NCBI GenBank assembly: GCA_964475405.1
Contig: CAYYWX010000001.1
Location: forward strand, 6,333-70,332
Source: an uncultured Verrucomicrobiota bacterium
GTDB taxonomy: Bacteria > Verrucomicrobiota > Kiritimatiellia > JAAZAB01
Direction of reading: 5' to 3'
Length of the DNA: 64,000 nt
Positions 1-64,000 of this stretch are shown here, in pieces. How positions within the stretch are numbered: the stretch's first letter is position 1; each line of letters starts with the position of its first letter. The notes under the pieces were generated by a model that saw only the letters and a program-made list of their open reading frames with translations, was not told the DNA's origin and made no database searches. The translations under genes were made by a program, and so were the position numbers.

Positions 1-1662
1 ATCACCAAGCGCGGCATTTATAACCCGGACGACCTGGAATCGGACCGCATGGCGCTCCTCGCGCTTTACCAGAACCGCGGTTACCTGGACGCGCGCATCG
101 GCAACCCCGAGACGAGCCTTTACGCCCCGCGCAAGCTGGCGGTCAACTTTCCGATCAGCGAGGGCAGCCAATACCGGGTCGGCGGCCTGGCCATCCGCGG
201 CGCGACCCTGTTTGCCGAGTCAAACCTCTGGAAAATTGTCACCATTAAAAGCGGCGACGTTGCCGCGATGGACGCCATCAACCGCGCCGCCGAAACACTG
301 CGCGATTATTACCAAAGCCGCGGCTACATCCGCACCTCGGTCATGCCCCAGATCAATCCCCGTTTAAACGAGGCGGTTGTCGACATCCAGTTCAATATTT
401 CCGAAAGCAGCCTGATTTATCTGCGCTATATTGACATCCGCGGCAACTCCCGGACAAAGGACGTTGTCATCCGCCGCGAATTGCAGGTCTATCCCGGCGA
501 AGTCTACAACCAGGTGCAGGTCAAGCGCGGCGAACGCATCCTCCAGAACCTGGGGTTCTTTTCGAAGGTCTCCAGCTATCCGCGCGAAACGATCGACCCC
601 ACCAAGGACGACCTGGTATACGAGGTTGAGGAGGGCCGGACCGGCCAGTTTTCGATCGGCGCCGGTTATTCCAGCATTGACGAGTTGATGGGCTTTGTTG
701 AAATGTCCCAAGGAAATTTCGACCTGTTCAACTGGCCGCATTTCACCGGCGACGGGCAGAAACTGCGCCTGCGCACCCAGTTCGGGAGGCTGAACGAGAA
801 TTACGAGCTATCCTTCGTGGAGCCCTGGTTCCTGGGCCGCAAGCTTTCGCTCGGCGTTGACGTCTACGACTCCAAGCTCAGCAACCTGAGCGATTATTAC
901 AGCCAGCAGCGCCTGGGCAGCGCGGTAACGATCGGCAAGCCGCTCAAATGGTATTTTTTCCATCGCGGTGAGTTGCGCTACAGCCTGGAGCGCATCACGA
1001 TTTTTGACGTCTCCAGCAACGCGACCGAAATGATCCAGAGCCAGGCGGGCGGCCGCAACGTCAGCACCCTCAAGCCCACGATCATCCATGACACGCGCAA
1101 TAACGTCTTCATCCCGACCCGCGGCAACAAGACCACCCTTTCCGCCCGGCTCTCCGGCGGGCCGCTCGGGTTTGACACGGACGTTTACGGATTTGACGCT
1201 GAAACCACCTCCTATTTCCCGGCGCTCTTTGACCACGTCCTGAGCATGCGGGTCTGGGCGGCAACCATCCAGGAATACGGCAACGACGACGACGTGCCCC
1301 TCTTTGACCGCCTCTTCCTCGGCGGCGCGCGGAATTTGCGCGGCTTCAAATACCGTTACGTCGGCCCCTACCAGAACGGGGACCCGATCGGCGGCAAAAC
1401 CGCCGGGCTGGCCTCGTTTGAATACACGGTTCCGGTCTACGCCAACATGATCCGCGTGGCCGGCTTTTATGATATCGGCAATGTTTGGCTTGATGCCTTC
1501 GACTTCGATGTGCTAAAGTACTGCTCGGACATCGGAATCGGGCTTCGAATTGACGTTCCCGGCTTCCCGATCCGGGTGGACTATGCCTGGCCGCTGGAAA
1601 TCAGCGGCGACGTGCAAAGGACCTCGGCGCGCTTCAACTTCTGGCTGGGTTACGGATTTTGA
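1..1662 (+). CDS. bamA: Outer membrane protein assembly factor BamA (Omp85/D15), C-terminal part; 5' end lies outside the window
   Basis: The reading frame is open from nt 1, so the track start at 49 is only the first in-frame Met. POTRA-like segment (IRGNSRTKDVVIRRELQVYPGEVYN), then a surface-antigen/Omp85 beta-barrel ending in aromatic-rich LGYGF. The conserved bamA-skp-lpxD order follows. Confidence 0.85.
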   Translation: MTKRGIYNPDDLESDRMALLALYQNRGYLDARIGNPETSLYAPRKLAVNFPISEGSQYRVGGLAIRGATLFAESNLWKIVTIKSGDVAAMDAINRAAETLRDYYQSRGYIRTSVMPQINPRLNEAVVDIQFNISESSLIYLRYIDIRGNSRTKDVVIRRELQVYPGEVYNQVQVKRGERILQNLGFFSKVSSYPRETIDPTKDDLVYEVEEGRTGQFSIGAGYSSIDELMGFVEMSQGNFDLFNWPHFTGDGQKLRLRTQFGRLNENYELSFVEPWFLGRKLSLGVDVYDSKLSNLSDYYSQQRLGSAVTIGKPLKWYFFHRGELRYSLERITIFDVSSNATEMIQSQAGGRNVSTLKPTIIHDTRNNVFIPTRGNKTTLSARLSGGPLGFDTDVYGFDAETTSYFPALFDHVLSMRVWAATIQEYGNDDDVPLFDRLFLGGARNLRGFKYRYVGPYQNGDPIGGKTAGLASFEYTVPVYANMIRVAGFYDIGNVWLDAFDFDVLKYCSDIGIGLRIDVPGFPIRVDYAWPLEISGDVQRTSARFNFWLGYGF

Positions 1663-1691
1663 GAAACAACAACGATAGGAGAGCAACAATA

Positions 1692-2291
1692 ATGAATTCA
1701 CCGATGAAATGGCCGCTTATCCTGGCCGCAATATTGACCGCCGGCGGCGTGATGGCCGCGGAACAGAAAATCGCGTTTATCAACATGGAAAGGGTGTTTG
1801 ACGAATTCCACAAAACCAAGGCGGCCAACCTCCAGTTCAAGGCGCGCGGCGAGGAAATAGACGTGAAGCGCAAGGACATCGTGTCCAAGGCCAAGGTCCT
1901 GAAGGCGGACTTTGACAAGCTGAACGCCGAATACAAGGACAAGTCGCTCAACGAAAACACGCGTGACAAGAAAAAAGAGGAAGCGGAGAAAAAACTTGAG
2001 GAGCTCAGGGAAGCCGAGACAAAACTGATGGAATTCGACAAGACTTACAAGAAGGAGATTGCCGACCAGATGCGCCAGATGCAGCAGCAGATCGTGAGCG
2101 AAATCCGCGGCGTCATCCAGACTTACGCGGTTGAAAACAAAATCGATATTGTCCTGGATAACTCCGGCAAAACCCTGAACAACGTGGAAAGCGTGATGTA
2201 TTTCGACAAGCGGATGGACATCACCGACCCGATCCTGGCGATCATGAATAAAAACGCGCCGGACACGGAAAAGAAGAGCGCCGCCAAGTGA
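1692..2291 (+). CDS. skp: Periplasmic chaperone Skp/OmpH family
   Basis: Signal peptide (MKWPLILAAILTAGGVMAAEQ), ~200 aa lysine/glutamate-rich coiled-coil typical of OmpH. AGGAGA RBS 9 nt before the ATG at 1692. The track ORF begins at an upstream alternative start, 1659. Sits between bamA and lpxD. Confidence 0.75.
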   Translation: MNSPMKWPLILAAILTAGGVMAAEQKIAFINMERVFDEFHKTKAANLQFKARGEEIDVKRKDIVSKAKVLKADFDKLNAEYKDKSLNENTRDKKKEEAEKKLEELREAETKLMEFDKTYKKEIADQMRQMQQQIVSEIRGVIQTYAVENKIDIVLDNSGKTLNNVESVMYFDKRMDITDPILAIMNKNAPDTEKKSAAK

Positions 2292-3337
2292 AAGCGCAAT
2301 TATCGGTAGCCGAAATCGCCGGCCGCCTGCAAGGGCGCGTCGAGGGCAACAAGGAAGCGATCATCACCGGCCTGGCCGGGATCCGCGAGGCCGGCGAGGG
2401 CGATCTGTCGTTCATCGCCAACGCGCGCTACGCCCCGGCGGCGGCCGTGACCAAGGCCGGGGCGGTCATTGTCGCCGAGGACTGGAACCGGTCCTGTTCG
2501 GCCACCATGATCCGCGTTAAAAACCCCGACAAGGCGTTCGCCGAAACGGCGCAATGGTTCGCGCCGCCGCCGGTGACTTTCCAGCCGGGCATCCACCCCT
2601 CCGCGATTGTCGCCAAGAGCGCGCAGATCGGCCGCGACGTGTTCATCGGCCCCTGCTGCGTCATTGAACCGGACGTCGTCATCGGCGACCGGTGCGTCAT
2701 TTACGCCGGCTGTTACATCGGCCACGGCTCGATCCTCGGCGAGGACGGCAAGCTGTATTCGCTGGTAACCATTCGCGAACACACGCGAATTGGAAAACGG
2801 ACAATTATTCATAGCGGCACGGTTGTCGGCAGCGATGGATTCGGCTATGTGCAGGAAGGCGCGGTCCGGAAAAAAATTCCGCAAATCGGGATCGTGGTGA
2901 TCGGCGACGACGTGGAGATCGGCGCAAATGTCGCGATTGACCGCGCGCGCTTCGGCCAAACCCGCATCGGCAACGGCGTCAAGATTGACAACCTGGTGAT
3001 GATCGCGCACAACGTCGTCATCGGCGACAATTGCGTCATCGTCTCCCAGGTCGGCATCTCGGGCAGCACCTCCATCGGCGCGAGGACCATCCTCGCCGGC
3101 CAGGTCGGCATCGTCGGCCACCTTGAAATCGGCGCGGACGTGATTATCGGCGCCCAGTCGGGGGTCTCCAAGAACATCCCCCCGAAAACCTATGTCACCG
3201 GCTCGCCGGCAATCAGTCACGAGAAATACCTGAAAACTAACGCCCATATCATGCGCCTGCCGGATCTCAAGGAAAAAGTCGCCTTGATGGAAGCGCGCCT
3301 CGCCAAGCTCGAAGAGCAGCTTTCCAAGAAATCATAA
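2288..3337 (+). CDS. lpxD: UDP-3-O-(3-hydroxyacyl)glucosamine N-acyltransferase LpxD
   Basis: LpxD N-terminal domain (LSVAEIAGRLQGRVEG...GDLSFIANARYAPAAA) followed by hexapeptide left-handed beta-helix repeats (IGDDVEIGANVAIDRARFG..). GTG start overlaps the skp stop (GTGA). Confidence 0.9.
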   Translation: MKAQLSVAEIAGRLQGRVEGNKEAIITGLAGIREAGEGDLSFIANARYAPAAAVTKAGAVIVAEDWNRSCSATMIRVKNPDKAFAETAQWFAPPPVTFQPGIHPSAIVAKSAQIGRDVFIGPCCVIEPDVVIGDRCVIYAGCYIGHGSILGEDGKLYSLVTIREHTRIGKRTIIHSGTVVGSDGFGYVQEGAVRKKIPQIGIVVIGDDVEIGANVAIDRARFGQTRIGNGVKIDNLVMIAHNVVIGDNCVIVSQVGISGSTSIGARTILAGQVGIVGHLEIGADVIIGAQSGVSKNIPPKTYVTGSPAISHEKYLKTNAHIMRLPDLKEKVALMEARLAKLEEQLSKKS

Positions 3338-3403
3338 GACGCCTCGCGGACTTGCGCAGCCACGGCGGGCGCCGGCCGGCCCGGCAAAAATGGATAAGTT
3401 TTC

Positions 3404-6001
3404 TTGACCAAACTTCCATTTCCGCCAATAATTGCTTCCATGTCGGTCAATCCCAACAAAAAACTTACAGGGTTGCGCCATTATCTTGCCGGAGCGCTGT
3501 CGGCGGCCTTTTTAACGGCGCTCCTCTGTTCAAGCGCTCCGGGCGCGAACCGGGATGACCTCCTCCTGGCCAACGCGGCGGCCGCGCTCGACGATGAACT
3601 GTACGAAAACGCCGAGCAGAACATCCGGCAGCACCTGAGCGGCGGCCGCGCCGACGGGCTGAAAACCGAATATGTCATCCTGCTCGCCCGGGCGCTGCAC
3701 GGCCAGAAACGCTACCCGGAAATGCTCAACCTGCTGCAACAGCGCCGCGGCGAATCGGAAAACAGCGCCCTGGCCGATGATTATTCGTTCTGGCTCGCGC
3801 TCGCCTGTTATGACAACTCCCAATTTGACGCGACGCTCAAACAAACCGATAACTTTGAAAAGCGCCATCCCGGTTCGCGGCTTATTCCCGACATCATCCG
3901 CCTGAGGGTAAAAACGCTTTTGAAACTCGGCCGGGAAGACGAGGCCATCGGGACCTTGGAGCAGCTGATCAAGGAACAAAAGGACGGCGACGAAATAGTC
4001 ATGGACCGGCTCTTGCTCGGGCAGATCCTGGCCAATGCCGGCCGGACGCAGGAAGCCTGCGCCATCCTTGAAAAGCTTCTCGTCTCCGTGCCTGACACCA
4101 GCACGGGGCAGAAGTGCCGCGTCATTCTCGGGCGGGTTTACATGGACCAGAAGCAATGGCAAAAAGCCCGGCTGGCCTTTGAGCCCCTGGTCACCCAGGG
4201 CAATGTTCCCAATAATTACCGGCGGCAGGCCATTGAATCGCTGGCGGAAATCGCGGCGGCGCAAGGCAAATTCAGCGAGGCGCTCGGCATCCTGGAAAGC
4301 GGCGCGCGCCAAATGCCAAACCCGCCGCATTCGCTTGAGCTTTCGCTGCGCAAGGGCGTTATATTGCTGGAAATGAAAAAAATTGACGAGGGAACGGCGT
4401 TGATTCACGACTATGTCAGCGCGCAAACAACCAACGCGATCGGCGCCAAGGTCCAGCTTGAGCTCGCGCAAACGCTCCTGAAAGGCGGCTATAACGAAAA
4501 AGCTCTGGTTGAATTCCAGAATTTCCTGGAAAGCTTCGCCGCGCAGGACGGTTTAACCGAGGCCTTCAAGGGAAAAGGAACGGCCCTTTTCAACCTGGAG
4601 CGCTACCATGAAGCCGCCGCCGCCTTCACCAGGGCCGACGAGGCCGCTAAAAACCCGGACGAAAAGGCGCAATGCCGCTATCGCACGGCGGACGCGCTCT
4701 TCGCGCTCGGCCAGTTCAAGGCCGCCGCCGAAACATACGCCCGGGCCGGCGAGATGCAACCGGATACCTGCCTGGCCATGATGGCGCTCTTTCAAACGGC
4801 GGAATGCCAGGCGCAAACCGGGAACATGCCCGGGGCGGAAAACACATTCTGGATTGTTTACGACACGGACCCAACCGACGCCCTCGCGCCGCGCGCCCTG
4901 CTGCGCCTCGCCGACCTTCTCCTGCAACAAAACAAACAGCGCGCGGCGGAAACCATTTACGCCTGGATTGACAATGATTATCCGGGCCAGTGGCGCGCGC
5001 GGTCGGTTTACGGGCGCGGCATGATCGCCTACCGTTCCGGCCGGTTCGCCGAGGCCCTGCAATGCTTTGAAGACACCCTGCGCCTGGCCGCCAAACCGGC
5101 CGCGGTCGGCGGGGACGATGAAGTCGCCGCGGAGGCGACTTACATGACGGGCTGGTCGTGCCTGATGCTCAACAAATCCGCCGAGGCCCGCGACCGCTTT
5201 GCCAAAGTGATCAGTTCCTATCCCCGCTCATCCAAGGCGCCCGAGGCGCTTTTCAGGATCGGCGAGGATGACTATAACAACAAGCGTTATAATTCCGCCG
5301 AAATTATATTCAGCCGCCTGGCGCATGATTATCCCGCCGCGCCGCTCGCCGCCGACGCCCTTTTCCGGGCGGGAAGATCCGCCCTGCAGCAAAACGAATT
5401 CAAGCGCGGCCGAGATTATTTTTCCGCCCTGATCAAAAATTATCCCGCCAGCCCGAAACGGCCCGAGGCCAGGTATTTCCAGGGGCTCGCGCTCTGCGAA
5501 TTGGGCCAGTTTGACGCCGCCATTCTCATTTTTAATGAAATAATCAAGCAATACCCGGACCACGACCTGGCGGAACCGGCCGCCATCAAGCGCGCCGACA
5601 GCCAGTTCGTTCTCGGCTCGGACGAGCCCAAGCGCTACGAGGAGGCGGTCGCCTCCTATCAGCTTGTCCTGGACCGGCCCGGTTGTTCCGCCGCAACGCG
5701 CCTGCAGGTGAAATATAAAATCGGGCGCTGCCTTGAAAAACTCGGCAAGACGAACGAGGCCTTTAACCAGTACTTGCAGGTCGTTTATTCATACCTGCAG
5801 AACCAGGAGCAAACGCCGGTTGGGGACCTTTGGTTCACCCGCGCGGCTTTCAACGCGGCCGGGATCCTGGAAGAACAGCAAAAATGGCGCCAGGCCGCCA
5901 ATATCTATGAAAGAGTGATCGAGGCCGATATCCCGGCCAGCCGCGATGCCGAGGAGCGCGTTGAAAAAATGCGCGCCGAGCACTGGTTGTCCTTTTATTA
6001 A
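3404..6001 (+). CDS. Large secreted tetratricopeptide (TPR) repeat protein
   Basis: N-terminal signal peptide (LAGALSAAFLTALLCSSAPGA), then ~800 aa of degenerate TPR-like helical repeats (recurrent A..Y/F...G....A). The true start may be the internal Met near 3440. Confidence 0.7.
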   Translation: MTKLPFPPIIASMSVNPNKKLTGLRHYLAGALSAAFLTALLCSSAPGANRDDLLLANAAAALDDELYENAEQNIRQHLSGGRADGLKTEYVILLARALHGQKRYPEMLNLLQQRRGESENSALADDYSFWLALACYDNSQFDATLKQTDNFEKRHPGSRLIPDIIRLRVKTLLKLGREDEAIGTLEQLIKEQKDGDEIVMDRLLLGQILANAGRTQEACAILEKLLVSVPDTSTGQKCRVILGRVYMDQKQWQKARLAFEPLVTQGNVPNNYRRQAIESLAEIAAAQGKFSEALGILESGARQMPNPPHSLELSLRKGVILLEMKKIDEGTALIHDYVSAQTTNAIGAKVQLELAQTLLKGGYNEKALVEFQNFLESFAAQDGLTEAFKGKGTALFNLERYHEAAAAFTRADEAAKNPDEKAQCRYRTADALFALGQFKAAAETYARAGEMQPDTCLAMMALFQTAECQAQTGNMPGAENTFWIVYDTDPTDALAPRALLRLADLLLQQNKQRAAETIYAWIDNDYPGQWRARSVYGRGMIAYRSGRFAEALQCFEDTLRLAAKPAAVGGDDEVAAEATYMTGWSCLMLNKSAEARDRFAKVISSYPRSSKAPEALFRIGEDDYNNKRYNSAEIIFSRLAHDYPAAPLAADALFRAGRSALQQNEFKRGRDYFSALIKNYPASPKRPEARYFQGLALCELGQFDAAILIFNEIIKQYPDHDLAEPAAIKRADSQFVLGSDEPKRYEEAVASYQLVLDRPGCSAATRLQVKYKIGRCLEKLGKTNEAFNQYLQVVYSYLQNQEQTPVGDLWFTRAAFNAAGILEEQQKWRQAANIYERVIEADIPASRDAEERVEKMRAEHWLSFY

Positions 6002-6059
6002 GGAATAAAAGAGAATAGAGTATGAGTCAGCCGAGTAAGGCCGCAGCCATCCGTGAATA

Positions 6060-6160
6060 AGAGGGAATTCGGTTCCCGTAGGGGCTGCGCCTTGTCCACC
6101 ATAGCTCCTTGAGCGACGGTGGATTGCGCAGCCCGTTCCGATTGGACGGTCTTCGGCAGG
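6060..6160. other. Structured intergenic element (extended stem-loop) between the TPR gene and exbB
   Basis: Perfect 9-bp arms gggctgcgc/gcgcagccc enclose an inner imperfect IR (ccaccat/acggtgg). Contains the 15-mer cttgtccaccatagc, whose reverse complement recurs at ~26805. Confidence 0.35.
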
Positions 6161-6200
6161 GTGAAGCCACTACTTGGCCGATTTTGGGAGGAAATGTAAA

Positions 6201-6848
6201 ATGACGACAGTATTAATTCAGGGCGGACCGTTATTGTGGTTTATCATGGCCGGCGGGGTGGCGGCGCTGGTAATTTTCCTGGAACGCTGGTTCCACATCC
6301 ACCGCGCCAAGATAAAAACCGATGATTTTTTAAACGGCATATTCAACATCCTCGGCCGCCATAATGTCACCGAAGCCCTGACGATCTGCAAGGAAACGCC
6401 CGGGCCGGTGGCGCATATCGTCCGGACGGCGGTGATGCATTCCAGCCAGCCGCCGATGATGATTGAACGCGCGATCGACGCGGTGGCCCTGAATGAAATT
6501 TCGCGCCTGGAGAGGCATTTTGCCACCCTGGCCACCATCGCCCAGACCGCGCCGGTCATCGGCCTGCTCGGCACAGTCATCGGCATGATCCAGGCCTTTA
6601 TCGCAATGCAGCAAAAAGCGCCGCTCGCGCCGGCGGCCGACCTGGCCGGCGGCATCTGGACCGCCCTGATCACAACCGCCGCCGGCCTGATCGTGGCCGT
6701 CTTTTCCTATTTCACCTACAACCTGCTGGTTGTCAAGACATCGTCCATTGTGCTGGACATGGAAAGGGCCGCCAATGAAATAACCGGCTTTTTGATCGGA
6801 CAAGGCGCCGGACAGAAGTCAGGAGACAAAAGTCAGGAGGCAGAATGA
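6201..6848 (+). CDS. exbB: MotA/TolQ/ExbB proton-channel family protein
   Basis: Three TM helices and the conserved TolQ/ExbB core (IAQTAPVIGLLGTVIGMIQAFIAM). GGGAGG RBS precedes the ATG at 6201. Confidence 0.8.
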   Translation: MTTVLIQGGPLLWFIMAGGVAALVIFLERWFHIHRAKIKTDDFLNGIFNILGRHNVTEALTICKETPGPVAHIVRTAVMHSSQPPMMIERAIDAVALNEISRLERHFATLATIAQTAPVIGLLGTVIGMIQAFIAMQQKAPLAPAADLAGGIWTALITTAAGLIVAVFSYFTYNLLVVKTSSIVLDMERAANEITGFLIGQGAGQKSGDKSQEAE

Positions 6849-6960
6849 AAAAATACGGAATACAAATCGTTCAGATAGTTTGTTTCTTGCCTGTCACTTT
6901 GTGCCTGCTGCCTTCCCTGGCCGAGCTCGGGCAGGCTGCCTTTGTGCCTATCATATAAAC

Positions 6961-7419
6961 ATGGAAACCAATATTCATCCGATCGGACAACGCTGGCGGC
7001 GGTTCCAGATGAACGCGCGAGTGTTCGACAAGCCGTTCGCGTTCATCCCGTTGCTGAACATATTCGTCCTGATATTTTTCTTCATCGTTTTCAACTCCGC
7101 CTTTGTCCTGAAGCCGGGCATTAACGTCCAGCTGCCCGCCGGCGCCTTCCAGCAAGGGGCGTTATACAGTTCCATGGCGGTCATCCTGACCCAGGAAGGC
7201 CTTGTCTTTTACAACGACGAGCGGGTGCCGCTGGACGCGCTTGCGGACGCCCTGCGCTCGTCGGTCGGCAAGAATAAATCCTTGCAGCTCACGGTGGAGG
7301 CCGACCTGCGCGTGCCCTACGACCGGGTTATCCGGGTCCTGAACATGGCCACCGCGGCCGGGGTGAGCAATATTTTTCTCTCAGTCCGGCCGACGTTCGG
7401 CGAGGAATTGATGCCATGA
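6961..7419 (+). CDS. exbD: Biopolymer transport protein ExbD/TolR
   Basis: Single N-terminal TM (IPLLNIFVLIFFFIVF) and ExbD periplasmic domain (LQLTVEADLRVPYDRVIRVLNMATAAGVSNIFL). Start is ambiguous between 6961 and 7009. Confidence 0.75.
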   Translation: METNIHPIGQRWRRFQMNARVFDKPFAFIPLLNIFVLIFFFIVFNSAFVLKPGINVQLPAGAFQQGALYSSMAVILTQEGLVFYNDERVPLDALADALRSSVGKNKSLQLTVEADLRVPYDRVIRVLNMATAAGVSNIFLSVRPTFGEELMP

Positions 7420-8165
7420 AAAAGTTTGATCGGCTGGCTTTCTACGGGTGGCCGGCGCTGGCGGTCATAATCCTCTTCGCGTTATTTGCGGGGTTATTGC
7501 TGTTGCCCGGCCGGGAAAAAGCACCCGACCGGCCCATGCCCAAAGCCGCGTCGGTCCGGTACGCGGTCACGGATAACCGCGAACCGCTCTCTCCCGCAGA
7601 AAAGGCGGAAGTCCGCGCCCTCTATGCCTCCGACCTGTTCGCCTCGTCGCGGGAAAGCCGGTTCCCGGCGCTGAACGCCGCTGTGAACCGTCTGGATCAG
7701 ACCAACATAACGCCGTCGGTGACGCCGTTGTTCTATTCCTTCCCGCCGTCGGCAAACCCGGTTTACGCGCGCCTCTCGGCCATAAACGTGCTTGGCGCCG
7801 ACAATGCCGTTGACGACCTGCCGCTTTCCGTCCACCCGCCCCGGCAATCAAGACAAAAAACTCCAAAATTATGCGTTGAAATAAAAGGCGCACTGAAACA
7901 AGGCGTGCTTGAACCCGATATATTCAACGGCAAGGCCTTCCCCCTGCCCGCGGACCGGAAACCCAGATCATTCCAGGCGCAAATCCGCGTCAACAACGAA
8001 GGGCGCGTGGAGCATGTGTTTGCCGAATCGGCGGACCGCGATGAGCCGGTTTATGCGGATATCATCAGCAGGCTTTATCAATGCCGTTTCAGCGGAATCA
8101 CCCAGGCCTGCGAAGGCACGATTATAATCGGCTACCCGGCCTATTCCGCGGACCCGGGGAAATGA
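7416..8165 (+). CDS. Membrane-anchored protein in the TonB position; TonB-like energy transducer candidate
   Basis: ATGA overlap with exbD. N-terminal TM anchor (WPALAVIILFALFAGLLLL), proline-containing linker, and a ~90-aa C-terminal domain (IRVNNEGRVEHVFAE...) of the size and position expected for a TonB C-terminal domain. Sequence similarity to TonB is not established. Confidence 0.45.
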   Translation: MKKFDRLAFYGWPALAVIILFALFAGLLLLPGREKAPDRPMPKAASVRYAVTDNREPLSPAEKAEVRALYASDLFASSRESRFPALNAAVNRLDQTNITPSVTPLFYSFPPSANPVYARLSAINVLGADNAVDDLPLSVHPPRQSRQKTPKLCVEIKGALKQGVLEPDIFNGKAFPLPADRKPRSFQAQIRVNNEGRVEHVFAESADRDEPVYADIISRLYQCRFSGITQACEGTIIIGYPAYSADPGK

Positions 8166-8212
8166 TGCAGGGGAAAAAATAATCAGGCTCGCTTGTGCTG
8201 AGCTTTGTCAAA

Positions 8213-8310
8213 GTGTCCGCCGAAGGCGGCAACTGCCCCCAGGTAGGGCGGGACAGCCTTGTCCCGCCGCGCTTCTGCCGTTCGGACGTCCGGACTGGCA
8301 GTCCGGACCT
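8213..8310 (+). terminator. Cluster of three consecutive GC-rich hairpins downstream of the tonB-like gene
   Basis: tccgccgaaggcgga, gcgggacagccttgtcccgc and gtccggactggcagtccggac are each perfect inverted repeats. The last is followed by cctaccTTTTgaa. Confidence 0.4.
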
Positions 8311-8407
8311 ACCTTTTGAAATTCCTATGCATGAACAAGATACCCTTCCGTCACCTTATTCCCTGAATTACTTTGCCTTTTAATTAAATTGAAAATTTAG
8401 ACTCCAA

Positions 8408-9277
8408 TTATTTATTTTTTGCGGATTTCTTGGCCTTGAAATCTTGAATCATTCTTTTTAATGATTCTCGGAATTTTTGATTCTTTGTCTCGGCCATTAC
8501 CTTCTCCATGTAAGGAATTGACGATTCATCCATACAATGAGTAATCCCGTATGCGGCTTTCACGCTTTGGACCGATTTTACAATTAACGCCGTATCCCAA
8601 AAAGTCATCAATGCAGGGACGCTCCTGGGATCCCCGAACTCCCCCAAAGTAACTGCCGCATAGCCCCTCACTTCATTTATGGCAACTTCTGGCCGCGTTC
8701 TTGATTTGGCAATCTCCGGCCTGTTCACAAAATATACGTCATTTGACACCACGTTCTCCAGAATCGGGCGCGCATCCCTGATTCCTAACTTGCTAATTGC
8801 ACAGGTAACAGCCGCGCATCCGCTCCCTTCCCCTAATGGATAATTATTCAATTCATTATTCTTCCATATCTTCTCCACCAGCAGCATGGGCACATCCTTC
8901 CCCTTGGAAGTCATATCGTCTCCAACACCAATTATTTTCATATCCCAAGCCCTCGTATCGGGATAATCCATTGCCGTTTCCACAAACTTGGCAATGGCTT
9001 TCGCCTTGGTAACCCGCTCCCTGACGATTTCACCCATAATTTTGACGCGCCAATCATCCGTTGTTTTGATTACATCGTTAAATTCCTTCGTCCTGGCGCG
9101 GTATGTCGCCTCCAAGGCCTTCCTTCCCTCCAAATATGGACCGCCTTCTTTTCCCGCCACGGCCAGGATCTGTGTTGTTAGATCGCCGTTATCATCGGCG
9201 ATGAGACCTGCGCTCGGCAACAATGCCACGGACATAACCAGGACGATCAAGAGGAACTTTTTATTAATATTTCTCAT
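8408..9277 (-). CDS. Secreted HEAT/PBS-lyase-like repeat protein; AT-richer than flanks
   Basis: Signal peptide (KKFLLIVLVMSVALLPSAG), HEAT-like repeat signature (LGEFGDPRSVPAL), and visibly lower GC than the surrounding genes. Confidence 0.55.
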   Translation of the reverse strand: MRNINKKFLLIVLVMSVALLPSAGLIADDNGDLTTQILAVAGKEGGPYLEGRKALEATYRARTKEFNDVIKTTDDWRVKIMGEIVRERVTKAKAIAKFVETAMDYPDTRAWDMKIIGVGDDMTSKGKDVPMLLVEKIWKNNELNNYPLGEGSGCAAVTCAISKLGIRDARPILENVVSNDVYFVNRPEIAKSRTRPEVAINEVRGYAAVTLGEFGDPRSVPALMTFWDTALIVKSVQSVKAAYGITHCMDESSIPYMEKVMAETKNQKFRESLKRMIQDFKAKKSAKNK

Positions 9278-9332
9278 ATAATAAGCCTGTGATGGACATC
9301 AGGAACGCGTCTCAACAAATAACATTTAGCCG

Positions 9333-9500
9333 TTATGATATCAATTCGCCTTTAAGCTTTGCACCGATCCGCACTGCATCTGTTGAATACTTCTTTCCGT
9401 CCGCGGCTTCAAGTTTCAGTCGGTGACAATTTGTAACCGACTGACTACCCTCCTTTTTGAGCCTTTCCTTCAACTTATTCAAAAAACTCCGGATCGCCAT
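9333..9500 (-). CDS. Small ORF (55 aa; MAIRSFLNKLKERLKKEGSQSVTNCHRLKLEAADGKKYSTDAVRIGAKLKGELIS) in the low-GC patch; possible gene remnant
   Basis: Below the ORF-track size cut-off and found by manual translation. Lies in the AT-rich segment between the HEAT-repeat gene and the 838-aa gene. Function unknown. Confidence 0.2.
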   Translation of the reverse strand: MAIRSFLNKLKERLKKEGSQSVTNCHRLKLEAADGKKYSTDAVRIGAKLKGELIS

Positions 9501-9678
9501 CCCGGCCGTCGCGTTATCTATTCCATCCCTCCCGCTCGCCGATCTGCCCCGGCATCATCACGGTCGGGCGGTATATGAGGCATAATATCAGATCGCGCAC
9601 CCAATCGGCAACCGTTTTCAGGTTGACAACCGGGTTAGGCGTCGTTAACGTTTTATTTTCAAACCAAGGAGGTTTTGG

Positions 9679-12195
9679 ATGCATCACACGGGGGAAATCC
9701 ACGTGTCCGAGTTGCCCTCGGGTTTCAAATATGTCATAGGTATTTCGGCCCTCTTCATCGCGGGCTGCTCGGCTTTCTTCTCGGTCTGCGGGCTGGGGTT
9801 CCTCTTCGCCGGGTCGGCCGCGGCGGTGATGATCATGGCCAGCAGCCTGGAAATCGGCAAGCTCGTCGCGGCCTCGTTCCTCTACCGCTACTGGCATTAC
9901 CTCAACCGCCTGCTCAAGCTTTACCTCCTGGTCGCGGTGCTGGTCCTGATCGGAATCACGTCGCTCGGCAACTACGGCTACCTCGCCCGGGCCTACGAGC
10001 GGACCCACACGCGCGTCACCCTTTTTGAAGGACAGATCGCGGCGCTCGAGAAGGAGATCGTCGACACCCAGCGCCAAATAGACAATTCGCGCAGCCAGCT
10101 CGGCAAAACCACCGATAACAGCCGCGAGGACATCGCGAAAATCCAGCAGCGCATACCGGAGGCCAACACCCTCATGGAGCAGTCGTTGACCCGCCTCCAG
10201 GAACGGCGCAAGACCGCGCAGGAACGGCGCGACCGCGATATCCAGGCGCTGACCCAGCAGCTCGCCGACAAGGCGGAAGTGCTGAAAAAAGCCATCGGCT
10301 CCGAAGAAAGCGCCATCACGGACTGCAACGTAAGCCTGGCCGTGCTGGACCGCGCGGTGGACGCCTATACCAAGGAGGGCGGCGCCGCCATCCTTAAACC
10401 AGACAGCGTCAAGAAAGGACAGGAACTCCGCGACAAGCAGCGCCCGGAACGCGACGCGCTCTTCGCCCAGATCGTCAGCCACCGCCTGCGCCAGGAACAG
10501 CAACGCTCCGACCTGGCGAAGGCGACCGAGGCCACCGACAAGGAGCTCGCCGCGATCCGCGCCAGGTCCGCAAGCGAAATGGCGCAGTTTGACTCCGATG
10601 AACAGGACCTGCGCGAGGCCCGCAACACGGCCGTCGCGCAAGCCGAGCAGCAACTGGCCGCGCTGCGATCGCAAGGCAAGACCATCGCCGCCGGCGGCGA
10701 CACGCAGATTGAAGCATTGTACCAGCGCATCCGCGCGCGCAATGAAGATATCCGCCTCCTGCGCGAACAGATTTCCTCGACCGACATCGGCTCCTACCGC
10801 TTCGTGGCCCGCGCGTTTGACACCCAGTCGGACAGCGTCGTCAAGTGGCTGACGCTCGTGCTGGTGCTGGTGTTTGACCCGCTCGCGGTCTCGTTGGCCG
10901 TCGGTTTCAACGTCGCGATCCTGACCGACCGGCGGAGCCGGATGCCGGTCGGCGGCGGATTATTTCCCTCCGAGGCGGTGAAAGAAAAAGAAACGCCGGT
11001 CGTTGCGAAGCGCCGCAATCGCTGGCTGTTCTTCGGCACCAGCCTGCTGTTGGTGATATTTATCATCGGCACGATCGCCGCCGCCACGAACTGGGGCATC
11101 CGGACCTGGCGGCACCAGTCGCTGGCCTCCCACGCCGCGTTCATCCCGGGTGACAGCTTTGCCGTGGTCGCCCTGCACCCCGCCGCCTTGCCACGGTTCG
11201 CCCAGCGCATGAATTTACTGGCCGTGCTTGGCGCGGACGCAAGCACCAATATCACGGAATTACTGACGCAGTTACGCAACAACGGCGTTGATCCGAGCGC
11301 CGACGTGTATGCCTTCGCCAAATTCCCGACGCTCCGCAAGGAAGATCGTGGTGACCGGCCGGTTATGCTGGTCGGCCTCGTGATGCAACTGGACGATGCC
11401 AAGGTGGCGGAAAGGGCATTCTCGCAGATAGCCGACCGGTTCGGTAACATCATGAGCACGAACGCCGTCGCATTTCCGTTGCTGACCAGAAACCGGGTGA
11501 TGGTGCGCTGCGGCCAGGGACGCTATATCGATCCCGAGGGCGGTTTTTTCACCTTCGGCCTCACGGACCGCGTCGCAGTGTTCCTGCTGGAATTTGAAGG
11601 CACCCAAAATGCATCCAACGTGGAAAACGAAATGCGGATATGCCTCGCGCCCGGCGAATCCCTCTCCGGGTCCACAAGCGTGCGCGCCAAGCTGCCGGAG
11701 CGGGCCTTGAGCCGCGACGGTGCGATCGCCGTATGGTTTGACGCAAACCGTTTTTTCAACGACCTGCCGAAGAATCCGGCCGCGCAAACGCGCTACGAGC
11801 AGCTTCAACAGTATCTCGGATTTGACCTCTTGTTGAAGGCACAGCCGGAAAACGCCGATCAGTTGCAAATAACAGCCGACTATGTCTACCAAGCGGAACG
11901 GTTCAAGAACGGCCAACAGTCGACCGCAATACAACAACTTGCCGGCCTCGGCCCGGTTGACCAGGCCGGAATCGCCGGACGGTTCATGGACCGTTGTGTT
12001 GACACGCTGGACTATGACTCGCTGATTGAAAAGTTCCGCGTTGCGCTCGGGAATGCGAAACAAAAAGGCGTACGGGATTTGGTTGTTGAAAAATCGTTCA
12101 TTTCGTCGCGTAACGCGCGGTTCGTGTTGACCGTCATCTGCGACCCGCAGGCCGGGCCTCCGATGCGAGCCGTGTTAAGCGCGCTCTGGCAATGA
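9679..12195 (+). CDS. Large polytopic membrane protein: N-terminal TM bundle, ~330-aa coiled-coil, TM hairpin, ~370-aa C-terminal domain; function unknown
   Basis: AAGGAGG RBS 5 nt before the ATG. Three to four N-terminal hydrophobic helices (GISALFIAGCSAFFSVCGLGFLFAG; AAVMIMASSLEIGKLVAASFL; LYLLVAVLVLIGITSLG). A long heptad-rich Q/R/E/A-rich region (residues ~110-440). Two further TM segments (WLTLVLVLVFDPLAVSLAVGFNVAIL; WLFFGTSLLLVIFIIGTIAAA). A C-terminal globular region with no motif I recognise. Confidence 0.75.
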   Translation: MHHTGEIHVSELPSGFKYVIGISALFIAGCSAFFSVCGLGFLFAGSAAAVMIMASSLEIGKLVAASFLYRYWHYLNRLLKLYLLVAVLVLIGITSLGNYGYLARAYERTHTRVTLFEGQIAALEKEIVDTQRQIDNSRSQLGKTTDNSREDIAKIQQRIPEANTLMEQSLTRLQERRKTAQERRDRDIQALTQQLADKAEVLKKAIGSEESAITDCNVSLAVLDRAVDAYTKEGGAAILKPDSVKKGQELRDKQRPERDALFAQIVSHRLRQEQQRSDLAKATEATDKELAAIRARSASEMAQFDSDEQDLREARNTAVAQAEQQLAALRSQGKTIAAGGDTQIEALYQRIRARNEDIRLLREQISSTDIGSYRFVARAFDTQSDSVVKWLTLVLVLVFDPLAVSLAVGFNVAILTDRRSRMPVGGGLFPSEAVKEKETPVVAKRRNRWLFFGTSLLLVIFIIGTIAAATNWGIRTWRHQSLASHAAFIPGDSFAVVALHPAALPRFAQRMNLLAVLGADASTNITELLTQLRNNGVDPSADVYAFAKFPTLRKEDRGDRPVMLVGLVMQLDDAKVAERAFSQIADRFGNIMSTNAVAFPLLTRNRVMVRCGQGRYIDPEGGFFTFGLTDRVAVFLLEFEGTQNASNVENEMRICLAPGESLSGSTSVRAKLPERALSRDGAIAVWFDANRFFNDLPKNPAAQTRYEQLQQYLGFDLLLKAQPENADQLQITADYVYQAERFKNGQQSTAIQQLAGLGPVDQAGIAGRFMDRCVDTLDYDSLIEKFRVALGNAKQKGVRDLVVEKSFISSRNARFVLTVICDPQAGPPMRAVLSALWQ

Positions 12196-13046
12196 AGAAA
12201 AAATCACTTATGCGCCGGGCGCGGTCATCGCTGATCCTTGCCTTCTGCCTCTCCCTCATCCTTGCCGTGACAGGTTGCCGGACAACCGGAAAAAAAACGG
12301 GCGGGCACGCCGGGTCATCATCGCCGGCCAAATCCGATTCTTCCCCGGCAGTGCCTGATCCTGACCTCAAAAAGAGCGAACAGCCCGCTCCCCCGGCCGA
12401 AGAAAAACCGGCAACTCCTCCATCTTTGCCCATAGCCGAAACGCCTTCAAACACAGTGGCTCTGCCGCCGCCGGCCGCGCCGACTAACAAGCCGGCGGCA
12501 ACTGGCGGCAATACAAATTTGGACAATTCGGTAAAATTGCCCCAACCACCGCCGGGTAAACCGCAAACCGCCGCTGATGCGTCCGCCGTCAGGTTGCAAA
12601 TTCCGGACCGCGGCCAAAATGCTTCCGGCGCCAAAACCAACCTGTTTTACCGGCCGACTCTGGGCGGCACCTCGCGCGCAACCGGCGCCACTAATGATAA
12701 TATCCCGGCAAGGCCGCTTCCCATCGGTCTTTGGCAATCGCTGACATCTTCCTCCAAACACGCAGGAAGCACCGCGCCGTTGATGACCCCCGGCGCCGGG
12801 CAGACGCCAAGCAACCATTCCGCGAACGGGGTTACCCTGCCGGTGAAGGGAGACGCTCATCCTGCGTCATCCGACAATGAAACCCCGGCGGCGGTCCTGC
12901 CGGTGGAGCCGTTGCTGGAGAACGGCGAGACCGAGGCGCAGCGGCGCGAACGGGAGGCGGCCCGGCAGGAATCCGAGCGCAAGGCGCGGGAGGCCGGGCG
13001 CGATAACCTCAATCGCGCCTTCTATAGGTTTTTGCTGGGACAATGA
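12192..13046 (+). CDS. Proline/alanine-rich lipoprotein, operon partner of the 838-aa protein
   Basis: ATGA start/stop overlap with the upstream gene. Lipobox (LILAVTGC). Long low-complexity P/A/T/S-rich region and a charged C-terminal helix (ETEAQRREREAARQESERKAREAGRD). Confidence 0.65.
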   Translation: MKKKSLMRRARSSLILAFCLSLILAVTGCRTTGKKTGGHAGSSSPAKSDSSPAVPDPDLKKSEQPAPPAEEKPATPPSLPIAETPSNTVALPPPAAPTNKPAATGGNTNLDNSVKLPQPPPGKPQTAADASAVRLQIPDRGQNASGAKTNLFYRPTLGGTSRATGATNDNIPARPLPIGLWQSLTSSSKHAGSTAPLMTPGAGQTPSNHSANGVTLPVKGDAHPASSDNETPAAVLPVEPLLENGETEAQRREREAARQESERKAREAGRDNLNRAFYRFLLGQ

Positions 13047-13109
13047 TTTTGCGCGAACATCGGCGTTCCAGCCGCTATCAAATTTCAACTGATTTACATC
13101 GAAAAACGG

Positions 13110-13790
13110 TTATGAGATTTGCTTAATCAGTGTTTCTAAATGTTCTCTACGCAAGGTGGCGAGAATACATTTTCCCCAGGTGGGCGGACACCTGGCCAAC
13201 AGGTCGCGCACAATTTGCATCTCCCTCTTCTTGTTGAGAAGATCAAGAATGAGAGCGGCAGCGTCAATATCCTTCCGCTTTTTCTCCACGTTCCTACGGC
13301 GAGGCGCGACGAGTAGCTTGTGCAAAGCAAACGCCGCCGGATGCGGCGCGTTTACCGGCACGTTCCCAAAATTAAGTCGAACGGTCATCATAAGGGCAAT
13401 CCCCATGAATCGAAGCGCCTGGGCATTCAGCTTGAGCTTTGGCAAATCCTGCAGGCCCTCGCTTCCGCGTCCCCGTTCAGGAACAAGGAACTCAATCATC
13501 AATTCTGGATGCTCCAGCATCATCACGCCTTGTGTGCCTCGAAATCCCGTGATGAACCCAAGGCCTTTCAGGAGCTCCGGGACATCCACCGTTTTGCGGA
13601 TTGCCGCCACGGATGGCACCAGGAAATCCATGTCGCGCGTACGCACGGCAGGAACAGCGCCGACATCCCGGAAATAGTCGCGGTATAGAACAAGACACCA
13701 GCTTCCGACCAGGACTAGATTTTGAAGCACCCCGGCTGCCTCCAGCTTGCTGAGCACATTCAGGCATAACTCATACTGCTTGTTTTGCAC
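13110..13790 (-). CDS. Nucleotidyltransferase-fold protein (pol-beta-like GS...D.D motif); candidate toxin/defence effector
   Basis: VLVGSWCLVLYRDYF...RTRDMDFLVP matches the hG[GS] ... [DE]h[DE]h minimal NTase pattern with a longer spacer than usual. AT-richer than the genome. Its start overlaps the upstream small gene by 20 nt. Confidence 0.55.
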   Translation of the reverse strand: MQNKQYELCLNVLSKLEAAGVLQNLVLVGSWCLVLYRDYFRDVGAVPAVRTRDMDFLVPSVAAIRKTVDVPELLKGLGFITGFRGTQGVMMLEHPELMIEFLVPERGRGSEGLQDLPKLKLNAQALRFMGIALMMTVRLNFGNVPVNAPHPAAFALHKLLVAPRRRNVEKKRKDIDAAALILDLLNKKREMQIVRDLLARCPPTWGKCILATLRREHLETLIKQIS

Positions 13791-14088
13791 GGAGCGCCTT
13801 CCTCATAAAAACAATTTGTTTTCGCACATCAGAGAGGAGCTTGCGGTACTGCACGCGAAACTGCCTGGCGTTCCGATACTTGGCTATCTCCCGCTCCTCC
13901 ATATTGCGGCCTTTATATAGAAACCTTACGCGGTTCTTTTCACGGTACGCAAGATAGTAGTAAGCCCGTCCGCGGATGATCTTTTTGACCACGCATCCGC
14001 GAGGCAGTTTGCCCAATGCGCGCCGGTAATCCCGCTCCATGCGGAGCGAGTTGCCCAGCTCTTCTTTTAGTAATTCCTTGATCGCCAT
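13771..14088 (-). CDS. Small basic protein (105 aa, K/R-rich) translationally overlapped with the NTase-fold gene; candidate antitoxin/regulatory partner
   Basis: Its ORF overlaps the start of the downstream gene. Highly basic (RGRAYYYLAYREKNRVRFLYKGRNMEEREIAKYRNARQFRVQYRKLL). Same AT-rich island. Confidence 0.5.
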   Translation of the reverse strand: MAIKELLKEELGNSLRMERDYRRALGKLPRGCVVKKIIRGRAYYYLAYREKNRVRFLYKGRNMEEREIAKYRNARQFRVQYRKLLSDVRKQIVFMRKALRAKQAV

Positions 14089-14523
14089 AAAGACCTCTTA
14101 ACTAACATCCTTGGCAATAAACATACCCAGCCTGGCAATTGATGTCAAGTTACCAAACATAGTGTCCATTTATCGCCATGTGTTTGGTAACGTCACGAAC
14201 CGCGGCAATTAAGGCAGGGAGTCCGGGGATTACGCTCATTTCCAGACGCATGCCACCAAACCCTGTTATTTCGTCGGACTACTTATTCTGACCTGGATTC
14301 CCTGGCCGAGCTCGGGCAGGCCCGTTTTCACGGGAATGACATTATAGCGCCGGTCAAAAACGGATGATTTTGGCCGGGTTAAAAATGGATTAACAATACA
14401 TTATAGTTACATCTTTGTCGGCAACTGTTCTACAGGTGGGGCGAACCCTCAGGGTGAGCCGATCTCAGAACGGCTCGGCAGGGACGCCTCGCCCTACCAT
14501 TTTTAAAATTCTACACATCAGAA

Positions 14524-15327
14524 TTAAAACTGGTAGGAAACGCCGATGCTGAGCACCGGGTAGAACCGGAATTTGTCGGCCTGGTTTTGCGCGTCGTCCT
14601 CTTCCTCCTGGAGGTCCGCGAGGAAAGTCGCGTCTTGCGACTTGGTGCCGTCCGCGCTCAGACTGACGCTGGGCGTGCCCTGGAACACGACGCCCAGGTC
14701 AAAGACAAAATTCCAGGCGGTATCCGGGCCGCCGACGGCGTTGCCGAACCCGATGCCGACATAAGGCCCGAAATTATTGAATTTTACCGAGCCGCTCAAA
14801 GTGCCGACTTCCTCGGGCGTGTAAAAATGCTCGCCGATCTTCTGGACGGCGTTCAGCGTGGCGTCCAGATCGCCGCGGTTGCGATTATAAAGCACGCCGC
14901 CGCTGACCCGGAAATTGTTGCCGAACGGATGCCAGTCCAGCATCAGCGGCACGGAAGCCCATTTGACATCCACCTTGTATTCCAGGTCATGGATGGTAGT
15001 GGTGAACCGCAGCGGCAGGTAATTGCCACCCACGCGCAGGTTGAGATATGATTCGACCACCCCGACCGTTACTTCCACTCCCGGGCCAAGCGTGCCGATC
15101 TTGATCGCCGCCCCGATCCAGGGCGGATAATATTCCGTTTCTTCCATTTCAAGGTCGCCGGTCTTGATCGTGGTCGTGGTGGTGGTGATGACCGTTGTTT
15201 TTTTCGCGGCGGAAGAATTGCCATCCGGGACCTCGCGCCCGGCTGCCGCGGCGTTTTGCACCAGAAGCCCGCCCGGGGCGATTAATCCGGCAAGAACAAG
15301 AGCGAGACAAGCGCGATTATATTGCAT
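14524..15327 (-). CDS. Outer-membrane beta-barrel protein (OmpA-like/opacity-family 8-strand barrel)
   Basis: Signal peptide (ACLALVLAGLIAPGGLLVQNAAAA), alternating amphipathic beta strands with aromatic girdle residues, and a C-terminal ...VSYQF ending in Phe. Confidence 0.7.
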   Translation of the reverse strand: MQYNRACLALVLAGLIAPGGLLVQNAAAAGREVPDGNSSAAKKTTVITTTTTTIKTGDLEMEETEYYPPWIGAAIKIGTLGPGVEVTVGVVESYLNLRVGGNYLPLRFTTTIHDLEYKVDVKWASVPLMLDWHPFGNNFRVSGGVLYNRNRGDLDATLNAVQKIGEHFYTPEEVGTLSGSVKFNNFGPYVGIGFGNAVGGPDTAWNFVFDLGVVFQGTPSVSLSADGTKSQDATFLADLQEEEDDAQNQADKFRFYPVLSIGVSYQF

Positions 15328-15351
15328 GAGTTCCTTTTTGGTTAATATTCA

Positions 15352-18300
15352 CTACTTGATTTCAATCTTCATGATCCTGGTCTCATACGGCGCGAGGGTC
15401 ATGGTCGGGCTATCTTCCTTCGCGGCGGCGTTGTAATTCCAGATCGCCTTGATCGGGGTGGCTGCCGGGGCGGTCAACTTAACCTCCACACTCTTGCCGG
15501 TGGTGTTGGCCAGGTAGGTCAGGAGCGCGCCCTCCGCGGACACGGTGCGCGATTCAACGCCCGGCGGGTAGCCGCCGTCCGGCGTGAAGGCCCGGACCGG
15601 ACGCTGGAAACGCAAGTCATCCATCAACCGGTCCAGGAGCGCCCGGCGGCTGTCCACCGTGAGCTGGGCCGCAAGGTATATGACGCGCCCCCTGCCGACC
15701 GGGCGCGAGAGGATTGCCGGCTCCCCGCTTCCCGCGTAGGTTGCCATGACCTGCCAATCCGCGGAGGCCTTCACGCTCTGGATGACGCCCGCCGCGTCAA
15801 GGTTCTCCGGCGCGGCGGCCAGGAATCCGCTCTTCTTGACGGCAACCGTGCGCTTGGGTTCCTTTGAGACGATCGTCTTGGCGACCGGTCCCTGGATGAA
15901 ATCCAGCTCGCCGGTCTGCGCGATGCCCGGCTTGGCTTCCCCGGCCTTGATCTCGGGCAGTTCCTCGGCAAGCAGTTCCAGGCCGAGGTTCCCCAGGTAA
16001 TCGCGCTTGCGGTTGTATTCGTCGGCCACGAGCGAGGTCGGCGTAATGAGCAATGTGCCGCCGCCGGCGACCCATTCCTTAAGCCTGACAAAGACATCCT
16101 CTTCCACGTAGCGGCAGCCGGGGATGACGACCAGCTTGAAGTTGGCCGGGATATTCTCGCGGACGCGGCGCGAGGAAACGAAACCGACCGGCGCGTCAAG
16201 CCGCACCGCGGCCTGGTAGGTCTTCTCCATCTCCAGCGCATAGGGCGTCTTGTGTCCCTGGGTCCGGGGATCGAGCTGGATCAGGGTGGCGCGTGGATAT
16301 AAAAGGGCTATTTCGGCCGGGGCATCCGGGAACGGCGCGATCTGTTTCGCGAGGCGGCGGACATCCAGGGCCGTGCGCATGACCGTGCCCACTTCCTCCA
16401 GTGAGATTGTCGCGGAATGCCGCAAGGCGCTGTTGTCAAACTCCCCTTCACCCGGCGGCCACCACCAGTAATCCATCATTCCGCAGCCGTGGAGGAACAT
16501 GAGGAAGCAGGTGTTCGGCAAGGCATGATATTCCGGGTCAAGGATGGGGACCGGACGGGAGACGAGGTGCCGCTGCAAATCCATCACGCTCGTTACGCCC
16601 AGCGCCCGGCTGCCGGTTTCCGACAGGAATATGTCGTTGACCCCGTCGCGGATCAGGCCCTCCTCGTCAATGCCCTGCCGCCAGAATCCGCTCCCGAACG
16701 GTTCGCCGCCGCCGGTCGTCAGCGGGAGGCCCGGCGCGGCCTTGTTGACTTCACTCTTGGCCCATTTCATGTAATCCGTGAAGCGCCAGAGGTTGAAATC
16801 GCCGAAGTCGTAATACTTGGCCGGGTTGGGTTCCGTCTTGTCCGGCGCATACTCCGACAGGTTAATCTCCTTGAAATCCTTGAAGGCCGTCTTCCAGACG
16901 GCATTGAGTTTTTCCACGCTCCCATACTTGCGCCCGAGCCACTGGCGGAAGAGGTCGGCGGAATAAACGTCGTAATTCACGTAAGAATATTCAAAACCGA
17001 CGTTCACGTAAAGGTTGCCGGGCTTGACGCCCTGGCGCTGGCCGTAGCGGGCAATGGATTTGGCGATGGCCTCGCGCATCTTCGGGCTATCAAGGTTAAT
17101 GACGCAACGCTCCCTGCTGCCGCCCGCGGAGTACTGGTCGCAGATGATGTGTCCGCACCAGCCGCCGTCATAGACGCGGTGGGTCTCGGGATATTTCTGG
17201 TAGGCCTCCCAGACCGGCGTGCTCTGCACGTCGTAGCGGCTCGCGCCGACGGCCGAAATGCTGTAATGATGCGTCCGCGGGGAAAACCAACGTATCAGCT
17301 CGCCGGAGTTATGATACTGCATTGAGAAAAGTATTTTCGGCTCGTCGCCCTCGCAGAAGTAGCGTCCCTTCAATTTTAGTTTCGTGAAGTCCGGGTGGGG
17401 CGGCACCTTGATGTCCGGCGCCTTGCCGGCCATGATGTCCTTCAGGCGCCGGGCGGCCACTTGGCTGGATTGAAGAATGTAGGCCGCGTTCGTCCCGCGC
17501 TGTCCGAGATGGTTTGGCAAATCCCAGCGCACATTAAAGGCAAGAGCGCTTAAAACAATTGGAATCTCGTCGTAAAGAGTTTCAACGCCCCTGGTCTTGG
17601 CCTCCGCCACGACGGTTTTCAACTCCGCCAGGGCCTGCTCCGCCTCGGCGCGGCGCGCGCCCTGCTCCGGCGTTTCCGTCACCAGCGGCGGATCAGCCTT
17701 CATTTCCCGCCCGGTCTCGGCCAGCGTTACGCCGCACTTGGCGTCAAGGTCCATTCCCGTAAGGCTCACATCGTCCACCCAGACACGGCCCCGGCCCTTG
17801 CCGGACAACTGGATGAAGACTTTCACGGCGGGGCACTTGTCGGGCACGTCAAACACCAGCTCCGCCCTCGTCCAGGCGTAGGTGCCCGGCAAGGTCATGA
17901 CCGCGTCGGGAAGGGGTCGCTCGCCGGAATCCGTCACCAATATGCTGGGCACGCCCTGGCCCTGGCTCTGCACGTAGGCGGTCAGTTTCAGGCGGGTGGG
18001 ATATTGCACCGGGATGAGCGGCGAGAAAAATCCGATTTTGCACGGGCCCCTGGCGTCAAGCATCGCCGAGGCGCTGCCGGAATAAACGGCCTTCTCTCCC
18101 TTCCCCAGGAAACTCCGCCCTTCCCAGCGCCGGGCGTTCCACCATTTGAACGGATTGCCCAGGGCATCGGGCGTTTGCAGATCCTCAAACGATCCGTTGA
18201 CCAGGAGTTCCTTGTAGGGCATTTTTACCATGGCGGCCTTAGGAATCACGGGAGGGTTCTCGGAAAGGTACATGTTGTCAATATAGACCATGATCTCTTG

Positions 18301-18813
18301 CGGGCAATTCTTGTAGAGGCAGATGAACGCCACGTTGCCGCGGTCCAATTCAACCCGGTTCTTGAGATCATCCAGGTCAATGGTGAGCGTATTGACCCCC
18401 GGGCCGAGGATGAACGATGATTCGGCCTTATGGAACGCCTTGTCGCGGATCCAGATTCCGAACTCGGCCGGCAGCTGGCCATCAAGGAAGACGTCAACGT
18501 TCAGATACCTGAACCCGGTCCAGTCGGAAGGCATCTTGTCCGTCAGGATATTGGACCACTCGGGCTTGTTGGTGTAATAAACCTTCAGCGACTTTTTGCC
18601 CTGTGTGACGTGCCTGGCAGAAACTTCAAACGGCGAATGATTTTCGCTTTTCCAGATGGAAGCATCCTCAAAATCAACGATGCTTTTTACGCGGCCCACG
18701 CCGGACGGCGGGGCATCCGCCCCGGACGCGCAAATTGCCCCAATTCCCAGGACAGTGATCATGGCCAGTATTCTCCCCCGCAGTTGCATATGATTATTCC
18801 TTTCAAAGGACAC
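15352..18813 (-). CDS. Large secreted glycoside hydrolase, GH42-like beta-galactosidase architecture with N-terminal beta-sandwich (CBM-like) extension
   Basis: Signal peptide. The segment FRQWLGRKYGSVEKLNAVWKTAF resembles the conserved GH42 motif (F..WL..KYG....LN.AW). A C-terminal glutamine-amidotransferase-like trimerisation-type segment (VRLKEWVAGGGTLLITPTS). Assignment to GH42 is by motif recall only. Confidence 0.6.
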   Translation of the reverse strand: MSFERNNHMQLRGRILAMITVLGIGAICASGADAPPSGVGRVKSIVDFEDASIWKSENHSPFEVSARHVTQGKKSLKVYYTNKPEWSNILTDKMPSDWTGFRYLNVDVFLDGQLPAEFGIWIRDKAFHKAESSFILGPGVNTLTIDLDDLKNRVELDRGNVAFICLYKNCPQEIMVYIDNMYLSENPPVIPKAAMVKMPYKELLVNGSFEDLQTPDALGNPFKWWNARRWEGRSFLGKGEKAVYSGSASAMLDARGPCKIGFFSPLIPVQYPTRLKLTAYVQSQGQGVPSILVTDSGERPLPDAVMTLPGTYAWTRAELVFDVPDKCPAVKVFIQLSGKGRGRVWVDDVSLTGMDLDAKCGVTLAETGREMKADPPLVTETPEQGARRAEAEQALAELKTVVAEAKTRGVETLYDEIPIVLSALAFNVRWDLPNHLGQRGTNAAYILQSSQVAARRLKDIMAGKAPDIKVPPHPDFTKLKLKGRYFCEGDEPKILFSMQYHNSGELIRWFSPRTHHYSISAVGASRYDVQSTPVWEAYQKYPETHRVYDGGWCGHIICDQYSAGGSRERCVINLDSPKMREAIAKSIARYGQRQGVKPGNLYVNVGFEYSYVNYDVYSADLFRQWLGRKYGSVEKLNAVWKTAFKDFKEINLSEYAPDKTEPNPAKYYDFGDFNLWRFTDYMKWAKSEVNKAAPGLPLTTGGGEPFGSGFWRQGIDEEGLIRDGVNDIFLSETGSRALGVTSVMDLQRHLVSRPVPILDPEYHALPNTCFLMFLHGCGMMDYWWWPPGEGEFDNSALRHSATISLEEVGTVMRTALDVRRLAKQIAPFPDAPAEIALLYPRATLIQLDPRTQGHKTPYALEMEKTYQAAVRLDAPVGFVSSRRVRENIPANFKLVVIPGCRYVEEDVFVRLKEWVAGGGTLLITPTSLVADEYNRKRDYLGNLGLELLAEELPEIKAGEAKPGIAQTGELDFIQGPVAKTIVSKEPKRTVAVKKSGFLAAAPENLDAAGVIQSVKASADWQVMATYAGSGEPAILSRPVGRGRVIYLAAQLTVDSRRALLDRLMDDLRFQRPVRAFTPDGGYPPGVESRTVSAEGALLTYLANTTGKSVEVKLTAPAATPIKAIWNYNAAAKEDSPTMTLAPYETRIMKIEIK

Positions 18814-18840
18814 CTTACCAGTTTATGGCCGGGAAGCGAA

Positions 18841-20472
18841 TTATTTTCCCGGGCCGCCGATGCAATACAGATACCTCTGCGCCCGGTAGAAGATATTGTT
18901 GCCGTCAAAGAACGGGGTGCTCACCGTCCCCTCAAGCGTATTGTTCCCATAGTAGTAATTGATGCGCTGGTCGATGGTATTGCGTCCGACTTCCTTGTAT
19001 TCCCGGCCCGGCTCAAGGATCAAGGTCGTCCCGAAGTTGCCGACCAGGAATATTTTCCCCCCGGCCAGGGCCGGCGAGGCGGCCATCCCGCAGCCATAGG
19101 GCCGGTCATTGCGCAACGGCTCATTGCCGAAGTCGAGATTTTTGCTGTAAACGACCTTTTCCGTCAGGACATCGCAGACGAATAACAACATTTGGGGACC
19201 CAGCGCCGGTTTACCTTTGCTAGGCATGATCGGATTGTTGCCGCAGACATAAAGCAACCCGTCGTGATAAAGCACCGAGGGCACCACGTGGCGTCCGCCG
19301 TCGGGCGGGACCAAGGCTGTTCCCTTGATTACCGGCTTGAACGGCGCGTCGGCCTTTTCGGGCAATTGATAATAACGCACCGGGCTGCCGTTGTTCGCTG
19401 TGCTGACGCCGCCCATGCCCTCCATCCAGAAAACAAATCCGCCGCCGAACACCGGCGATCCCTTGCCGGTATGTATGAGGGCGCCCTTGGAAAAACAGAC
19501 ACCGTCCGAGGCGCGGATCAGGCTGCCGTCGCCGGCGGCGAACACCTTTTCACCCCCAATGACCGAGCTGACATGGGAGGCAAACCACCAGGCACCGCCC
19601 TTGAGGTCCGTTCTCCAGGCGTCCTTGCCGGTTTTCTTGTCAAAGGCCAGGTATTGCCGGCCGACATAAGTGATCACCAGGTCGCCGACCAGCAGGGGTG
19701 AACCGTAATGGCCGTGTTCCTGCGGCACAAGCTTGTCATAACGGATCCATTGGCGGTTGCCGTCAAGGTCAAAGCAGGCCGTCACGCCCCAGCCGTTCCA
19801 GGCAAAAACAAATTTTCCGTCGGAGACCGGGGTGGCGGCCATGAATCCGCCCTCACCCCCTATTCCGCTCTTATAGTTCTTGTCCAAGTTGCCGGCGGCG
19901 ACGAGGAGTTTGATCACCTCGCCATTCATCACCCCGTCAATCTTGGATATTTCCCCGCCCAATTGGAAAACTCCATTCGTTCCGGGATCGGTTATTTTCG
20001 CAAGGAGCGCATCGCGCTGTTGCGCCTGCTGGTCCAGCTTGTCAAAGACCTCCTTGTTCGCTTCGCGTTCTTCCTTCGTCGCGGCGTCATAGGGACTGAC
20101 CGGCTTGACCCACAGGATTTTACCCGTGAGTTTATCCGCGCAGATCAATTCATAGTTGTTGCCGGTGGCAAAGAGTTTGTCGCCGACCGCGATCACGGAG
20201 CTGGGAGAGTCAAATGGCATAATGGTCCGCCAGGCGATATTAGTCCCCTTGCCGTCCTTCAGGCTCCAGTTCATGGGCGGGGTGGCGCCGGAAAATTTTC
20301 CCGTGCCGTCCCCGCGCCAGCCGACCGGCTGTTCGGGCGACGGGCGGAAGTCCGGCGAACCCAGCAGCGCGTCCTTGGCCGCGACCGTTGTTGAAACGCC
20401 GAAGATTAAAACCGCGAAAGCCAGGCCGGCGGCCTGGATCGTTCTTCTCGTCTTGTTCGGGTCAATTTTCAT
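18841..20472 (-). CDS. Secreted PQQ-like beta-propeller repeat protein, paralog 1 (BamB/PQQ-repeat superfamily)
   Basis: GGGAGA RBS. Signal peptide, then the family N-motif LGSPDFRPSPEQPVGWRGDGTGKFSGATPPMNW. PQQ-like repeats (A.DK.TGKILW). Its C-terminal ~65 aa are near-identical to paralog 2. Confidence 0.8.
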   Translation of the reverse strand: MKIDPNKTRRTIQAAGLAFAVLIFGVSTTVAAKDALLGSPDFRPSPEQPVGWRGDGTGKFSGATPPMNWSLKDGKGTNIAWRTIMPFDSPSSVIAVGDKLFATGNNYELICADKLTGKILWVKPVSPYDAATKEEREANKEVFDKLDQQAQQRDALLAKITDPGTNGVFQLGGEISKIDGVMNGEVIKLLVAAGNLDKNYKSGIGGEGGFMAATPVSDGKFVFAWNGWGVTACFDLDGNRQWIRYDKLVPQEHGHYGSPLLVGDLVITYVGRQYLAFDKKTGKDAWRTDLKGGAWWFASHVSSVIGGEKVFAAGDGSLIRASDGVCFSKGALIHTGKGSPVFGGGFVFWMEGMGGVSTANNGSPVRYYQLPEKADAPFKPVIKGTALVPPDGGRHVVPSVLYHDGLLYVCGNNPIMPSKGKPALGPQMLLFVCDVLTEKVVYSKNLDFGNEPLRNDRPYGCGMAASPALAGGKIFLVGNFGTTLILEPGREYKEVGRNTIDQRINYYYGNNTLEGTVSTPFFDGNNIFYRAQRYLYCIGGPGK

Positions 20473-20567
20473 AATTATTCATCTCCCTTTCATGTTGTTC
20501 ATTTCTTCACACCGCTCGGAAACGGATTTACTTGTTTTTTAGAACTCCTCAGTTAATGTGGGCTAAT

Positions 20568-20636
20568 TGTCATTCCCGACTTGATCGGGAATCCTGAAAA
20601 AGCAATACTGGATTCCCGCTTTCGCGGGAATGACAG
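20568..20636. repeat. Nested inverted-repeat (MITE/REP-like) element between the GH20 gene and paralog 1
   Basis: The element gtcattcccga-cttga-tcgggaat ... ggattcccgc-tttc-gcgggaatgacag contains two inner hairpins (attcccga/tcgggaat and attcccgc/gcgggaat) bracketed by outer arms gtcattccc/gggaatgac. A half-copy (cgggaatgacattat) occurs at ~14337. Confidence 0.5.
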
Positions 20637-20658
20637 TATTGAAGTTCACAACCTGCCC

Positions 20659-22743
20659 TCATAACTGAGGAGTTATGTTTTTCCGGTACGCGGCGATATA
20701 ACGTTTCAGCCGCGAGCGGTATCCCTCCAAATCGAGCAACTGCTCATCCAGGATCAGGTAAGTCATGTCCGCGGTGCGGTTGGCAAAGTGCCGCGCCCGG
20801 TCGCGGGCGTGCAAATATCTCCGGCCGGGCAAGGACAGTCCCTTGGGCAAACGGGTCCGTTCCCAGAGACGGACAAGGCCGGAGAAGACCCGCTCGCGGT
20901 CGGCGAGGTGATCGCCGATCATCCGCGCGGCCCGGCGCAGATGCCCCAGCGCCGCGCGCCGGTCGGAAAAATGTTCCCCGGACGCCAGGCAAACGGCGTG
21001 TTCCAGTTCCCCGAGCATCAGGATCAGCCCGGCATTGTGGCGCATCAGTTCCGCGACGGACCGCATCAACTCAAGGTCGTGGCGATTCCGCGCGCCGCGC
21101 GAGAGGTTGTCGGCAATGATCGCCTCCGCCCGGAGAAGGGCGTGCTGTTCCTGGAGCGCGCGTTGGGTCAGCGCCCGGTAACGGTTTCGCCAGAAATTGC
21201 TGATCTCAAGGCCGGCGCGCGGGAAATCCGGAAGGTGGATCTTGCCCACGTCGCCGTGATGCCACACGTTGCGCTGGAAAGTGTCGTAATAAAATTCCGC
21301 CGAGTTTTGCAGAAGCGCATAAAGTTCCGGCAGGTCGCGGCCCTCCGGGCCAAAATAGCGCAGGAAAAACCGGCGCGTCCAGCCGGCAATATCGCGTTCT
21401 CGGGCATTCCAGGAGAATTCCGCCCCGCAGACGAAACGCCCCATCCACATCCGGGTGTGAAGGCCCGAGTCGTCCCACGATGTAATGATCGCGCCCTCCA
21501 CGGCCCCGGTCCGCGCCGCGGCGGCGATTGAGGCCGTCTCTTTGAACGTCCCCTGCCGCTCGCATCCCGGCTCGTTCTGCCACATGGACCGCTGCACCCA
21601 GGGAAAATGCGGCAGGAAAAGCGGGGTGATGCCGGGGTTCGGCGCGTAAGTCCAGAGCGCGCGCCCGGCGGCGCGCGCCGCCGCCAAGCTTTCATTATCG
21701 CCGAAAGCCACGCTGACCATGGACTCCGAGGCCGGGTGTTTTGCTCCGGCCTGCCACTGGCCGCCCCACGAGATTGCTTTCCGTCCGCGCTTTTCCACGT
21801 GCGCGACGCAGCGGCTGAGAAAGTCCTGCATCAGCTCGTCCTTCCCCGCCACCCCGGCCCGCGCCTGGCATCCGCACTCCGCGCCCTGGCCCAGTTCGTA
21901 AGTCTCGTCGCAGCCGATGTGAATAAACTCGCTGCCCGGGGTGGCGGCGATGGCCTCGTCCCAGAGATCAAAGAGAAGGCGTAACGAGCCATCCTTCAGC
22001 GGGCAAAATTCCCAGTTGGAATCGGAAATCTCCCGCAGATGCCGGTGCCGGGGATGCTTGAGGATGAACGACACGTGCCCGAGTCCCTGGACGAGCGGCA
22101 CCAGCTGGACGTGATGCTTGAGCGCCAGGCGGGCAAAGGCGCGCACCTGGCCCGGCGTGAAGGCGCCGGGAGCGCCGATTTCCGGGTGACGGCGGTAGGC
22201 GAACTTGTCCTCCCATTCCCAGACCAGCACGTTTATTTTCCAGGACGCGAGTTGGAGGATGAGGTCCCGAACATAGGCAGCGGTGGGCTGGTGGTGCTTG
22301 GTGTCGTAATGAATGGCGCGATATTTCAGGTCGGGCCAATCGTTGATTTCCAGGCACGGGGCCATGACGGCGTCGCCTTCCCGGCGCAAGCACTGTCGCA
22401 GGGTCTGCATGGCATAATAGACGCCGGCGGCATCGCCGCCCTCCAGGACGATTTGTCGCGGTTGAATGGTCAAGCCATAGCCCTGCGGCGGGCGTCCACT
22501 GCCGCGCTTGATGATGAGCTTCACGCGTCCCGGACCGGACCGGCCTTTCGCCACACGCGCCTCCAGCCCGCACTCGGAGCGCAGGCAGCGGCCCAGGTAC
22601 CCGGCCGAGAACCGGTCTTCAGCCGGGGCATCGGGAGCGAGCACGATTGAGATTCCCCGGGAGAGGCGGCAAAAACCTCCGGCCGCCCGGACTTCCTGCG
22701 GCTCGGGAATCAGCGCCAACTCTGGCATTTCGCCGCGTTTCAT
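20659..22743 (-). CDS. Glycoside hydrolase family 20-like beta-N-acetylhexosaminidase
   Basis: GH20 catalytic (beta/alpha)8 signature H-x-G-x-D-E present as HIGCDETYELGQG, with the upstream GH20b-like N-domain. Its ATG overlaps the stop of paralog 2 (ATGA), so the two are translationally coupled. Confidence 0.7.
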   Translation of the reverse strand: MKRGEMPELALIPEPQEVRAAGGFCRLSRGISIVLAPDAPAEDRFSAGYLGRCLRSECGLEARVAKGRSGPGRVKLIIKRGSGRPPQGYGLTIQPRQIVLEGGDAAGVYYAMQTLRQCLRREGDAVMAPCLEINDWPDLKYRAIHYDTKHHQPTAAYVRDLILQLASWKINVLVWEWEDKFAYRRHPEIGAPGAFTPGQVRAFARLALKHHVQLVPLVQGLGHVSFILKHPRHRHLREISDSNWEFCPLKDGSLRLLFDLWDEAIAATPGSEFIHIGCDETYELGQGAECGCQARAGVAGKDELMQDFLSRCVAHVEKRGRKAISWGGQWQAGAKHPASESMVSVAFGDNESLAAARAAGRALWTYAPNPGITPLFLPHFPWVQRSMWQNEPGCERQGTFKETASIAAAARTGAVEGAIITSWDDSGLHTRMWMGRFVCGAEFSWNARERDIAGWTRRFFLRYFGPEGRDLPELYALLQNSAEFYYDTFQRNVWHHGDVGKIHLPDFPRAGLEISNFWRNRYRALTQRALQEQHALLRAEAIIADNLSRGARNRHDLELMRSVAELMRHNAGLILMLGELEHAVCLASGEHFSDRRAALGHLRRAARMIGDHLADRERVFSGLVRLWERTRLPKGLSLPGRRYLHARDRARHFANRTADMTYLILDEQLLDLEGYRSRLKRYIAAYRKNITPQL

Positions 22744-24413
22744 TTTTCGCTGGTCCCTTCCGGCTCGCCAATGCAGTAAAGATGCCTCTGCGCCCGGTAG
22801 AAAATCTTGTTGCCGTCAAAAAACAGGTTACCTACCGTCCCCTCCATCCTGTCTTCCTTATAGTAGTAACTGATGCGCTGGTCGATGGTATTGCGTCCGA
22901 CTTCCTTGTATTCCCGGCCCGGCTCAAGGATCAAGGTCGTCCCGAAGTTGCCGACCAGGAATATTTTCCCTCCGGCAATGGCCGGCGAGGCGGCCATCCC
23001 GCAGCCATAGGGCCGGTCATTGCGCAAGGGCTCATTGCCGAAGTCGAGATTTTTGCTGTAAACGACCTTTTCCGTCAAGACATCGCAGACGAACAATATC
23101 ATGTTCTCTTCCACTCCCCGCTTGCCGCCGCCGCGGGTGATGGTCGTACTGTTGCCGCAGACATAAATCAAACCGTCGTGATAAAGCGGCGAAGGCACCA
23201 CGTGGCGCGCGGTTTCGGGCACTTCCAGGGCCGCGCCCTTGATGGCCGGCTTGAACGGCGCGTCGGCTTTTTCGGGCAGTTTATAGTAACGCAACGGACT
23301 GGTTAATGACCCATATCCATCCAGCCAGCAGACATACCCGCCACCGGCCACGGGCGATCCCACGCTGGGATGCCAGCAGGCGCCCTTGGCAAAACGGCCG
23401 CCGTCGGCAATGGTCATCAGGCTGCCGTCGCCGCCCACCATCACTTTTTTACCATCAATGACTGTGCCGACCGGCGAGGCAAACCACCAGCCGCCCTCGC
23501 CCGGACCCGCCTTATGATCCGTTCTCCAGATTTCCTTGCCGGTTTTCTTGTCCAGCGCCAGGTATTGCCGGCCGACATAAATGATCACCAGGTCCCCGGA
23601 AAGAAGGGGCGAGCTGTAATGGCCGTGCTCCTGCCAGGCGAGCTTGTCAAAGCGGATCCACTTGCGGTTGCCTTCAAGGTCAAAGCAGGCCGTAACGCCC
23701 CACCCGTTCCAGGCGTAGACCAAAGCGCCGTCCGAAGCCGGCGTGGTGCCCATGAACCCGCCTTCGCCCGATATCCCGGGGCCCTTGTATTTTACCTTGT
23801 CGGACGCGGCAAGGAGTTTCATCATCTCGCTGTCGTTCTTGGTTATTTCACCGCCCAGCTTGAAAATTTCGTTGGAGACCGCCGCGGCGGCGACGGCCGG
23901 CATCTTCGCGAGGAGCTCATCGCGCTTTTGCGCCATTTTATCCAGGTTGTCAAAGAGCTCCTTGTTGGCCTCCCGGTCTTCCTTCGTCGCAGCGTCATAG
24001 GGGCTGACCGGCTTGACCCACAGGATTTTGCCCGTGCGCTTCTCCACGCAAATTAGCTCGAAGTCGTTGCCGGTGGTGAAGAGTTTGTCGCCGACCGCGA
24101 TCACGGAGCTGGGAGAGTCAAGGGGCATCCGGACCTGCCAGGCGATATTGGTCCCCTTGCCGTCCTTCAGGCTCCAGGTCATGGGCGGCGTGGCGCCGGG
24201 AAAATGCCCCGTGCCGTCCCCGCGCCAGCCGACCGGCTGTTCCGGCGAAGGGCGGAAGTCCTTTGAACCCAGCGGCGCGTCCTTGGCCGCGGCCGAAGTT
24301 GAAATGCCGCACATTAAGACCGCGAAGGCCAGGCCGGCTGCCGGGATTATCGTCCTCGCAAAATTCAGGTCAATCTTCATTATCTGTTTTCCTTTCAGGG
24401 AACTCATGGTCAC
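22740..24413 (-). CDS. Secreted PQQ-like beta-propeller repeat protein, paralog 2
   Basis: Signal peptide plus N-motif LGSKDFRPSPEQPVGWRGDGTGHFPGATPPMTW. PQQ repeats (CVEKRTGKILWVKPVS). The 3'-terminal ~200 nt are essentially identical to paralog 1. Confidence 0.8.
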   Translation of the reverse strand: MTMSSLKGKQIMKIDLNFARTIIPAAGLAFAVLMCGISTSAAAKDAPLGSKDFRPSPEQPVGWRGDGTGHFPGATPPMTWSLKDGKGTNIAWQVRMPLDSPSSVIAVGDKLFTTGNDFELICVEKRTGKILWVKPVSPYDAATKEDREANKELFDNLDKMAQKRDELLAKMPAVAAAAVSNEIFKLGGEITKNDSEMMKLLAASDKVKYKGPGISGEGGFMGTTPASDGALVYAWNGWGVTACFDLEGNRKWIRFDKLAWQEHGHYSSPLLSGDLVIIYVGRQYLALDKKTGKEIWRTDHKAGPGEGGWWFASPVGTVIDGKKVMVGGDGSLMTIADGGRFAKGACWHPSVGSPVAGGGYVCWLDGYGSLTSPLRYYKLPEKADAPFKPAIKGAALEVPETARHVVPSPLYHDGLIYVCGNSTTITRGGGKRGVEENMILFVCDVLTEKVVYSKNLDFGNEPLRNDRPYGCGMAASPAIAGGKIFLVGNFGTTLILEPGREYKEVGRNTIDQRISYYYKEDRMEGTVGNLFFDGNKIFYRAQRHLYCIGEPEGTSEK

Positions 24414-24445
24414 CTCCGTTAGCTTTTGATTGTTAAATTGAAAGT

Positions 24446-26623
24446 TTACTGTTTCTTCCCCTGTTCCTCAATGCAATACAAATTTTCCTCCCCGCGAAAG
24501 TACATGCGATTGCCGTCAAAGACAGGCGTGCTGGTCATGGTATTGTCCTGGTACTCGGGACAGTACTTCCTGTTGCACCAATATCCATAGTTGCCGAGCG
24601 CCCGGCCGCTTCTGGCAAGGTATTGAATCCGGTTGCGGGCGACTTCTTCATACGTGCGCCCCGGCTTGATGACTATCGTCACGCCGGTCGCTCCCATCAG
24701 GTAGATGTGCCCGCCGGCAAGAGCCAGGCTCGCGCCGAAATAACTGCGTTGATGCGCGGCCGCAAAAAGATCAATCGGCAATTCCTTCTGATACACGCCT
24801 TCCATGGTCACCACGTCGAAAACCTTCAACACTCCATCGCCGCTCACGGTATACCCCAGGCCATCATAAATTAACGGGGACGTCACAAGACTTTTGCCCT
24901 GGTAGAAGTTCAATCCCAACGGCAACTGCTCCGGCAATTTCACGCTTTGCCCTGGTTGTTTGATCGCCAGGCCGTTGTTGGTGGTTGCCTCGACCGTATA
25001 TTTAAGGACACCATCCGGAGAGTTTTGCCATGCCGCATCCCCCTCAAAGATCGGCGTGGAAACCCAGTTGCCCCAGCCTTGCGAGCCGAAGACCTGTCCA
25101 TCCCGGGCGCGCACGAGAATATTGCCGCCGGGACACAGGACGTATTCAGTATCTTTGAACACCGCCCGGCTGAGCGAACCGCCCCAATTCCGCCAGCCCT
25201 TGGTTTTACTCGCGTTTTCAAGACCCACGCTCCACTTCGCCGAGCCGTCGGAGAGGTCAAAGGCCGTGATGGTGCCGTCCATAATGACAAACTTCCTGTC
25301 GGCAATGACCGGCGCGCTGTAGTAGCCATGATGCTGGTACTTCGGCCTTTCGTAGCGTATCCAGCGGCGTTTGCCGTCCAGGCCGTAACAGGCTCTTGTT
25401 CCCCGTGTCAGCCATACAAAAACGCCGCTGCCTTCGGAGGCCGGCGTCGGAATCGTCCACCAGTCCGGCTCGCCCTGCTCGTCGGGCCGCTTGTACTTCA
25501 CGCGGTCCACCTCAAGCATAATTTTGTCCAGCTCGTTTTCAAGCTTAGATTCTTCTTTCACCGCGGCCTCGTCGGGCTGTTTTCCAAGCAAATAGTCTTG
25601 ATAGAAAAGCTCGCGCTTGGCCGCCAGCGGATCCAGCTTGGCGAAAACTTCCGGCTTGGCCTTGCGTTCCTCGGGCGTGGCGGCATCGTAGGGACTGTTC
25701 TGCCGGATCCAAACGATCTTGCCCGTCTTCTTGTCAACGCAGACCAGGTTGTAGGGATGGGCCATGGTGAACAGGAAATCGCCCGCGATGATCGGGTTGG
25801 CCTGGGTCAGCCCCGGCATTCGAACTATCCAGGAAATATTCGTGGAAGCATAGTCGCGCGGTTCTTCCGACGGCCAGAACCGGCAGCGCACAAAACACGT
25901 TTTCGGAAAATCAAAATTGCCCATGCCCATACGGGGCGTCAACTTGAACAGGAAACGGTTCCAGCCCGCCTGAAGCTGCAATTCCAGGGTGGGCCCCATG
26001 TCGCCGCCTCCGTTATTGACGGGGGTGTCGGGATTGGTGTATTCCCTCGCGCCGTTCAGCCACAACACCAATCCCCTGGCATGGTTCAGATGGAACCAGA
26101 TCTTGGCCGGCTTCTCAACATACAGGCACGCCTGCGCATACGCCGCCTGATCATTGGTCATAATTCCCAAGGGGCGAAAAAGGTCTATAAAGGAGTCTTC
26201 CACCTTGACCATCTGCCAAATTGCGTTGCCAAGTTTGTCGCCTTCCCGCGGTGCGAACGACGCTTCCCCGGGCATCACTTCCTGCGCGATCGCGTTGGTC
26301 AGACCGGCGCACGAAAACGGGCCGGCCACAAGCCACTCCGTGAAAAATCCCGTCGTGGCCGGGGTTGCGCCGGCGGATGAATTGTCCTTCGGCGCGGCGG
26401 CCGCGCATTTCAAGTCGCCAAGTTGCTTCAGGCTGCGCCCCCAATGCACGGGAGGATTGGCGCCAGGATATTTTCCCGTGCCGTCCCCGCGCCAGCCGAC
26501 CGGCTGCTCGGCGGATACTCGGAAATCGGGCGAACCCAGAACCGCATCTTTGGCCATGATTGTTGAGATGTTGAATGTTAAAAGTGCCAACGCCAAACTG
26601 GCCGTCATAATAATCTTTTTCAT
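24446..26623 (-). CDS. Secreted PQQ-like beta-propeller repeat protein, paralog 3, with inserted beta-sandwich (galactose-binding-like/CBM-like) module
   Basis: Probable true start at MKKIIMTASLALALL (track ORF extends to 26737). N-motif LGSPDFRVSAEQPVGWRGDGTGKYPGANPPVHW. A ~200-aa insert (FFTEWLVAGPFSC...WFHLNHARGLVLWLNGAREY) lies before the propeller repeats (VCVDKKTGKIVWIRQNS). Confidence 0.75.
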   Translation of the reverse strand: MKKIIMTASLALALLTFNISTIMAKDAVLGSPDFRVSAEQPVGWRGDGTGKYPGANPPVHWGRSLKQLGDLKCAAAAPKDNSSAGATPATTGFFTEWLVAGPFSCAGLTNAIAQEVMPGEASFAPREGDKLGNAIWQMVKVEDSFIDLFRPLGIMTNDQAAYAQACLYVEKPAKIWFHLNHARGLVLWLNGAREYTNPDTPVNNGGGDMGPTLELQLQAGWNRFLFKLTPRMGMGNFDFPKTCFVRCRFWPSEEPRDYASTNISWIVRMPGLTQANPIIAGDFLFTMAHPYNLVCVDKKTGKIVWIRQNSPYDAATPEERKAKPEVFAKLDPLAAKRELFYQDYLLGKQPDEAAVKEESKLENELDKIMLEVDRVKYKRPDEQGEPDWWTIPTPASEGSGVFVWLTRGTRACYGLDGKRRWIRYERPKYQHHGYYSAPVIADRKFVIMDGTITAFDLSDGSAKWSVGLENASKTKGWRNWGGSLSRAVFKDTEYVLCPGGNILVRARDGQVFGSQGWGNWVSTPIFEGDAAWQNSPDGVLKYTVEATTNNGLAIKQPGQSVKLPEQLPLGLNFYQGKSLVTSPLIYDGLGYTVSGDGVLKVFDVVTMEGVYQKELPIDLFAAAHQRSYFGASLALAGGHIYLMGATGVTIVIKPGRTYEEVARNRIQYLARSGRALGNYGYWCNRKYCPEYQDNTMTSTPVFDGNRMYFRGEENLYCIEEQGKKQ

Positions 26624-26667
26624 TTTTTCCTTTCTATCCAAGGTGGCATATAGCCGCGACCGAATTT

Positions 26668-26705
26668 TCAGATTCCCCGCACACTGTGCGGGGCTACAGT
26701 TGTTT
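26668..26705. repeat. Double-hairpin module (copy 1): ccccgcaca-ctg-tgcgggg followed by gctaca-N10-tgtagc
   Basis: Perfect IRs seen in sequence. A second copy of the same two-hairpin arrangement is at ~29862-29900. Confidence 0.4.
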
Positions 26706-26913
26706 ATTTGTAGCGCGTCACCAGGCTCCGCCGCCATGTCCCGCCGGAGCGGCTTCGCGTAGGGGGAAGCGCTTCCGCCGTCGCCCTGTAGTTAAGCGAA
26801 GCGTATACTACAGGGCTATGGTGGACAAGTCGCCCAGGCGAGCAATGTGACACGTTGTTTTCTTCTTCTACAAAAGCGCCATATGTTTAAATGGAACTAT
26901 GTGTCTTTCTTAT

Positions 26914-28356
26914 TCATCGCACTCCATAAATTGTGCCCGCCCGGATGTTTTCATAGGCGCCCATGTCAACGGTGCCGTAGCGGATGCGCGCGCGGCCGTC
27001 CAGATCCCTGCTCGTGACGCTTCCATCCCTCATCCAGGAAAGATTCGTCCCGGCGTTGACGCACGGCGAGCGCCCTGAAAGGCGGTAATTACCGGCAACA
27101 TGGTTCGTCCCGTAGTCGCTGCCCTTATCCAGCAACATCGGATCATCGGTGATATTCCCGGCCCCGGCCGCGGCGGGCGCCGTGCAGCTATTTACGAAAG
27201 TGCATCCGGTCCAGTTTGAGATGCTGGCGCCGCCGGAATTGAAATATACGATGCAATTAGACAGAGTGCCGCCATACACTCCGCCGCCGCCGGTGCCGCC
27301 GGTCGCCTTGTTACCGACCAGTGTGCAATTATACAGCTTGCTTGCGGCTGATGATCCGGCGCCGCCGCCATAACCGGCATGGTTGCCAGTCAATAAACAG
27401 TTATACAAAGTGCTGTCATACGCCCCGCCGCCGGCCATGCTGTCTGACGCCCTGTTGCCGGTCAACGTGCAGTTATACAAAATGCAAGAGTGAACGCCAC
27501 CGCCATAGTTTTCAGTCGCCTGATTGCTAATCACCGAGCAGTTATACAGGGTGCCACCATATGCCCCGCCACCAGCGCGCGCCGTATTGGCCGTAAGCGT
27601 GCAATTAGACAAAACGCAGCCGCGGCCACCGCCGCCGTACTTTCCAAGGTTGCCGGTCAACGTGCAGTTAACCATGATGCTGTACGCCGCGCCGCCGCCA
27701 TGGGTGGCATTAAGAGCAGGCGCGCCATATGTCATATTGCCGATCAGCGAGCAGTTATGCAACGTGCCATACCATACTCCACCACCTCCATAGTTGCCGG
27801 CCAATCCGCCGTAGGCCGAGTTGCCGGTTATGATGCAATTGGATATCACCGGGGTCGTGATGGCGGGACAATACACGCCGCCGCCGCAGCCGGACAGGCT
27901 CTCCACGCTCAACGTGGCGCCATTGGTGATTGTAAAACCGATCAAGGAAGAATTGGCGGCCATATAAACGCAACGAACAGCATTCGGGCCGTTGGTATTG
28001 CCGTCCGAGGCCCAGGCGCCCCTGATGATCGTATTTGTCGGATTGTTGTCCTTGCTCCTGACAGTGATCGCCTTGGTGATCGCAATCCGGTTGGTCAGGA
28101 TCGAGCCGGCGGGGTAATTCGTGACACCGCCGGAGGCATATATCCCATTGCTGACCCAGATCGTGTCGCTCGCCGCGGATTTGTCTATTGCGCCCTGGAG
28201 ATTGTTGGTGGCGTTCGCCCAGCCATTTGTCCCCAGGCCGGTCCCATTCGTCGCCACATACCAATCAACCGCCGGCGTTGTCCTGAGCAAACTAATCAAT
28301 AAAAACGCCGCCAGGCATACTTTCCACCGCATGCTACTTTTCGTTTTCATTATCAT
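26914..28356 (-). CDS. Secreted right-handed parallel beta-helix repeat protein (pectate-lyase-fold, glycine-rich LYNC(T/S)L(T/I)GN repeats)
   Basis: Signal peptide. About ten tandem ~22-aa repeats (GGGAY..TLYNCTLTGN...). C-terminal ...GTVDMGAYEN ending characteristic of this family. Confidence 0.7.
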   Translation of the reverse strand: MIMKTKSSMRWKVCLAAFLLISLLRTTPAVDWYVATNGTGLGTNGWANATNNLQGAIDKSAASDTIWVSNGIYASGGVTNYPAGSILTNRIAITKAITVRSKDNNPTNTIIRGAWASDGNTNGPNAVRCVYMAANSSLIGFTITNGATLSVESLSGCGGGVYCPAITTPVISNCIITGNSAYGGLAGNYGGGGVWYGTLHNCSLIGNMTYGAPALNATHGGGAAYSIMVNCTLTGNLGKYGGGGRGCVLSNCTLTANTARAGGGAYGGTLYNCSVISNQATENYGGGVHSCILYNCTLTGNRASDSMAGGGAYDSTLYNCLLTGNHAGYGGGAGSSAASKLYNCTLVGNKATGGTGGGGVYGGTLSNCIVYFNSGGASISNWTGCTFVNSCTAPAAAGAGNITDDPMLLDKGSDYGTNHVAGNYRLSGRSPCVNAGTNLSWMRDGSVTSRDLDGRARIRYGTVDMGAYENIRAGTIYGVR

Positions 28357-28359
28357 TAA

Positions 28360-28925
28360 CCAACAATTTCTTTTGTTAGACTATATTATCAAAACAGTTA
28401 CAAATCAATCAACACACATGTTGCCTTTTTGTCATAGTATTGCTTATATTTGTCATTTAGATCGTTCCGTTAAAACCCTGGCCACGCATTTTACGTGGTA
28501 AACCTGTGACTTGCCAAGTTACCAAGTCGCGGGTAAGGCCAAAGGCATGGCTGGGCAGGCATGACACACTTTTGCGGAGAAGTTGGAACGTATGACAAAA
28601 AGAATTCTTGTCCCGCTCAATCCCGATATCAAATCGGGATTGGGCGGCAGACTCGCAGGGCGAATTTCGCTTCCGCCAGTGCGGATTGGGAAAAACAAGG
28701 CAAGACCGGTTTAGATGCCGGTGCGCCGCGTGAAGCATCAGACTCGATTCTATGCGAACGCGGCAAGCCGGCAGATAAGCCGGTATCGCCGACTTGTCCT
28801 CCGTAGTCCGCTGTAGCGAGACGAAGGAGGACGTATTTTCCCAACGAAATTCGCACTGCTATGAACAACGAACGGCGATAAATAAATTTGGTTGCGGCTA
28901 TATGCCGCCTTAAGGAGGAATCACA
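28360..28925. promoter_or_regulatory. Long AT-rich divergent control region between the beta-helix gene and the AraC gene, with direct tttgtcat repeats and several small hairpins
   Basis: Direct repeat tttgtcat-N23-tttgtcat around 28425-28465. Perfect hairpin caatcccgat-atcaa-atcgggattg at ~28618-28642. Strong RBS (taaggaggaatcacaATG) before the AraC gene. Confidence 0.4.
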
Positions 28926-29789
28926 ATGGCAGGCAGAGCGCTTGAACAGGACGACTGGCTCAGGCTCAACAGCCGGTTGCTGTGGATATATGACGAGGCT
29001 GTCCCTGAAACAGGCAGCAGGAAGTTCAGCTCGCCGAATTATTCGGCCTGGCTTGTCAGGCGCGGGCACGTGAAAGTTTCATGGCCCGGACATGAACCAA
29101 TCGTAATCGGCGGCGGGTCCTGGGTGATTCCTCCGCTCAACGTGGAAAGATCGCAGTTATTTTCGCGCGATGCGGCCATTCTTTCCATGTGCTTCCAGCT
29201 TGAATGGCCGAATTACAGCCCGCTTTTTCCGCTGAAAAAACTGGTTTCCTTCCGGTCGTCATCCGCGCCGGAACTTGAGAAACATGCGCTGGATCTTTTG
29301 AATGTTTCCGGCGGACGCCTGACGTTCCCCTGGTGGCGCGAGGACGGATTCATGGACTTCGGGAAACATTCCGCTTCGCAGGCAAAATTCTGGCAATGGC
29401 TCGCCCGCTGGTCCTCCGTCATGATCAAGAACGGCGTGGAGCCGTTTATTCCCGATAAAATGGACAGCCGGGTGGCGGGTGCCATCAAGATGATTGACGG
29501 CCTCTCCTTCACGGGTAAAATTCCTTACGGCAACCTGGAAAAAATCGCCGGGCTGGGAAAAGTTCAAATTGACCGGCTTTTCCTCAAAAACATCGGGATG
29601 ACGCCCCGCAAATATCTTGAAAGAAGGGTCTTGGAATCCGCCAGGGAACTGCTCCAGACAACCGGAATGTCGGTCAAGGAAATAGGCTTCAAGCTGGGCT
29701 TCGCCTCCGCCTCGCATTTCTGTTTTTGGTTCAGGAAGCGCGCCGGTATCTATCCGCTGGATTTCAAGCTCAAGGGATGGCCGTTTTAA
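28926..29789 (+). CDS. AraC/XylS-family transcriptional regulator
   Basis: C-terminal double HTH (LFLKNIGMTPRKYLERRVLESARELLQTTGMSVKEIGFKLGFASASHFCFWFRKRAGIYP) and an N-terminal ligand-binding-like domain. Divergently oriented to the hydrolase/PQQ gene array. Confidence 0.8.
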   Translation: MAGRALEQDDWLRLNSRLLWIYDEAVPETGSRKFSSPNYSAWLVRRGHVKVSWPGHEPIVIGGGSWVIPPLNVERSQLFSRDAAILSMCFQLEWPNYSPLFPLKKLVSFRSSSAPELEKHALDLLNVSGGRLTFPWWREDGFMDFGKHSASQAKFWQWLARWSSVMIKNGVEPFIPDKMDSRVAGAIKMIDGLSFTGKIPYGNLEKIAGLGKVQIDRLFLKNIGMTPRKYLERRVLESARELLQTTGMSVKEIGFKLGFASASHFCFWFRKRAGIYPLDFKLKGWPF

Positions 29790-29861
29790 GGCTCCGGCCG
29801 ATTGCCGGCAATCGCTCGCGCGGGTTTATTCCTGAAACAGGCTATGCCCGCAACCCAAGTT

Positions 29862-29900
29862 CGCCGCACACCGTGCGGCGCTACAATTGTAGTTCGTCAA
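29862..29900. terminator. Double-hairpin module (copy 2) between convergent AraC and paralog 4 genes; likely bidirectional terminator
   Basis: cgccgcac-acc-gtgcggcg followed by the palindromic gctacaattgtagt. The same architecture as the element at ~26668. Confidence 0.4.
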
Positions 29901-29910
29901 GAAATGAAAA

Positions 29911-32133
29911 CTACCGCTCTTCAATGCAGTACAGGTTTTCCTGTCCGCGGTAATACATGCGTTTCCCCTCGAAAACCGGCGCGCTGGCGATGGTGGATTC
30001 CTGCTGCTCGACAATGTAAGGCAATTTATAGGAGGTGTTGCCGTAGATGTTGATACAATAAGAGCCGAGCGCCCTGCCGCCTTTCACCATCCTGGTGTCC
30101 TGCGATTCATCTCCCCTGACGATATGTTCCACCTTGTTGCGCGCGACCTCCTCATACTGCCGGCCGGTCTTGAAGACGATCGTGATGCCGGTGGGGCTCA
30201 TGACATAGATGTAAGGGCCGGCCAGGGTCGGGCTTCCACCCCACCAATTGCACCACGGATTACGGGAGAAACTGTTGATGTCGCCGGCCAGTTCCTTCTG
30301 GTAGACCGCGGCCATCTGCTCGATGTCAAACACGGTCAGCACGCCGTCGTCGCTGACCTGGTAACCAAGTCCTTCGTGTATAACCTGGGAGCCGCAAACG
30401 CTCCTGAACATGTCCTGGTATCCCGGGGGCTTGATCGGCTTTTCGGCCAGGGGCTTCATTGTGCCGCGCGAGACGGCTGAAACTCCGGAACTGCCGGCCT
30501 TGATGTCGAAGACCCGGGACCCGGACATGACGCGGTCCTTGTCTATCACCGGGGTTATCATGAATCCGCCGGAAAATTTATTGGAGTTCACCTGCCCGTC
30601 CGTGCCCCGGATGAAAACATTCCCGCCGCCCCCGCACAGGTAATCGGTCGAATTGAACCGGTAGTTGACGAACGACCCGAACTGACCCGGGCCGCGAAAA
30701 TAGCCGATCGCGCTTCCGGCGATCTGCCAGGCCTGGAGACCGTCGGCCTGGTTGAAGGCCGTCATGTTGCCGTCATAGATCACCATTTTTCCGTCGGCTA
30801 TGTTCGGCGAGTTGAACCAGTTGTGGTGCTGGGGGAGCGGAGTGCTGTAGCGGGTCCAGCGTCGTTTGCCCGCCATGTCAAAGCAGGCGCGCACGCCGAA
30901 AGTGTTCCAGACATAAATGTTTTGGCCGTCCGAGACCGGCGTCGCCACGGACCATTGTTCCCCGTCCGTGGGTTCCTGGAGTTTCTTGTATGTTTCGTTC
31001 CACGTCTCCAGGATTAATTTGTCCATCTCCTTTTCCAGGGCCATCTGTTCCTTGACCGCCTGCTCGCCCGGCTGGGTGCCTTCCACGTAACTGCGGTAAT
31101 AAGCATCGCGTTTCTCAGCCATGCCGTCCAGCTTGGCGGCCGCCTCTGGATTTTCCTTGCGCTCCTCCGGCGTGAGGGCGTCGTAAATGCTGTTTGGACG
31201 CACCCAGAGGACTTTTCCCGTTTTCTTCTCCACGCAGACCAGGCTGCAAGGATAGGCCGTGGTGAAAATTTTGTCGCCGACAATGATCGGCATTGACAGG
31301 CTGATTCCGGGCATCGTCGTTATCCAGGCGATATTTTTCTCCTGGTATTCATGCGGCTCCCCGGCGCTCCAAAAACGGCAGCGCAGGTAGCATTGCGGCT
31401 TCCAGCCTTCCGCCTTGGTCTCCGAAATTTTGAACAGGAAACGGTTCCAGCCGGCCTTCAACTCCAGGGGGATCACCGGGCCATGGGCAAAATGCCACCA
31501 GGATTGCATGTCCTTGTTGGCGTACATCTGTTTGCCGTTAAACCAGAAGGCCGCGCCCTGGACGTGTTTCAGGTGCGCATAAACCTTGACCGGATTCTCA
31601 ACGTAGAGGCACGATTGCGCGTAGGCCAGCTGGTTACTGGTCATCGGGCCGACCGCTTTCCATAAGTCCACGTATGAGTCGTCAACCTTGACAAGCTTCC
31701 AGGTTGTGTCGCCGATTTTATCCCCCGCCACCGGCGCGAAATCAGCCTCCCCCGGCAGCAATTGGCCGGTGATCGCCTTCACGGCGTCCGTGTCGGAACA
31801 ACTGATCGGCCCGGCCACGAGCCACTCGCTGAAAAATCCGACCGAGACAGGCGTCGCGTCCTTGCCCGACTGGTCCTTCGGCACGGCGGCCAAGCACTTG
31901 ATCCCCAGCATTTTCTTGTCAACCCGTCCCCAATGCACGGGCGGATTGGCGGCCGGGTATTTTCCAGTGCCGTCCATACGCCAGCCGACCGGCTGTTCCG
32001 GGGAAGGACGGAAATCAGGCGATCCGAGCGGCGCCTGTCCCGCGACAGCGCCGCGAACGCCGCAGGTTAGAAAAATGAGCGCCAGGACGGGTGCCGGGAT
32101 CATTGTCTTCATGAGGTTGGAATTGATTTTCAT
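29911..32133 (-). CDS. Secreted PQQ-like beta-propeller repeat protein, paralog 4, with inserted beta-sandwich module
   Basis: Signal peptide. N-motif LGSPDFRPSPEQPVGWRMDGTGKYPAANPPVHW. Insert homologous to that of paralog 3 (FFSEWLVAGPISC...YAHLKHVQGAAFWFNGKQMY). PQQ repeats (VCVEKKTGKVLWVRPNS). Confidence 0.75.
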   Translation of the reverse strand: MKINSNLMKTMIPAPVLALIFLTCGVRGAVAGQAPLGSPDFRPSPEQPVGWRMDGTGKYPAANPPVHWGRVDKKMLGIKCLAAVPKDQSGKDATPVSVGFFSEWLVAGPISCSDTDAVKAITGQLLPGEADFAPVAGDKIGDTTWKLVKVDDSYVDLWKAVGPMTSNQLAYAQSCLYVENPVKVYAHLKHVQGAAFWFNGKQMYANKDMQSWWHFAHGPVIPLELKAGWNRFLFKISETKAEGWKPQCYLRCRFWSAGEPHEYQEKNIAWITTMPGISLSMPIIVGDKIFTTAYPCSLVCVEKKTGKVLWVRPNSIYDALTPEERKENPEAAAKLDGMAEKRDAYYRSYVEGTQPGEQAVKEQMALEKEMDKLILETWNETYKKLQEPTDGEQWSVATPVSDGQNIYVWNTFGVRACFDMAGKRRWTRYSTPLPQHHNWFNSPNIADGKMVIYDGNMTAFNQADGLQAWQIAGSAIGYFRGPGQFGSFVNYRFNSTDYLCGGGGNVFIRGTDGQVNSNKFSGGFMITPVIDKDRVMSGSRVFDIKAGSSGVSAVSRGTMKPLAEKPIKPPGYQDMFRSVCGSQVIHEGLGYQVSDDGVLTVFDIEQMAAVYQKELAGDINSFSRNPWCNWWGGSPTLAGPYIYVMSPTGITIVFKTGRQYEEVARNKVEHIVRGDESQDTRMVKGGRALGSYCINIYGNTSYKLPYIVEQQESTIASAPVFEGKRMYYRGQENLYCIEER

Positions 32134-32395
32134 TGTCGATCCTTCCGTTATTCCGCGTGGTTTATTCCCAAGCCTACTCTGTGAAATAATTTTCAGATGC
32201 TACCCCCTCCGCCAAGCGTGTCAATGTTATTCTTCACCCCGCGGACTGAATATGATTGACGGGGAGATGCAGAAAGAATAGTTTTCAAAAAAATTTGGAC
32301 GTCCGCCGGCGCATCCGGGTAAGGACACTTATGAAAACATCCGTCGTGGCGTCATCCGCGGTTTCCGCTGAAAAATAACAGGGGGATTATTTACT

Positions 32396-34495
32396 ATGAT
32401 CATTTGGAACATGACCAAAACAATGACTTTGGCAACCGGCCTGGCGTTTGTTCTCCTAATCCACGCTGTCCGAGGTGTTGCGGCAGGAGAGGCGCAATTG
32501 GGTTCCCCGGATTTCCGCCCTTCGCCGGACCGACCGATCGGCTGGCGCGGGGATGGTTCCGGGAAATATCCGGCGGCCGAGCCGCCGCTTCACTGGGGAC
32601 GCGTGGCGAAATCGGTGAAGGAATTATGCGCCCAGTCCGCCAAGCCAAAGGAGGGCGACAAGGGGAAACCGATACCCGACGGCGTCATCCGCGAATGGAT
32701 GGTTCTGGGACCGCTGCCGGCGCCGGAGGGCAGGAATTTCACGAATGAACTCATCAGCGGGGAAGCCGATCTCAATCCGGCCGAGAACGACAAAATCGGG
32801 GAAAACGCCTGGAAAAAGGTTTTGCTGGAAACATCCTGCCTTGACCTTGCGACCTTGTTTGACCTTGCCGGTAAAACAAACCCGGTCGTCGCCTACGCCT
32901 GCGCGAACTTATGCTCCCCCGGCGGCCAGCCGCTCATCCTGAATTACATGCACGGGGGGATGACTCAAATCTGGCTCAACGGCAAAATGATCTACAACTG
33001 GAACCCCGCCGCCAATTCCACCGTGCGCTTGCAGCTCAACCCGGTAAAAGGCTGGAACCGGCTGGTCATCAAGATCAGCGCCAAGGGCTACATGCGCCCG
33101 GTGATCTTCGGCGCCCTTCCCGGCGAGTACGAGAGCAAGAATATCGCCTGGACCGCCGTCTTTCCGGCCGCGGGCCACAGTTCGCCGCTGATTGTCGGGG
33201 ACAAGATTTTTGCCATCGCCGAGGGCGGCCGCCTGTGCTGCCTGAACAAGGCGGACGGCAGGATCCTCTGGGTCCGTTCCAGCACTTACTTTGACGCGGC
33301 GACGGAGGAGGAGAAGAAGGCCAACCCGGACCTTTTCAAGGAACTGGAACCGCTCGCGGCAAAACTCAGGGAACTGGATGACGCCTGGGTGGCATCGCCG
33401 CTGCCGGATACGCTGAAAGAGCGCGGGAATATAGAGACCCTACTCTACAAGGGCGTTGTCAAAGTGAACAAGGAAAAATACCGCATGGCCGACGGCAGCG
33501 AGGCCGGCTACAGCGCCCCCTCCCCGGTCAGCGACGGACAGCGCGTCTACGCGGCTTTCGGCTCAGGCCTGGTTGTCTGCTATGATTTTGAAGGCAACCG
33601 CAAGTGGCTCACGCTCGAAAGCCACCCGACCGTGGAACACGGTTACACCTCTTCACCGCTGCTGGTGGACGGCAAATTGATCGTCTATTTCGGCAACCTG
33701 CGCGCGCTGGACGCGAAGACCGGCGCGGTGGCCTGGCAGCGGCCGCGCTACCTGCTCACGGGCGACAGCCTGACATATTGCGTGTTTCGCGGGACCGGTT
33801 GCGTGCTGCCGGCCGGCAATGACAAGGTGGCCTATTTCCTGAACGGCGATTTCGCGCGGGTGAGCGACGGCAAGATGCTCTGTGCGGACTTCTGGAAATT
33901 CGGCGACAACCGGATCGCAAGTCCTGTTGTCGATCGCGGTGTGATATATAAAATCGCCTCCAATAGTGGCGGCGTCACGGCCATCAAGCTTCCGGAACCG
34001 GCCGGGGATAAAATACTGCCGGAGATTGTCAAAAAGATTGCCTTCGACACCGGGAAGTTTCCCGTCAAGTTCTTTAATACCTACTACAATGCCTCGCCCT
34101 TGCTCAATGAAGGCCTTATGTACTGCGTGGACCAGGACGGCGTCCTAACGGTCGTGGATGTGGAAAAAGGAGAAGTGCTCTACCAGAAGACGCTTGATCT
34201 GGACCTGTACATGCACCACAACTTCGGTCCCGGCCGGGGCGGCGCCTCGTCCAGCCCGACGCTCGCCGGCAAGTATATCTACATCTTCGGCAACCAGGGA
34301 ACCTGCCTTGTCATCGAGTCGGGCCGCACGTACAAGCAGGTCGCGAAGAACCGTGTGGAATTCATTTACGGCGCGCGGGAATGGTGGGCGCGCCAGGAAA
34401 TCACGATGTCGTGCCCGGTCTTTGAGGGCCGGCGGATGTACTTCAGGGCGGACGCGAACCTGTACTGCATTGAAGAAAAAGGAACTGACAAATGA
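32396..34495 (+). CDS. Secreted PQQ-like beta-propeller repeat protein, paralog 5 (plus strand), with inserted beta-sandwich module
   Basis: AGGGGGA RBS. Signal peptide. N-motif LGSPDFRPSPDRPIGWRGDGSGKYPAAEPPLHW. Insert (IREWMVLGPLPAPEG...IWLNGKMIYNW). PQQ repeats (CCLNKADGRILWVRSST). The stop overlaps the next gene's start (ATGA). Confidence 0.75.
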   Translation: MIIWNMTKTMTLATGLAFVLLIHAVRGVAAGEAQLGSPDFRPSPDRPIGWRGDGSGKYPAAEPPLHWGRVAKSVKELCAQSAKPKEGDKGKPIPDGVIREWMVLGPLPAPEGRNFTNELISGEADLNPAENDKIGENAWKKVLLETSCLDLATLFDLAGKTNPVVAYACANLCSPGGQPLILNYMHGGMTQIWLNGKMIYNWNPAANSTVRLQLNPVKGWNRLVIKISAKGYMRPVIFGALPGEYESKNIAWTAVFPAAGHSSPLIVGDKIFAIAEGGRLCCLNKADGRILWVRSSTYFDAATEEEKKANPDLFKELEPLAAKLRELDDAWVASPLPDTLKERGNIETLLYKGVVKVNKEKYRMADGSEAGYSAPSPVSDGQRVYAAFGSGLVVCYDFEGNRKWLTLESHPTVEHGYTSSPLLVDGKLIVYFGNLRALDAKTGAVAWQRPRYLLTGDSLTYCVFRGTGCVLPAGNDKVAYFLNGDFARVSDGKMLCADFWKFGDNRIASPVVDRGVIYKIASNSGGVTAIKLPEPAGDKILPEIVKKIAFDTGKFPVKFFNTYYNASPLLNEGLMYCVDQDGVLTVVDVEKGEVLYQKTLDLDLYMHHNFGPGRGGASSSPTLAGKYIYIFGNQGTCLVIESGRTYKQVAKNRVEFIYGAREWWARQEITMSCPVFEGRRMYFRADANLYCIEEKGTDK

Positions 34496-36567
34496 ACCTG
34501 ACGCTGGTCGGCGACCATAGCAATGATTTGTGTTCCGTTCTGCGGCAAAACAAGGTGGATTTCGAGCATTGCGCTTCCGCGCGGGAAGCAATCGCGAAGG
34601 CCGGCAAGGGCGCGGGGATTATCATATTGGCCGACGGCTATCCGGAGAAGACCACGGAGCTGGACACAACCCTCCTGGAAAATGCCGCCGCGAAAGGCGC
34701 GCGACTTTACGTTGAATTCCCCGCGCGGTTACCCGGCACGGGAATGACGAAAGCCGGTGAAACGCGAAAATCCGGATGGGAGCGCGCGGTTGTGTCCTCG
34801 GACACCTTTGGCCCGGAACTGAAAAAATTGCGGATACTGATGATCCACGGCTGCCGTTTTGTTGACGTCAAGGCGGATAACCCGCACATCGCGCTGGCGC
34901 GCGTTGCCGGATTTGACACTGCCGTTTTCGGCCTGCCCGGCAATGCCGCCCCTATCCTCTTTGAACATCCAAGCGGCAATCTCCTGGTGGCAACCACCAA
35001 GCTAAGCCAATTTATGACAGGCCGATACGCTCCGCCGGATGCATGGGCAAGGGTCTGGCAGTGGATTCTCGGCTGGCTTCTCCCGGGGCGGACACTCCCG
35101 CAACTGCGCTGGACGCCGACAGTTCGTCCATCCTATCCGGCCGATACGACCCTTCCGCGCGATGTCGAGGAAGAGGCCTTCCGGCGCGGGGTCCGGTGGT
35201 TCGGCAAGGCCAGGCTGTTCATCCACCCCGACTGGCAGGACGAGGCCCAACAACGCCTGGAAAAATTTCACGATGGAACCGGACCGGGACCGGAAAAAAC
35301 CCGGCCGGTCGGCGACGGCTCTTGCGGCATGATTGAGGGCGCCAGTTCAAAGATTTACCCGGACGGCACCCAGGACTGGCGCTATCATGTGCGCAACGAC
35401 TGCATGGGCGAGACTTCGATGGCGATGGCTTTCGCCGGGACGCTGGCGGATGATAAAGGCGCATCCAAATTGGCCGGGAATCTAAATAACTTCATCTATT
35501 TCAACTCCATCTTCGCCAAGGGACCGCGGGCGAACCCGGAAAGCCCGTCCTACGGCCTGATACCCTGGATGTCGCAGCCGCCCGCAAGCGGCGTCTATTA
35601 CGGCGATGACAACGCGCGCTCCATGCTCGGCACGATGGCCGCCTCGGCCCTGCTGCATACCGACCGCTGGGACAAACCGCTCCTGAAATGCCTGCTTGCG
35701 AATTTGCGCACAACCGGCCCGCTCGGGTTTCGGAACAACTCGCTCGACGAGCGCGACCTCCAGGAAAAGGGCTGGCGATATTTCTGGGAAACGGAGCGCG
35801 CTAATTACGCCCCGCACTACGAAAGCTGGCTGTGGGCGACTTTCCTCTGGGCCTATCGCCATACCGGCTTCAAGCCTTTCCTTGACAGGGCCGTCACCGC
35901 GATCCGCCTGACCATGGAAGCCTACCCGGACGAATGGCGCTGGGCGAACGGGATCCAGCAGGAACGGGCGCGCATGTTGTTTCCGCTGGCCTGGCTGGTG
36001 CGCGTGGACGACAACGACCTGCACCGCCGCTGGCTGCGCGTCATGACCGGGGAACTGCTGGCGCGGCAGGATGCCTGCGGCGCCATCGCCGAGGAGGTGG
36101 GTTCCGCCGGCCATGGCGCCTACGGTCCGCCCCGGACAAACGAGGCATACGGCACGAGCGAAGCCCCGCTCATCCAGCAGAACGGCGACGCGCTTTGCGA
36201 CCTGCTCTACACTTCCAATTTTGCTTTCGCCGGACTGCACGAGGCCGCCTCCGCCACCGGCGATTCATTCTACTCCGGGGCGACCGACAGATTGGCAAAG
36301 TTCCTTTGCCGGATCCAGGTCCGCTCAGAAACCCAACCGGAATTGGATGGCGGGTGGTTCCGGGCATTTGACTTCAAACGCTGGGATTATTGGGCCAGCA
36401 ACGCGGACCTCGGCTGGGGCGCCTGGAGCATCGAGTCCGGCTGGACGCAGGGCTGGATCACGGCCACGCTGGCGATGCGGCAGATGAAGACTTCCTTGTG
36501 GGACCTGACCGCCGGCACCGGGATAAAGAGTCATCTGGACGAGCTGCTTCCGGTGATGCTGCCTTGA
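34492..36567 (+). CDS. Hypothetical protein, probable (alpha/alpha)6-toroid glycosidase-like fold; translationally coupled to paralog 5
   Basis: ATGA overlap with the upstream gene. No signal peptide. The Trp/aromatic-rich C-terminal half (WLWATFLWAYRHTGF...WASNADLGWGAWSIESGWTQGWI) is reminiscent of six-hairpin glycosidases, but no family could be assigned. Confidence 0.6.
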   Translation: MNLTLVGDHSNDLCSVLRQNKVDFEHCASAREAIAKAGKGAGIIILADGYPEKTTELDTTLLENAAAKGARLYVEFPARLPGTGMTKAGETRKSGWERAVVSSDTFGPELKKLRILMIHGCRFVDVKADNPHIALARVAGFDTAVFGLPGNAAPILFEHPSGNLLVATTKLSQFMTGRYAPPDAWARVWQWILGWLLPGRTLPQLRWTPTVRPSYPADTTLPRDVEEEAFRRGVRWFGKARLFIHPDWQDEAQQRLEKFHDGTGPGPEKTRPVGDGSCGMIEGASSKIYPDGTQDWRYHVRNDCMGETSMAMAFAGTLADDKGASKLAGNLNNFIYFNSIFAKGPRANPESPSYGLIPWMSQPPASGVYYGDDNARSMLGTMAASALLHTDRWDKPLLKCLLANLRTTGPLGFRNNSLDERDLQEKGWRYFWETERANYAPHYESWLWATFLWAYRHTGFKPFLDRAVTAIRLTMEAYPDEWRWANGIQQERARMLFPLAWLVRVDDNDLHRRWLRVMTGELLARQDACGAIAEEVGSAGHGAYGPPRTNEAYGTSEAPLIQQNGDALCDLLYTSNFAFAGLHEAASATGDSFYSGATDRLAKFLCRIQVRSETQPELDGGWFRAFDFKRWDYWASNADLGWGAWSIESGWTQGWITATLAMRQMKTSLWDLTAGTGIKSHLDELLPVMLP

Positions 36568-36830
36568 TGTAAAACCGTGTTCGTAATAGGTGTAAATTCT
36601 TTGATCCATCCCAACAATCACCCACCCCGCCCGTCCCGGCTCCGTCCGCCGACGGCGCGACTCCGCCGAGGCGAGCACCCCTCCCAAGGAGGGGAACCGA
36701 AGAAGTTCGGGAACAAGAGTTTCGATCCCCTCCTGCGGAGGGGTGCCCAACTGGCGGGGTGGGTCGGATTTTGACAGTAATTTTTGTTCGACATCAGAAA
36801 AATTGTCTTACACTGCCTTTGTGATAGCAA

Positions 36831-36888
36831 CTTTATCCATCCTTGACTTTCAATCCGGCGATAATCTAAGATTTCCTGAAAAATTTAC
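36831..36888 (+). repeat. Direct repeat copy A (~58 nt) upstream of the tauE-like gene; candidate shared promoter/operator
   Basis: ttatccatccTTGACTttcaatccggcgataatctaagatttcctgaaaaattta. Contains a TTGACT -35-like hexamer. A near-identical copy lies at ~37813-37872. Confidence 0.5.
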
Positions 36889-36976
36889 CAGGCGGCACGG
36901 CAAAGATAAAGAGCAGCCCGGCCAGGAATCGCAAACAACCCGTTAATCCGCGCGGGCCGGCTCACGGCATAAATCA

Positions 36977-37801
36977 ATGGAACATTACTTGTGTTTTATC
37001 GCGCTGGGATTGGCGGTGGGCGCTCTCGGAACCCTGATCGGGGCCGGCGGCGGGTTTGTGCTCGTGCCCGTTCTGCTCCTGCTCGATCCCCGCGCAACCC
37101 CGGAAACCATCACCGCCATCTCGCTCGCGGTCGTGTTCTTCAACGCCCTTTCCGGCTCATGGGCCTATGCGCGCATGAGGCGCATTGATTACCGCTCCGG
37201 GCTCCTCTTTGCCGCCGCGACAATACCCGGGGCGATTATCGGCGCATTGACAACGGACTACATTCCCCGCCGGCTGTTTGACGGCGTCTTCGGACTGTTG
37301 ATGGTAACGGCGGCAACCTATCTTTTTTTTCACCGGGACGGCGAAAAGATACCCGGCGCGGAAATAAACAAGCGGCATGTAACCAGGAAGGTTGTCGAGA
37401 CGAACGGCACGGCGCATGTCTTTTCATATGACCTGAAAATCGGGATGTGGTTGAGTCTGTTTGTCGGGTATGTTTCCAGCCTGCTCGGCATCGGCGGCGG
37501 CATTGTCCATGTGCCGGTCCTCGTCCGTCTCCTGAATTTTCCGGTCCACATCGCCACGGCGACTTCCCATTTCATCCTGGTGATCATGGCCCTGACCGGG
37601 ACCCTGGTCCACGTTGCGGCCGGGTCGTTTTCGCCTGACAGCGTCCGCCTGACGCTCTTCCTTGCCATCGGCGTCATGATCGGAGCGCAGGCGGGGGCGT
37701 GGCTTTCCGTCCGCGTGCACGGTCGGTGGATCATCCGCGGCCTGGCGGTCGCGCTGATCTTCGTTGGCGTCCGGATCCTCGTCATGGCATTGCGTCCATG
37801 A
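36977..37801 (+). CDS. TauE/SafE-family (DUF81) sulfite/anion exporter
   Basis: Eight predicted TM helices and a duplicated 4-TM architecture with two G-rich motifs (GTLIGAGGGFVLVPVLL and LLGIGGGIVHVPVLV) typical of TauE/SafE. Confidence 0.75.
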   Translation: MEHYLCFIALGLAVGALGTLIGAGGGFVLVPVLLLLDPRATPETITAISLAVVFFNALSGSWAYARMRRIDYRSGLLFAAATIPGAIIGALTTDYIPRRLFDGVFGLLMVTAATYLFFHRDGEKIPGAEINKRHVTRKVVETNGTAHVFSYDLKIGMWLSLFVGYVSSLLGIGGGIVHVPVLVRLLNFPVHIATATSHFILVIMALTGTLVHVAAGSFSPDSVRLTLFLAIGVMIGAQAGAWLSVRVHGRWIIRGLAVALIFVGVRILVMALRP

Positions 37802-37812
37802 GTCTGTTGGGC

Positions 37813-37872
37813 GATTTTATCCATACTTGACTTTCAATCCGGCGATATTTTAAGATTTCTCAAAAATTAAAC
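37813..37872 (+). repeat. Direct repeat copy B (~58 nt) immediately upstream of the GH127-like gene
   Basis: ttatccatacTTGACTttcaatccggcgatattttaagatttctcaaaaattaaa, about 90% identical to copy A in the same orientation. Confidence 0.5.
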
Positions 37873-37932
37873 AGGTTTTTGATTATTTTACGATTTGAGT
37901 TGGTTGAGATAAATATTGTCTGGCAAGAAAAT

Positions 37933-39819
37933 ATGAAGATAGAAAGTCCGTCACTTCATCCATTTCCGCTCGGGGCGATTTCGCCCCGAGGCTGGTTGAA
38001 GCAACAACTCCGCATCCAGGCTGACGGCCTCAGCGGCAACCTGGACACTTTCTGGCCGGATATCAAGGACAGCGCCTGGATCGGCGGACAGGCCGAGGGT
38101 TGGGAGCGGATGCCCTACTGGCTCGACGGCGTGATACCGCTCGCCTGGCTCATGGATGACCAACCGCTGAAGAAAAGAATCAGCGGATATCTGGACTTCA
38201 TCATCGCCCATCAGCAGGAGGACGGCTGGCTCGGACCGCGCGCGGAAGAAAAGCAGGAGGCAAGGGATCTCTGGTCGCAGGCCCTCGCGCTGAAAATGCT
38301 GGTCGGCTACCACGATGCAGCCGGCGATGAGCGCATTCCCGGCGTGGTTGAAAAGGCCTTGCGCATGCTGGACCGTTATATTGACGCCCATTCGCTCTCG
38401 CAATGGGGCTTGTTCCGGTGGTTTGAATTCCTGATCGCCATCTGGTGGCTTTACGAAAGGAAACCTGAAAAATGGCTCCTTGACCTCACCGTCAAACTCC
38501 ACGCGCAGGGTTTTAACTGGCGTGAATTTTTCCGGGAATGGCCGTTGAAAGAACCCAATGAGAAAGGCCGCTGGAATTTTTATGCTCACGTGGTGAACAA
38601 CGCCATGGCGCTGAAAGAAGGCGCGCTCTGGTGGCGGCTTACGGGCGATGACGCCGATAAGAATTCAGCCTACGCCATGATCGAAGCCCTGGACAAATAC
38701 CACGGCATGCCCACCGGTGTGTTCACCGGGGATGAATGCCTGGCCGGGACCGGTGCGACCCAGGGCACGGAACTTTGCGCGGTGGCCGAATACATGTATT
38801 CGCTGGAGTGGCTGGTCGGCCTGCTCGGTGATCCGGCGTTCGCGGACCGCCTGGAAATGATCGCCTTCAATGCCCTCCCGGCGACCTTCTCGCCGGACAT
38901 GTGGGCACACCAGTATGACCAGCAGCTCAACCAGATTGAATGCAGTGTCCGGAAGGACCGGACATGGAATTCAAACGGTCCGGACGCCAATATCTTCGGC
39001 CTGGAGCCGAATTTTGGCTGTTGCACCGCCAACCTCAGCCAGGCCTGGCCGAAGTTCGCCGCCCACCTCTGGATGCGCACGCGGACCGGCGGTATCGCGG
39101 CCACTGCTTATGCGCCGTCGCGCTTGGAAATCGAGATCAACGGGATACCGGTGAATGTTGAATTGCAGACCGAGTATCCCTTCCGGTCAAGCCTGCGGTT
39201 CAACGTCAGCGTTAAACAACTGGTCGCCTTTCCATTACTGCTCCGCATACCCGCCTGGGCAAAAGGGGCGACGGTGGAGATCAAGGGTGAGCGGCATGAC
39301 GTTCCCGAGCTTTCGGCATTCCATACAATTGAGCGAACATGGCAGGGTGACACCGTGATCACGCTTTCTTTGCCGATGACGCCCACCATCATCCCCCGCC
39401 CCAACAATGCCGTGTCAATCCGCCGCGGTCCTTTGCTTTTCGCCCTCAAAATCGGGGAAGACTGGCGGCAGATCAACAAGGATAAACCCTTCCGCGAATT
39501 ACCCCATGCCGACTGGGATGTATATCCCACTACCCCATGGAACTACGCCCTCGAAACAAATGAGCGAACGCTGGCAAACGACATTCACTTCCAGGAGCAT
39601 CCCGTCGGGAACGTTGTTTTTTCACCGGAGCACGCGCCGGTCTCGGCAACGATTAAGGGCAGGCGCGTGCCTGGCTGGACCGCGGAAAACGGCTCGGCCG
39701 GACAAACCCCGCCAAGCCCGGTCCGGACGGATGAGCCGGCCGAAGACCTGCTCCTCATTCCCTACGGCTGCACCAACCTGCGCATCGCCGAGTTCCCGGT
39801 TGCGGAATCTTTGCGGTGA
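37933..39819 (+). CDS. GH127-like (DUF1680) beta-L-arabinofuranosidase-family glycoside hydrolase
   Basis: Overall DUF1680 organisation: N-terminal (alpha/alpha)6 region, a Cys-rich segment (LEPNFGCCTANLSQAW) as expected for the Cys/Glu-Zn catalytic centre of GH127/GH146, and a C-terminal beta-sandwich. The track start (TTG at 37879) was replaced by the in-frame ATG at 37933. Confidence 0.55.
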   Translation: MKIESPSLHPFPLGAISPRGWLKQQLRIQADGLSGNLDTFWPDIKDSAWIGGQAEGWERMPYWLDGVIPLAWLMDDQPLKKRISGYLDFIIAHQQEDGWLGPRAEEKQEARDLWSQALALKMLVGYHDAAGDERIPGVVEKALRMLDRYIDAHSLSQWGLFRWFEFLIAIWWLYERKPEKWLLDLTVKLHAQGFNWREFFREWPLKEPNEKGRWNFYAHVVNNAMALKEGALWWRLTGDDADKNSAYAMIEALDKYHGMPTGVFTGDECLAGTGATQGTELCAVAEYMYSLEWLVGLLGDPAFADRLEMIAFNALPATFSPDMWAHQYDQQLNQIECSVRKDRTWNSNGPDANIFGLEPNFGCCTANLSQAWPKFAAHLWMRTRTGGIAATAYAPSRLEIEINGIPVNVELQTEYPFRSSLRFNVSVKQLVAFPLLLRIPAWAKGATVEIKGERHDVPELSAFHTIERTWQGDTVITLSLPMTPTIIPRPNNAVSIRRGPLLFALKIGEDWRQINKDKPFRELPHADWDVYPTTPWNYALETNERTLANDIHFQEHPVGNVVFSPEHAPVSATIKGRRVPGWTAENGSAGQTPPSPVRTDEPAEDLLLIPYGCTNLRIAEFPVAESLR

Positions 39820-39822
39820 AAT

Positions 39823-39870
39823 TTTTTGTGATTGTCATTGACAATGTGTTGCAGATGTGACACATTGCGG
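39823..39870 (+). promoter_or_regulatory. Palindromic operator-like sequences upstream of the dinJ-like gene
   Basis: ttgtcattgacaa (perfect palindrome) and atgtgacacat (perfect palindrome) within 50 nt of the antitoxin start, a typical arrangement for TA autoregulation. Confidence 0.4.
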
Positions 39871-39872
39871 CC

Positions 39873-40133
39873 ATGAATAAATCAGCCGTCATCCACGCCA
39901 GAATAGAGCCCGAAACCAAGAACGCGGCCGAGCGCGTCCTGCTCAAACTCGGATTAAGCCCCACAAATGCCATCCGCATTTTCTATCGCCAAATATCGTT
40001 GAGGCAGGGACTGCCTTTTTCGGTGGAAATGCCGAACGAATTGACGCGCGCCACTCTCAAAAAGAGCCGGAACGGAAAAGACATCGAGCGCTATGACACC
40101 CTGGATGATATGTTCGCGAGCTGGAAGAAATGA
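39873..40133 (+). CDS. dinJ: Type II antitoxin, RelB/DinJ family
   Basis: Ribbon-helix-helix N-terminus (AVIHARIEPETKNAAERVLLKLGLSPTNAIRIFYRQI). ATGA overlap with the downstream YafQ-like toxin gene. Confidence 0.8.
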   Translation: MNKSAVIHARIEPETKNAAERVLLKLGLSPTNAIRIFYRQISLRQGLPFSVEMPNELTRATLKKSRNGKDIERYDTLDDMFASWKK

Positions 40134-40399
40134 AACAACTCTTCCAGACAACGCAATTCTCCAAGGATGTCAAACGGATGCAGAAGCGGAACAAAGACCT
40201 GGAGAAACTTGAAATCATTGTCCGGAAACTGGCTAACGATGAACCCCTTGATCCGCGCCACAGGGACCATCCTCTTTCCGGTGAATGGAAGCCCTGCCGG
40301 GATTGCCATGTTGAACCGGACTGGATATTGATTTACACAAAGACAGACGAATACCTCCGGCTGGAGCGCACCGGCACGCATAGCGATCTTTTTGAATGA
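40130..40399 (+). CDS. yafQ: Type II toxin, YafQ/RelE family mRNA interferase
   Basis: QTTQFSKDVKRMQKRNKDLEKL...DPRHRDHPLSGEWKPCRDCHVEPDWILIY matches the YafQ family signature, including the catalytic His/Asp-rich C-terminus. Confidence 0.8.
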   Translation: MKQLFQTTQFSKDVKRMQKRNKDLEKLEIIVRKLANDEPLDPRHRDHPLSGEWKPCRDCHVEPDWILIYTKTDEYLRLERTGTHSDLFE

Positions 40400-40544
40400 A
40401 ATATTTGTTTGAACGCGAAAAGGCTGCAAAAAGCTCAAAAACTATTATGCTTGTTTCGGAACCAGTCCCATTGGACCCTCAACGCTTGACAGCCATCCAT
40501 CCGATTGGCTAGGCTTGCCAAAAAAACACGGGGAGAACCAAGTT

Positions 40545-40874
40545 ATGCCCTGGCTTTATCTTTCTATCGCCATTGTCTCGGAAGTCATTGCCACCTCCGC
40601 CCTCAAGGCGACCGACGGATTCACGCGCTGGTTCCCGTCGCTGCTGGTCGTCGCCGGATACTCATCGTCCTTCTTTTTCCTTTCACTGACCTTGCGCACC
40701 ATCCCGCTCGGCGTGAGCTACGCCATCTGGTGCGGCCTGGGAGTAATACTCGTCTCCGTCGCCGGCTGGATTATTTACCATCAGGCGCTGGACAGAGCGG
40801 CCCTGGCGGGGATTGCGCTCATCATCGCCGGCGTGGCCGTCATAAATCTTTTTTCAAAGACCGCCGCGCATTAA
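40545..40874 (+). CDS. SMR-family small multidrug efflux protein (EmrE/QacE-like)
   Basis: 110 aa, 4 TM. Conserved membrane-embedded Glu in TM1 (AIVSEVIATSALK). GGGGAG RBS before the ATG at 40545. Confidence 0.8.
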   Translation: MPWLYLSIAIVSEVIATSALKATDGFTRWFPSLLVVAGYSSSFFFLSLTLRTIPLGVSYAIWCGLGVILVSVAGWIIYHQALDRAALAGIALIIAGVAVINLFSKTAAH

Positions 40875-40949
40875 GCGACCTTTGGACCGGCCGTCGCCGG
40901 TTGATTGCTCGTGAAATGATTTGACGGCAAAATGGCGGCAAACTCTAAC

Positions 40950-41180
40950 CCGCATTTCTCACACCTTGTGCGAGAAATGCGCCTAAAAGGCTTCGACGCG
41001 CCCCGAAACCGGGGCTTGCTCAGGGTTTGCCTTTCGTCGCGTCGAAGGGCCTGTCCTGAGCAAAGTCGAAGGGTTATCTTGAGCAATCCGCCAGTGGCGG
41101 AGGCCGAAACTTTTGCCGCAAAGGATTGCGGCAAAAGCGCATGTCTCGCAGGCGGTTTTCGCCCGTGAGATATGCGGGCT
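40950..41180 (+). repeat. Multi-hairpin structured repeat cluster A (upstream of the GH99/WbsX-like gene)
   Basis: Consecutive inverted repeats: gcatttctcaca..tgtgcgagaaatgc; cttcgacgcg..cgcgtcgaag; ccccgaaaccgggg; cttgctcagg..cctgagcaag; tccgccagtggcgga; ttttgccgcaaaggattgcggcaaaa. Ends with gagatatgcgggctaaaag. Modules are shared with cluster B. Confidence 0.5.
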
Positions 41181-41208
41181 AAAAGATCAAAAAAAGGAGA
41201 TCAACGAC

Positions 41209-42252
41209 ATGATAGGAGCGTATTATTTTGAAGGATGGGCGGGGCGCAACAAATTTGCCGATGATCCGGAACAGCCATGGGCGCGGAACGCGCCGACCCA
41301 CCTGACCCGGCGCATGATCAGTGAATTCCCGGAGCGGGAGCCAATCTGGGGCTGGCGGGACGATTCCCTGGCAATCATGGAACGGCAGATTGACCTCGCG
41401 GCGGACAACGGACTCGCCTTCTTCGCTTTCTGCTGGTACTGGCGCGATGACGGCCGGGCGATCAACAAAAAGGCGATCAAGGACGATCCGCTGCATACCT
41501 GCCTGGAGTTGTACCTGAAGGCCAGGAACAACCACCGCCTGAAATTCTGCCTGCTGGTGGCCAATCACCGGGGGGCCGAGATCAAGGGGACGGAAAACTG
41601 GAAGCAGGCCGCCGAGTTCTGGATGCCGTATCTGAAGCACCCGCAATATGTGACCGTAGGCAAAAAGCCGCTGGTCATTGTCTTCAGTCACGTGGGCGGA
41701 GACGCAGAAGGCTTCGCCTGCATGCAGAAAGCGGTAAAAAAAGCAGGGTTGACGGAAGGCCTGGCGATCGCCGGCTGCGGTGGCGGAGACCAGAAAACCC
41801 TGGAATCGGGCTACACGCACCGGACGCATTACAATGTCATTTCCGGATACGAGGCTAAATCCGAGCCGCACAAATTCGCGGAGCTCGCGGCATCCAACCG
41901 GGAAGCGTGGGGCGGCAGCCGCGAACAGCCGTATATGCCGATCGTGACGGCCGGATGGGATAAACGGCCGTGGGAAGGGCCGACCGGACTTAAGCAGGCG
42001 GAAAATTATTATTACCCGGACCGCACGCCGGAGCAATTCGCAAGTTATTTGCGCGACGCGCTCAAGTGGATGGACGAACACCCCGACCAAACCACCGCCG
42101 AACGGATTGTCCTGATCTATGCCTGGAACGAGTTCGGCGAAGGCGGTTATATCGCGCCAACCAAGGGCGACCAGGACGGCAAGTATTTGAAGGCGCTCCG
42201 CTCGGTTGCGATACCGGGAGTTCCGGCGGCTGAAAACAAACCACGCCGCTAA
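41209..42252 (+). CDS. Glycoside hydrolase/glycosyl-transferase-like TIM-barrel protein of the GH99/WbsX-like group
   Basis: AAGGAG RBS. No signal peptide. C-terminal motif IYAWNEFGEGGYIAPT resembles the (A)WNEW.EG motif of GH99/WbsX-like families. Assignment is tentative. Confidence 0.5.
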   Translation: MIGAYYFEGWAGRNKFADDPEQPWARNAPTHLTRRMISEFPEREPIWGWRDDSLAIMERQIDLAADNGLAFFAFCWYWRDDGRAINKKAIKDDPLHTCLELYLKARNNHRLKFCLLVANHRGAEIKGTENWKQAAEFWMPYLKHPQYVTVGKKPLVIVFSHVGGDAEGFACMQKAVKKAGLTEGLAIAGCGGGDQKTLESGYTHRTHYNVISGYEAKSEPHKFAELAASNREAWGGSREQPYMPIVTAGWDKRPWEGPTGLKQAENYYYPDRTPEQFASYLRDALKWMDEHPDQTTAERIVLIYAWNEFGEGGYIAPTKGDQDGKYLKALRSVAIPGVPAAENKPRR

Positions 42253-42478
42253 CCCGGATTTCTCACAGGGAAAATCCGCCGGCGAGAAATCCGCTTGTGC
42301 CGCAAAAGATTGCGGCACAAGTTTCGACGCGGTGCTGTCGCACCTTGCTCAAGGTTGCCCCGCGTCATGCCGAAAGGTGAACCCTGAGCAAGCCCTGTTT
42401 TCAGGGCACGCCGAAGCCCTTGGGGCGCATTTCTCACACGCCGGGTGTGAGAAATGCGGGCTAAAGGGTGACATTCGT
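42253..42478 (+). repeat. Multi-hairpin structured repeat cluster B (downstream of the GH99/WbsX-like gene, upstream of the RHH antitoxin)
   Basis: Inverted repeats: ggatttctc..gagaaatcc; cttgtgccgcaaaagattgcggcacaag (12-bp arms); cttgctcaaggtt..aaccctgagcaag; ccctgttttcaggg; gcatttctcacacgccgggtgtgagaaatgc (13-bp arms). Ends with gagaaatgcgggctaaaggg. Confidence 0.5.
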
Positions 42479-42528
42479 TTTCAGATGGATGATTGACAAT
42501 CCGCCGGTAATGTTATACATTGTATTAC

Positions 42529-42750
42529 ATGAAAACGGCAACACTCAGCATTCGTTTGGACAAGGATTTGGATCGTCTCCTGGACAAGGCCAGCAGCCTG
42601 GCCGGCAGGAGCCGGAGCGAAGTGGCCCGCGACGCGCTGCGGCGTCAACTCCGTCTTACCCAATTTGAGGCCATCCGCCGCCGCATGATGCCCTTTGCCG
42701 AGGCGCGGGGATTCCTTACCGACGAGGATGTTTTCGCCCAGGTGTCATGA
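42529..42750 (+). CDS. Ribbon-helix-helix (CopG/VapB-like) antitoxin
   Basis: MKTATLSIRLDKDLDRLLDKASSLAGRSRSEVARDALRRQL is a canonical RHH. ATGA overlap with the downstream PIN gene. Confidence 0.7.
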   Translation: MKTATLSIRLDKDLDRLLDKASSLAGRSRSEVARDALRRQLRLTQFEAIRRRMMPFAEARGFLTDEDVFAQVS

Positions 42751-43190
42751 GGGTGTTCCTGGACACGAACGTGATCGCCAGCGCCATCGCGACTCGCGGG
42801 TTATGCGCGGACGTGTTTCGCACGGCCGTTGAATTCCACGAGCTGGTGGTTTCGGAACATCTCCTGGCCGAACTCCGGCGGATTTTGAAAGACAAATTCG
42901 GATCATCACCGGACCTCATTGACGACGTCACCCGGCTTCTTCGCCAGGACACTTTCATGGCAAAATCGCAACCGCCCGCCAATGTGTCGCTGAAGGACAC
43001 CGCCGACATTGCCATCGTCACCTCGGCCATCAATGGAGACGCGGAACTGCTCGTCACGGGCGACAAGGAGATACTGGCATTGAAACGCGTGGGCCCGCTC
43101 AACATCATCACCCCGCGCCAATTCTGGGAAAGAGAAAGAGGCCGGGAACGGGATACAGACTATCGCCCGGCTGCGACGGATGAATATTGA
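42747..43190 (+). CDS. PIN-domain toxin (VapC-like ribonuclease)
   Basis: MRVFLDTNVIASA provides the first acidic residue of the PIN motif, with further conserved acidic positions (ADIAIVTSA...ELLVTGD). Confidence 0.7.
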   Translation: MRVFLDTNVIASAIATRGLCADVFRTAVEFHELVVSEHLLAELRRILKDKFGSSPDLIDDVTRLLRQDTFMAKSQPPANVSLKDTADIAIVTSAINGDAELLVTGDKEILALKRVGPLNIITPRQFWERERGRERDTDYRPAATDEY

Positions 43191-43193
43191 TCC

Positions 43194-44291
43194 ATGATGC
43201 TCATGAACCCGATCACAAGCACGTATGACGCGCAACGGATACTGACCGCCTTGAAGGTTGAGCGCGTAATGATCTGGAAGCCCGGCCGGGAGTGGACCTA
43301 TTCCCACCACGCGCACATCGTTTTCTTCAAGGAAATGTTTTACGCGATCTGGTCCAATGGAAGGAAAGATGAGGACGCTCCCGGCCAGAGGATCATGATC
43401 AGCAGTTCCAGGGATTTTATCTCGTGGTCAATTCCCAAGCCGCTGGTTGATTCATTACCCGGCAAGGGGAGCACGGAGTTTGTCCTGACCGCGGCCGGCT
43501 TCCATCAATACGCCGGGACGCTGGCGGCTTATTTCGGGCAATACGAGGAAGACAAATCCGAAACCTGCCTTCGGGCCGTGACGACAACCGACGGCGCGGC
43601 CTGGAGCCCGATCCGGGAAATGAATATTCCCGTGAACCCTAATCACGGTCCGCAGCCGACCCGGACCGGGCGGCTGATCATCGCCGGCAATATTTCCTTC
43701 CCCTGCACGGACGATCCGGCCGGATTAAATGGCTGGAAAATGAGCGGGGTTTTTCCCCCGCAAATGGCGGGGATGAGCGACAACCCCGCGAGTTTCTGGG
43801 AGGTCAAGCAAAAGATGAACTGGCCCGTGGCCCTGTGTGAAGGGGCGTTCTATCAAACCGACGACGGCATAATCCATATGCTCCTCCGCGCCACCGGCCC
43901 GGGTTATCGCGGCCGGCTCTGGGTGACGGAAAGCCGTGACGACGGGACGACCTGGGGCGCCCCGCTGGAAACGCAGTTCGGGGATGCGGATACGAAATTC
44001 CATTTCGGGCGTTTGCCCGACAAGCGTTTTTATTACGTCGGATGTCCTGATCCCAATAGCGCCGGGAAACGCTCGCCGCTCATCCTTTCCATTTCGGAAG
44101 ACGGACACATTTTTGACCGGCATTTCCGGATAGCGGACGAGCCTTATGTGATGCGTTTTCCGGGACGATGGAAGGGCGGAGAATACGGTTATCCGCATAC
44201 GATGGTCCGGAACGGACATCTGTATGTGATTGTCTCACGCCAGAAGGAAGCCGTGGAAGTCATCCGCCTCTCGCTTGACCAGGTTATCTGA
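43194..44291 (+). CDS. BNR/Asp-box beta-propeller protein, exo-alpha-sialidase (GH33)-like
   Basis: Two Asp-box motifs S/T-x-D-x-G-x-x-W (TTTDGAAWSP and SRDDGTTWGAP) in a ~360-aa beta-rich protein. Sialidase activity is not provable from sequence. Confidence 0.55.
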   Translation: MMLMNPITSTYDAQRILTALKVERVMIWKPGREWTYSHHAHIVFFKEMFYAIWSNGRKDEDAPGQRIMISSSRDFISWSIPKPLVDSLPGKGSTEFVLTAAGFHQYAGTLAAYFGQYEEDKSETCLRAVTTTDGAAWSPIREMNIPVNPNHGPQPTRTGRLIIAGNISFPCTDDPAGLNGWKMSGVFPPQMAGMSDNPASFWEVKQKMNWPVALCEGAFYQTDDGIIHMLLRATGPGYRGRLWVTESRDDGTTWGAPLETQFGDADTKFHFGRLPDKRFYYVGCPDPNSAGKRSPLILSISEDGHIFDRHFRIADEPYVMRFPGRWKGGEYGYPHTMVRNGHLYVIVSRQKEAVEVIRLSLDQVI

Positions 44292-44443
44292 CCAGGATAT
44301 ATCTCACCGCGGAGGCGCTGAGGTCGCAGAGAATAACATTTTTGGAAGTCGTAATAAAAACTCTCTTCAAACTCTGCGTTCGCCTCGGCAAGGTCCGTGG
44401 CAGAACTGGGTGAGTATCGCGCCCGGGGGGTTGCGGGGCATTC

Positions 44444-45682
44444 TTATTCTGCCTTCAACTCATAAGGGGAAACTGAACTACGGGCGGCAATCACCACCAA
44501 CGCGGCGGGGATGAGCCAGATCTGGGCTACCTGAACAATATTGTCGGGATAATCGCCCAGGCCATAGATGTGGATGAACAAAAGCATAAGGGCAATCGTG
44601 CCCGGCAAAAGACGTTCGTCCAATGTCCGCCCGGCCCATATCCTGCGCAAGAGCCCAATTGCCAGCAAGAGCCAGGCAAGGGCATAAAGGCAGAAACCCG
44701 TCAATCCATATTCAAAAAGCAACTTGAGCCAATACTGGTGACAATGCGGGAAATGAAAACTGGCCCGCGGCGGTTGGGAGGCGTAATAGTTCATTTCAAA
44801 ATTGCCCTTGCCGTAGCCGTAACCGAACCATTTTTTCTCCTTAACAAGCTCCCAGGTATGCTTCCAGACCTTGTCCCGCTCGCTGAATCCGCTCATGGTT
44901 TTCTTTTCCGCGAAGCGCGGGTTGATGCGGTGGAAGTTGATCAAAAGGACGGCGCCCAGGACGATAATCGCCGCCACCCAGGCAAACTTGAGTTTCCATC
45001 CGGGTAAAAGCAAGCCGCTGAAGGCAAATGCCAGCGCGAACGCTATTTGCGGACCGCGCGAAGCGGCGATCACCAGATACGCCAGGCAGACAAGGCCACC
45101 CGCCAGGCAACCCAGGGCCGGCCACAAAGATTTGCGGTTTTCCCAAATAAAATACAGGAAAACAAAAAACGAAAGGCCTGCCATCATGCTGGCGACATTG
45201 GAATGATTGAGGATGAAAGGCCTGAATGAATGCGCCTTGGCGAATATGGCGGGGCCGAGATAATAAGTCATCCGGACCAGATCGTATCCCAGGACCAGCG
45301 CAATACCGACCGCGCTGTAAAAAAGAGCCCGGGCGATTTTTTTATCGGTGTTGAAAATGACCGGGATGGCAAACGCGCCCGCCAATATCTCGATCATGCC
45401 CTCGGTGTCATGGATGGACATCTCCGGCGAAATGGAAAAAGGGAGCGTGAATAAATGATAAACGAGGAGAATGACGAACGCCACCCCGGCCGGCTGTCGC
45501 CAGGCCGCCTTCCCGCGATAAGCGAAAAAGAGCGCGCCCAAGGACGCGCCGAAAACAATCACATCCTGGACGGCAGTGGCCGAGAATTTCCAGATGATGA
45601 CGCCCATGGCCGCGCCGGCGATAAAACGGACCCAGCTCCTTGCAGAAAGAGCGGCGCTAATCTGTTTTACTTTTTCAAACAT
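44444..45682 (-). CDS. O-antigen ligase/polymerase-like (Wzy_C) polytopic membrane protein; AT-richer than flanks
   Basis: About 10-12 TM helices with a large loop, as in O-antigen ligase-like proteins. GC is lower than in neighbouring genes. Confidence 0.5.
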   Translation of the reverse strand: MFEKVKQISAALSARSWVRFIAGAAMGVIIWKFSATAVQDVIVFGASLGALFFAYRGKAAWRQPAGVAFVILLVYHLFTLPFSISPEMSIHDTEGMIEILAGAFAIPVIFNTDKKIARALFYSAVGIALVLGYDLVRMTYYLGPAIFAKAHSFRPFILNHSNVASMMAGLSFFVFLYFIWENRKSLWPALGCLAGGLVCLAYLVIAASRGPQIAFALAFAFSGLLLPGWKLKFAWVAAIIVLGAVLLINFHRINPRFAEKKTMSGFSERDKVWKHTWELVKEKKWFGYGYGKGNFEMNYYASQPPRASFHFPHCHQYWLKLLFEYGLTGFCLYALAWLLLAIGLLRRIWAGRTLDERLLPGTIALMLLFIHIYGLGDYPDNIVQVAQIWLIPAALVVIAARSSVSPYELKAE

Positions 45683-45766
45683 ACATATTTTTATTCATAT
45701 TTGGAGGGCCACGTTTCATCGTGGCCGTTCTTGACTTTAAATCATTAGTCCATATAAATGCCGTTC

Positions 45767-46693
45767 TTATCTTTCCCTGGCAATAATATATTCCACAATC
45801 TCCTTCAGCGGCTCAATATTTCCATTCAAGGGCGCCAGAGATTCAACCGCCTCCCCGGCCAGGCGGCGCGTCATCTTCCGCGCCTTTTCCAGGCCATAAA
45901 CCGCCACGTAAGTCATCTTGCCGCGCGCCCGGTCGCTGCCGGCGGCCTTGCCGAGCGCCTTCGGCGTTGAGGTCTCATTAAGGATATCATCGGCGATTTG
46001 AAACGCCAGGCCCGCCCTTTCGCCGTAGTCGCCCAGCGCCGCCAATTCCTTTTTGCCGGCCCCGGCGCAGATGCCGCCAATGCGCGCGGCGGCCTTTATA
46101 AGACAGGCTGTTTTATGCAGGTGAATATATTTCACCACGGCCGCGTTCGGTTTTTTTCCTTCGCAGGAAAGATCCTCAACCTGGCCCGCGACCACGCCCA
46201 GGCTTCCGGCGGCGCGCGCCAGTTCCAGGATCAGGTCGGTTGTCTTGTGCGGCGGGAGCGGCGTTGCCGCCGCCATCCATTCAAAGGCGAGCGTCAGGAG
46301 GGCATCGCCGGCAAGGACGGCGTTCGCCTCGCCGAAAGCAACGTGACAGGTCGGCTTGCCCCGGCGCAGGTCGTCATCATCCATGCAGGGCAGGTCGTCA
46401 TGGATAAGCGTGTAAGTATGCAGAACTTCCATGGCCAGGGCGGGAACAAGGGCGTATTTTTCCTTCCCCGGTCCTCCAACCGCCCCGGCGGCGGCCAAGC
46501 AAAGAATTGGCCGGAGGCGCTTCCCGCCGGCCATGACGCTGTAACGCATGGCGCGGTGCAGGATGGCCGGCCGGCTGTTTGCCGCCGGCAAAGAACGCTC
46601 CAAAGCTGCGTTGACCAGCCTGGTTTTTGCTTTTAAATATTGCTGGAGATCGAACATGGGGTCCAAAATGGTCTTATCCACTAATAAAATCAA
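45767..46693 (-). CDS. ispA: Polyprenyl diphosphate synthase (farnesyl/geranylgeranyl diphosphate synthase, IspA-like)
   Basis: First aspartate-rich motif LIHDDLPCMDDDDLRRG and second motif FQIADDILN, with the KT/chain-length-determination region upstream of motif 1. Confidence 0.85.
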   Translation of the reverse strand: MILLVDKTILDPMFDLQQYLKAKTRLVNAALERSLPAANSRPAILHRAMRYSVMAGGKRLRPILCLAAAGAVGGPGKEKYALVPALAMEVLHTYTLIHDDLPCMDDDDLRRGKPTCHVAFGEANAVLAGDALLTLAFEWMAAATPLPPHKTTDLILELARAAGSLGVVAGQVEDLSCEGKKPNAAVVKYIHLHKTACLIKAAARIGGICAGAGKKELAALGDYGERAGLAFQIADDILNETSTPKALGKAAGSDRARGKMTYVAVYGLEKARKMTRRLAGEAVESLAPLNGNIEPLKEIVEYIIARER

Positions 46694-46919
46694 CCACGGA
46701 TTACACTGATTTCACGGATACACTCAACCTTCCGTTTTCCTGAAAAAACCTTGCATGCATGTTATGCAGTTTTGTTTATCATTCAGCAAGATAGTCATCA
46801 ATATATATCATGCCGGGTAATTATCAAGGTTTGACATTCTTTTTGTCTCCGCTTAATATACTGATAAATTTGTAACAATCTTCATCTGGTTTTCCAGTTT
46901 GAGTTTGTTCCAATAAACT

Positions 46920-47318
46920 ATGTTCTGCATTGAAATGAAGATTAGAAAAAAACTGTTCTTGGTCATGGTGGTTGGTATCCTTCTCTGTTCAGTGGCGATG
47001 AACGTTTGGCAATACATCCGCATGAAACCATTGCGAGAATCAGTTACGCACGATCTTATCATTCTGCGTTCATCGCCTATGCTTGAAATTCTGAGTGAGA
47101 CGAATGGGGTATCTTTTTCAGAGCAGAAAATTAATGCCCTCCGGTCTGGTGTGTGGGCAATCTTCAAATTCAGCGCAAAAGAAAGAGAAACTTATCGCTT
47201 TCTCGGACTTGTTAAGGACAACGAGAACGAGAATGAGATCGACAGACTGGTGAGAGAAACAAGAGAGAAGCACAACCGGCTTCAACCTACGCCACTACAC
47301 GGCGCGCCTGAGCCGTGA
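46920..47318 (+). CDS. Hypothetical small membrane-anchored protein in an AT-rich island
   Basis: One N-terminal TM (KKLFLVMVVGILLCSVAM) and a charged C-terminus. Markedly lower GC than the genome. Confidence 0.35.
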   Translation: MFCIEMKIRKKLFLVMVVGILLCSVAMNVWQYIRMKPLRESVTHDLIILRSSPMLEILSETNGVSFSEQKINALRSGVWAIFKFSAKERETYRFLGLVKDNENENEIDRLVRETREKHNRLQPTPLHGAPEP

Positions 47319-47331
47319 CGTGGACCATGAT

Positions 47332-47847
47332 ATGAAGAGACTACACATAGTCTTGGCGCTTATTGTTATTTCCACAACATCGTGTGACAGGCGCTATCTG
47401 AATATAGATTTTTTCGTCCCAACACTCGATTCTGTTCGGCGTGAATATCCGGAACTTCTCATTTCAACAAATGGATTTACGGGAATATCCGGGGATTATG
47501 ATATCAATTATGAGATGTTCAGCTATCGAGCCGACCAAAACATAGACAACATTCTGGATTATTACGTTGGTATTACTAACTGGGCTCTAGTTGAGCGCAC
47601 AACGAATGTCATCGTGCTCGCTAACATCTCGCCAAATAGCCGGGGGATAACCCAAGCATGGATCGGATCAGCAATAAATCGCCGCATTGTCATAGCTTTA
47701 CTCTCGCGATCTATCCCAAAAGGTACAAAACGACTGGAGGACACCAAGTGGAAGCCGCTAGCAGATCGTATAAAGTCCGAATTTCTTGCCGAAATGAATA
47801 AGGAGATGGTCCAACAAAGCGCCGCACCACTACCTCGTGCCCCGTAA
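47332..47847 (+). CDS. Hypothetical lipoprotein in an AT-rich island
   Basis: Signal peptide with lipobox-like LIVISTTSC. The track start (GTG at 47320) was moved to the in-frame ATG. Low GC. Confidence 0.4.
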   Translation: MKRLHIVLALIVISTTSCDRRYLNIDFFVPTLDSVRREYPELLISTNGFTGISGDYDINYEMFSYRADQNIDNILDYYVGITNWALVERTTNVIVLANISPNSRGITQAWIGSAINRRIVIALLSRSIPKGTKRLEDTKWKPLADRIKSEFLAEMNKEMVQQSAAPLPRAP

Positions 47848-47947
47848 CGGGTCACTCGGGGGTGAGCGCTAACGTTGGCCATAACAAAAAAAGAATTGAC
47901 GGTATGTACAGACTTCCGTACGCTCTTGTACAGAATGGAGCTGTAAT

Positions 47948-48187
47948 ATGACAACCGTAACCTTGACCGAATTCAGGAGCCATGCATCCGGCATGCTGAA
48001 CCGAGTAGAAAATGGAGAGACACTGCTGGTCCTTCGACATGGACGACCTATCGCGGAGGTGACGCCCGTTGCAAATCAAAATAACGGGCAACCTTCGTGG
48101 AAAAAGCCAGGCCTGCGCCTTTCGACCAAAGGCATTAGCCTTTCTGCGGCCATCTTGGCGGAGCGAGACCATGAAAGCATATCTTGA
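47948..48187 (+). CDS. Type II antitoxin, Phd/YefM family
   Basis: MTTVTLTEFRSHASGMLNRVENGETLLVLRHGRPIAEVTPV is the canonical Phd/YefM N-terminus. It overlaps the downstream PIN gene start by 17 nt. Confidence 0.75.
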   Translation: MTTVTLTEFRSHASGMLNRVENGETLLVLRHGRPIAEVTPVANQNNGQPSWKKPGLRLSTKGISLSAAILAERDHESIS

Positions 48188-48584
48188 TTCATCCGCCTTT
48201 GCAAAACGCTTCATAGAAGAGAGCGGAAGCGATGCAGTCGAATCCATCTGTGCCAAGGCCTTGGAACTTGGACTAAGCATCCTCTGCGTGCCCGAGATCA
48301 TCTCGGCACTTAGCCGTCGCCTACGCGAACATACGCTGACGCACGCCCAGTACAATGAGGCAAAACGTCGATTGCTGGATGATGTCCGGGACGCAGACAT
48401 CATAACGCTGACGCCCTCGGTAATTGGTTCAGCCATCATGATCATCGAGGCAAGCCCTGTCAGAGCGATGGACGCGCTGCACATAGCCTGTGCGCTTGAG
48501 TGGGGCGCAGAACTGTTTGCATCATCCGACAAGCAGCAACTGAGCGCAGCAAAACGAGCGGGCCTGAAAACACAGCAGACATGA
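48171..48584 (+). CDS. vapC: PIN-domain toxin VapC
   Basis: MKAYLDSSAFAKRFIEE...DALHIACALEWGAELFASSD carries the PIN acidic tetrad positions. The track ORF starts upstream at 48069, but the Met at 48171 pairs with the antitoxin stop. Confidence 0.75.
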   Translation: MKAYLDSSAFAKRFIEESGSDAVESICAKALELGLSILCVPEIISALSRRLREHTLTHAQYNEAKRRLLDDVRDADIITLTPSVIGSAIMIIEASPVRAMDALHIACALEWGAELFASSDKQQLSAAKRAGLKTQQT

Positions 48585-48619
48585 ATGACCGTTCGCAAAA
48601 GGACATAAAGAGGACAAAC

Positions 48620-49960
48620 ATGAACCTGAAAGCTGGATTCGCCGAGGTCGAGATCAACCCGCAAACATTCCCCGCCCGGACCTACTGGGGGCCAGTCGAC
48701 ACCGTCATTGACCCTCTCTTTGCCCATGCCGCCGTGTTCCACGATGGAGCGAGCACCATCGCGTTTCTGTCTCTCGATGTCGTCATTGTCGAACGTGAAT
48801 ACGTTCTGGCGATTCGGGAACAGGTCAGCCGTGCATGTCCGATTTCCCCTGAATGCATCATGATCTGTGCGACCCATAACCATGCGTGTCCCGCCGTTGT
48901 CGAACGCCCATGGTCAGAAAAGGATCGCGAGTACCTGCGGCACATGGTCGAACAGGCGGTTGCGGCGATCATCAAAGCTTTCCATGCAATGGTTCCCGTT
49001 GAGATCGGGACGGGCGCCTGTTACGAGGGGCGGGTGTCGTTCAATCGCCGATTCATCATGAAAAACGGTTCGGTGATTTCACAGCCATCTTTCAATATCG
49101 TAGATAGAGATGTGCTGTTTGGCGAAGGAACCATTGATCCGCAAGTCGGCGTACTGTGCGCAAGAGACAGCAACCGAAGAATCGTGGGGATACTCGTCAA
49201 TTTTGCCTGCCACGCCACGCACCTTATGGGCAGCCTGTCCGCCGGTTTCCCCGGAGTGTTGTCTGATCGTCTCAAGAAAACGTATGGCGAGAACTCTATT
49301 TGTGTATTCCTCAATGGCGCATGTGGCAACGTCATCCACATGAATTATGCCGACCCTGGATGCGAAGACACGAAGGACAGGATCGGTTCAGTTCTTGCCG
49401 ATGATGTCATCCGTATTGTGGAAGGCATCACGTATTCCGGGCAAGCCAGGATTGCGGCGGCCTCAACCAGCGTTGCCATCCCTTACAGAGAGATAGATGG
49501 GCTTGAGCAGAACTTGGACAACTTGACTTCCTTCAACGTCTTTAAAGGACTGATTGAAAGAGGCTGGTACCAGTGGTCGCTGGACAAGCTGAAAGCCCTG
49601 CACTCGAAGAGCGACCATGAGAATGCCGAGATCCAGGTATTGATGATTGGCGACACTGTTTTCGGTGCAGTACCAGCCGAATACTTCTCGCAACATTCCC
49701 TGCGCATCAAGGAACAGAGCCCGGTTAAAGATACCTTTGTGGTGTCATTGGCAAACGGTTGGCTGGGTTATATCCCCCACAGGGAGGCCTTTAACCGCAT
49801 CGGCGGTCACGAGAGCACTTGGTGTATCTCAAGCAAGATGGAACCCGGAGCGGGAGACCGCATGGCAGATGCCATGTTGGAAATTATCAGAAAGCTTTCG
49901 ATCGGAGACCGTGCGACACCGACCAAGCGGAATGCGAAAGCCCCTCGAGACAACGCTTGA
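48620..49960 (+). CDS. Neutral/alkaline ceramidase-like hydrolase (N-terminal ceramidase domain family)
   Basis: Family-like features include ICATHNHACP and NFACHATH histidine clusters and the EVEINPQTFPARTYWGP N-terminus, resembling bacterial neutral ceramidase-like proteins. AAAGAGGA RBS. Tentative. Confidence 0.45.
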   Translation: MNLKAGFAEVEINPQTFPARTYWGPVDTVIDPLFAHAAVFHDGASTIAFLSLDVVIVEREYVLAIREQVSRACPISPECIMICATHNHACPAVVERPWSEKDREYLRHMVEQAVAAIIKAFHAMVPVEIGTGACYEGRVSFNRRFIMKNGSVISQPSFNIVDRDVLFGEGTIDPQVGVLCARDSNRRIVGILVNFACHATHLMGSLSAGFPGVLSDRLKKTYGENSICVFLNGACGNVIHMNYADPGCEDTKDRIGSVLADDVIRIVEGITYSGQARIAAASTSVAIPYREIDGLEQNLDNLTSFNVFKGLIERGWYQWSLDKLKALHSKSDHENAEIQVLMIGDTVFGAVPAEYFSQHSLRIKEQSPVKDTFVVSLANGWLGYIPHREAFNRIGGHESTWCISSKMEPGAGDRMADAMLEIIRKLSIGDRATPTKRNAKAPRDNA

Positions 49961-49975
49961 TAGCGCGCCTCATGA

Positions 49976-51862
49976 ATGAGTTGTGCTTCATGGCGGATGC
50001 AAGATGATATGAAATCAAAATCCGGTCAAATTCCATCGCAAGCCGTGGAAGGGGCCTTCGGGCGGATTTTCACCGACAAAAAAACCTACCGTCCGCTGGA
50101 TACCGTCACGGTCCATATCCGGGGCCGCGACCGGGGGGATAAAAAGTGCACCGTTCGCGTGTGCGATCCCGGCCAACGCCAATATTTTGAGTCCGGGGCG
50201 GCATTAAATAACAACCGCGGCAGCATATCATTCCGCGCGGGATTGACGCTCGGCGCGCACTATGTTTACCTGGTCTGGCCCGGTGAAAAATGGCACAGCA
50301 GATACGTCAACTTCCGGCTGGACTGCGGGACGGGCATTGAGTCCGGGGACCCGGACTTTGACGGCATCTACCCCTTCACGCGCGAGGCGATGCTTCTCGG
50401 CCGGCGCGAATATGAAACCCCCGCCGGAAAGTTCGTTGGATACATCTCGGCCGATACGTGGCATTTTGACGGCATCTGGCTTCGGGACTGGATTTATGGC
50501 CTGAGCGCGTACCGGTATTGGGAAACGGAAATGACCTGCGGGCTTGACCGTTTCCTGGAAAAACAATCCGCAAACGGCATGGCGCCGGACGGCATAGAAC
50601 GCAATGGCCGCACCTGGCGCGTGGGGCTGGAATCCGATGTGGAATACATCATGGCGCTCGGCGTCTGGCGAACGTGGCAGGCCACCGGCGACGACCGCTG
50701 GATGGCCGCCGCCTTGCCGCGCCTTGAAAAGGCGCTGGCCTATATCCGCAACGACCCGAAACACTGGGACAAGAAACATAAACTCGTCAAGCGCCAGCAC
50801 AGTTGCGACACGTGGGATTTTGACATTGACGGCGCATCCGACCGGGGCAAGGCGCGGCATGTAATCGCCACCTGCGACCAGGGCGGATATTTCCTCGCCT
50901 TCCGGGCCATGAGCCAAATGTATGCGCGCCTCGGCAAGACAAGAGAGGCAAAACGCTGGGCGAAGGAGGCGGACGCATACCGGCGGAGAGCGAATCAATT
51001 GCTTTGGGACGGCGGCAAGTTCCTGCACCACTTTCACCTGGACAAGATCAGTCATGGCGATTTTGACGAAGGCAACCAGCTCGCCATGGGCAACACCTGG
51101 GCAATGACGCGCGGCCTGGCCGCGCCGGCCCAGGCCAAAAGCATCATTGACGAATACCGCCGCCGCCATGCCGCAACGGGCGATGCTTATCCCTGGTGGA
51201 GTCTCCAGCCGGGATACCCGGATCACCTGGGCTACTTCCACCAGGAATACTGCCGCCAGGGCGGATACGCCAATGGCGGCTTGATGCCGTGGGTCGGCGG
51301 CGAACTATGCCGGGCGGCATTCCTTTTTGGAAGGGAAGAATACGGCGTTGAGCTCCTCCGCGCCTATGCAAAGCACCTGAAACGCACCGGCGGAGCCCAA
51401 GTCTGGTACTGGCCGAACGGCAAACCCGGGTTCCGAACCACAAACGAGGTCCCCTATGCCGGATGGGGCATGGCCGAATGGGTGAACGCGACCTTGGAAG
51501 GCCTGGCCGGCATCCAGGACGATAACGGCCAATTACGCGCCGTCACCCTGTCGCCAAACTGGGCGGTGATTCCGGCGAAAGATGTCCGGGTCAGCGTCCG
51601 TTATGCCGCCTCAAGGGCTTATTTTTCCTACCGGCTGCGCCTCGACGAATGCCGAAAAGAGATTCATCTGGACTGCACCGGTTCCGGGGAGCGCGTGAAA
51701 ATCAGGATCTTGCTGCCCAAGGGATGGAAACCAAGGGCCGCGAGCGATAACGGCAGACCTTGCGACTTCCGGGTGGATGAACAGGAAACAAGCCGGCGCG
51801 TGTGTTTATCAACGCGCTTGTCTGAGGTTCATTCCATATTGATTGCCTGTAAAAGTCGTTGA
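49976..51862 (+). CDS. Six-hairpin (alpha/alpha)6 glycoside-hydrolase-like protein with N-terminal beta-sandwich
   Basis: Trp-rich helical repeats (WHFDGIWLRDWIYGLSAYRYWE; GGYANGGLMPWVGGELCRAAF) typical of GH63/GH15/GH37-type toroids. Family unassigned and start uncertain. Confidence 0.5.
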   Translation: MSCASWRMQDDMKSKSGQIPSQAVEGAFGRIFTDKKTYRPLDTVTVHIRGRDRGDKKCTVRVCDPGQRQYFESGAALNNNRGSISFRAGLTLGAHYVYLVWPGEKWHSRYVNFRLDCGTGIESGDPDFDGIYPFTREAMLLGRREYETPAGKFVGYISADTWHFDGIWLRDWIYGLSAYRYWETEMTCGLDRFLEKQSANGMAPDGIERNGRTWRVGLESDVEYIMALGVWRTWQATGDDRWMAAALPRLEKALAYIRNDPKHWDKKHKLVKRQHSCDTWDFDIDGASDRGKARHVIATCDQGGYFLAFRAMSQMYARLGKTREAKRWAKEADAYRRRANQLLWDGGKFLHHFHLDKISHGDFDEGNQLAMGNTWAMTRGLAAPAQAKSIIDEYRRRHAATGDAYPWWSLQPGYPDHLGYFHQEYCRQGGYANGGLMPWVGGELCRAAFLFGREEYGVELLRAYAKHLKRTGGAQVWYWPNGKPGFRTTNEVPYAGWGMAEWVNATLEGLAGIQDDNGQLRAVTLSPNWAVIPAKDVRVSVRYAASRAYFSYRLRLDECRKEIHLDCTGSGERVKIRILLPKGWKPRAASDNGRPCDFRVDEQETSRRVCLSTRLSEVHSILIACKSR

Positions 51863-51994
51863 TGGAGGGATGGAGAAGCGCCATTCATTTGACGCTTTAC
51901 GCCATTGCCGATTTGCATATAATTCACGTTCGTTTGTAATTTTGGCCTGGTTGATTGCTAACAATTAAAATATGCCGGCATTGAAAGGAACAAA

Positions 51995-53413
51995 ATGAAA
52001 AAAAACAGATTCGCGTTATTTTTCGGCAACCGCGCTTTTTTCCCCGCCAGCCTGATGAAGGAGGCGCGCGAGCAGCTCCCGGCGGTCTTGAAGGAAATGG
52101 GATATGAAAGCCTGATGATGGACGCCCGCACCACGCCGCACGGCGCGGTGGAAACATTCCGCGAAGGGAAAATCTTTGCCGAATTCCTGAAAAAAAACCG
52201 GGGGAAATACGACGGCATCATCATCTGCCTGCCGAATTTCGGCGATGAAAACGGCGCCCTGGCCGCGATGCGGGATGAAGACGTCCCGATCCTCGTCATG
52301 GCCTACCCGGACGAGCTTGACAAACTCGGGCCGGCCGCGCGGCGCGACGCCTTCTGCGGCAAGCTCTCGGTCATGGACGTCTTTTACCAGGCCGGGATCA
52401 AATTCACCGCCCTCGCGCCGCACACGGTCCACCCGCAATCCGGCCGGTTCGGCGAGAACATGGATTATTTCGCGCGGGTCTGCCGGGTCGTCAACGGCGT
52501 CAGGGGCATGGTGCTCGGCGCGATCGGCGCGCGGACAACGCCCTTCAAGACCGTCCGCTTTGACGAGACCTGCCTGCAGAAAAACGACATCACCGTTGAA
52601 ACGTTCGACCTTTCGATGGTGATGCGGATGATCGCCTCCACGTCGCTCGCCTCCCCCCGGGCAAAGGCCGCCGCCAAACTTCTCGCCAATTACTCGTCCT
52701 GGCAGGGCGTCCCCCGGAAAGCCTTTGATAACAGCGTGAAGCTGGCGCTCGTCCTGGATGACATGATCAAGGACTCCGAGCTGGACGCGATTGCCCTTCG
52801 GTGCTGGACCGAATTCCAGGTTGAACTCGGTATTTCGCCCTGCGTGGTCATGAGCATGCTCAACAACCGCGGCACGGTGGCCGCCTGCGAGGTGGATGTC
52901 GGCAGCGCCATCATGATGCGCGCGCTCGGCCTGGCTTCCGACGGCATTTCGGCCTGCCTGGACTGGAACAATAATTACGGGGATGAGGACGACAAGTGCA
53001 TCCTGTTCCATTGCGGCCCCATCCCGGCCGCCATGATGCAGGGCGCGGGCCGGGTGGCGGACCACGCGATCATCGCCAATTCCATCGGCAAGGGACGCAG
53101 CTTCGGCTGCAATGTCGGGCGCATCGCGCCCGGCGATTGCACCTTCGGCACCTTGCTGACCGACGGCGGCAAGATAAAATGCTGCCTGGGCGAGGGCGCT
53201 TTCACCGACGACGCCATACCGCCCGAGTTTTTCGGCTGCGCCGGCGTGGTTGAAATCGAAAACCTGCAGCAGGTCATGCTCCACCTCGGGCAAAACGGCT
53301 ACCGCCATCACGTCAGCGTCGCGCGCGGGCATGTGGCCGCCCCGGCCCGCGAGGCCCTCGGCCGCTACCTCGGATTTGAGGTTGCGCAGCCCCAAAATAT
53401 CCAGTATAAGTAA
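51995..53413 (+). CDS. L-fucose/L-arabinose isomerase family protein (short FucI-like)
   Basis: N-terminal Rossmann-like segment (RFALFFGNRAFFPASLMKEAREQL...GIIICLPNFGDE) and C-terminal substrate-binding domain architecture of the fucose isomerase family. Confidence 0.55.
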   Translation: MKKNRFALFFGNRAFFPASLMKEAREQLPAVLKEMGYESLMMDARTTPHGAVETFREGKIFAEFLKKNRGKYDGIIICLPNFGDENGALAAMRDEDVPILVMAYPDELDKLGPAARRDAFCGKLSVMDVFYQAGIKFTALAPHTVHPQSGRFGENMDYFARVCRVVNGVRGMVLGAIGARTTPFKTVRFDETCLQKNDITVETFDLSMVMRMIASTSLASPRAKAAAKLLANYSSWQGVPRKAFDNSVKLALVLDDMIKDSELDAIALRCWTEFQVELGISPCVVMSMLNNRGTVAACEVDVGSAIMMRALGLASDGISACLDWNNNYGDEDDKCILFHCGPIPAAMMQGAGRVADHAIIANSIGKGRSFGCNVGRIAPGDCTFGTLLTDGGKIKCCLGEGAFTDDAIPPEFFGCAGVVEIENLQQVMLHLGQNGYRHHVSVARGHVAAPAREALGRYLGFEVAQPQNIQYK

Positions 53414-53494
53414 CACATAATTTCGCGCCGGCCTTTGCCCGGGCGGACAAGGCCGGGGCGCGAGCCGGCTTTTTCGGGAAGGATGTAAAAAGCG

Positions 53495-53797
53495 ATGCCG
53501 ACCTACGAATATGAATGTAAAAAATGCAAGCGCACCTTTGACGTGTTTCAGAGCATAACTGCCAAGCGCCTGCAGAAATGCCCGCAGTGCAAGGGCGCCG
53601 TGCATCGGCTGATCGGGCGGGGCGCCGGCATTATTTTCAAGGGCAGCGGTTTTTACCAGACCGACTACCGCAGCGATAATTACAAAAAAGGGGCGGCCGC
53701 GGACAGGAAAAGCACGGAGCCGGCCGCCGCCGCGGAGACCAAAAAAGGCCCCGCGAAAAAAGAAAAAAGCGCAACCCATGAAAAACATGCCAAATAA
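53495..53797 (+). CDS. FmdB-family zinc-ribbon putative regulatory protein
   Basis: MPTYEYECKKCKRTFDVFQSITAKRLQKCPQCKGAVHRLI gives a CxxC...CxxC zinc ribbon at the N-terminus. Confidence 0.8.
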   Translation: MPTYEYECKKCKRTFDVFQSITAKRLQKCPQCKGAVHRLIGRGAGIIFKGSGFYQTDYRSDNYKKGAAADRKSTEPAAAAETKKGPAKKEKSATHEKHAK

Positions 53798-54518
53798 CAC
53801 GACGGTCAAATGCGCCAAGTGCGGTTTTGAAAATCCGCCCGGGCATCTTTACTGCACAAGATGCAAGGCCAAGCTGAATCTGGACCAAATTTCCAGCGAG
53901 TCTTTTTTAAAATCCGGACAACAAGCCGATTTGCGCCGGCAAATATTGCAGTCAATCCTCCTGGTAATCATCGTCTGCTTCGCCCTGGCTTTCTGGCCGG
54001 TTCAAATCGACACCGTGGCAATGTCCGGGACCGAATTCGCCAAGGCGCGGAACAAATTGACGCAACTGCAGCAGGGGGTGGCGGTGGGCGCGGTCGAGTT
54101 TTCCGAAAAGGAAGTAAACATGCTTTTCAACCACCTGCTCCAGGAAAACCGCCGCCGGCCGGACTACGCCGCGGGCAACTTCTCGGTCTACGCCAGCCAG
54201 GTGATCATCAACCCGAACACATTGACCATTTACCTTAATTACCAGGTCGGCCCCTGGGTGCTGGACCCGATCACCATCGGCCCGTTCTGGCTGTCGTACA
54301 AAGTAACCGGGCGCCCTGAAAAAAGTCCGGACGGCCTGCGCTTCGCCGCGCTCAGCGGCGCCCTGGGCCACCTGCCCCTGCCGCTCCTCGGCGGCAACAT
54401 CGGGGCAACGCGCCTGAAAAGGCTTTTTGGCCCCTTTAAAAACGCGCGCGAACTGCTCGGGCGGCTCGAGGTGACGGAAATGAAAAAAGAGGGCATCACG
54501 GTCTCCAACGCCAAATAA
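53778..54518 (+). CDS. Zinc-ribbon-containing single-pass membrane protein, function unknown
   Basis: N-terminal CxxC-x13-CxxC (VKCAKCGFENPPGHLYCTRCKAKL), one TM (ILLVIIVCFALAFWPV), then a ~170-aa extracytoplasmic domain. Overlaps the FmdB-like gene end; the start may be 53787. Confidence 0.5.
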   Translation: MKNMPNNTTVKCAKCGFENPPGHLYCTRCKAKLNLDQISSESFLKSGQQADLRRQILQSILLVIIVCFALAFWPVQIDTVAMSGTEFAKARNKLTQLQQGVAVGAVEFSEKEVNMLFNHLLQENRRRPDYAAGNFSVYASQVIINPNTLTIYLNYQVGPWVLDPITIGPFWLSYKVTGRPEKSPDGLRFAALSGALGHLPLPLLGGNIGATRLKRLFGPFKNARELLGRLEVTEMKKEGITVSNAK

Positions 54519-54540
54519 CAGCACAAGGAAGGAAAACAAA

Positions 54541-55923
54541 TTGAAGCGCTCACACAAAACAACCGTGGGATTGATCAACGCCGACACGCTCGCCTTCACG
54601 GCCGGCAAGGACCCTGACCTGGACCGGCGCCTGATCGTCGCCGACTGCATCGGCTCCGCCGCGCACGCCGCGATGCTCGCCGGCCTCTCCATCAAGCCGA
54701 AGCTGATCACGCCGGCCGAAAAAAAACGCCTGGTAGCCGAACTGGTCAACATAATCCGCCGGGCCCGGAAGGGTGCTTTCAAAATAACGCTCCGGGACCA
54801 GGACGCGCACCTTGCCATTGAAAGGACCCTGACGGAAAAGCTGGGAAATATCGGCAAAAAAATCCATACCGGCCGCAGCCGCAACGACCAGGTCGCCCTG
54901 GCCCTGCGCCTCTACGGCAAGGAGCAATTGCCGGCCATGGCCGGCGAGATTTTCCGCCTGTGCGGCGCGCTCCTGCGGCTGGCCAAGCGCGAGAAAATGA
55001 CGCCGATGGTCGGCCGGACCCACCTGCAGCCGGCCATGCCGAGCAGCGTCGGGTTATGGGCCTCGGCTTATGTTGAAGGATTGCTGGAGGACGCCGAGCT
55101 GCTGAAAAACGCCCTTGTCCTGAACGACCGTTGTCCGCTCGGGTCGGCCGCCGGCTACGGGGTGCCGCTCGCGATTGACCGCCAGAAAACGTCGGACCTG
55201 CTCGGGTTCAGCCGGCCGATTCACAACGTGCTCCACGCGGGCAATACCCGCGGTAAAATGGAAAGCATCATCCTCGCCGCGGCCGGCCAGCTGATGGTCA
55301 CCCTTTCGCGCCTCGCCCAGGACCTGGTCATTTTCACCATGCCGGAATTCAACTATTTCGGCCTGCCGGCGGAAATGTGCACCGGCAGCAGCATCATGCC
55401 GCAGAAAAAAAACCCGGACATCCTTGAGCTGGTCCGCGCCAAGGCCGCGCGCGTTTGCGCCCAGGCTTCCGGCACGCTTGAAATCATACGCGCCCTGCCC
55501 TCCGGCTACAACCGCGACCTGCAGGAAACCAAGGAACCGTTCCTGGAAGGCCTGGCCACGACCCGCGAGAGCCTGCACGTCATGGCCATGCTTGTTGAAA
55601 ACATCAAGGTCAACCGGGAAGCCCTCCTGGCCGGCTTCCGGCCGGAAGTTTTCGCCGCCGATTACGCGCTGGCCCTGGCCGGCAAGGGCATGCCTTTCCG
55701 CGACGCCTACCGCTACACCAAGGACCATCTGCACGAGCTCGCAAGCATGGATCCCCGGGAGGCCATCCGCCGCAAACGGCACCTCGGGGCGACCGCCGGC
55801 CTGGATCTCAACCTGCTCGGCAAGCGCCTGGCAAAGGAACAGAAATATTTCAGGAACGAAAAAAACCGTCATGACCGCGCCGTTTCCCGCCTGCTCGGCG
55901 TTAAATATCCGGTAAAAAAATGA
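54541..55923 (+). CDS. argH: Argininosuccinate lyase
   Basis: Fumarate-lyase signature GSSIMPQKKNPD and an ArgH N-terminal region (GSAAHAAMLAGL). Apparent TTG start preceded by AAGGAAGG. Confidence 0.85.
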   Translation: MKRSHKTTVGLINADTLAFTAGKDPDLDRRLIVADCIGSAAHAAMLAGLSIKPKLITPAEKKRLVAELVNIIRRARKGAFKITLRDQDAHLAIERTLTEKLGNIGKKIHTGRSRNDQVALALRLYGKEQLPAMAGEIFRLCGALLRLAKREKMTPMVGRTHLQPAMPSSVGLWASAYVEGLLEDAELLKNALVLNDRCPLGSAAGYGVPLAIDRQKTSDLLGFSRPIHNVLHAGNTRGKMESIILAAAGQLMVTLSRLAQDLVIFTMPEFNYFGLPAEMCTGSSIMPQKKNPDILELVRAKAARVCAQASGTLEIIRALPSGYNRDLQETKEPFLEGLATTRESLHVMAMLVENIKVNREALLAGFRPEVFAADYALALAGKGMPFRDAYRYTKDHLHELASMDPREAIRRKRHLGATAGLDLNLLGKRLAKEQKYFRNEKNRHDRAVSRLLGVKYPVKK

Positions 55924-56015
55924 AGAATGCTGAATGATGAATGCAGAAAAAGAGTTCTTAAAACCTGTGTTCATTTTTTATTCTTCGTTTTTCATTCGGC
56001 ATTCTTAATTTTCCC

Positions 56016-56738
56016 ATGACAACGGCCATAGAAATACGGGACCTGACGGTTGAATTCCAGGCGCGCGGCAAAGTCGTGCCGGCTTTGCAGAAACTTAATT
56101 TAAGCGTGGCGCAGGGCGAAGTGTATGGATTTATCGGGCCGAACGGCGCCGGCAAAACCACGACCATGCATGTCCTGCTCGGCTTCATTGAAGCCACCGC
56201 GGGCACGGCGGCGATCTTCGGCGAGGATGTCCGCCGCTCAATCGCCCGCCAGCGGATCGGTTACATGCCGGAGAACCCGCAAATGTACCGCTTCCTGACC
56301 GGGCGCGAACTGCTGGTCATGGCCGGGCAGCTCTTCGGGATGCGCGGCCGCCCCCTCGCCGACAAGGCCGCGGAACTCATCGACCGGATCGGACTTTCCG
56401 GCGCGGCCGACCGTAAAATCGCCGGGTATTCGCGGGGCATGATGCAGCGCATCGCGCTGGCGCAGGCCCTGGTTAACGACCCGGACCTGGTCATCCTGGA
56501 CGAGCCGACGGGCGGGTTTGACCCGATCGGCCGGATTGAGATCCGCAAAATAATCTCCGGCCTGCGCGCCGCCGGCAAAACCGTTTTCTTTTCCTCCCAT
56601 GAGCTTTCGGAAGTTGAACGGGTTTGCGACCGCGTGGGGATCATCGCCCGGGGCCGCCTCATTGCCGACGGCCATGTTTCCCAACTGGCCGGGGCGGGTG
56701 AGACCCTCGAGCAATACTTCGTGAGGATATTGTCATGA
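56016..56738 (+). CDS. ABC transporter ATP-binding protein
   Basis: Walker A GPNGAGKTT, ABC signature YSRGMMQRIALA, and Walker B LVILDEPTGGFD. Confidence 0.85.
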   Translation: MTTAIEIRDLTVEFQARGKVVPALQKLNLSVAQGEVYGFIGPNGAGKTTTMHVLLGFIEATAGTAAIFGEDVRRSIARQRIGYMPENPQMYRFLTGRELLVMAGQLFGMRGRPLADKAAELIDRIGLSGAADRKIAGYSRGMMQRIALAQALVNDPDLVILDEPTGGFDPIGRIEIRKIISGLRAAGKTVFFSSHELSEVERVCDRVGIIARGRLIADGHVSQLAGAGETLEQYFVRILS

Positions 56739-57520
56739 GACGCATTTTTATCATCGCCCGCGCGGTCTGGATTGAAACCATCCGCCGTAAAGACCTGTAT
56801 GTCCTCGCGATCCTGCTGCTCGCCTTCCTCGCGGCGCTCATGACCCTGAACATATTCGGGATGCGGAGCCTGGTCGGCTATATCAAGGAGGCCGGGCTGC
56901 TCCTGGCCTGGGTATTTGCCTGGATCCTGGCCATCGGCGTGAGCGTGCGCCAGCTGCCGCAGGAGGAAAAAACGGGCACGATCTTCCCGCTGCTGGCTAA
57001 GCCGGTCAGGCGTTCCGAGCTGATCATCGGCAAATGGCTCGGGGCCTGGGGGATCGCGGGCGCCGCCACGATGCTTTTTTATATCCTCCTGGCCGGCATC
57101 GTGGTCGCGCGGGGCGGCAACTTCAATCCGGCGCTGACGATCCAAGCCTGGACATTGCATTTTTGCTTCATCGGGATCCTGGCGGCCATGGGGATTCTTT
57201 TCACGACCAGGTTGAACGGCGACGCGGCCGCGACCCTGGCCGGCGTCGTGAGCGTCTCCGCCTTCCTGCTCCTGCCGCAGGTGCCGCAGATGTCCGGCGA
57301 CCTGAGCGGCTGGCGGAAGGAAGGCCTTTTCGTCATTTATTACGCCCTGCCCCACCTGGAACTCTTTGACCTGCGCCTGCGCCTGGTGCATGACTGGGAA
57401 ACCATGCGCCTTGAACCGTTCCTGATGATTATTTGCTACGGCCTGCTGACGATGGCCGTTCTCCTGCTGCTGGGCTGGCTGGCTTACCGCACAAAACGGT
57501 TCAACCGTGACGCGCTTTGA
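56735..57520 (+). CDS. ABC-2 type transporter permease
   Basis: Six TM helices. ATGA-type overlap with the ATPase gene. Confidence 0.7.
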   Translation: MRRIFIIARAVWIETIRRKDLYVLAILLLAFLAALMTLNIFGMRSLVGYIKEAGLLLAWVFAWILAIGVSVRQLPQEEKTGTIFPLLAKPVRRSELIIGKWLGAWGIAGAATMLFYILLAGIVVARGGNFNPALTIQAWTLHFCFIGILAAMGILFTTRLNGDAAATLAGVVSVSAFLLLPQVPQMSGDLSGWRKEGLFVIYYALPHLELFDLRLRLVHDWETMRLEPFLMIICYGLLTMAVLLLLGWLAYRTKRFNRDAL

Positions 57521-58421
57521 TAAAATGCGGAATGAAGAATGTAGAATGCAAAATATGGCAAAGCCCTTATCATCCGGCTTTACAACCTTGCGCGCGGTGC
57601 TGAACATTTTCGCGCTCTGGGGATTTGCCTTCGCGCTCGCCTGCCGCCTCCTGAGCATGCCGGACGACCAGAATAACAACAACGCCGGCCTCGCCGCCAA
57701 AATGCTCGGCGGCATCCGTTACGAAATCAGCGGTGATTTTTTTGAACGGGCCGACCTGGTTTTTCACAAGGGGGTCGGCCATGCCCCGCCCCGGGAAACC
57801 AACCCGGACTGGTTCGCCCGGATGCGCGGGCAGTTGGCGCCTTACGGCCACTATCACCTGCACCAGGAGGGCATCATGGAAATCATGCCCTGGCTTTATT
57901 TCGCGACCCGCGCCGATGCCGGCAATGTCACCGCCTACACGGTGGCCGCCTACTGGCTGGCCGGCGAAGCGAACCGGCCCGACCTGGCGGAACAGGTGTT
58001 GAACGAGGCCTTGCGAAATAATCCGGCCGATTACCGCGTTTACATGGAAAAGGGGCGCCTCGCGATGAAGGAAGGCAAATATAACAAGGCGGCGCGTTAC
58101 CTGGACGCGGCCTACGCCCGCCTGCCGGACACGAGCCGGATTGACAAGGATCATCCGCCGGCGGCCGGCGATAAGGATCAGATACTCTTTGATCGCGCCG
58201 AAATACTTCTCCATCGCGGGCTGATCCATGAAATCCAGGGCAGCCCGGAAAGCGCCCTGCGCTGTTACCGGGAAACGACACAATTATTTCCCGGACGCTT
58301 GAATCTCAAGGAAAGAATGCTAGACTTGGAGAAAAGCGGGCGATCGCGCATTCCGCCGGAACAGATGGCCGCGACCCTGCTCTTTCAACGCCGCTTCGTG
58401 TGCGCGGAAGATGAAGATTGA
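57507..58421 (+). CDS. Hypothetical membrane-anchored TPR-like protein
   Basis: One N-terminal TM (LNIFALWGFAFALACRLL), then TPR-like helices (ALRNNPADYRVYMEKGRLAMKEGKYNKAARYLDAAYARLP). Start ambiguous between several in-frame Met. Confidence 0.5.
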   Translation: MTRFDKMRNEECRMQNMAKPLSSGFTTLRAVLNIFALWGFAFALACRLLSMPDDQNNNNAGLAAKMLGGIRYEISGDFFERADLVFHKGVGHAPPRETNPDWFARMRGQLAPYGHYHLHQEGIMEIMPWLYFATRADAGNVTAYTVAAYWLAGEANRPDLAEQVLNEALRNNPADYRVYMEKGRLAMKEGKYNKAARYLDAAYARLPDTSRIDKDHPPAAGDKDQILFDRAEILLHRGLIHEIQGSPESALRCYRETTQLFPGRLNLKERMLDLEKSGRSRIPPEQMAATLLFQRRFVCAEDED

Positions 58422-58454
58422 TGCTGGTTAACAAAGGGCTACGGGAAAACAGAA

Positions 58455-59264
58455 ATGTATCTTGAATATTACGGACTGAAAGAGGCGCCTTTCAACCTGA
58501 CGCCGGACCCCAGGTTCCTGTTCTTCACCCATAACCACCGCGAGGCGTTTGACCACATGGTTTACGGCATAGAAAACCGGAAAGGGTTCGTGGAATTGAC
58601 CGGCGAAGTCGGGGCGGGCAAGACCACCATCTGCCGCGCGGTCCTGGCCGCCTTGAAGCGCAGCATAAAGACTTCGCTGATTTTCAACCCGTTCCTGACC
58701 GAGAACCAGCTCCTGCGCTCAATCCTGAAGGATTTCGGCATCACGATCAAGGGCCGCGACCGCCTGGCGCACATTGAAACCCTGAACGCTTTTTTGCTGG
58801 ACAATTTAAATTCCGGCAATAATGTTGCCTTGATCATTGATGAGGCCCAGAATTTGAGCCCGGCCGTGCTGGAGCAGGTGCGATTGCTTTCCAACCTGGA
58901 GACGGACCAGCATAAGCTGCTGCAAATCGTTCTCTGCGGCCAGCCGGAACTGAGACAACGGCTGGCGGCGCCCGATTTGCGCCAGCTGCGCCAGCGGATA
59001 AGCGTCCGGTATCATCTTTTGCCCTTGAACGAGAAGGAAACGGCGCAGTATATTGAACACCGCCTGAAAATGGCGGGATGGGAAAACGGTCAATTGTTCG
59101 CGGCCGACGCCATACGCCGGATTCATCATTACGCGCGCGGCATACCGCGCCTGATAAATTCGGTTTGTGATATTTCCCTGCTTGCCGGCTACGTGGCAAG
59201 CGCCGCGATTGTTAACGCCGATTGTGTCAACAAAGCCATCAAGCAACTGGAAGGTCAGCCATGA
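58455..59264 (+). CDS. ExeA/GspA-like AAA ATPase (secretion/pilus accessory ATPase)
   Basis: MYLEYYGLKEAPFNLTPDPRFLFFTHNHREAF is the characteristic ExeA N-terminus. Walker A GEVGAGKTT and Walker B ALIIDEAQNL. Confidence 0.75.
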   Translation: MYLEYYGLKEAPFNLTPDPRFLFFTHNHREAFDHMVYGIENRKGFVELTGEVGAGKTTICRAVLAALKRSIKTSLIFNPFLTENQLLRSILKDFGITIKGRDRLAHIETLNAFLLDNLNSGNNVALIIDEAQNLSPAVLEQVRLLSNLETDQHKLLQIVLCGQPELRQRLAAPDLRQLRQRISVRYHLLPLNEKETAQYIEHRLKMAGWENGQLFAADAIRRIHHYARGIPRLINSVCDISLLAGYVASAAIVNADCVNKAIKQLEGQP

Positions 59265-60028
59265 GCCTGCTGCAGGAAGCCCTGAAGAGAAAAGAAGAGG
59301 ATAATTCCCAATCCAGGCCGGAGGCGGGGAGCGCGGAAACTATGTCCCCACCCGTTGCCGGACAACAGGCGGATGCGCTCCAAAACTCCGGCGCCGCGCC
59401 GGATGCTCCCCCGCAATCAATGCCGGTTGCGGAACAAACCCCGGCCGCACCGGGGCATGGAATGCGCAAATCACCGACACTCTGGATCATCGTGGCGGTA
59501 ATTGCCGTTTCCGCGATGGCAATCACGGCGGGAATAGCATTCCGATTTTCGCGCGTTTCTCCGTCGGCCAAGGCAAAAGCAGCCCAGCAGGCCGGGCCGG
59601 CCAAGGCCGCCGCCGTTGCCGCCCCCGGCACCAACCTGCCGGCCGGCCAGCCTTTGCCGGTCACCGCCCCCGGGACCAAACCGGAATCGGCCGGCGCCGC
59701 GCCCGCACCGGCGCAAAACGCGGAAACAAACGCCGTCCGGCCGCAGCCGGCCGCAACCGCCGAAAGCAAACCTGCGACGGCCAAGCCGGCCTTCTCCAGA
59801 TCCAAGGCGCCGGCAGCATCCCAGGCCGCCAGATGGCCGACGTTGAAACTGACCGGCATCCTGCGCGGCACCGGGAAAACGGAAAGCTCGGCTTTCATCA
59901 ACGGCAAACTGGTCAGCGCGGGGCAAACCATCGCGGAGGTGACCGTCGTCGAAATCCAGGCGGACGGCATTATCCTGAAATACGGGAATGAGAGCAGGTT
60001 TTTGAGGGTTGGCGCGACCTCTTACTGA
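59261..60028 (+). CDS. Proline/alanine-rich single-TM protein, GspB/ExeB-like partner of ExeA
   Basis: Start overlaps the ExeA-like stop (ATGA). One TM (LWIIVAVIAVSAMAITAGIAF), a long P/A-rich linker, and a C-terminal ~60-aa domain (PTLKLTGILRG...IAEVTVVEIQADGIILKYGNESRFLRV) of GspB-like type. Confidence 0.5.
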   Translation: MSLLQEALKRKEEDNSQSRPEAGSAETMSPPVAGQQADALQNSGAAPDAPPQSMPVAEQTPAAPGHGMRKSPTLWIIVAVIAVSAMAITAGIAFRFSRVSPSAKAKAAQQAGPAKAAAVAAPGTNLPAGQPLPVTAPGTKPESAGAAPAPAQNAETNAVRPQPAATAESKPATAKPAFSRSKAPAASQAARWPTLKLTGILRGTGKTESSAFINGKLVSAGQTIAEVTVVEIQADGIILKYGNESRFLRVGATSY

Positions 60029-60874
60029 TCAGGCCTTGGCCGGCGCTTCTTCGGTCAGCAGTTTTTTCGCCTTGATAAGCGCAGTGTCAAAATCATCCGG
60101 CGCCACAAGAAAATAGTGGCAGTCCCGGCCGGTCAGTCCGGTCACATCCATCTTCAACTGGTCGTCATACGGATTAAGCAGCGCCACGAGCACGTCGTTC
60201 CCGATTGTGTCAAATATAAGCACGCCGCGGTTTACCATATATTCCATGGAAAGCAGGGCAACGATGTTTTTCTGGAGTTCAAAGCTGGCCAGGCAGATCA
60301 TGGGCGCATTGCAGGCGGTCGACACGAAACCCATAATATCGCTCATGCCCGGGAAATGGCGGTCATGCAAGGCATGCAGGGTTGAGACGGGAACTTCGCT
60401 GGCCCGGCCGGAATTTTCGGACAAGTCGCGCACGATCAACGAGTAATCCTCCTGGGTGAGTTTCTTGGCCTGGAGAAGATTCCAGGCGAAGGAAATTTCG
60501 GCGGCTATATGCCCCTGGCGGCTGGCGATGGTTTCCCCGCTGTCAATGACGACCGCCATCACTTTTTTGGACTGCAGATTTTCCAGGCGGGCGATCGCGT
60601 CCTTGACATTCTGGCCGGGATTGGCGGCCTCCCGCAGCTTGGACAAGATCACCTCGGCCGCATCCTCGTCGCCTTCATCCGCCACCACCCCGGCCAGGCG
60701 CAGTAAATAATCATTGGCGCGGGTGTGGTCGCCGATTTTTTCGTAGGCATCGGCCAGGGTTTCGAGCGAAAACCGGTCGCCAGGCATCACTTCAAGAATT
60801 TTTTCAAACTGCCCGATTGCGTTCCAGATTTCCGATTCCGTCTGGCTTAATTCCCCGGATGGTTTTTTGCTCAT
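60029..60874 (-). CDS. Protein with type II secretion E N-terminal-like (GspE_N/T2SE_Nter) domains only; no ATPase domain
   Basis: The C-terminal segment (VLVALLNPYDDQLKMDVTGLTGRDCHYFLVAPDDFDTALIKA) matches the GspE N-domain consensus pattern. The track start (TTG at 60895) was replaced by the ATG at 60874. Encoded opposite to the flanking secretion genes. Confidence 0.5.
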   Translation of the reverse strand: MSKKPSGELSQTESEIWNAIGQFEKILEVMPGDRFSLETLADAYEKIGDHTRANDYLLRLAGVVADEGDEDAAEVILSKLREAANPGQNVKDAIARLENLQSKKVMAVVIDSGETIASRQGHIAAEISFAWNLLQAKKLTQEDYSLIVRDLSENSGRASEVPVSTLHALHDRHFPGMSDIMGFVSTACNAPMICLASFELQKNIVALLSMEYMVNRGVLIFDTIGNDVLVALLNPYDDQLKMDVTGLTGRDCHYFLVAPDDFDTALIKAKKLLTEEAPAKA

Positions 60875-61037
60875 GCAGCGCCCTTGGTCATGCAAAAAAA
60901 ATGTTGTTATTTAATATTTATTAAACTATGATAATATTGTTTTAAAAATTAGCAACACCTAAAAAACTAAATAGTGCGTTATTATCCGGCGGGATGATTC
61001 CGGCGGGCGGAGTCCTTGCCGGCAACAGGGGCTAGAC

Positions 61038-62753
61038 ATGGATCATGACTCATTCAGCGGGCAAATCGGCGCCATCCTGACGCGCCGGAAACTGATTGAC
61101 CAGGATCGGCTGCAGGAGATCTTTGATTCCTCCAAGGCGGACGGCAAAAGACTGGAAGAGTACCTGGTCGAGAAAAAACTGATATCGGAGACCGACCTGA
61201 CGCTTGTCATCGCGGAATACCTGGGCATGGCGCCGATCAGCCTGGCGCATTTTACCCCTGACGCGCATTTGCTCGAACTGATCCCGCCGGAAAAAATGAG
61301 AAACACCGTGGCTCTTCCCGTGGCCCGCATCGGTAAAACCCTGACGGTCGCTTTCGGCGATCCCTTTAACACGGCCAATATCGACGCGATCCAGACCATG
61401 ACCGGCTTGAAAATTGAACCCTTGGCCGCCGCCGAGCGCGAGGTCAAGGAAATCCTGCAGAAGTTCCTGGAGCAGTTTTCCCCCGATTTGGGAGACATGT
61501 TCAAAACCATGGAGGAAAGCGACGAGATCGAGGTCGGCCATGACAAGAAGGAGGAAGTAAGCCTGGACGAGATGCTGGAGAGCGCCGAGGGCGCGCCGGT
61601 CATCCGGATCGTGAATTCCATTCTGGTTGAGGCCTTGCGCCGCCGCGCCAGCGATATTCATATCGAGCCGCTCGAAAAGACCCTGCGCCTGCGTTACCGG
61701 GTGGACGGCGATTTATACGAAGTGCCCAGCCCGCCGAAAAACCTGCAATCGGCCATCATCTCCCGCATAAAAATAATGTCGGACATGAACATCGCCGAAA
61801 GGCGGATCCCGCAGGACGGCCGCTTCAAAGTGCGCGCGCTGAACAAGGAGGTGGACGTGCGTGTCAACCTGCTGCCGATTGTTCACGGCGAAAAAATCGT
61901 CATGCGTATCCTTGATAAATCCAGCCTGGCCCCCAATCTCGCCGCGCTGGGGCTTGATAAAAAGGCTTACGAATCGCTGCTTTACGCCATCGGCCAGCCG
62001 CACGGCATCATCCTCGTCACCGGTCCGACCGGAAGCGGCAAGACAACCACCCTTTATTCCTGCCTGCAGGATTTGAACAAGGTTGACGTCAACATCGTCA
62101 CCACCGAGGACCCGGTCGAGTATCAGCTGGTGGGCATCAACCAGGTCCAGATCAACGAGGAAGTCGGGTTGACATTTGCCGGCGCCCTGCGCGCCATCCT
62201 CCGCCAGGACCCGGATATCGTCATGATCGGGGAAATCCGCGACCAGGAAACGGCCTCGATCGCCGTCAAGGCCGCCCTGACCGGCCACTTGGTCCTGAGC
62301 ACCCTGCACACCAATGACGCCGCCGGCGCGATAACCCGCATGCGCGACATGGGGCTGGAAGCGTTCCTGCTTTCATCATCGATCATCATGGCCCAGGCCC
62401 AGCGGCTTTATAAAAAACTATGCCCGGCCTGTAAAAAACCGGGCAAGATCCCGGAGGAATACCTGCGCATAAATAATATTGACCCCAAGATTTTCGGCGA
62501 CGCCCCTCTTTACCAGCCGGTCGGATGCCCGAAATGCTTGAAGACCGGTTTCAAGGGACGCGGATCGCTGATGGAAATCCTGATGGTTGACGACAATATC
62601 CGCCAATTGATCCTGCAGAACGTCAACTCCAAGGCCATGGCGGACAAGGCCATTGAAAAGGGCATGATGACCTTGCGCATGGTCGGCCTTGAAAAAATCA
62701 AGGAAGGCATTTCGAGCCTGGAGGAAGTCCTGAGCGTGACCGGAGGAGAATAA
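61038..62753 (+). CDS. Type II secretion/type IV pilus assembly ATPase GspE/PilB
   Basis: Two N-terminal GspE_N domains, Walker A GPTGSGKTT, Asp box, Walker B IVMIGEIRD, His box STLHTND, and the tetracysteine motif CPAC...CPKC. Confidence 0.9.
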   Translation: MDHDSFSGQIGAILTRRKLIDQDRLQEIFDSSKADGKRLEEYLVEKKLISETDLTLVIAEYLGMAPISLAHFTPDAHLLELIPPEKMRNTVALPVARIGKTLTVAFGDPFNTANIDAIQTMTGLKIEPLAAAEREVKEILQKFLEQFSPDLGDMFKTMEESDEIEVGHDKKEEVSLDEMLESAEGAPVIRIVNSILVEALRRRASDIHIEPLEKTLRLRYRVDGDLYEVPSPPKNLQSAIISRIKIMSDMNIAERRIPQDGRFKVRALNKEVDVRVNLLPIVHGEKIVMRILDKSSLAPNLAALGLDKKAYESLLYAIGQPHGIILVTGPTGSGKTTTLYSCLQDLNKVDVNIVTTEDPVEYQLVGINQVQINEEVGLTFAGALRAILRQDPDIVMIGEIRDQETASIAVKAALTGHLVLSTLHTNDAAGAITRMRDMGLEAFLLSSSIIMAQAQRLYKKLCPACKKPGKIPEEYLRINNIDPKIFGDAPLYQPVGCPKCLKTGFKGRGSLMEILMVDDNIRQLILQNVNSKAMADKAIEKGMMTLRMVGLEKIKEGISSLEEVLSVTGGE

Positions 62754-62825
62754 ATCTTGTGGAATTTGCTTTTATTCCGGATAGGGATAACCGATCATTA
62801 TCGTTTAGCTTAATGGAACAAAATC

Positions 62826-64000
62826 ATGGCTGTATTTAAATCAACCGCCCAGCCGCAGTCCCAAGCCGCGCCGGCCCGCCCGGCCGCGCCGCGTCCGCCG
62901 GACAAGAAGCCGCCTTCTTTCAAACCCGAGGCCGAGAAGCCGGCCCGGGAACAAAAGGCCGTCTCTTCCGACCGGGTAGTCGGCGCGAAAAAAATCAAGC
63001 AGAAGGAATTGCCGGCTTTCTCGCGCCAGCTTTCGGCCATGTTGCTGGCCGGCATGCCGCTCATCCAGACGCTGGACGCCCTGCAGGACCAGACCAGCGA
63101 CAAAAACTTCCAGGCGGTCATCCTCGGGCTGAAAAATTACCTGCAGGCGGGGGCTTCTTTTTCAGAGTCGCTGCAGCATTACCAGGTTATCTTTGATCCG
63201 CTTTACATCAACATGATCAGGGCGGGGGAAACCGGCGGCCAGCTGGGGGAAACCGCGGGGCGACTGGCCACTTTCCTGGAAAGCTCCGCGCGCCTGAACC
63301 GCAAGGTCAAATCGGCCATGAGCTACCCGGTCGCCGTTCTTTGCATCGCGATCTCCATCGCGATCGCCATGATTCTTTTCATCGTGCCGGTCTTTTCCAG
63401 CATGTTTGCCGATTTCGGCGCCAAGCTGCCGGGGCCCACCCAGTTCCTGGTTGACCTGAGCGGCATCCTCAGGCGCTACGGCATCTTCGTGCTGGCCCTG
63501 CTGGTCATCGCCTTTGTCATGTTCAATAAATGGAAAAAGACCCCGGCCGGCGCCTATCAATTCGCATCGGCCCTGCTTAAATTCCCGGTGATCGGCGAAC
63601 TTAACCGGAAAGTGGCGACCAGCCGGTTCGCCCGCACTTTTGCCCAGCTGTTGAAAAGCGGCGTGCCGATCCTGCAGGCAATGGAGATTGTCTCGCGCGC
63701 CACGGGCAACAAGGTATTTGAAATGGTGATCATGCACGCGCGCGGCACGGTGGAACAGGGCGAACCGCTCTCCACCGCCCTCGTCAGGCAACCGTGCTTC
63801 CCGAAACTGCTGGTGCACATGATGGCCGCCGGGGAAAAGACCGGCAAAATCGACGAGATGATGCAGAATATCGCCGATTTTTATGACGAGGAAGTGGAAG
63901 CCATGCTGGACGGCCTGACGGCGCTGATGGAGCCGCTCCTCATGATTTTCCTGGGCGTCATCATCGGCGGCATCGTGGTCTCAATGTTCCTGCCCATATT
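62826..64000 (+). CDS. Type II secretion system F / type IV pilus PilC-family inner-membrane platform protein; 3' end outside the window
   Basis: Manual translation, since the ORF is absent from the track because it runs off the window. Two GspF repeats with TM segments and the conserved LLKSGVPILQAMEIV and GEKTGKIDEMM motifs. The start coordinate is approximate to about 1 nt. Confidence 0.8.
   Translation, partial: MAVFKSTAQPQSQAAPARPAAPRPPDKKPPSFKPEAEKPAREQKAVSSDRVVGAKKIKQKELPAFSRQLSAMLLAGMPLIQTLDALQDQTSDKNFQAVILGLKNYLQAGASFSESLQHYQVIFDPLYINMIRAGETGGQLGETAGRLATFLESSARLNRKVKSAMSYPVAVLCIAISIAIAMILFIVPVFSSMFADFGAKLPGPTQFLVDLSGILRRYGIFVLALLVIAFVMFNKWKKTPAGAYQFASALLKFPVIGELNRKVATSRFARTFAQLLKSGVPILQAMEIVSRATGNKVFEMVIMHARGTVEQGEPLSTALVRQPCFPKLLVHMMAAGEKTGKIDEMMQNIADFYDEEVEAMLDGLTALMEPLLMIFLGVIIGGIVVSMFLPI

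What the first reader, a model, noticed from the sequence alone, without database searches (positions are those of the whole stretch)
9679..13046. Uncharacterised two-gene operon: 838-aa polytopic membrane protein with a ~330-residue coiled-coil plus a proline-rich lipoprotein
The large protein has an unusual topology read directly from the sequence. It has three to four N-terminal TM helices, a very long heptad-rich Q/R/E/A/L segment (roughly residues 110-440), a TM hairpin, and a ~370-aa C-terminal domain that would lie on the opposite side of the membrane. Its stop overlaps (ATGA) the start of a lipobox lipoprotein with a long P/A/T-rich linker. The pair sits inside a mosaic accessory island (8.2-14.5 kb) next to an NTase-fold pair and is itself high-GC. 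I cannot assign it to any characterised family. It is not MotA/ZorA-like (no MotA core) and has no SMC hinge. A membrane-spanning coiled-coil machine plus an OM-tethered lipoprotein suggests a trans-envelope structural or sensing complex, and it is a candidate for a novel envelope or defence-associated system.
Basis: partly seen in the sequence, partly recalled or inferred. Interest (0 to 1): 0.65.

Follow-up and report, generated by a model that had tools for sequence, protein, structure and literature searches.

The report
Envelope protein pair with phage-related core
A real, conserved but unstudied gene pair of Verrucomicrobia and relatives: an inner-membrane protein that probably sends a ~19-nm helical hairpin into the periplasm, plus a proline-rich lipoprotein, and its membrane core also occurs in thousands of unannotated proteins of large phages.

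Summary
The two overlapping genes (9679-12195 and 12192-13046, + strand) are real. The topology needs correcting. There are three N-terminal TM helices, one antiparallel helical hairpin (aa 101-367), TM4, a basic loop, TM5 and an α/β domain (aa 476-838). Two TM passes separate the hairpin from the C-terminal domain, so both lie on the same side, most likely the periplasm.

The pair is not an island cargo or a defence module. Full-length homologues occur in at least 89 species of Verrucomicrobiota and Planctomycetota, at varied and mostly housekeeping loci. In 64 of 72 loci a lipoprotein gene follows directly.

No Pfam, NCBIfam, PADLOC or PHROG family fits.

The first ~420 residues are homologous (hhalign E 2e-72) to a very large unannotated family of 270-520-aa proteins. 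That family has 3,683 clusters and occurs on at least 582 IMG/VR contigs, in large and jumbo phages of diderm hosts.

Best reading (about 0.4): a bridge from the inner membrane (IM) to the outer membrane (OM), built like a two-component spanin but chromosomal and much larger. The function is untested.

The parts
9666..9672 (+). Shine-Dalgarno sequence AAGGAGG, 6 nt upstream of the ATG of the large gene
   Evidence: Read directly from the sequence.
9679..12195 (+). Gene A: 838-aa polytopic inner-membrane protein (a phage-related 4-TM plus hairpin core, then TM5 and a periplasmic α/β domain)
   Evidence: ORF. More than 373 full-length homologues. AF2 model with mean pLDDT 79.7.
9721..9978 (+). 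aa 15-100: TM1, TM2 and TM3. This is the most conserved part. Invariant residues include S35, G38, E58, K61, W72, T94, S95, G97 and G100, so two charged residues (E58, K61) sit inside helix 2.
   Evidence: Hydropathy, AF2 helices and conservation. A profile of aa 12-128 finds 3,683 clusters.
9979..10377 (+). aa 101-233: hairpin arm 1, continuous with TM3
   Evidence: AF2 helix H77-233 with pLDDT up to 94. Insertions of +25, +50 or +75 residues at aa 207 in longer homologues. Hydrophobic period 3.56.
10378..10404 (+). aa 234-242: hairpin tip (window GGAAILKPD; family consensus GGPGFFKxD). It lies inside a conserved block, aa 221-258.
   Evidence: AF2 loop. Invariant D224, V227, Y230, G234, D242, G247, Q254 and R258. 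A related tip (PGGLF...KQxPERD) occurs in the closest phage relatives.
10405..10779 (+). aa 243-367: hairpin arm 2
   Evidence: AF2 helix H243-367. Matched insertions of +29, +58 or +87 residues at aa 279.
10780..10926 (+). aa 368-416: juxtamembrane motif TDIGSYRFVARAF, then VVKW, then TM4 with the invariant VFDPLA (D400-P401) and N411
   Evidence: Conservation. hhalign aligns this block to the phage family.
10927..11019 (+). aa 417-447: disordered, poorly conserved basic loop, predicted cytoplasmic
   Evidence: pLDDT below 50. Family mean of 6.0 K+R against 3.0 D+E.
11020..11103 (+). aa 448-475: TM5, a poorly conserved membrane anchor for the C-terminal domain
   Evidence: Hydropathy, AF2 and column conservation of 0.37-0.38.
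11104..12192 (+). aa 476-838: α/β domain, predicted periplasmic. It is absent from the phage relatives.
12192..13046 (+). Gene B: 284-aa lipoprotein, translationally coupled to gene A through an ATGA overlap
   Evidence: ORF and overlap. A lipobox ORF lies next to 64 of 72 complete homologues of gene A.
12192..12278 (+). aa 1-29: signal peptide with lipobox V-T-G-C (Cys29); the +2 residue is Arg
   Evidence: Sequence. No Asp at +2 in any of the complete partners listed.
12279..12947 (+). aa 30-252: low-complexity linker rich in P, A, T, S and G, poorly conserved and very variable in length between genomes
   Evidence: Composition. Mean P+A+T+S+G fraction of 0.53 across the family, with mature lengths of 185-500 aa.
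12948..13043 (+). aa 253-284: the only conserved part of gene B, a charged segment followed by an amphipathic C-terminal motif (...ERKAREAGRDNLNRAFYRFLLGQ)
   Evidence: Alignment of partners from four loci. The regex found an LxxA[LF]Y[RK]FL-type motif in 21 of 58 complete partners, and by eye other lineages carry variant aromatic and basic C-terminal motifs.

Best explanation
The pair encodes a chromosomal cell-envelope complex of Verrucomicrobiota and Planctomycetota.

**Protein A.** It sits in the inner membrane with its N-terminus in the cytoplasm. TM1-TM2 form a helical hairpin, the TM2-TM3 loop is cytoplasmic, and TM3 runs straight into a two-helix antiparallel hairpin that projects into the periplasm. 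Each arm is about 125 residues here, roughly 19 nm at 1.5 Å per residue, and up to about 210 residues (about 31 nm) in relatives. The chain returns through TM4 and crosses once more through TM5. TM5 then anchors a TP0453-like α/β domain on the periplasmic face.

**Protein B.** It is made by translational coupling, lipidated at Cys29 and probably sorted to the outer membrane. It hangs a flexible P/A/T-rich tether of more than 200 residues into the periplasm. Its short conserved C-terminal amphipathic segment is proposed to dock on protein A, either at the conserved hairpin tip or on the C-terminal domain. That would tie the inner and outer membranes together.

In layout this is a two-component spanin or an IM-OM tether: an inner-membrane coiled-coil protein plus a proline-rich OM lipoprotein encoded by overlapping genes.

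**What is shown:** the gene structure, the hairpin, family conservation, conservation of the pairing, and homology of the core to phage proteins.

**What is inferred:** the periplasmic orientation, OM sorting of protein B, contact between A and B, and the tethering function.
For: - **Hairpin.** AF2 gives H77-233 and H243-367 with pLDDT above 90. Independently, longer homologues have paired insertions symmetric about the tip. Hairpin loop lengths fall into discrete classes of about 255, 330, 355 and 410 residues. The hydrophobic period is 3.56-3.58 residues, which fits 25-residue insertion units.
- **Orientation.** The TM2-TM3 loop and the TM4-TM5 loop are net positive (+2.4 and +3.0). In the phage relatives the TM2-TM3 loop has 3.1 K+R against 0.4 D+E.
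- **Partner gene.** A lipobox ORF directly follows 64 of 72 complete homologues, starting -4 to +13 nt from the stop codon in most of them. It shares the same layout of signal peptide, P/A/T/S/G-rich linker (mean 53%) and short C-terminal motif. None has Asp at +2.
- **Chromosomal gene.** Homologues occur in 89 GTDB species at varied loci, and the neighbours in the five annotated contexts are mostly housekeeping genes.
- **Tip.** The conserved tip block suggests a binding site at the distal end of the hairpin.
- **Spanin hints.** There are weak PHROG matches of TM3 plus the start of the coil to Rz-like i-spanins (E 0.007 and 8e-4). All seven identified host genera of phage relatives are diderm.
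Against: - No experiment and no complex prediction supports contact between A and B.
- Topology rests on the positive-inside rule and on analogy.
- Hairpin length does not correlate with partner length (rho 0.15, p 0.29), so there is no sign of a co-evolving ruler.
- The C-terminal motif of protein B is heterogeneous: only 21 of 58 partners match one regular expression.
- Most phage relatives have hairpin arms of only about 55 residues (about 8 nm), too short to span a periplasm. They have no adjacent lipoprotein gene in the contexts inspected.
- The invariant intramembrane residues E58, K61 and D400 are unexplained by a purely structural tether.
- The Rz-like PHROG matches are at chance level for a TM helix followed by a coiled coil.
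Confidence: 0.4

Rival explanations
1. The conserved 4-TM bundle is an ion-coupled or voltage-sensing membrane device (holin-like, or a PMF-driven transducer in the manner of ExbBD-TonB). Its intramembrane E58, K61 and D400-P401 are the working part, and the hairpin transmits or gates a conformational change toward the wall or the OM. The lipoprotein and the C-terminal domain are lineage-specific add-ons.
For: - The TM helices are the most conserved part of the protein (0.76-0.87 column identity).
- E, K and D are invariant or nearly so across the cellular family and the phage family.
- Some phage relatives sit beside peptidoglycan hydrolases or holin genes: sigma70-homologue-Amidase_2, a glucosaminidase, and chitinase plus holin 2 kb away.
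Against: - There is no homology to any holin, MotA/ExbB or channel family.
- The link to lysis genes is not general. Only 2 of 141 immediate neighbours in 73 viral loci are Amidase_2, while Hsp20 (23) and UvdE (14) dominate.
- The proteins are far larger than typical holins.
Confidence: 0.17
2. It is a lipid or lipoprotein handling machine. The TP0453-like domain (a fold I recall as related to the lipid carriers LppX and LprG) binds acyl chains or inserts into membranes. The hairpin acts as a scaffold or conduit, and the complex moves lipids or the partner lipoprotein between the membranes.
For: - The partner is a lipoprotein.
Against: - The fold match comes from one method only.
- No ATPase, MCE, LolCDE-like or AsmA-like component is linked in the five annotated contexts.
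- The phage relatives lack this domain altogether.
Confidence: 0.13
3. The hairpin and C-terminal domain are cytoplasmic, and the protein is an SMC-, MCP- or EzrA-like membrane-anchored scaffold (for example for division or signalling). The lipoprotein is merely a neighbour.
For: - The paired-insertion pattern is the same as in chemoreceptor signalling hairpins (my own knowledge).
- The only PDB fold matches of the full model are SMC, Rad50 and MCP coils.
- One context has FtsB/DivIC upstream.
- The tail after TM4 in phage relatives is not net positive.
Against: - The TM2-TM3 and TM4-TM5 loops are clearly positive.
- The structural neighbours of the C-terminal domain are extracytoplasmic.
- A lipobox gene follows in 64 of 72 loci, starting -4 to +13 nt from the stop codon in most of them, which argues for a shared compartment.
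- There is no HAMP, kinase-docking, ATPase or hinge element.
Confidence: 0.08
4. It is an anti-phage defence or abortive-infection module carried on an accessory island.
For: - In this window the pair is flanked by low-GC genes, including an NTP_transf_8 protein.
- In the closest relative (79% identity) an IS21-type element follows the pair.
- The core is shared with phages.
Against: - No PADLOC model matches beyond coiled-coil noise.
- The pair has the GC of the rest of the first 24 kb of the window.
- The homologues inspected lie among housekeeping genes at different loci, not in defence islands.
- The pair is widely retained across two phyla.
Confidence: 0.05
5. It is a resident prophage lysis cassette, that is, a true two-component spanin.
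For: The layout resembles a spanin, the core has phage relatives, and there are weak hits to phrog_739 (Rz-like spanin).
Against: - Protein A has 838 aa and five TM helices, whereas i-spanins have about 100-200 aa and one.
- There are no phage genes nearby in this window or in the five other contexts.
- The pair is conserved in at least 89 species.
- Phage relatives lack both the C-terminal domain and the lipoprotein partner.
Confidence: 0.03

Closest known systems
Two-component phage spanins (i-spanin Rz plus o-spanin Rz1)
   Same: - An inner-membrane protein whose TM helix runs into a periplasmic coiled coil.
- A proline-rich OM lipoprotein partner.
- Overlapping genes for the two proteins.
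- A proposed interaction through the partner's C-terminus.
- Relatives of the core are phage-encoded.
   Different: - Protein A is 4-8 times larger, has five TM helices, and carries an antiparallel hairpin anchored at both ends rather than a free C-terminal coil. It also has an extra α/β domain.
- The pair is chromosomal and vertically conserved, with no holin or endolysin nearby.
- Sequence similarity to Rz is at noise level (E 0.007).
Unannotated family of large-phage proteins, 270-520 aa (for example Xanthomonas phage XacN1 ORF242, Pelagibacter phage Mosig_00157, Flavobacterium phage immuto35A_85)
   Same: True homologues of aa 1-420: TM1-3, the hairpin, the juxtamembrane motif and the VFDPLA helix of TM4 (hhalign probability 100%, E 2e-72).
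   Different: - They lack TM5, the C-terminal domain and the lipoprotein partner.
- Their hairpin is usually much shorter (median loop of 118 residues against 261).
- Their function is also unknown; all are annotated as hypothetical.
TP0453 (Treponema pallidum p30.5; PDB 3k8g)
   Different: - Identity is 9%, and neither a sequence profile nor Foldseek detects the relationship.
- TP0453 is a free-standing lipoprotein of 251 residues, whereas this domain has about 360 residues and is TM-anchored.
Pfam DUF4407 (PF14362)
   Same: From memory, it has a similar layout of N-terminal TM helices, a long coiled coil and a C-terminal TM helix. Two of 96 phage-type relatives give weak hits (best E 3.9e-4).
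   Different: - The window protein has no hit even at E<=1.
- The similarity is below any threshold.
- DUF4407 itself has no known function.
Length-variable α-helical hairpins of chemoreceptors and of membrane-fusion proteins (AcrA, MacA, HlyD)
   Same: - An antiparallel two-helix hairpin that changes length through matched insertions in both arms.
- A conserved tip that could dock a partner, as in the tip-to-tip contact of a membrane-fusion protein (MFP) with TolC (my own knowledge).
   Different: - There are no HAMP or signalling motifs and no lipoyl, β-barrel or MP domains.
- There are no significant Pfam or NCBIfam matches.
- No transporter or TolC gene is linked in the five annotated contexts.

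Membership tests
DUF4407 (PF14362) | Match to the Pfam HMM at or above the gathering score | tested here: not met
   The window protein has no hit at E<=1. Only 2 of 96 phage-type relatives hit, with a best E of 3.9e-4, below threshold.
Two-component spanin (Rz/Rz1 type) | i-spanin: a single N-terminal TM helix, a periplasmic coiled coil and a free C-terminus; sequence match to Rz-like families | tested here: not met
   Protein A has five TM helices and a hairpin anchored at both ends. The phrog_739 match has E 0.007 and covers only TM3 and the first 60 coil residues.
Two-component spanin (Rz/Rz1 type) | o-spanin: a small OM lipoprotein, proline-rich, encoded by a gene overlapping or embedded in the i-spanin gene | tested here: inconclusive
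   The lipobox, 16% proline and ATGA overlap are present. The protein has 284 aa (185-500 aa mature in relatives), whereas o-spanins have about 40-130 aa. There is no PHROG hit.
Two-component spanin (Rz/Rz1 type) | Location in a phage lysis cassette with a holin and an endolysin | tested here: not met
   There are no phage or lysis genes around the pair in this window or in five other contexts.
MotA/ExbB/TolQ/ZorA stator-like proteins | MotA_ExbB channel core | tested here: not met
   There is no Pfam, NCBIfam or PADLOC (ZorA) match. A genuine ExbB-like gene lies separately at 6174-6848 (assigned from the sequence, not scanned).
SMC/Rad50/MukB/JetC | ABC ATPase head and a hinge or zinc hook | tested here: not met
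   Only the coiled-coil region gives weak hits (E 3.7e-4 to 0.07, hundreds of bits below the cut-offs). There is no head or hinge, and the termini are TM helices.
TP0453 / LppX-LprG-like lipid-binding α/β fold | Shared fold of the C-terminal domain | tested here: inconclusive
TP0453 / LppX-LprG-like lipid-binding α/β fold | A hydrophobic ligand cavity or membrane-inserting amphipathic helices | not testable with these tools
   Model coordinates could not be inspected, and there are no binding data.
Known anti-phage defence systems (PADLOC-DB 2.0) | Match of either protein to a defence-system HMM; location in a defence island | tested here: not met
   Protein A gives only coiled-coil noise (E>=0.036) and protein B gives nothing. 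The neighbours elsewhere are housekeeping genes.
Polysaccharide co-polymerase (Wzz/PCP) and HlyD-type membrane-fusion proteins | Wzz/GNVR or HlyD/biotin-lipoyl/β-barrel domains flanking the periplasmic helical hairpin | tested here: not met
   There are no Pfam or NCBIfam matches for the window protein. One phage relative gives a coil-only match to TIGR01843 at E 8.9e-4.
New superfamily defined here (4-TM plus hairpin core) | - Motifs AGC(S/A)A(F/Y)FSVxGLG, SLExGKL and ITSxG(N/I)YG(Y/F)L in TM1-3.
- A helical hairpin.
- (D/E)IG(S/P)(Y/F/L)(R/K)(F/Y)(V/I)A, then VVxW, then VFDPLA in TM4. | tested here: met
   The window protein carries all the motifs. The profile search finds 3,683 clusters. 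hhalign of A1 against A5 gives probability 100% and E 2e-72.

The most novel reading that the evidence does not exclude
The 4-TM plus hairpin core is a previously unrecognised, ancient membrane machine shared by large and jumbo phages of diderm bacteria and by PVC bacteria. Its invariant intramembrane Glu, Lys and Asp-Pro residues couple membrane potential or ion flow to movement of a periplasmic hairpin of adjustable length, which acts on the wall or the outer membrane. Verrucomicrobia and Planctomycetes have recruited this module, perhaps from phages. They added a membrane-interacting domain and an OM lipoprotein to build a chromosomal system that bridges or remodels the two membranes.
Probability: 0.15. 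Interest if true: 0.85.

Novelty: new variant of a known kind. Interest (0 to 1): 0.55.

Why it matters
**Envelope biology of PVC bacteria.** How these bacteria keep their two membranes connected and spaced is poorly understood. A conserved pair of an IM protein with a hairpin of adjustable length (about 19-31 nm) and an OM lipoprotein is a concrete, testable candidate for that role.

**An unannotated phage family.** The same membrane core defines a very large family: 3,683 clusters at 50% identity and at least 582 IMG/VR contigs. Members occur in isolated phages of Xanthomonas, Stenotrophomonas, Ralstonia, Flavobacterium, Pelagibacter and Microcystis. None of the four libraries scanned (Pfam, NCBIfam, PHROGs, PADLOC) describes it. 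Working out the function in either setting would annotate thousands of genes and reveal a link between phages and their hosts.

Tried and rejected
- **Family scans.** Pfam, NCBIfam, PADLOC and PHROG scans of both proteins gave only coiled-coil noise.
- **Lipoprotein homologue search.** A search with the lipoprotein alone returned nothing, not even itself. It is low-complexity and fast-evolving. Its conservation had to be shown through synteny instead.
- **PDB sequence profiles.** Profiles of the whole protein, the C-terminal domain, the TM module and the phage family gave only coiled-coil hits.
- **Foldseek, full model.** The search against the PDB returned only SMC, Rad50 and MCP coils.
- **AlphaFold database.** The afdb50 library was unavailable.
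- **Phage lysis-cassette hypothesis.** It was suggested by four contexts. A census of ±1 neighbours in 73 IMG/VR loci rejected it as a general rule: Hsp20 in 23, UvdE in 14 and Amidase_2 in only 2 of 141 ORFs.
- **Periplasmic-ruler co-variation.** Hairpin length does not correlate with partner length (rho 0.15, p 0.29).
- **Strict heptad periodicity.** It is not significant on the single sequence (p 0.07 and 0.29). The family profile peaks at 3.56-3.58 residues instead.
- **Tip motif regex.** A regular expression for the motif just after the tip (KQxPERD type) matched 40 of 155 long proteins, against 5-6 in shuffled loops, and 7 of 85 short ones, against 0-2. The tip motif is therefore not universal in the phage family.
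- **Exact look-up of the window protein.** It is not on record in the contig index.
- **Literature.** Searches for DUF4407, UPF0242 and TP0453 gave no functional lead for this family. The two TP0453 papers are not held.

Full report
**1. The observation**

The window holds an 838-aa ORF at 9679-12195 (+) and a 284-aa ORF at 12192-13046 (+). The start codon of the second overlaps the stop of the first as ATGA. A strong Shine-Dalgarno sequence (AAGGAGG, 9666-9672) precedes the first gene. The pair has 59-65% GC, like the rest of the first 24 kb of the window that was profiled. The flanking genes at 8.0-9.5 kb and 13.0-14.5 kb have 47-54%.

Both genes are clearly real. The large protein has more than 373 full-length relatives at 43-79% identity, all unnamed or 'hypothetical'.

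**2. Anatomy of protein A**

Hydropathy and an AlphaFold2 model built on 86 homologues (mean pLDDT 79.7) agree on this layout:
- three N-terminal TM helices (aa 15-44, 47-70, 77-100)
- a helix from aa 77 to 233 that continues TM3 without a break
- a 9-residue tip (234-242)
- a return helix (243-367)
- a short conserved juxtamembrane motif
- TM4 (384-420 in the model)
- a disordered basic loop (421-447)
- TM5 (448-482 in the model)
- an α/β domain (about 490-838)

The hairpin does not rest on the model alone. Homologues of 935-1010 aa carry two insertions each, placed symmetrically around the tip and matched in size. Most have +25/+29, +50/+58 or +75/+87 residues at aa 207 and 279. One has +84/+87 at aa 172 and 314. 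Only an antiparallel hairpin explains that pattern.

Hairpin loop lengths in the cellular family fall into classes of about 255, 330, 355 and 410 residues. This corresponds to arms of about 125-210 residues, or roughly 19-31 nm at 1.5 Å per residue (my arithmetic).

The hydrophobic period of the family profile is 3.56-3.58 residues (p 0.002 and 0.016). That is 25 residues per 7 turns, which fits the 25-residue insertion unit. A strict 3.5 period is not significant on the single sequence. 'Heptad-rich' is therefore only approximately right.

**3. Topology**

That cannot be so, because TM4 and TM5 both lie between them.

Three indications place the hairpin and the C-terminal domain in the periplasm:
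- The TM2-TM3 loop and the TM4-TM5 loop are net positive across the family (+2.4, and +3.0 with 6 K+R). In the phage relatives the TM2-TM3 loop has 3.1 K+R against 0.4 D+E.
- The two best structural neighbours of the C-terminal domain are extracytoplasmic proteins.
- The gene is translationally coupled to a lipoprotein gene.

This is inference, not proof. One counter-indication is that the tail after TM4 in phage relatives is not net positive.

**4. Conservation pattern**

The most conserved segments are:
- TM1-3 (0.76-0.87 column identity)
- the block around the tip, aa 221-258 (invariant D224, V227, Y230, G234, D242, G247, Q254, R258)
- aa 361-411 (TDIGSYRFVARAF, then VVKW, then VFDPLA, then N411)

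TM5 and the loop before it are poorly conserved, at 0.23-0.38.

Invariant charged residues sit inside predicted membrane helices: E58 and K61 in helix 2, and D400-P401 in TM4. A purely structural role does not explain them.

**5. The C-terminal domain**

[quoted passage not shown] It cites papers whose titles say that TP0453 enhances membrane permeability and integrates into membranes through amphipathic helices. I could not read those papers.

Foldseek against the PDB does not recover TP0453 and finds nothing significant. Sequence profiles find nothing either. I therefore treat the fold assignment as moderate.

**6. Protein B**

It has a signal peptide and a lipobox (V-T-G-C, Cys29). A linker of about 220 residues follows, rich in P, A, T, S and G. 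Then comes a conserved C-terminal segment (…ERKAREAGRDNLNRAFYRFLLGQ).

A homologue search with the protein found nothing, so I tested conservation through synteny. Of 72 loci with a complete gene A, 64 have a lipobox ORF next to it, in most cases starting -4 to +13 nt from the stop codon. These partners have mature lengths of 185-500 aa and a mean P+A+T+S+G content of 53%. None has Asp at +2.

The C-terminal motif varies by lineage. A regular expression found the LxxA[LF]Y[RK]FL type in 21 of 58 partners, and by eye other aromatic and basic variants occur elsewhere.

The conserved unit is therefore the pair, and the only conserved part of B is its two ends.

**7. Distribution and context**

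A scan of one genome per GTDB species found 89 loci. Of the 80 listed, nearly all with an informative title are labelled Verrucomicrobiota (Opitutae, Verrucomicrobiia/Limisphaerales/Pedosphaera) or Planctomycetota (Phycisphaerae, Tepidisphaerales), plus one Kiritimatiellia. Nearly all are MAGs, and a few carry titles that look mislabelled, such as Klebsiella or Akkermansia muciniphila.

Five gene neighbourhoods differ completely from one another and from this window. Most hold housekeeping genes (ribosomal protein S2, EF-Ts, enolase, FtsB, TsaD, IF-2, NusA). The closest relative (79% identity) has a radical-SAM gene upstream and an IS21-type element downstream.

Nothing links the pair to the HEAT-repeat gene or to the NTP_transf_8 pair that flank it here. 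No PADLOC model matches. The 'accessory island / defence' framing is therefore not supported.

**8. The unexpected relatives**

I searched a profile of aa 12-128 (TM1-3 and the start of arm 1) exhaustively against 1.84 billion representative proteins. It found 3,683 clusters at E<=1e-3 and 2,848 at E<=1e-10.

After about two dozen full-length family members, the list is dominated by proteins of 290-520 aa. Six sampled sequences show the same core and then stop (TM1-3, a hairpin, an (E/D)IG(P/S)(L/F)K(Y/F)IA motif, VVxWF, VFDPLA), or carry only a charged tail. A profile-profile comparison gives probability 100% and E 2e-72 over both the N-terminal and the TM4 blocks.

These short proteins are viral:
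- They lie on phage-like contigs of 157 kb and 366 kb and on other phage-like contigs.
- They are found in at least 582 IMG/VR contigs.
- tblastn finds them in 15 deposited phage genomes: Xanthomonas phages XacN1 and Xoo-sp13, Stenotrophomonas phages CM1 and RAS14, Ralstonia phage RsoM2USA, Salicola phage SCTP-2, Microcystis phage Mel-JY01, Flavobacterium 'immuto' phages, Pelagibacter phage Mosig, and metagenomic phage genomes of 484 and 735 kb.
- All are annotated as hypothetical, and all identified hosts are diderm.

No Pfam, NCBIfam or PHROG family covers them. The only recurring weak hits are Tetraspanin (7 of 96), UPF0242 (4 of 96) and DUF4407 (2 of 96, best E 3.9e-4), all below threshold.

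Their hairpins are usually short (median loop of 118 residues).

**9. What the phage contexts say**

Some contexts suggested a role in lysis:
- the gene overlaps an Amidase_2 gene on two jumbo-like contigs
- it follows a glucosaminidase in Mosig
- it lies 2 kb from a chitinase and a holin in immuto

In XacN1 and RAS14, however, it sits among replication genes. I also took a census of the immediate neighbours in 73 IMG/VR loci. It found Hsp20 (23 ORFs) and UvdE (14) far more often than Amidase_2 (2 of 141).

The lysis link is therefore specific to some clades at best. The function in phages stays unknown.

**10. Interpretation**

The best-supported reading is a bridge between the inner and outer membranes.
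- Protein A is embedded in the inner membrane and projects a long hairpin with a conserved tip. It also presents a membrane-interacting domain on the periplasmic face.
- Protein B is anchored by its lipid, probably in the OM, and reaches across through a long flexible tether. Its conserved C-terminal segment is the obvious docking element.

The layout parallels two-component spanins: an IM coiled-coil protein, a proline-rich OM lipoprotein, overlapping genes and phage kinship of the core. Membership fails on several defining features (number of TM helices, a hairpin anchored at both ends, size, and the absence of a lysis cassette).

I put this at about 0.4. No A-B contact has been shown. Hairpin length and partner length do not co-vary. 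The intramembrane charges and the short phage hairpins hint at a different core activity, such as an ion-coupled or voltage-sensing membrane device (about 0.17). Lipid or lipoprotein handling through the TP0453-like domain is the next rival (about 0.13).

A cytoplasmic scaffold, a defence system and a prophage spanin are each unlikely.

**11. Novelty and value**

The pair belongs to no described family. At the level of architecture it is a variant of the known theme of IM coiled-coil protein plus OM lipoprotein, so I rate it 'new variant of a known kind' rather than categorically new. Nothing here shows a new principle.

Its value is twofold. It offers a concrete candidate for envelope coupling in PVC bacteria. 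It also defines a very large phage and host membrane-protein superfamily that is absent from the four curated libraries scanned here.

Interest is 0.55: a solid, well-delimited unknown with an unexpected phage connection, but no functional evidence yet.

Noticed in passing
window 3404-8165 (+): Upstream lies an apparent TonB/Tol-type energy-transduction cluster: an 865-aa TPR-rich protein (3404-6001), an ExbB/TolQ-like protein (6174-6848), an ExbD-like protein (6880-7419) and a 249-aa protein with one N-terminal TM helix (7416-8165; no Pfam hit). The first three were assigned by eye from the sequences and were not scanned. The cluster is not linked to the pair in the five other genomic contexts annotated.
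   Followed up: partly
window 8408-9277 (-): A low-GC (47%) gene encodes a 289-aa secreted-looking protein with a PBS-lyase HEAT-like repeat (PF03130, E 8e-6). It looks like a recent insertion between the ExbBD cluster and the pair.
   Followed up: partly
window 13110-14088 (-): A low-GC two-gene unit encodes an NTP_transf_8 nucleotidyltransferase (PF12281, E 4e-24) and an overlapping 105-aa upstream protein (weak PADLOC hit to NDT_II-A, E 0.036). It may be a toxin-antitoxin-like or defence-related pair. It converges on the end of the lipoprotein gene.
   Followed up: partly
window 14524-15327 (-): A 267-aa outer-membrane β-barrel protein with similarity to the CarO porin (NF038067, E 5e-15, far below the cut-off).
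   Followed up: no
homologues P0019-P0080 relative to window aa 207 and 279: Hairpin length changes in quanta of about 25 residues in arm 1 and about 29 in arm 2 (one, two or three units). This matches the 3.56-3.58-residue hydrophobic period (25 residues per 7 turns). It suggests modular duplication of a structural repeat, and lineage-specific tuning of reach.
   Followed up: partly
IMG/VR loci L100-L179, ORFs next to the phage homologue: In the sampled viral contigs the phage homologue most often sits beside a small heat-shock protein gene (Hsp20, 23 of 141 neighbouring ORFs) and a UV endonuclease gene (UvdE, 14). This is a conserved block of unknown significance.
   Followed up: partly
L091 10450-10935; L095 4201-4551: Two unrelated phages that carry the homologue near a peptidoglycan hydrolase also encode a small protein with an N-terminal TM helix and a coiled coil. 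The two proteins share a C-terminal motif (VDNYTPSDIDSFFTNRYH and VDTYTASELEQFFTDRYN), which makes them candidate Rz-like i-spanins.
   Followed up: no
L005 10001-12586: One homologue (P0026, 861 aa) has an aberrant C-terminus and no downstream lipoprotein gene. This is probably a frameshift or assembly error, or a decayed copy. Here the gene follows enolase, FtsB/DivIC and a 127-aa ORF.
   Followed up: no

Follow-up and report, generated by a model that had tools for sequence, protein, structure and literature searches.

The locus comprises two overlapping genes on the minus strand of the window (the whole 64,000-nucleotide stretch of DNA analysed here), the first encoding a strongly basic protein of 105 residues, hereafter the small protein, and the second a nucleotidyltransferase (NTase) of 226 residues (Table 1). 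Both open reading frames (ORFs), together with the 20-nt overlap reported in the original prediction, were recovered in the ORF list and in the sequence itself. The AT-rich patch in which the pair had been said to lie is real but modest: GC content is 0.49-0.56 across positions 13000-14400, versus 0.58-0.68 in the flanks.

Table 1 Features of the two-gene locus, with positions in the window
Feature	Position	Strand	Description
Small gene	13771..14088	minus	ATG start; 105 aa; DUF6788-like; from the ORF list
NTase gene	13110..13790	minus	GTG start; 226 aa; PF12281/GSU2403-family nucleotidyltransferase
Overlap, putative translational-coupling junction	13771..13790	minus	20 nt; NTase GTG inside the last small-gene codons, up to the small-gene TGA
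Shine-Dalgarno-like GAGGAAGG inside the small gene	13797..13804	minus	6 nt upstream of the NTase GTG
Shine-Dalgarno of the small gene, GAGG	14094..14097	minus	5 nt upstream of the ATG
Predicted operator IR1	14150..14190		TTACCAAACA-N21-TGTTTGGTAA; perfect inverted repeat abutting the -35 hexamer
-35 hexamer TTGACA	14143..14148	minus	Promoter scan; 10/12 matches, 17-nt spacer
-10 hexamer TATGTT	14120..14125	minus	Promoter scan
Predicted operator IR2	14098..14138		Degenerate in the window; both halves imperfect
IR2 left half TTGCCAGGCT	14129-14138		6/10 matches; fills the -35/-10 spacer
IR2 right half TGTTAGTTAA	14098-14107		8/10 matches; abuts the ribosome-binding site

The junction between the two genes was compared across related loci. 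Overlap length and GTG start are identical in 77 of 81 loci, with the start/stop combination GTG/TGA in 59 and GTG/TAA in 18. Of these 77, 55 have a Shine-Dalgarno-like 4-mer at a distance of 6-9 nt ahead of the NTase GTG, and 63 have an in-frame stop at most 10 codons upstream of it. At the other end of the small gene, AAGAGGTC at the ribosome-binding site is invariant among the closest relatives. Relative to the small gene, the reading frame of the NTase is shifted by +1; fusion of the two products by a programmed frameshift was considered and rejected given this frame, the stop that usually lies just upstream of the GTG, and the conservation of both the GTG and its Shine-Dalgarno. Homologues at E ≤ 1e-3 number 720 for the NTase and 110 for the small protein, an exhaustive profile search with the latter returned 826 cluster representatives, and both proteins are under strong purifying selection. 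Both ORFs are genuine genes and not chance ORFs.

The second protein had been proposed to be a pol-beta-type NTase, perhaps of the GSU2403-like group, on the strength of a GS...D.D signature. It matches Pfam PF12281 (NTP_transf_8) over residues 11-191 with an E-value of 4.2e-24 and a score of 86.2 bits (cut-off 26.3), its homologues carry the NCBI name ‘GSU2403 family nucleotidyltransferase fold protein’, and the signature is present as G29-S30 and D53-x-D55. Structure prediction, suggested at the time as a check, also returned an NTase fold: in the AF2 model (pLDDT 93), the closest solved structures include the MenT1, MenT3 and MenT4 toxins. The predicted fold is closest to the MenT/AbiEii toxin group, and the model has the three-dimensional fold of DUF1814/AbiEii/MenT proteins.

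The active-site residues are G29, S30, T51, R52, D53, D55, E100, K158, R164, R165, K173 and D174. The signature they form (GS, T-R-D-x-D, E, K..RR, KD) is almost invariant: at T51, R52, D53, D55, K158, R165 and D174, at least 183 of 193 sequences have the same residue. Motifs I and II, hG[GS]x(9-15)DhD with the motif II Arg, are present and near-invariant as V-G29-S30 ... T51-R52-D53-M-D55. Motif III reads H157-K158-L-L-V-A-P-R164-R165, similar to the KLxAaxxR of DUF1814 proteins (PMC3985639); position 158 is Lys in 183 sequences and Arg in 10, while R165 is found in all 193. Motif IV (+DxxD) is represented by K173-D174, the Asp being kept in 191 of 193 sequences and the second Asp not being conserved in the alignment. 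In MenT1, T39-R40-D41-x-D43 matches the T51-R52-D53-x-D55 pattern, and K137 and D152 are spaced like K158 and D174 (PMC11375011). The active site has the MenT1-type T-R-D-x-D loop, a K..RR motif III and a KD motif, and nucleotide addition is proposed as the activity of the NTase. The AbiEii/DUF1814 model PF08843 did not match the NTase at E ≤ 1, no NCBIfam or PADLOC model matched either protein, and a PDB sequence search with the NTase, as single sequence or as profile, returned nothing relevant.

The small protein contains 12 Lys, 19 Arg, 2 Asp and 8 Glu residues, giving a pI of 10.9 and a net charge of about +20, in agreement with its original description; the NTase, at +11, is also strongly basic. 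In its AF2 model (pLDDT 92), a helix (residues 3-27) is followed by a three-stranded β-sheet (32-60) and a second helix (65-100). It has no histidine and therefore no HEPN Rx4-6H motif; with a length of 105 residues and no AbiEi Pfam or PADLOC match, it is, as had been surmised, neither AbiEi-like nor HEPN. The PF20586 (DUF6788) HMM does not match it at E ≤ 1 and gives just E 0.18 for one relative, while precomputed PF20586 matches cover many of its homologues and many long GSU2403 proteins. Searches against Pfam, NCBIfam, PADLOC, PHROGs and PDB sequences returned noise only, including NtrY_N (E 0.05), NDT_II-A (0.036) and ribosomal L35 (0.055), which were discarded. No significant fold match supporting DNA binding by the small protein was found.

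Upstream of the small gene lies a promoter flanked and overlapped by the two predicted operators, IR1 and IR2. The IR1 motif occurs once in the 64-kb window and in none of 100 shuffles, and almost every related locus has it upstream of its small gene; its half-sites are invariant among the closest relatives and its spacers variable. IR2 is intact in four relatives (L005, L006, L008 and L009). The standard layout in related loci consists of two inverted repeats with the half-site TGTWTGGTAA, 30 bp centre to centre, and in most of them TTGACA lies between IR1 and IR2 and TATAnT at the same place inside IR2. The best inverted repeat has on average 12.6 matched positions, versus 5.7 in shuffled sequence, and half-site density is 17.6/kb upstream versus 0.55/kb elsewhere. 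IR1 lies upstream of the -35 hexamer and is therefore not transcribed; no Rfam match to an RNA element was found. Two inverted repeats around a sigma-70 promoter imply autorepression by a DNA binder encoded in the cassette, and the bicistronic, overlapping operon with two predicted inverted-repeat operators around its -35 and -10 elements has the AbiE-type arrangement. We infer that the small protein is the DNA binder, the partner of the NTase and the autorepressor of the operon. Mutual information between variable operator positions and protein columns, computed to tell which protein binds the DNA, gave top scores of about 0.55 for both proteins, a similarity due to their shared phylogeny.

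We asked how constant the pairing is. The small gene lies directly upstream of the NTase gene in 80 of 80 related GTDB loci from at least 10 phyla, so that the two families do co-occur, a point on which the original prediction could have failed. Among divergent relatives of the small gene, the next gene encodes a PF12281 protein in all three places with a readable downstream gene. No third gene is conserved across the related loci. Among the 123 neighbouring genes, 158 Pfam families are represented, with 4 integrases and 4 Fic/DOC proteins among them; most genes are housekeeping genes, with integrases, Fic/DOC proteins and terminases in some places, and enrichment in defence islands or neighbourhoods was not found. 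In the window, the flanking genes give no context beyond a GH42 glycosidase. Two genomes contain two copies of the cassette each, identity is as high as 73-83% between phyla but as low as 46-51% within a phylum, the cassette occurs across metagenome-assembled genomes (MAGs) of environmental anaerobes, and distant relatives lie on 155 alphaproteobacterial plasmids. The search for phage carriage gave no INPHARED match and no confirmed match among IMG/VR viral contigs. In four loci (L009, L061, L066 and L099), the NTase is broken and the small gene intact. The locus forms a two-gene cassette that is self-contained and moves horizontally, and in being an autonomous two-gene unit with variable context, horizontal spread and multiple copies it agrees with what is general to toxin-antitoxin (TA) modules.

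The usual form of the PF12281 family is a single chain. These long GSU2403 proteins have 330-380 residues (canonically about 340), with PF12281 beginning near residue 105, and consist of PF20586 and PF12281 in one polypeptide, some with an extra C-terminal DUF1488 domain. The small protein aligns with their N-terminal domain (hhalign probability 90%, E 1.6e-6), and its HMM matches residues about 30-92 in 100 of 101 long proteins. This homology identifies the pair as a split form: in place of the canonical N-domain of about 100 residues joined to the NTase, the window has two separate overlapping genes. In the long forms the N-domain alone is basic (pI 9.9 versus 6.4 for the NTase domain), and repeated half-sites, some of the ..GGTAA type, are found upstream of their genes. 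No conserved partner gene was found next to them; an 83-residue ORF overlapping the end of one of them looks spurious. A domain like the small protein also occurs in one chain with an NTase of the MNT type, the class that serves as antitoxin in HEPN/MNT systems.

The most likely function of the cassette, which we propose by analogy and with moderate confidence, is that of a MenAT/AbiE-like TA module with a new kind of partner protein. A sigma-70 promoter inside the two inverted-repeat operators would drive expression of the small basic protein, and translation of the NTase would be coupled to it through the internal Shine-Dalgarno, the GTG start and the 20-nt overlap. By extending an RNA 3’ end with nucleotides, the most plausible target being the acceptor end of tRNA, the NTase would halt translation. 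The small protein would bind the operators with its three-stranded sheet, repressing the operon, while its long helices would keep the NTase inactive, perhaps by triggering T51 autophosphorylation. Toxicity of the NTase, its substrate and its neutralisation by the small protein are all parts of this proposal that we infer from the comparisons above. The conserved double-operator promoter supports an autoregulated, TA-like operon, and the decay of the NTase in four loci where the small gene stays intact also speaks for a TA module.

Other observations weigh against it. As the small protein is the detached N-domain of a one-gene form, a simple poison-antidote reading becomes less certain: the usual family form is a single chain without a conserved partner, which fits a two-domain enzyme equally well, and an antidote fused to its own poison is unusual. 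Unlike the members of most neutralising pairs, both proteins are strongly basic, and the small protein may therefore simply supply nucleic-acid binding. The lack of an AbiEii/DUF1814 Pfam, NCBIfam or PADLOC match, a motif IV that is only partial, the lack of phage or viral contig matches and of defence-neighbourhood enrichment, and the lack of a significant fold match behind DNA binding by the small protein count on the same side.

Several of these observations would be expected of a non-toxic two-subunit enzyme, a split two-domain protein with no poison-antidote relation, which is a serious rival although we regard it as somewhat improbable. Here the small subunit would be a nucleic-acid-binding, targeting and self-regulating domain needed by the NTase to act on its physiological substrate, for which DNA or RNA ends, proteins and the small protein itself are candidates. 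The Rosetta-stone relation to the long PF20586-PF12281 proteins, which stand alone, points this way, as do the basic character of both proteins here and of the N-domain alone in the long forms, the missing defence-island or phage association, and the tight translational coupling, which suits 1:1 assembly. However, a patchy, multi-copy, cross-phylum and plasmid-borne distribution in unrelated contexts is typical of selfish modules and not of housekeeping enzymes, the active site is that of MenT/AbiEii toxins, the NTase gene has decayed in loci that keep the small gene, and strong self-repression architecture of the kind seen here characterises TA operons.

A special case of the TA reading, with a role in phage defence, is a CapRel-like fused-TA sensor of abortive infection or innate immunity, in which the small protein or N-domain would silence the NTase; its binding or displacement by a phage product would release the NTase to stop translation. 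We consider this unlikely. Single-chain and split forms do coexist, CapRelSJ46 is a precedent for a fused toxin-antitoxin sensing phage proteins (PMC9712102), the related NTase AbiEii is an Abi effector (PMC3985639), and integrases, Fic/DOC proteins and terminases occur among some neighbours; but PADLOC gave no match, the neighbours are mostly housekeeping genes, the hosts are uncultivated, and the sequence indicates no sensor surface.

An ANT/Lnu-like nucleotidyltransferase that modifies small molecules of the antibiotic type and is accompanied by its own repressor is very improbable: the NTase shares its T-R-D-x-D, K..RR and KD motifs with DUF1814 toxins, no NCBIfam resistance model matched, the cassette is spread through MAGs of environmental anaerobes, and we know of no pattern of obligate overlap or fusion between a repressor and a resistance enzyme. 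An artefact, be it chance ORFs, a pseudogene left by a frameshift in a long GSU2403 gene, or one protein made by programmed frameshifting, has a negligible probability: the +1 frame of the NTase and the fused form known elsewhere would suit it, but the same overlap with its own GTG and Shine-Dalgarno is kept in the 77 of 81 loci across at least 10 phyla, the upstream in-frame stops and the purifying selection on both proteins contradict it, and no site prone to +1 slippage was seen when the conserved overlap was inspected.

Extending the TA reading beyond this cassette, we tentatively suggest that GSU2403/PF12281 proteins may form an unrecognised class of autoregulated NTase toxins, with a neutralising DNA-binding module acting in cis (the fused 340-residue proteins) or in trans (the split form). 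The module would represent a new fold for DNA binding, in which a three-stranded sheet sits at the tip of a helical hairpin; it would read TGTWTGGTAA half-sites three helical turns (30 bp) apart and would be reused with MNT-type NTases.

NTase toxins of the MenT/AbiEii type are an active topic, from tRNA poisoning and antitoxin-induced autophosphorylation to phage defence. To this field the cassette would add a whole Pfam family without functional literature, with thousands of members from alphaproteobacterial plasmids to MAGs of PVC bacteria, Omnitrophota and Clostridia; the literature searched contains no mention of PF12281 or DUF6788. The cassette is very compact: promoter, operators and both genes fit into about 1.1 kb. 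Its natural split and fused versions provide a built-in test of the N-domain as inhibitor versus required subunit, and the strongly conserved operator makes DNA recognition by an apparently new small fold directly testable. Should the cassette encode a non-toxic enzyme, the annotation of the family could still be upgraded from "nucleotidyltransferase fold protein" and "hypothetical protein" to "self-regulating DNA-binding NTase".

Among known systems, MenAT1 of Mycobacterium tuberculosis (Rv0078B/Rv0078A) pairs a small antitoxin with the tRNA nucleotidyltransferase toxin MenT1. It resembles the cassette in its short upstream partner (MenA1, 68 residues versus 105 here) and NTase of roughly 200 residues, in a T-R-D-x-D loop of identical pattern, in the matching spacing of K and D, and in the long helices that dominate the partner; a single MenA1 helix suffices to neutralise MenT1 (PMC10435456). 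It differs in that its NTase belongs to DUF1814 whereas ours belongs to PF12281 with no PF08843 match, and in that the small protein combines a highly basic character with a three-stranded sheet and a link to conserved operators and also exists fused to the NTase, while MenA1 has no DNA-binding domain and MenAT1 no transcriptional autoregulation (PMC10435456, PMC11375011).

The type IV TA and abortive-infection system AbiE (AbiEi/AbiEii) shares with the cassette a bicistronic arrangement of overlapping genes, regulator first and NTase second, as well as NTase motifs I to III including the motif II Arg (PMC3985639). Its promoter likewise has two inverted repeats, there bound by the upstream protein, AbiEi, which represses abiE through them (PMC3985639). 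However, the upstream AbiE protein, an antitoxin of the COG5340 type, joins a winged HTH at its N-terminus to a second, C-terminal domain, in contrast to the helix-sheet-helix protein of 105 residues found here. The overlap is 4 nt in AbiE and 20 nt in the cassette, the spacer from G[GS] to DxD is 15 residues in AbiEii and 22 here, and motif IV is +DxxD in AbiE versus +D alone here.

HEPN/MNT systems (HepT/MntA, type VII) also contain a minimal pol-beta NTase in a two-gene module, and in one case a relative of the small protein forms a single chain with an MNT-type NTase, but the cassette has no HEPN partner, no Rx4-6H and no PF01909 match, and its gene order and roles differ. CapRelSJ46 and EzeT combine antitoxin and toxin domains in one chain, an organisation that the long GSU2403 proteins would share if the TA reading holds, although with unrelated toxin and antitoxin folds. 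Finally, the single-chain GSU2403 proteins on Paracoccus, Cereibacter, Methylobacterium and Roseibium plasmids have the same NTase domain, at about 30% identity, and an N-terminal domain of the same type as the small protein, and differ from the cassette in consisting of one polypeptide in place of two, in their operator spacing and in their acidic NTase domain.

The most robust result of the analysis is that the cassette (small gene, nucleotidyltransferase (NTase) gene and their own promoter/operator region) is an autonomous, horizontally transferred, self-regulated two-gene unit encoding a split GSU2403-family NTase. The two overlapping open reading frames of the original prediction are present in the window exactly as claimed, and both are real genes. 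The small protein is indeed strongly basic (31 Lys+Arg against 10 Asp+Glu, pI 10.9, net charge about +20) and contains no histidine; the NTase is likewise basic (pI 9.8). The predicted AT-rich patch was also found, with a GC content of 0.49-0.56 over the pair versus 0.58-0.68 in the flanks. At E ≤ 1e-3, 720 NTase homologues were recovered and, in a word-indexed search, 110 small-protein homologues; an exhaustive profile search for the latter returned 826 cluster representatives, nearly all of 100-115 aa. The closest named relatives are Verrucomicrobiota/Kiritimatiellia MAGs, and an identical contig derives from a groundwater metagenome.

Coordinates of the cassette, its surroundings and features of related loci (window positions unless a locus or contig is named)
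Feature	Position	Strand	Description
Small gene	13771..14088	-	ATG start, 105 aa
NTase gene	13110..13790	-	GTG start, 226 aa
Gene overlap	13771-13790	-	20 nt
Promoter	14148-14120	-	TTGACA-17 nt-TATGTT; promoter scan
IR1	14150-14190		TTACCAAACA-N21-TGTTTGGTAA; perfect inverted repeat adjoining -35 hexamer
IR2 (degenerate)	14129-14138; 14098-14107		6/10 matches; 8/10 matches
Intergenic DNA	14200-14523		~320 nt, 5' of cassette promoter; no Rfam match
Palindrome	14301-14320		GC-rich, CCTGGCCGAGCTCGGGCAGG; within the intergenic DNA
Hairpin	14493-14506 / 14524-14537		14 nt; across stop codon of ORF 14524..15327
ORF	9679-12195	+	838 aa; no Pfam match at E ≤ 1e-3
ORF	12192-13046	+	284 aa, Pro/Ala-rich, lipoprotein-like; start overlaps end of 838-aa gene by 4 nt; no Pfam match at E ≤ 1e-3
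ORF	14524-15327	-	267 aa; no Pfam match at E ≤ 1e-3
ORF	15352..18813		GH42-type beta-galactosidase
Broken NTase	L009:3914-4593		Frameshifted; upstream small gene intact
Broken NTase	L061:4093-4606		N-terminally truncated; upstream small gene intact
Broken NTase	L066:1330-2425		C-terminus replaced; upstream small gene intact
Divergent cassette	L099:568-1002; L098:1998-2078		NTase internal deletion (144 aa, lacking ~profile positions 110-187)
Half-site-like array	L028:~4916-4962		Five matches, exactly 9-nt spacing; 1214 to 1250 nt 3' of small-gene start
DUF1488-bearing long form	L096:3001-4389
P0460 gene	756-1385 of JGI 3300075153 contig (1535 nt)		209 aa

One genome per GTDB species was scanned, yielding 303 relatives, of which the best 80 loci were fetched (41-84% identity). 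According to the labels given by the submitters, these 80 belong to Verrucomicrobiota, Lentisphaerae, Planctomycetota, Omnitrophota, Elusimicrobia, Margulisiibacteriota/WOR-1, Clostridia, Zixibacteria, Sumerlaeota and a Gloeobacteraceae cyanobacterium. The expected co-occurrence of the two families holds throughout, a homologue of the small protein (E 1e-22 to 1e-52) lying immediately 5' of the NTase on the same strand in 80/80 of these best loci. In divergent small-protein relatives (profile E ~1e-13), a PF12281 gene comes next in all three readable downstream places, and the operator is of the same type. At 77 of 81 loci, the NTase GTG start precedes the end of the small-gene stop codon by exactly 20 nt; 55 of these 77 have an SD-like 4-mer inside the small gene, 6-9 nt 5' of the GTG, and in 63 the NTase frame is interrupted by a stop no more than 10 codons 5' of the GTG. 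Judged from these sequence features, the junction is one of conserved translational coupling. No third gene is conserved around the cassette in the related loci: 123 immediate neighbour genes represent 158 Pfam families, mostly housekeeping, and include 4 integrases, 4 Fic/DOC proteins, 2 GIY-YIG proteins and 2 terminases. More widely in the flanks of loci L005-L084, six loci have small GIY-YIG ORFs close to the cassette, four have tyrosine integrases and four have Fic/DOC proteins, the remaining neighbours being unrelated housekeeping genes. Two genomes have two cassette copies each. NTase identity reaches 83% (Omnitrophota/Planctomycetota) and 73% (Clostridia/Omnitrophota) across phyla, and its within-phylum minima are 46-51%.

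The control region is similarly conserved. The IR1 pattern has one match in the 64-kb window and none in 100 shuffles. In the 160 nt 5' of the small gene, the best inverted repeat of the related loci has a mean of 12.6 matched positions versus 5.7 when shuffled, and is nearly always one common motif. Half-sites of the type TGTNNGGTAA (≤1 mismatch) occur at 17.6/kb in the 200 nt upstream versus 0.55/kb elsewhere, with the consensus TGT(A/T)TGGTAA(C) (n = 268). In the standard layout, TTGACA separates two inverted repeats whose half-sites are spaced by 30-31 bp; IR2 occupies the 17-nt spacer with its left half, includes TATAnT, and has its right half just 5' of the ribosome-binding site. In the five closest relatives, half-sites and -35 hexamer are invariant and spacers variable. 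Long forms (single-chain GSU2403 proteins) have 3 or 4 repeated half-sites upstream, some of the ..GGTAA type. Since the operator motif moves with the cassette across many phyla, its binding protein must be cassette-encoded; the most evident candidate is the +20 small protein, whose counterpart in long forms is the N-domain, and operator-protein mutual information did not separate small protein and NTase. An RNA element is argued against by the lack of an Rfam match and by the position of IR1 5' of the -35 hexamer. The half-site-like array downstream of the L028 cassette is probably an unrelated short tandem repeat.

Distant PF12281 relatives (~30% identity) on 155 alphaproteobacterial plasmids are each annotated as one gene of 336-349 aa, of which PF12281 spans only residues ~104-311. 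The small-protein HMM matches residues ~30-92 in 100 of 101 long proteins (E ≤ 1e-3 in 48, best 1e-6), profile-profile alignment of small proteins with long-form N-termini gives a probability of 90% (E 1.6e-6, 62 columns), and PF20586/DUF6788 is precomputed both on many small-protein homologues and, beside PF12281, on many long forms. Thus, by sequence comparison, the window pair is a split version of a two-domain protein. The small-protein model (pLDDT 92) comprises a helix (3-27), three strands (32-60) and a second helix (65-100), with invariant residues clustered in the sheet (P29, G31, K36, Y43, Y45, R49, F56, Y58, G60); no solved structure matched it significantly. Other domain combinations were seen. 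P0460 joins a small-protein-like domain (residues 3-104) to an NTase of a different family, PF01909 (NTP_transf_2, MNT type); the gene 3' of it, overlapping by 4 nt and cut by the contig end, may encode a HEPN partner. In P0452 (530 aa), such a domain (residues 20-97) precedes a Peripla_BP_3 + AraC-HTH regulator, which could be a true fusion or gene-calling read-through. Some long forms of ~446-469 aa (P0306, P0320-P0322, P0326, P0333, P0335-P0337, P0339, P0350) have an additional C-terminal domain of unknown function, PF07369 (DUF1488), giving DUF6788-NTase-DUF1488.

The suggestion of a GSU2403-like NTase was confirmed by the match to Pfam PF12281 (NTP_transf_8; E 4.2e-24) and by NCBI, where homologues of this protein are named "GSU2403 family nucleotidyltransferase fold protein"; no matches came from NCBIfam, PADLOC, PHROGs or PDB sequences. 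By HMM score the NTase is a PF12281 member, departing from the usual one-gene architecture. Against solved structures, its model scored 13.1 with the fungal NTase-like protein 5uvd, 11.3 with the MenT1 toxin, 10.6 with both ANT(2'') and the TglT/MenT3 toxin, 9.6 with the MenT4 toxin, 9.3 with JHP933, 9.2 with LnuA and 8.0 with AbiEi. G29, S30, T51, R52, D53, D55, E100, K158, R165 and D174 are each conserved in at least 183 of 193 aligned family members. On the basis of motif pattern and fold similarity rather than residue-level structural superposition, T51-R52-D53-x-D55 is identical in pattern to the T39-R40-D41-x-D43 loop of MenT1, where T39 is autophosphorylated and both Asp bind Mg2+, and the spacing of K158 and D174 resembles that of K137 and D152 in MenT1 (PMC11375011); on the same basis, K158-L-L-V-A-P-R-R resembles motif III of DUF1814, whose specific +DxxD motif is reduced to KD (PMC3985639). 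The NTase is thus outside DUF1814/AbiEii by HMM, yet fold and three of four motifs are common to both.

A MenAT/AbiE-like toxin-antitoxin (TA)-type module is the best-supported functional reading, to which we give an even chance. It is favoured by the NTase, whose predicted fold and catalytic signature are those of toxins extending tRNA 3' ends (PMC7450476, PMC10435456), by a distribution like that of a selfish module, and by the occasional broken NTase with an intact small gene (L009, L061, L066, L099). The divergent L099/L098 cassette, whose small gene (P0489) is on 8 contigs, retains this gene together with a double operator, TTGCCTAACA/TGTTAGGCAA, a state that could reflect decay of a toxin and retention of its regulator. 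The TA reading is weakened by the family's normal single-chain architecture without a conserved partner gene, by the strong positive charge on both proteins, and by the absence of a PADLOC match or phage link for the cassette; fused toxin-antitoxins do exist, as in CapRelSJ46 (PMC9712102). The three weakening points make a non-toxic two-subunit enzyme, with a small subunit for nucleic-acid binding and self-regulation, a serious rival, possible rather than probable. Abortive infection, a special case of the TA-type mechanism weighed in addition to it, is unlikely, and an antibiotic-type NTase with its repressor very much so. A frameshifted pseudogene or recoding site is rejected on the conserved GTG overlap, SD-like 4-mers and upstream in-frame stops, and artefact or recoding has a negligible probability.

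The literature searched makes no mention of PF12281, NTP_transf_8, DUF6788 or PF20586, and its single occurrence of GSU2403 is an expression-table entry reading "hypothetical protein"; neither the split/fused relationship nor the conservation of the coupling and of the operator-promoter seems to have been described before. The cassette is not a member of HEPN/MNT, nor is it AbiE, as the COG5340 partner is absent; with a small protein devoid of histidine, this agrees with the earlier view that the partner is neither AbiEi-like nor HEPN. Its gene order, coupling and double-operator promoter nevertheless mirror those of AbiE (PMC3985639), a likeness that also favours the TA reading.

Follow-up and report, generated by a model that had tools for sequence, protein, structure and literature searches.

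Exported beta-propeller paralogs set among glycosidase genes in an uncultured Verrucomicrobiota bacterium: candidates for glycan binding

Introduction

The phyla Planctomycetota and Verrucomicrobiota rank as major degraders of complex glycans. We know of no Sus-like systems in them, and little has to our knowledge been described of the way in which they capture and sense polysaccharides. Here we consider a window of 64,000 nucleotides (contig CAYYWX010000001.1) from an uncultured Verrucomicrobiota bacterium, in which five genes for PQQ-like beta-propeller proteins, P1 to P5, lie among genes for glycosidases and a regulator. A preliminary description of this DNA, made from its sequence alone, saw in the locus a dedicated system coupling propellers to hydrolases. 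What, then, do exported propellers do beside glycosidases, and is their association a system at all?

The locus and its five propeller genes

The five open reading frames proposed as propeller genes are present (Table 1); for P3 we place the start at the ATG at 26623, where a ribosome-binding site and a signal peptide are found, the maximal reading frame extending to 26737. A search with the Pfam model PQQ_2 (PF13360) bears out the family assignment, as 5/5 products pass the gathering score of 27.6 (42.2, 43.9, 44.5, 44.8 and 76.6 bits for P1-P5). Their mutual homology, as had been supposed, reaches beyond a shared N-terminal motif and spans the whole propeller (alignments of ~480-760 residues, E 1e-53 to 1e-126). 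P1 and P2, at 71% identity, are a recent duplicate pair, P3 and P4 share 46%, and the remaining pairs 30-35%. P3, P4 and P5 each have a relative in another genome (53%, 77% and 74% identity, respectively) that is closer than any paralog in their own locus, the nearest outside representative of P3 being P0275 and that of P4 an ortholog, P0274, from a related groundwater genome. The locus holds four diverged subfamilies, namely P1/P2, P3, P4 and P5.

Table 1. Coordinates of the features of the locus, numbered from the first nucleotide of the window.
Feature	Position	Strand	Remarks
g267, small outer-membrane beta-barrel-like protein	14524..15327	-	signal peptide; C-terminal ...SYQF
GH42-like protein	15352..18813	-	1153 aa; signal peptide; ~500 aa of extra N-terminal domains
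P1, short-form propeller paralog	18841..20472	-	543 aa; without beta-sandwich insert; PQQ_2 1e-10
GH20-like hexosaminidase	20659..22743	-	694 aa; HIGCDE motif; 340-aa C-terminal extension
P2, short-form propeller paralog	22740..24413	-	557 aa; PQQ_2 2.9e-11
P3, long-form propeller paralog	24446..26623	-	725 aa; with beta-sandwich insert; PQQ_2 1.9e-11
28-nt element, copy 1	26640..26667	-	directly upstream of P3 ribosome-binding site
g480, secreted parallel beta-helix protein	26914..28356	-	choice-of-anchor-Q C-terminal domain
28-nt element, copy 2	28884..28911	+	15 nt upstream of AraC start codon
AraC-family regulator	28926..29789	+	Pfam HTH_18 1.3e-18
P4, long-form propeller paralog	29911..32133	-	740 aa; PQQ_2 1.5e-11
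P5, long-form propeller paralog	32396..34495	+	699 aa; paralog chosen for modelling
g691	34492..36567	+	cytoplasmic (no signal peptide); start overlaps P5 stop

A type-I signal peptide is present in 5/5 paralogs and, read by eye, each has an A-x-A-type cleavage site. A canonical lipobox was seen in 0/5 of these signal peptides, likewise read by eye; those of P1, P3 and P5 contain no cysteine, and the VLMC of P2 and FLTC of P4 do not fit [LVI][ASTVI][GAS]C.

The interleaving of the propellers with GH42-like, GH20-like, beta-helix, CarO-like barrel and AraC genes was confirmed with Pfam and NCBIfam models. The GH42-like protein matches Glyco_hydro_42 (2.2e-14) and Glyco_hydro_42M (3.3e-16), and the GH20-like protein, which has no signal peptide, matches GH20b (8.9e-21) and GH20 (2.7e-12). 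The g480 product matches NCBIfam choice_anch_Q (26.9 bits, cutoff 25) and the para_beta_helix repeat, its gene carrying internal periodic repeats of 63-72 nt. For g267 the NCBIfam model OMP_CarO (E 4.9e-15, residues 60-267) gives 55.6 bits, below its cutoff of 300, and Pfam OMP_b-brl matches weakly (E 0.038). The earlier label of g691 as six-hairpin-like finds no support, its product matching no Pfam or NCBIfam model; it belongs to a very conserved and widespread family (>2700 homologs, 57-78% identity, across phyla), and the contexts of those homologs include BNR_2, sulfatase and GH32 genes and no propeller. Within 25 kb there are in all a secreted GH42-like protein, a GH20, a beta-helix protein, an AraC regulator, a GH127, a BNR_2 protein and a six-hairpin glycoside hydrolase.

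The two 4-nt ATGA overlaps that had been reported are real, joining the P2 stop to the GH20 start at 22740-22743 (...AAAATGAAACGC) and the P5 stop to the g691 start at 34492-34495 (...CAAATGAACC). From them it had been concluded that a propeller and an enzyme partner are co-translated 1:1, which we consider unlikely: the GH20-like protein and g691 lack signal peptides while the propellers are exported, so that the members of each pair would end in different compartments, and a 1:1 complex of a propeller with its coupled partner is unlikely, judging from the sequences.

The seven minus-strand genes described as one transcription unit are indeed consecutive, and the AraC gene is divergent from them. 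A single transcript is less certain, since the intergenic gaps of 24-32 nt are interrupted by one of 186 nt (GH20 to P1) and one of 290 nt (g480 to P3), so that the block may comprise anything from one to three transcription units. In a consensus scan terminator-like sites occurred at the frequency expected from shuffled sequence, and none fell in the intergenic gaps between the seven genes.

By model scores neither BamB nor PQQ dehydrogenases

The PQQ_2 model is that of the BamB family, with BamB (YfgL) its archetype, one of the best matches to the fold of the propellers is again BamB, and the block is terminated by g267, the gene for a small outer-membrane barrel. P1-P5 might on these grounds be BamB-like assembly factors or chaperones that fold or insert the outer-membrane and secreted proteins of the locus. 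We consider this very improbable. Against the NCBIfam equivalog cutoffs of 285 (TIGR03300) and 423 (PRK11138), P1-P5 score 14.6-44.3 bits; they have no lipobox and occur in five copies; and at 540-740 aa, compared to ~390 aa for BamB, they are 150-350 residues larger, adding a helical hairpin and, in three of the five, a beta-sandwich insert. Nor are they linked to bamA, as the window's own bamA-skp-lpxD cluster (49-3337) lies 11 kb away.

A second identity, that of PQQ-dependent sugar or alcohol dehydrogenases, had been named in the preliminary description as one that would overturn its proposal. At the level of sequence it is effectively refuted: P1-P5 either do not match PF01011 or score 15.4-19.4 bits (gathering score 26.7), and they reach 21-23 bits with TIGR03075 (cutoff 480), all below the curated cutoffs. 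No profile-to-PDB match extends beyond a single-blade stretch (about 30-80 residues), and the vicinal Cys-Cys pair found in P5 is missing in the other four paralogs. By the scores of the curated models the family is an uncharacterised one, neither BamB nor PQQ dehydrogenase. Whichever of the readings discussed below holds, this affects annotation, in that neither of the labels "BamB" and "PQQ-binding" fits these abundant proteins.

Fold of the propeller and of its insert

Modelled with AlphaFold, P5 forms a confident eight-bladed beta-propeller (pLDDT 93). Its closest folds are the cofactor-less YxaL, Rv3035 and BamB, and also tetrathionate hydrolase. For YxaL of Bacillus (PDB 7eq5) and Rv3035 (PDB 9p3f), a mycobacterial BamB-like protein that binds FecB, only the propeller core is alignable, about 330/699 residues of P5; both proteins come from other phyla and lack the N-terminal motif, the hairpin and the sandwich. 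Tetrathionate hydrolase (PDB 6l8a), an enzyme of sulfur oxidisers, is 12-16% identical to the propellers and has an unrelated genomic context.

The architecture of the family begins with a Sec signal peptide. There follow a conserved N-terminal segment (GWRGDG[ST]G.YP..PP..W), which presumably closes the propeller, and the eight blades, the first of which is succeeded by a long helical hairpin. In P3, P4 and P5 a beta-sandwich of ~180 residues resembling PA14 and GH2 N-terminal domains separates the N-terminal segment from the first blade; P1 and P2 have no such insert. The insert is modelled with a pLDDT of 92.7, and in a Foldseek search against the PDB the top 45 listed matches all fall within glycosidases, the best structural ones being PA14 of a GH3 enzyme from K. 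marxianus (TMq up to 0.53, E 7.5e-5), PA14 of GH31 alpha-xylosidases and the N-terminal sugar-binding domain of GH2 (full range E 7.5e-5 to 3e-3, TMq 0.40-0.53). We note that these matches are modest, mostly at E 1e-4 to 1e-3 and TM about 0.5, and that the modelled resemblance to a PA14 or galactose-binding-like sandwich is one of fold only: the insert does not match PF07691 (PA14) even at E <= 10, nor Glyco_hydro_2_N significantly. Weak sequence matches to BetaGal_ABD2 (E 0.02) and to GH35 beta-galactosidases (E 0.24-0.34) agree with the structural ones, and the insert has a WLNG...GWN pattern that we take to be the one of galactose-binding-like jelly rolls.

In the glycosidases of GH3, GH31 and GH2 the sandwich is joined to a (beta/alpha)8 catalytic domain, whereas in P3-P5 it is joined to a propeller. 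P1-P5 might by the same logic represent a new family of carbohydrate-active enzymes, hydrolases or lyases, in which the propeller is the catalytic domain and the PA14/GH2-N-like domain its usual accessory module. One residue may bear on this: H415 of P5, in an EHGY loop preceding a blade, is nearly invariant across the family (conservation set against the secondary-structure register) and could, on this sequence criterion, belong to a catalytic site, which counts against a non-enzyme reading. We nonetheless think a new enzyme family unlikely, and suggest that the propeller module is an extracytoplasmic ligand-binding unit rather than an enzyme. In other genomes the complete module also makes up the periplasmic portion of fusions with single-pass ECF sigma factors.

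Fusions to ECF sigma factors

Among 150 listed family representatives 18 (~12%) carry an N-terminal ECF sigma domain. The four tested (4/4) match Pfam Sigma70_r2 and r4_2, and the order is that of sigma domain, one strongly hydrophobic segment of 19 residues and the complete propeller module; two further fusions stand in tandem in another propeller locus (L034). With a sigma domain and a single transmembrane helix ahead of it, the module would lie on the extracytoplasmic side and serve there for sensing or binding. The N-terminus is hydrophobic in 167/182 stand-alone members. P1-P5, all of which begin with signal peptides, are not sigma fusions, and there is no ECF sigma gene within the locus.

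Large C-terminal extensions on planctomycetal ECF sigma factors have been described (PMC7671368; Jogler et al. 2012, as cited in PMC7826278), and ECF sigma factors of Planctomycetes are reported to have gained unrelated C-terminal extensions when they happened to insert into other genes (PMC7671368). The likeness to such factors lies in the 18 relatives, with their sigma2-sigma4 domains, one transmembrane helix and propeller module; P1-P5, in contrast, are stand-alone secreted forms. Given the fortuitous extensions, a fusion alone is weak evidence for a sensor role. Conservation of the sigma-propeller fusion extends, however, over 18 clusters at 50% identity. A propeller as an ECF sigma extension was not described in the literature searched, and our searches on PQQ-like propellers in Planctomycetes, on a link between BamB and glycoside hydrolases and on ECF-propeller fusions returned nothing specific.

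Genome neighbourhoods elsewhere

In a set of 1.84 billion representatives the propeller family accounts for 518 clusters at E <= 1e-30, and the subfamily occurs in Planctomycetota and less often in Verrucomicrobiota. A metagenome scan with P5 gave one distant locus only, and for the closest relatives only contigs of 3-4 kb were obtained. Calling reading frames in loci of high-GC metagenome-assembled genomes yielded many spurious antisense frames, and flanks were therefore judged by Pfam on all candidate frames together with precomputed gene calls.

When every partner protein of the window was searched by tblastn against 57 genome loci, none recurred beside propeller homologs. The immediate neighbours in about 45 loci belong to 99 Pfam families (raw counts), none of them dominant, and for the most part have no relation to carbohydrates. 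In 16/49 loci the paralogs form tandem arrays of 2-4, regardless of context, for instance beside aminopeptidase, MTHFR, PGDH and similar genes (L027, L034, L048). A dedicated propeller-plus-hydrolase system is thus not seen elsewhere: the glycosidase linkage is local to this genome and is not a conserved system. Homologs are not wholly without glycosidase neighbours, in that a minority of loci carry GH127 together with AraC, an AraC pair on the flanks, a rhamnosidase-like gene or a GH42M-containing one, and a g480-like gene also stands behind tandem propellers in a related genome (L059/L070); what fails is the conservation of the link.

This leads us to an alternative in which the clustering with glycosidases is incidental, the propeller being a general extracytoplasmic module of PVC bacteria for sensing or protein interaction, with ligands other than glycans, that was tandemly amplified in a CAZyme-rich region. 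The context-independent arrays, the many neighbour families without a recurring partner and the recent duplication of P1 and P2 all speak for it, as does the fact that the nearest structural relatives, BamB, Rv3035 and YxaL, work via protein contacts. On the other side are the resemblance of the insert to sugar-binding modules, the recurrence of carbohydrate-type neighbours in that minority of loci, and the size of the array, as a stretch of 22 kb with five copies that represent four old subfamilies is the extreme of the distribution. We hold incidental clustering to be a serious reading, if a rather unlikely one.

A possible role in glycan binding

The reading that we favour, with a probability of about 40%, is that P1-P5 are exported, cofactor-less propellers of the BamB/YxaL type with an extracytoplasmic ligand-binding function, probably the binding or sensing of glycans, that have been recruited into a CAZyme-rich locus. 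The glycan-binding part of the earlier proposal remains plausible here, given the CAZyme-rich locus and the likeness of the sandwich of the long paralogs to sugar-binding PA14/GH2-N domains, and from this we infer that the ligand is a carbohydrate. The part that foresaw delivery to hydrolases fares less well, since the ECF sigma fusions point to general sensing or ligand binding and not to substrate delivery. Once exported, to the periplasm or to the cell surface, P1-P5 would there bind glycans or oligosaccharides, the paralogs perhaps differing in ligand specificity; such binding might retain substrate for two secreted proteins of the locus, the GH42-like and the beta-helix one, or serve in sensing, and the propellers would in this way presumably cooperate with the neighbouring enzymes.

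The comparison with SusD and SusE of Bacteroidota, once suggested for this locus, does not extend to their defining features. P1-P5 have a different fold and no lipobox, a scan of ORFs of at least 200 aa, within the locus and on its flanks, found no TonB-dependent receptor or Plug domain and hence no SusC-type transporter, and the linkage to glycoside hydrolases is unconserved across genomes. A functional analogy with SusD/SusE/SusF is possible at most, as exported non-catalytic proteins among glycosidases and a regulator.

We might go further and speculate, with considerable doubt, that PVC bacteria possess a glycan-receptor class of their own, built from a PA14-like sandwich and an eight-bladed propeller and used both for soluble binders in CAZyme loci and for ECF sensors. 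The former would act in the periplasm or at the surface, with four specificities side by side in this window, and in the latter the propeller would be the sensor of single-pass ECF sigma factors that activate the matching genes. If true, such a class would be the counterpart of the SusD/E binders and of the anti-sigma and hybrid sensors of Bacteroidota, made from entirely different parts. The family is a defined, confidently modelled and concrete candidate for polysaccharide capture or sensing in Planctomycetota and Verrucomicrobiota, one in which a BamB-type propeller is joined to a sugar-binding-like sandwich and which also forms the periplasmic half of ECF sigma factors.

A shared 28-nt element

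P3 and the AraC gene have a 28-nt element in common upstream of their starts (Table 1). It is absent from every fetched homolog locus, and a third near-match in the window, at 60501, lies within a coding region and is probably due to chance. The 16-mer GGCTATATGCCRCCTT inside the element has exact matches in the window only at the two upstream sites, where the 28-nt copies form an inverted repeat (I1) that is 89% complementary.

Five exported propellers

The genes that a preliminary description had listed for the 14524-36567 locus are present, among them five for secreted PQQ-like beta-propeller proteins (P1-P5), whose mutual homology is borne out by full-length alignments (E 1e-53 to 1e-126). 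P1 and P2 are 71% identical, P3 and P4 46%, and the remaining pairs 30-35%. P3, P4 and P5 have closer relatives outside the locus than inside (53%, 77% and 74%, respectively), while P1 and P2 arose by a recent duplication, their closest relatives elsewhere sharing ~41% identity, and the locus therefore brings together four old subfamilies. All five N-termini carry a type-I signal peptide and then the motif LGSPDFRPSPEQPVGWRGDGTGKYP (the N-motif), and a canonical lipobox is absent from all of them. An additional segment of ~180-190 residues follows immediately C-terminal to the N-motif in P3, P4 and P5.

Coordinates of the features discussed (in the window unless another locus is named)
Feature	Position	Strand	Remark
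bamA-skp-lpxD	49-3337	+	window start
838-aa and 284-aa ORFs	9679-13046	+	overlapping stop; just 5' of locus
NTP_transf_8 gene	13110-13790		nucleotidyltransferase
g267	14524-15327	-	small CarO-like barrel
P1	18841-20472	-	Pfam PQQ_2 above gathering score
GH20-like gene	20659-22743	-
P2	22740-24413	-	Pfam PQQ_2 above gathering score
P3	24446-26623	-	Pfam PQQ_2 above gathering score
28-nt element	26640-26667	-	5' of P3
g480	26914-28356	-	parallel beta-helix
g480 repeats	27233-27840
28-nt element	28884-28911	+	5' of AraC gene
P4	29911-32133	-	Pfam PQQ_2 above gathering score
P5	32396-34495	+	Pfam PQQ_2 above gathering score
g691	34492-36567	+	follows P5
GH127-like	37879-39819		downstream of locus
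WbsX-like gene	41113-42252		downstream of locus
BNR_2 sialidase-like	43194-44291		downstream of locus
Ceramidase-like gene	48500-49960		downstream of locus
Six-hairpin GH	49976-51862		downstream of locus
L-fucose-isomerase-like gene	51995-53413		downstream of locus
Sigma fusion, L034	10541-13990
Sigma fusion, L034	14089-17079
g691 relative, L067	8001-10073
g691 relative, L069	8001-10133

Fold and family assignment

An AlphaFold2 model of P5 from a 108-sequence alignment (pLDDT 93, pTM 0.92) has, in order, the signal peptide, an N-terminal segment, a beta-sandwich (~68-245), blade 1, a two-helix hairpin (298-355) and seven further four-stranded blades. Foldseek against the PDB returned BamB and tetrathionate hydrolase for this model, and sequence-level matches of the family profile to solved structures are confined to single-blade stretches. 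The organism is a diderm with BAM machinery, as follows from the bamA (Omp85/POTRA)-skp (OmpH)-lpxD cluster; no bamB-like lipoprotein gene lies beside that cluster. Scores from the BamB equivalog models were 15-44 bits, where the cutoffs are 285 and 423, and the models for PQQ-dependent dehydrogenases scored far under threshold. By these scores P1-P5 are neither BamB nor quinoproteins, and they constitute a separate branch within the PQQ_2 superfamily, to which all five belong; a role as BamB-like assembly helpers is highly improbable, and quinoprotein function hardly credible.

The insert, modelled separately from 25 sequences (pLDDT 92.7), is predicted to be a beta-sandwich on its own, and all 45 top listed Foldseek matches fall within glycosidases. 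Among them are PA14 domains, both that of the GH3 beta-glucosidase from K. marxianus (E 7.5e-5, TMq reaching 0.53) and those of GH31 alpha-xylosidases, as well as the sugar-binding domain found N-terminally in GH2 enzymes. In sequence searches, only sub-threshold matches point the same way (BetaGal_ABD2, E 0.02; GH35 beta-galactosidases, E 0.24-0.34). At fold level the model thus suggests a carbohydrate-binding-type module, from which PA14 membership does not follow. Alternatively, the propellers might be a new propeller-type CAZyme family, a reading that we consider unlikely. The invariant positions lie mostly in the repeated blade motifs (sP.v.dG.vyv, a.D..tG...W); outside these are the N-motif, a near-invariant His-Gly that precedes a blade, and a small number of Arg, Asp and Tyr residues.

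Fusion to ECF sigma factors

With P5 as query, phmmer against 1.84 billion representatives gave 518 proteins at E <= 1e-30, a number that rises to 2216 at E <= 1e-10. Named homologs come from Planctomycetota (several Phycisphaerae) and one Firestonebacteria MAG, and Verrucomicrobiota MAGs are present among the genome loci. The longer representatives are of two kinds, tandem propellers of 1065-1170 aa and fusions of 910-1020 aa in which an ECF sigma factor (Sigma70_r2 + r4_2) stands N-terminal to the complete module. With an HMM of four fused N-termini, 18 fusions of this kind were identified among the 150 family representatives listed (P0253, P0256, P0276, P0322 and 14 others). Every one of the 18 has one strongly hydrophobic 19-residue segment between sigma domain and N-motif, giving the order sigma2-sigma4, one TM helix, N-motif, sandwich, propeller; in 167 of 182 stand-alone members a hydrophobic N-terminus takes the place of the sigma part. 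The expected topology is a cytoplasmic sigma factor, a single TM helix and a periplasmic module. A caveat is that, as Pinto et al. (PMC7671368) argue, planctomycetal ECF sigma factors often gained unrelated C-terminal extensions via fortuitous insertion. In contrast, the propeller fusion is kept over many diverged clusters, even in tandem, as in locus L034, where two fusions are joined by a third propeller gene.

We tentatively propose (probability roughly 0.4) that the module is an extracytoplasmic ligand-binding unit, a sensor in the fusions and a glycan or oligosaccharide binder in the window. Binding would take place on the propeller face and on the sandwich; in fusions the module would signal ligand occupancy to the tethered sigma factor. 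The stand-alone secreted forms might capture glycans or oligosaccharides, either in the periplasm or on the surface, near the secreted GH42-like and beta-helix proteins, and the four subfamilies might differ in specificity. The analysis shows the homology, export, fold, insert fold, fusions and varied contexts; ligand binding, a carbohydrate as the ligand and any joint action with the enzymes are inferred from these. In the literature searched, whose incomplete coverage does not prove absence, we found no description of an N-motif, optional PA14-like sandwich and hairpin-bearing 8-bladed propeller reused behind an ECF sigma factor.

Genomic context

A dedicated propeller-hydrolase delivery system, as had been proposed, is not supported, since GH linkage is not general: none of the window's partner proteins was found near propeller homologs in 57 genome loci. 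Precomputed annotation, examined for five homologous loci, places GH127 next to the propeller in L064, with an AraC and a heparinase-like gene; an AraC gene on each side in L062, with xylose-isomerase-like and GFO/IDH/MocA genes nearby; and rhamnosidase-like and DUF4838 genes 6 kb away in L066. The other two loci have no carbohydrate-specific genes. Candidate immediate neighbours in ~45 loci span 99 Pfam families, the most frequent being another PQQ_2 protein (5 members); FGE-sulfatase, AP_endonuc_2, AraC HTH, BNR, FecR, sigma70_r4_2 and Glyco_hydro_42M have two each. At least two propeller copies occur in 16 of 49 loci, the window's five in 22 kb being the extreme, and other arrays examined lie amid aminopeptidase, phosphoesterase, MTHFR, PGDH and FAD-oxidoreductase genes. 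Such contexts would suit a general sensor or interaction module whose co-location with glycosidases is incidental, against which the sandwich matches speak and which we regard as somewhat unlikely. P1-P5 are likewise not Sus-like, the defining features of those surface binders having been sought and not found. A weaker form of the original idea, in which the propellers may be glycan-binding accessory proteins, is testable.

The sole recurring propeller partner seen is a g480-like beta-helix gene, which in a closely related groundwater genome (L059/L070) follows two tandem propellers (P0025, P0042), identity reaching 81% across 80 aa; a 95-aa ORF between these propellers resembles the g480 C-terminus.

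Coupled and interleaved genes

Interleaved with the propeller genes are a secreted GH42-like protein (1153 aa), a GH20-like protein that keeps its catalytic motif (HIGCDE; HxGxDE), g480 with a choice-of-anchor-Q domain, the CarO-like barrel and an AraC regulator. Degenerate 63-72-nt (21-24 codon) repeats of the type GN.A...GGG...S.LYNCTL are detectable in the DNA of g480. Both 4-nt ATGA start/stop overlaps (P2/GH20, P5/g691) exist, but the 1:1 propeller-enzyme co-translation read from them finds no support: P2 and P5 are exported, whereas the GH20-like protein, starting MKRGEMPELALIPEPQEV with its GH20b domain from residue 10, and g691, starting MNLTLVGDHSND, have no signal peptide, both ORFs being maximal. 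The coupling therefore probably reflects operon packing, not a stoichiometric complex. The ~340-residue C-terminal region of the GH20-like protein has no family match.

Since g691 matches no family, Pfam included, the label six-hairpin-like has no support. It belongs to a separate, highly conserved family with >2700 matches, whose identity is 57-78% even between phyla (Latescibacterota, Armatimonadota, Acidobacteriota, Hydrogenedentota and Planctomycetota); an F5/8-type-C domain is present in part of the family. Homologs of g691 in two other genomes adjoin BNR_2 (sialidase-like), sulfatase, GH32 and GlcNAc-2-epimerase genes, and no propeller gene is close by. By these signs g691 may be a cytoplasmic enzyme of carbohydrate processing, so far uncharacterised and under strong constraint.

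The minus-strand genes had been taken as a single transcription unit; the gaps between them are 24-32 nt, apart from two of 186 nt and 290 nt, so there may be one to three units. A 28-nt element, AAATTYGGTYGCGGCTATATGCCRCCTT, has two copies, 89% identical to each other, one 5' of P3 and one 5' of the AraC gene, each 15-17 nt from the start codon. Within the element is the near-palindrome GCGGC-TATAT-GCCGC. The element was absent from all the fetched loci, and could be a shared operator, promoter or leader element.

Carbohydrate-related genes continue downstream, so the CAZyme-rich region of this contig, which derives from a groundwater metagenome, reaches well past the reported locus. On its other side lie two ORFs without a family match, the 838-aa one matching family models of the coiled-coil type only weakly and below threshold, and an NTP_transf_8 nucleotidyltransferase gene adjoins the pair.
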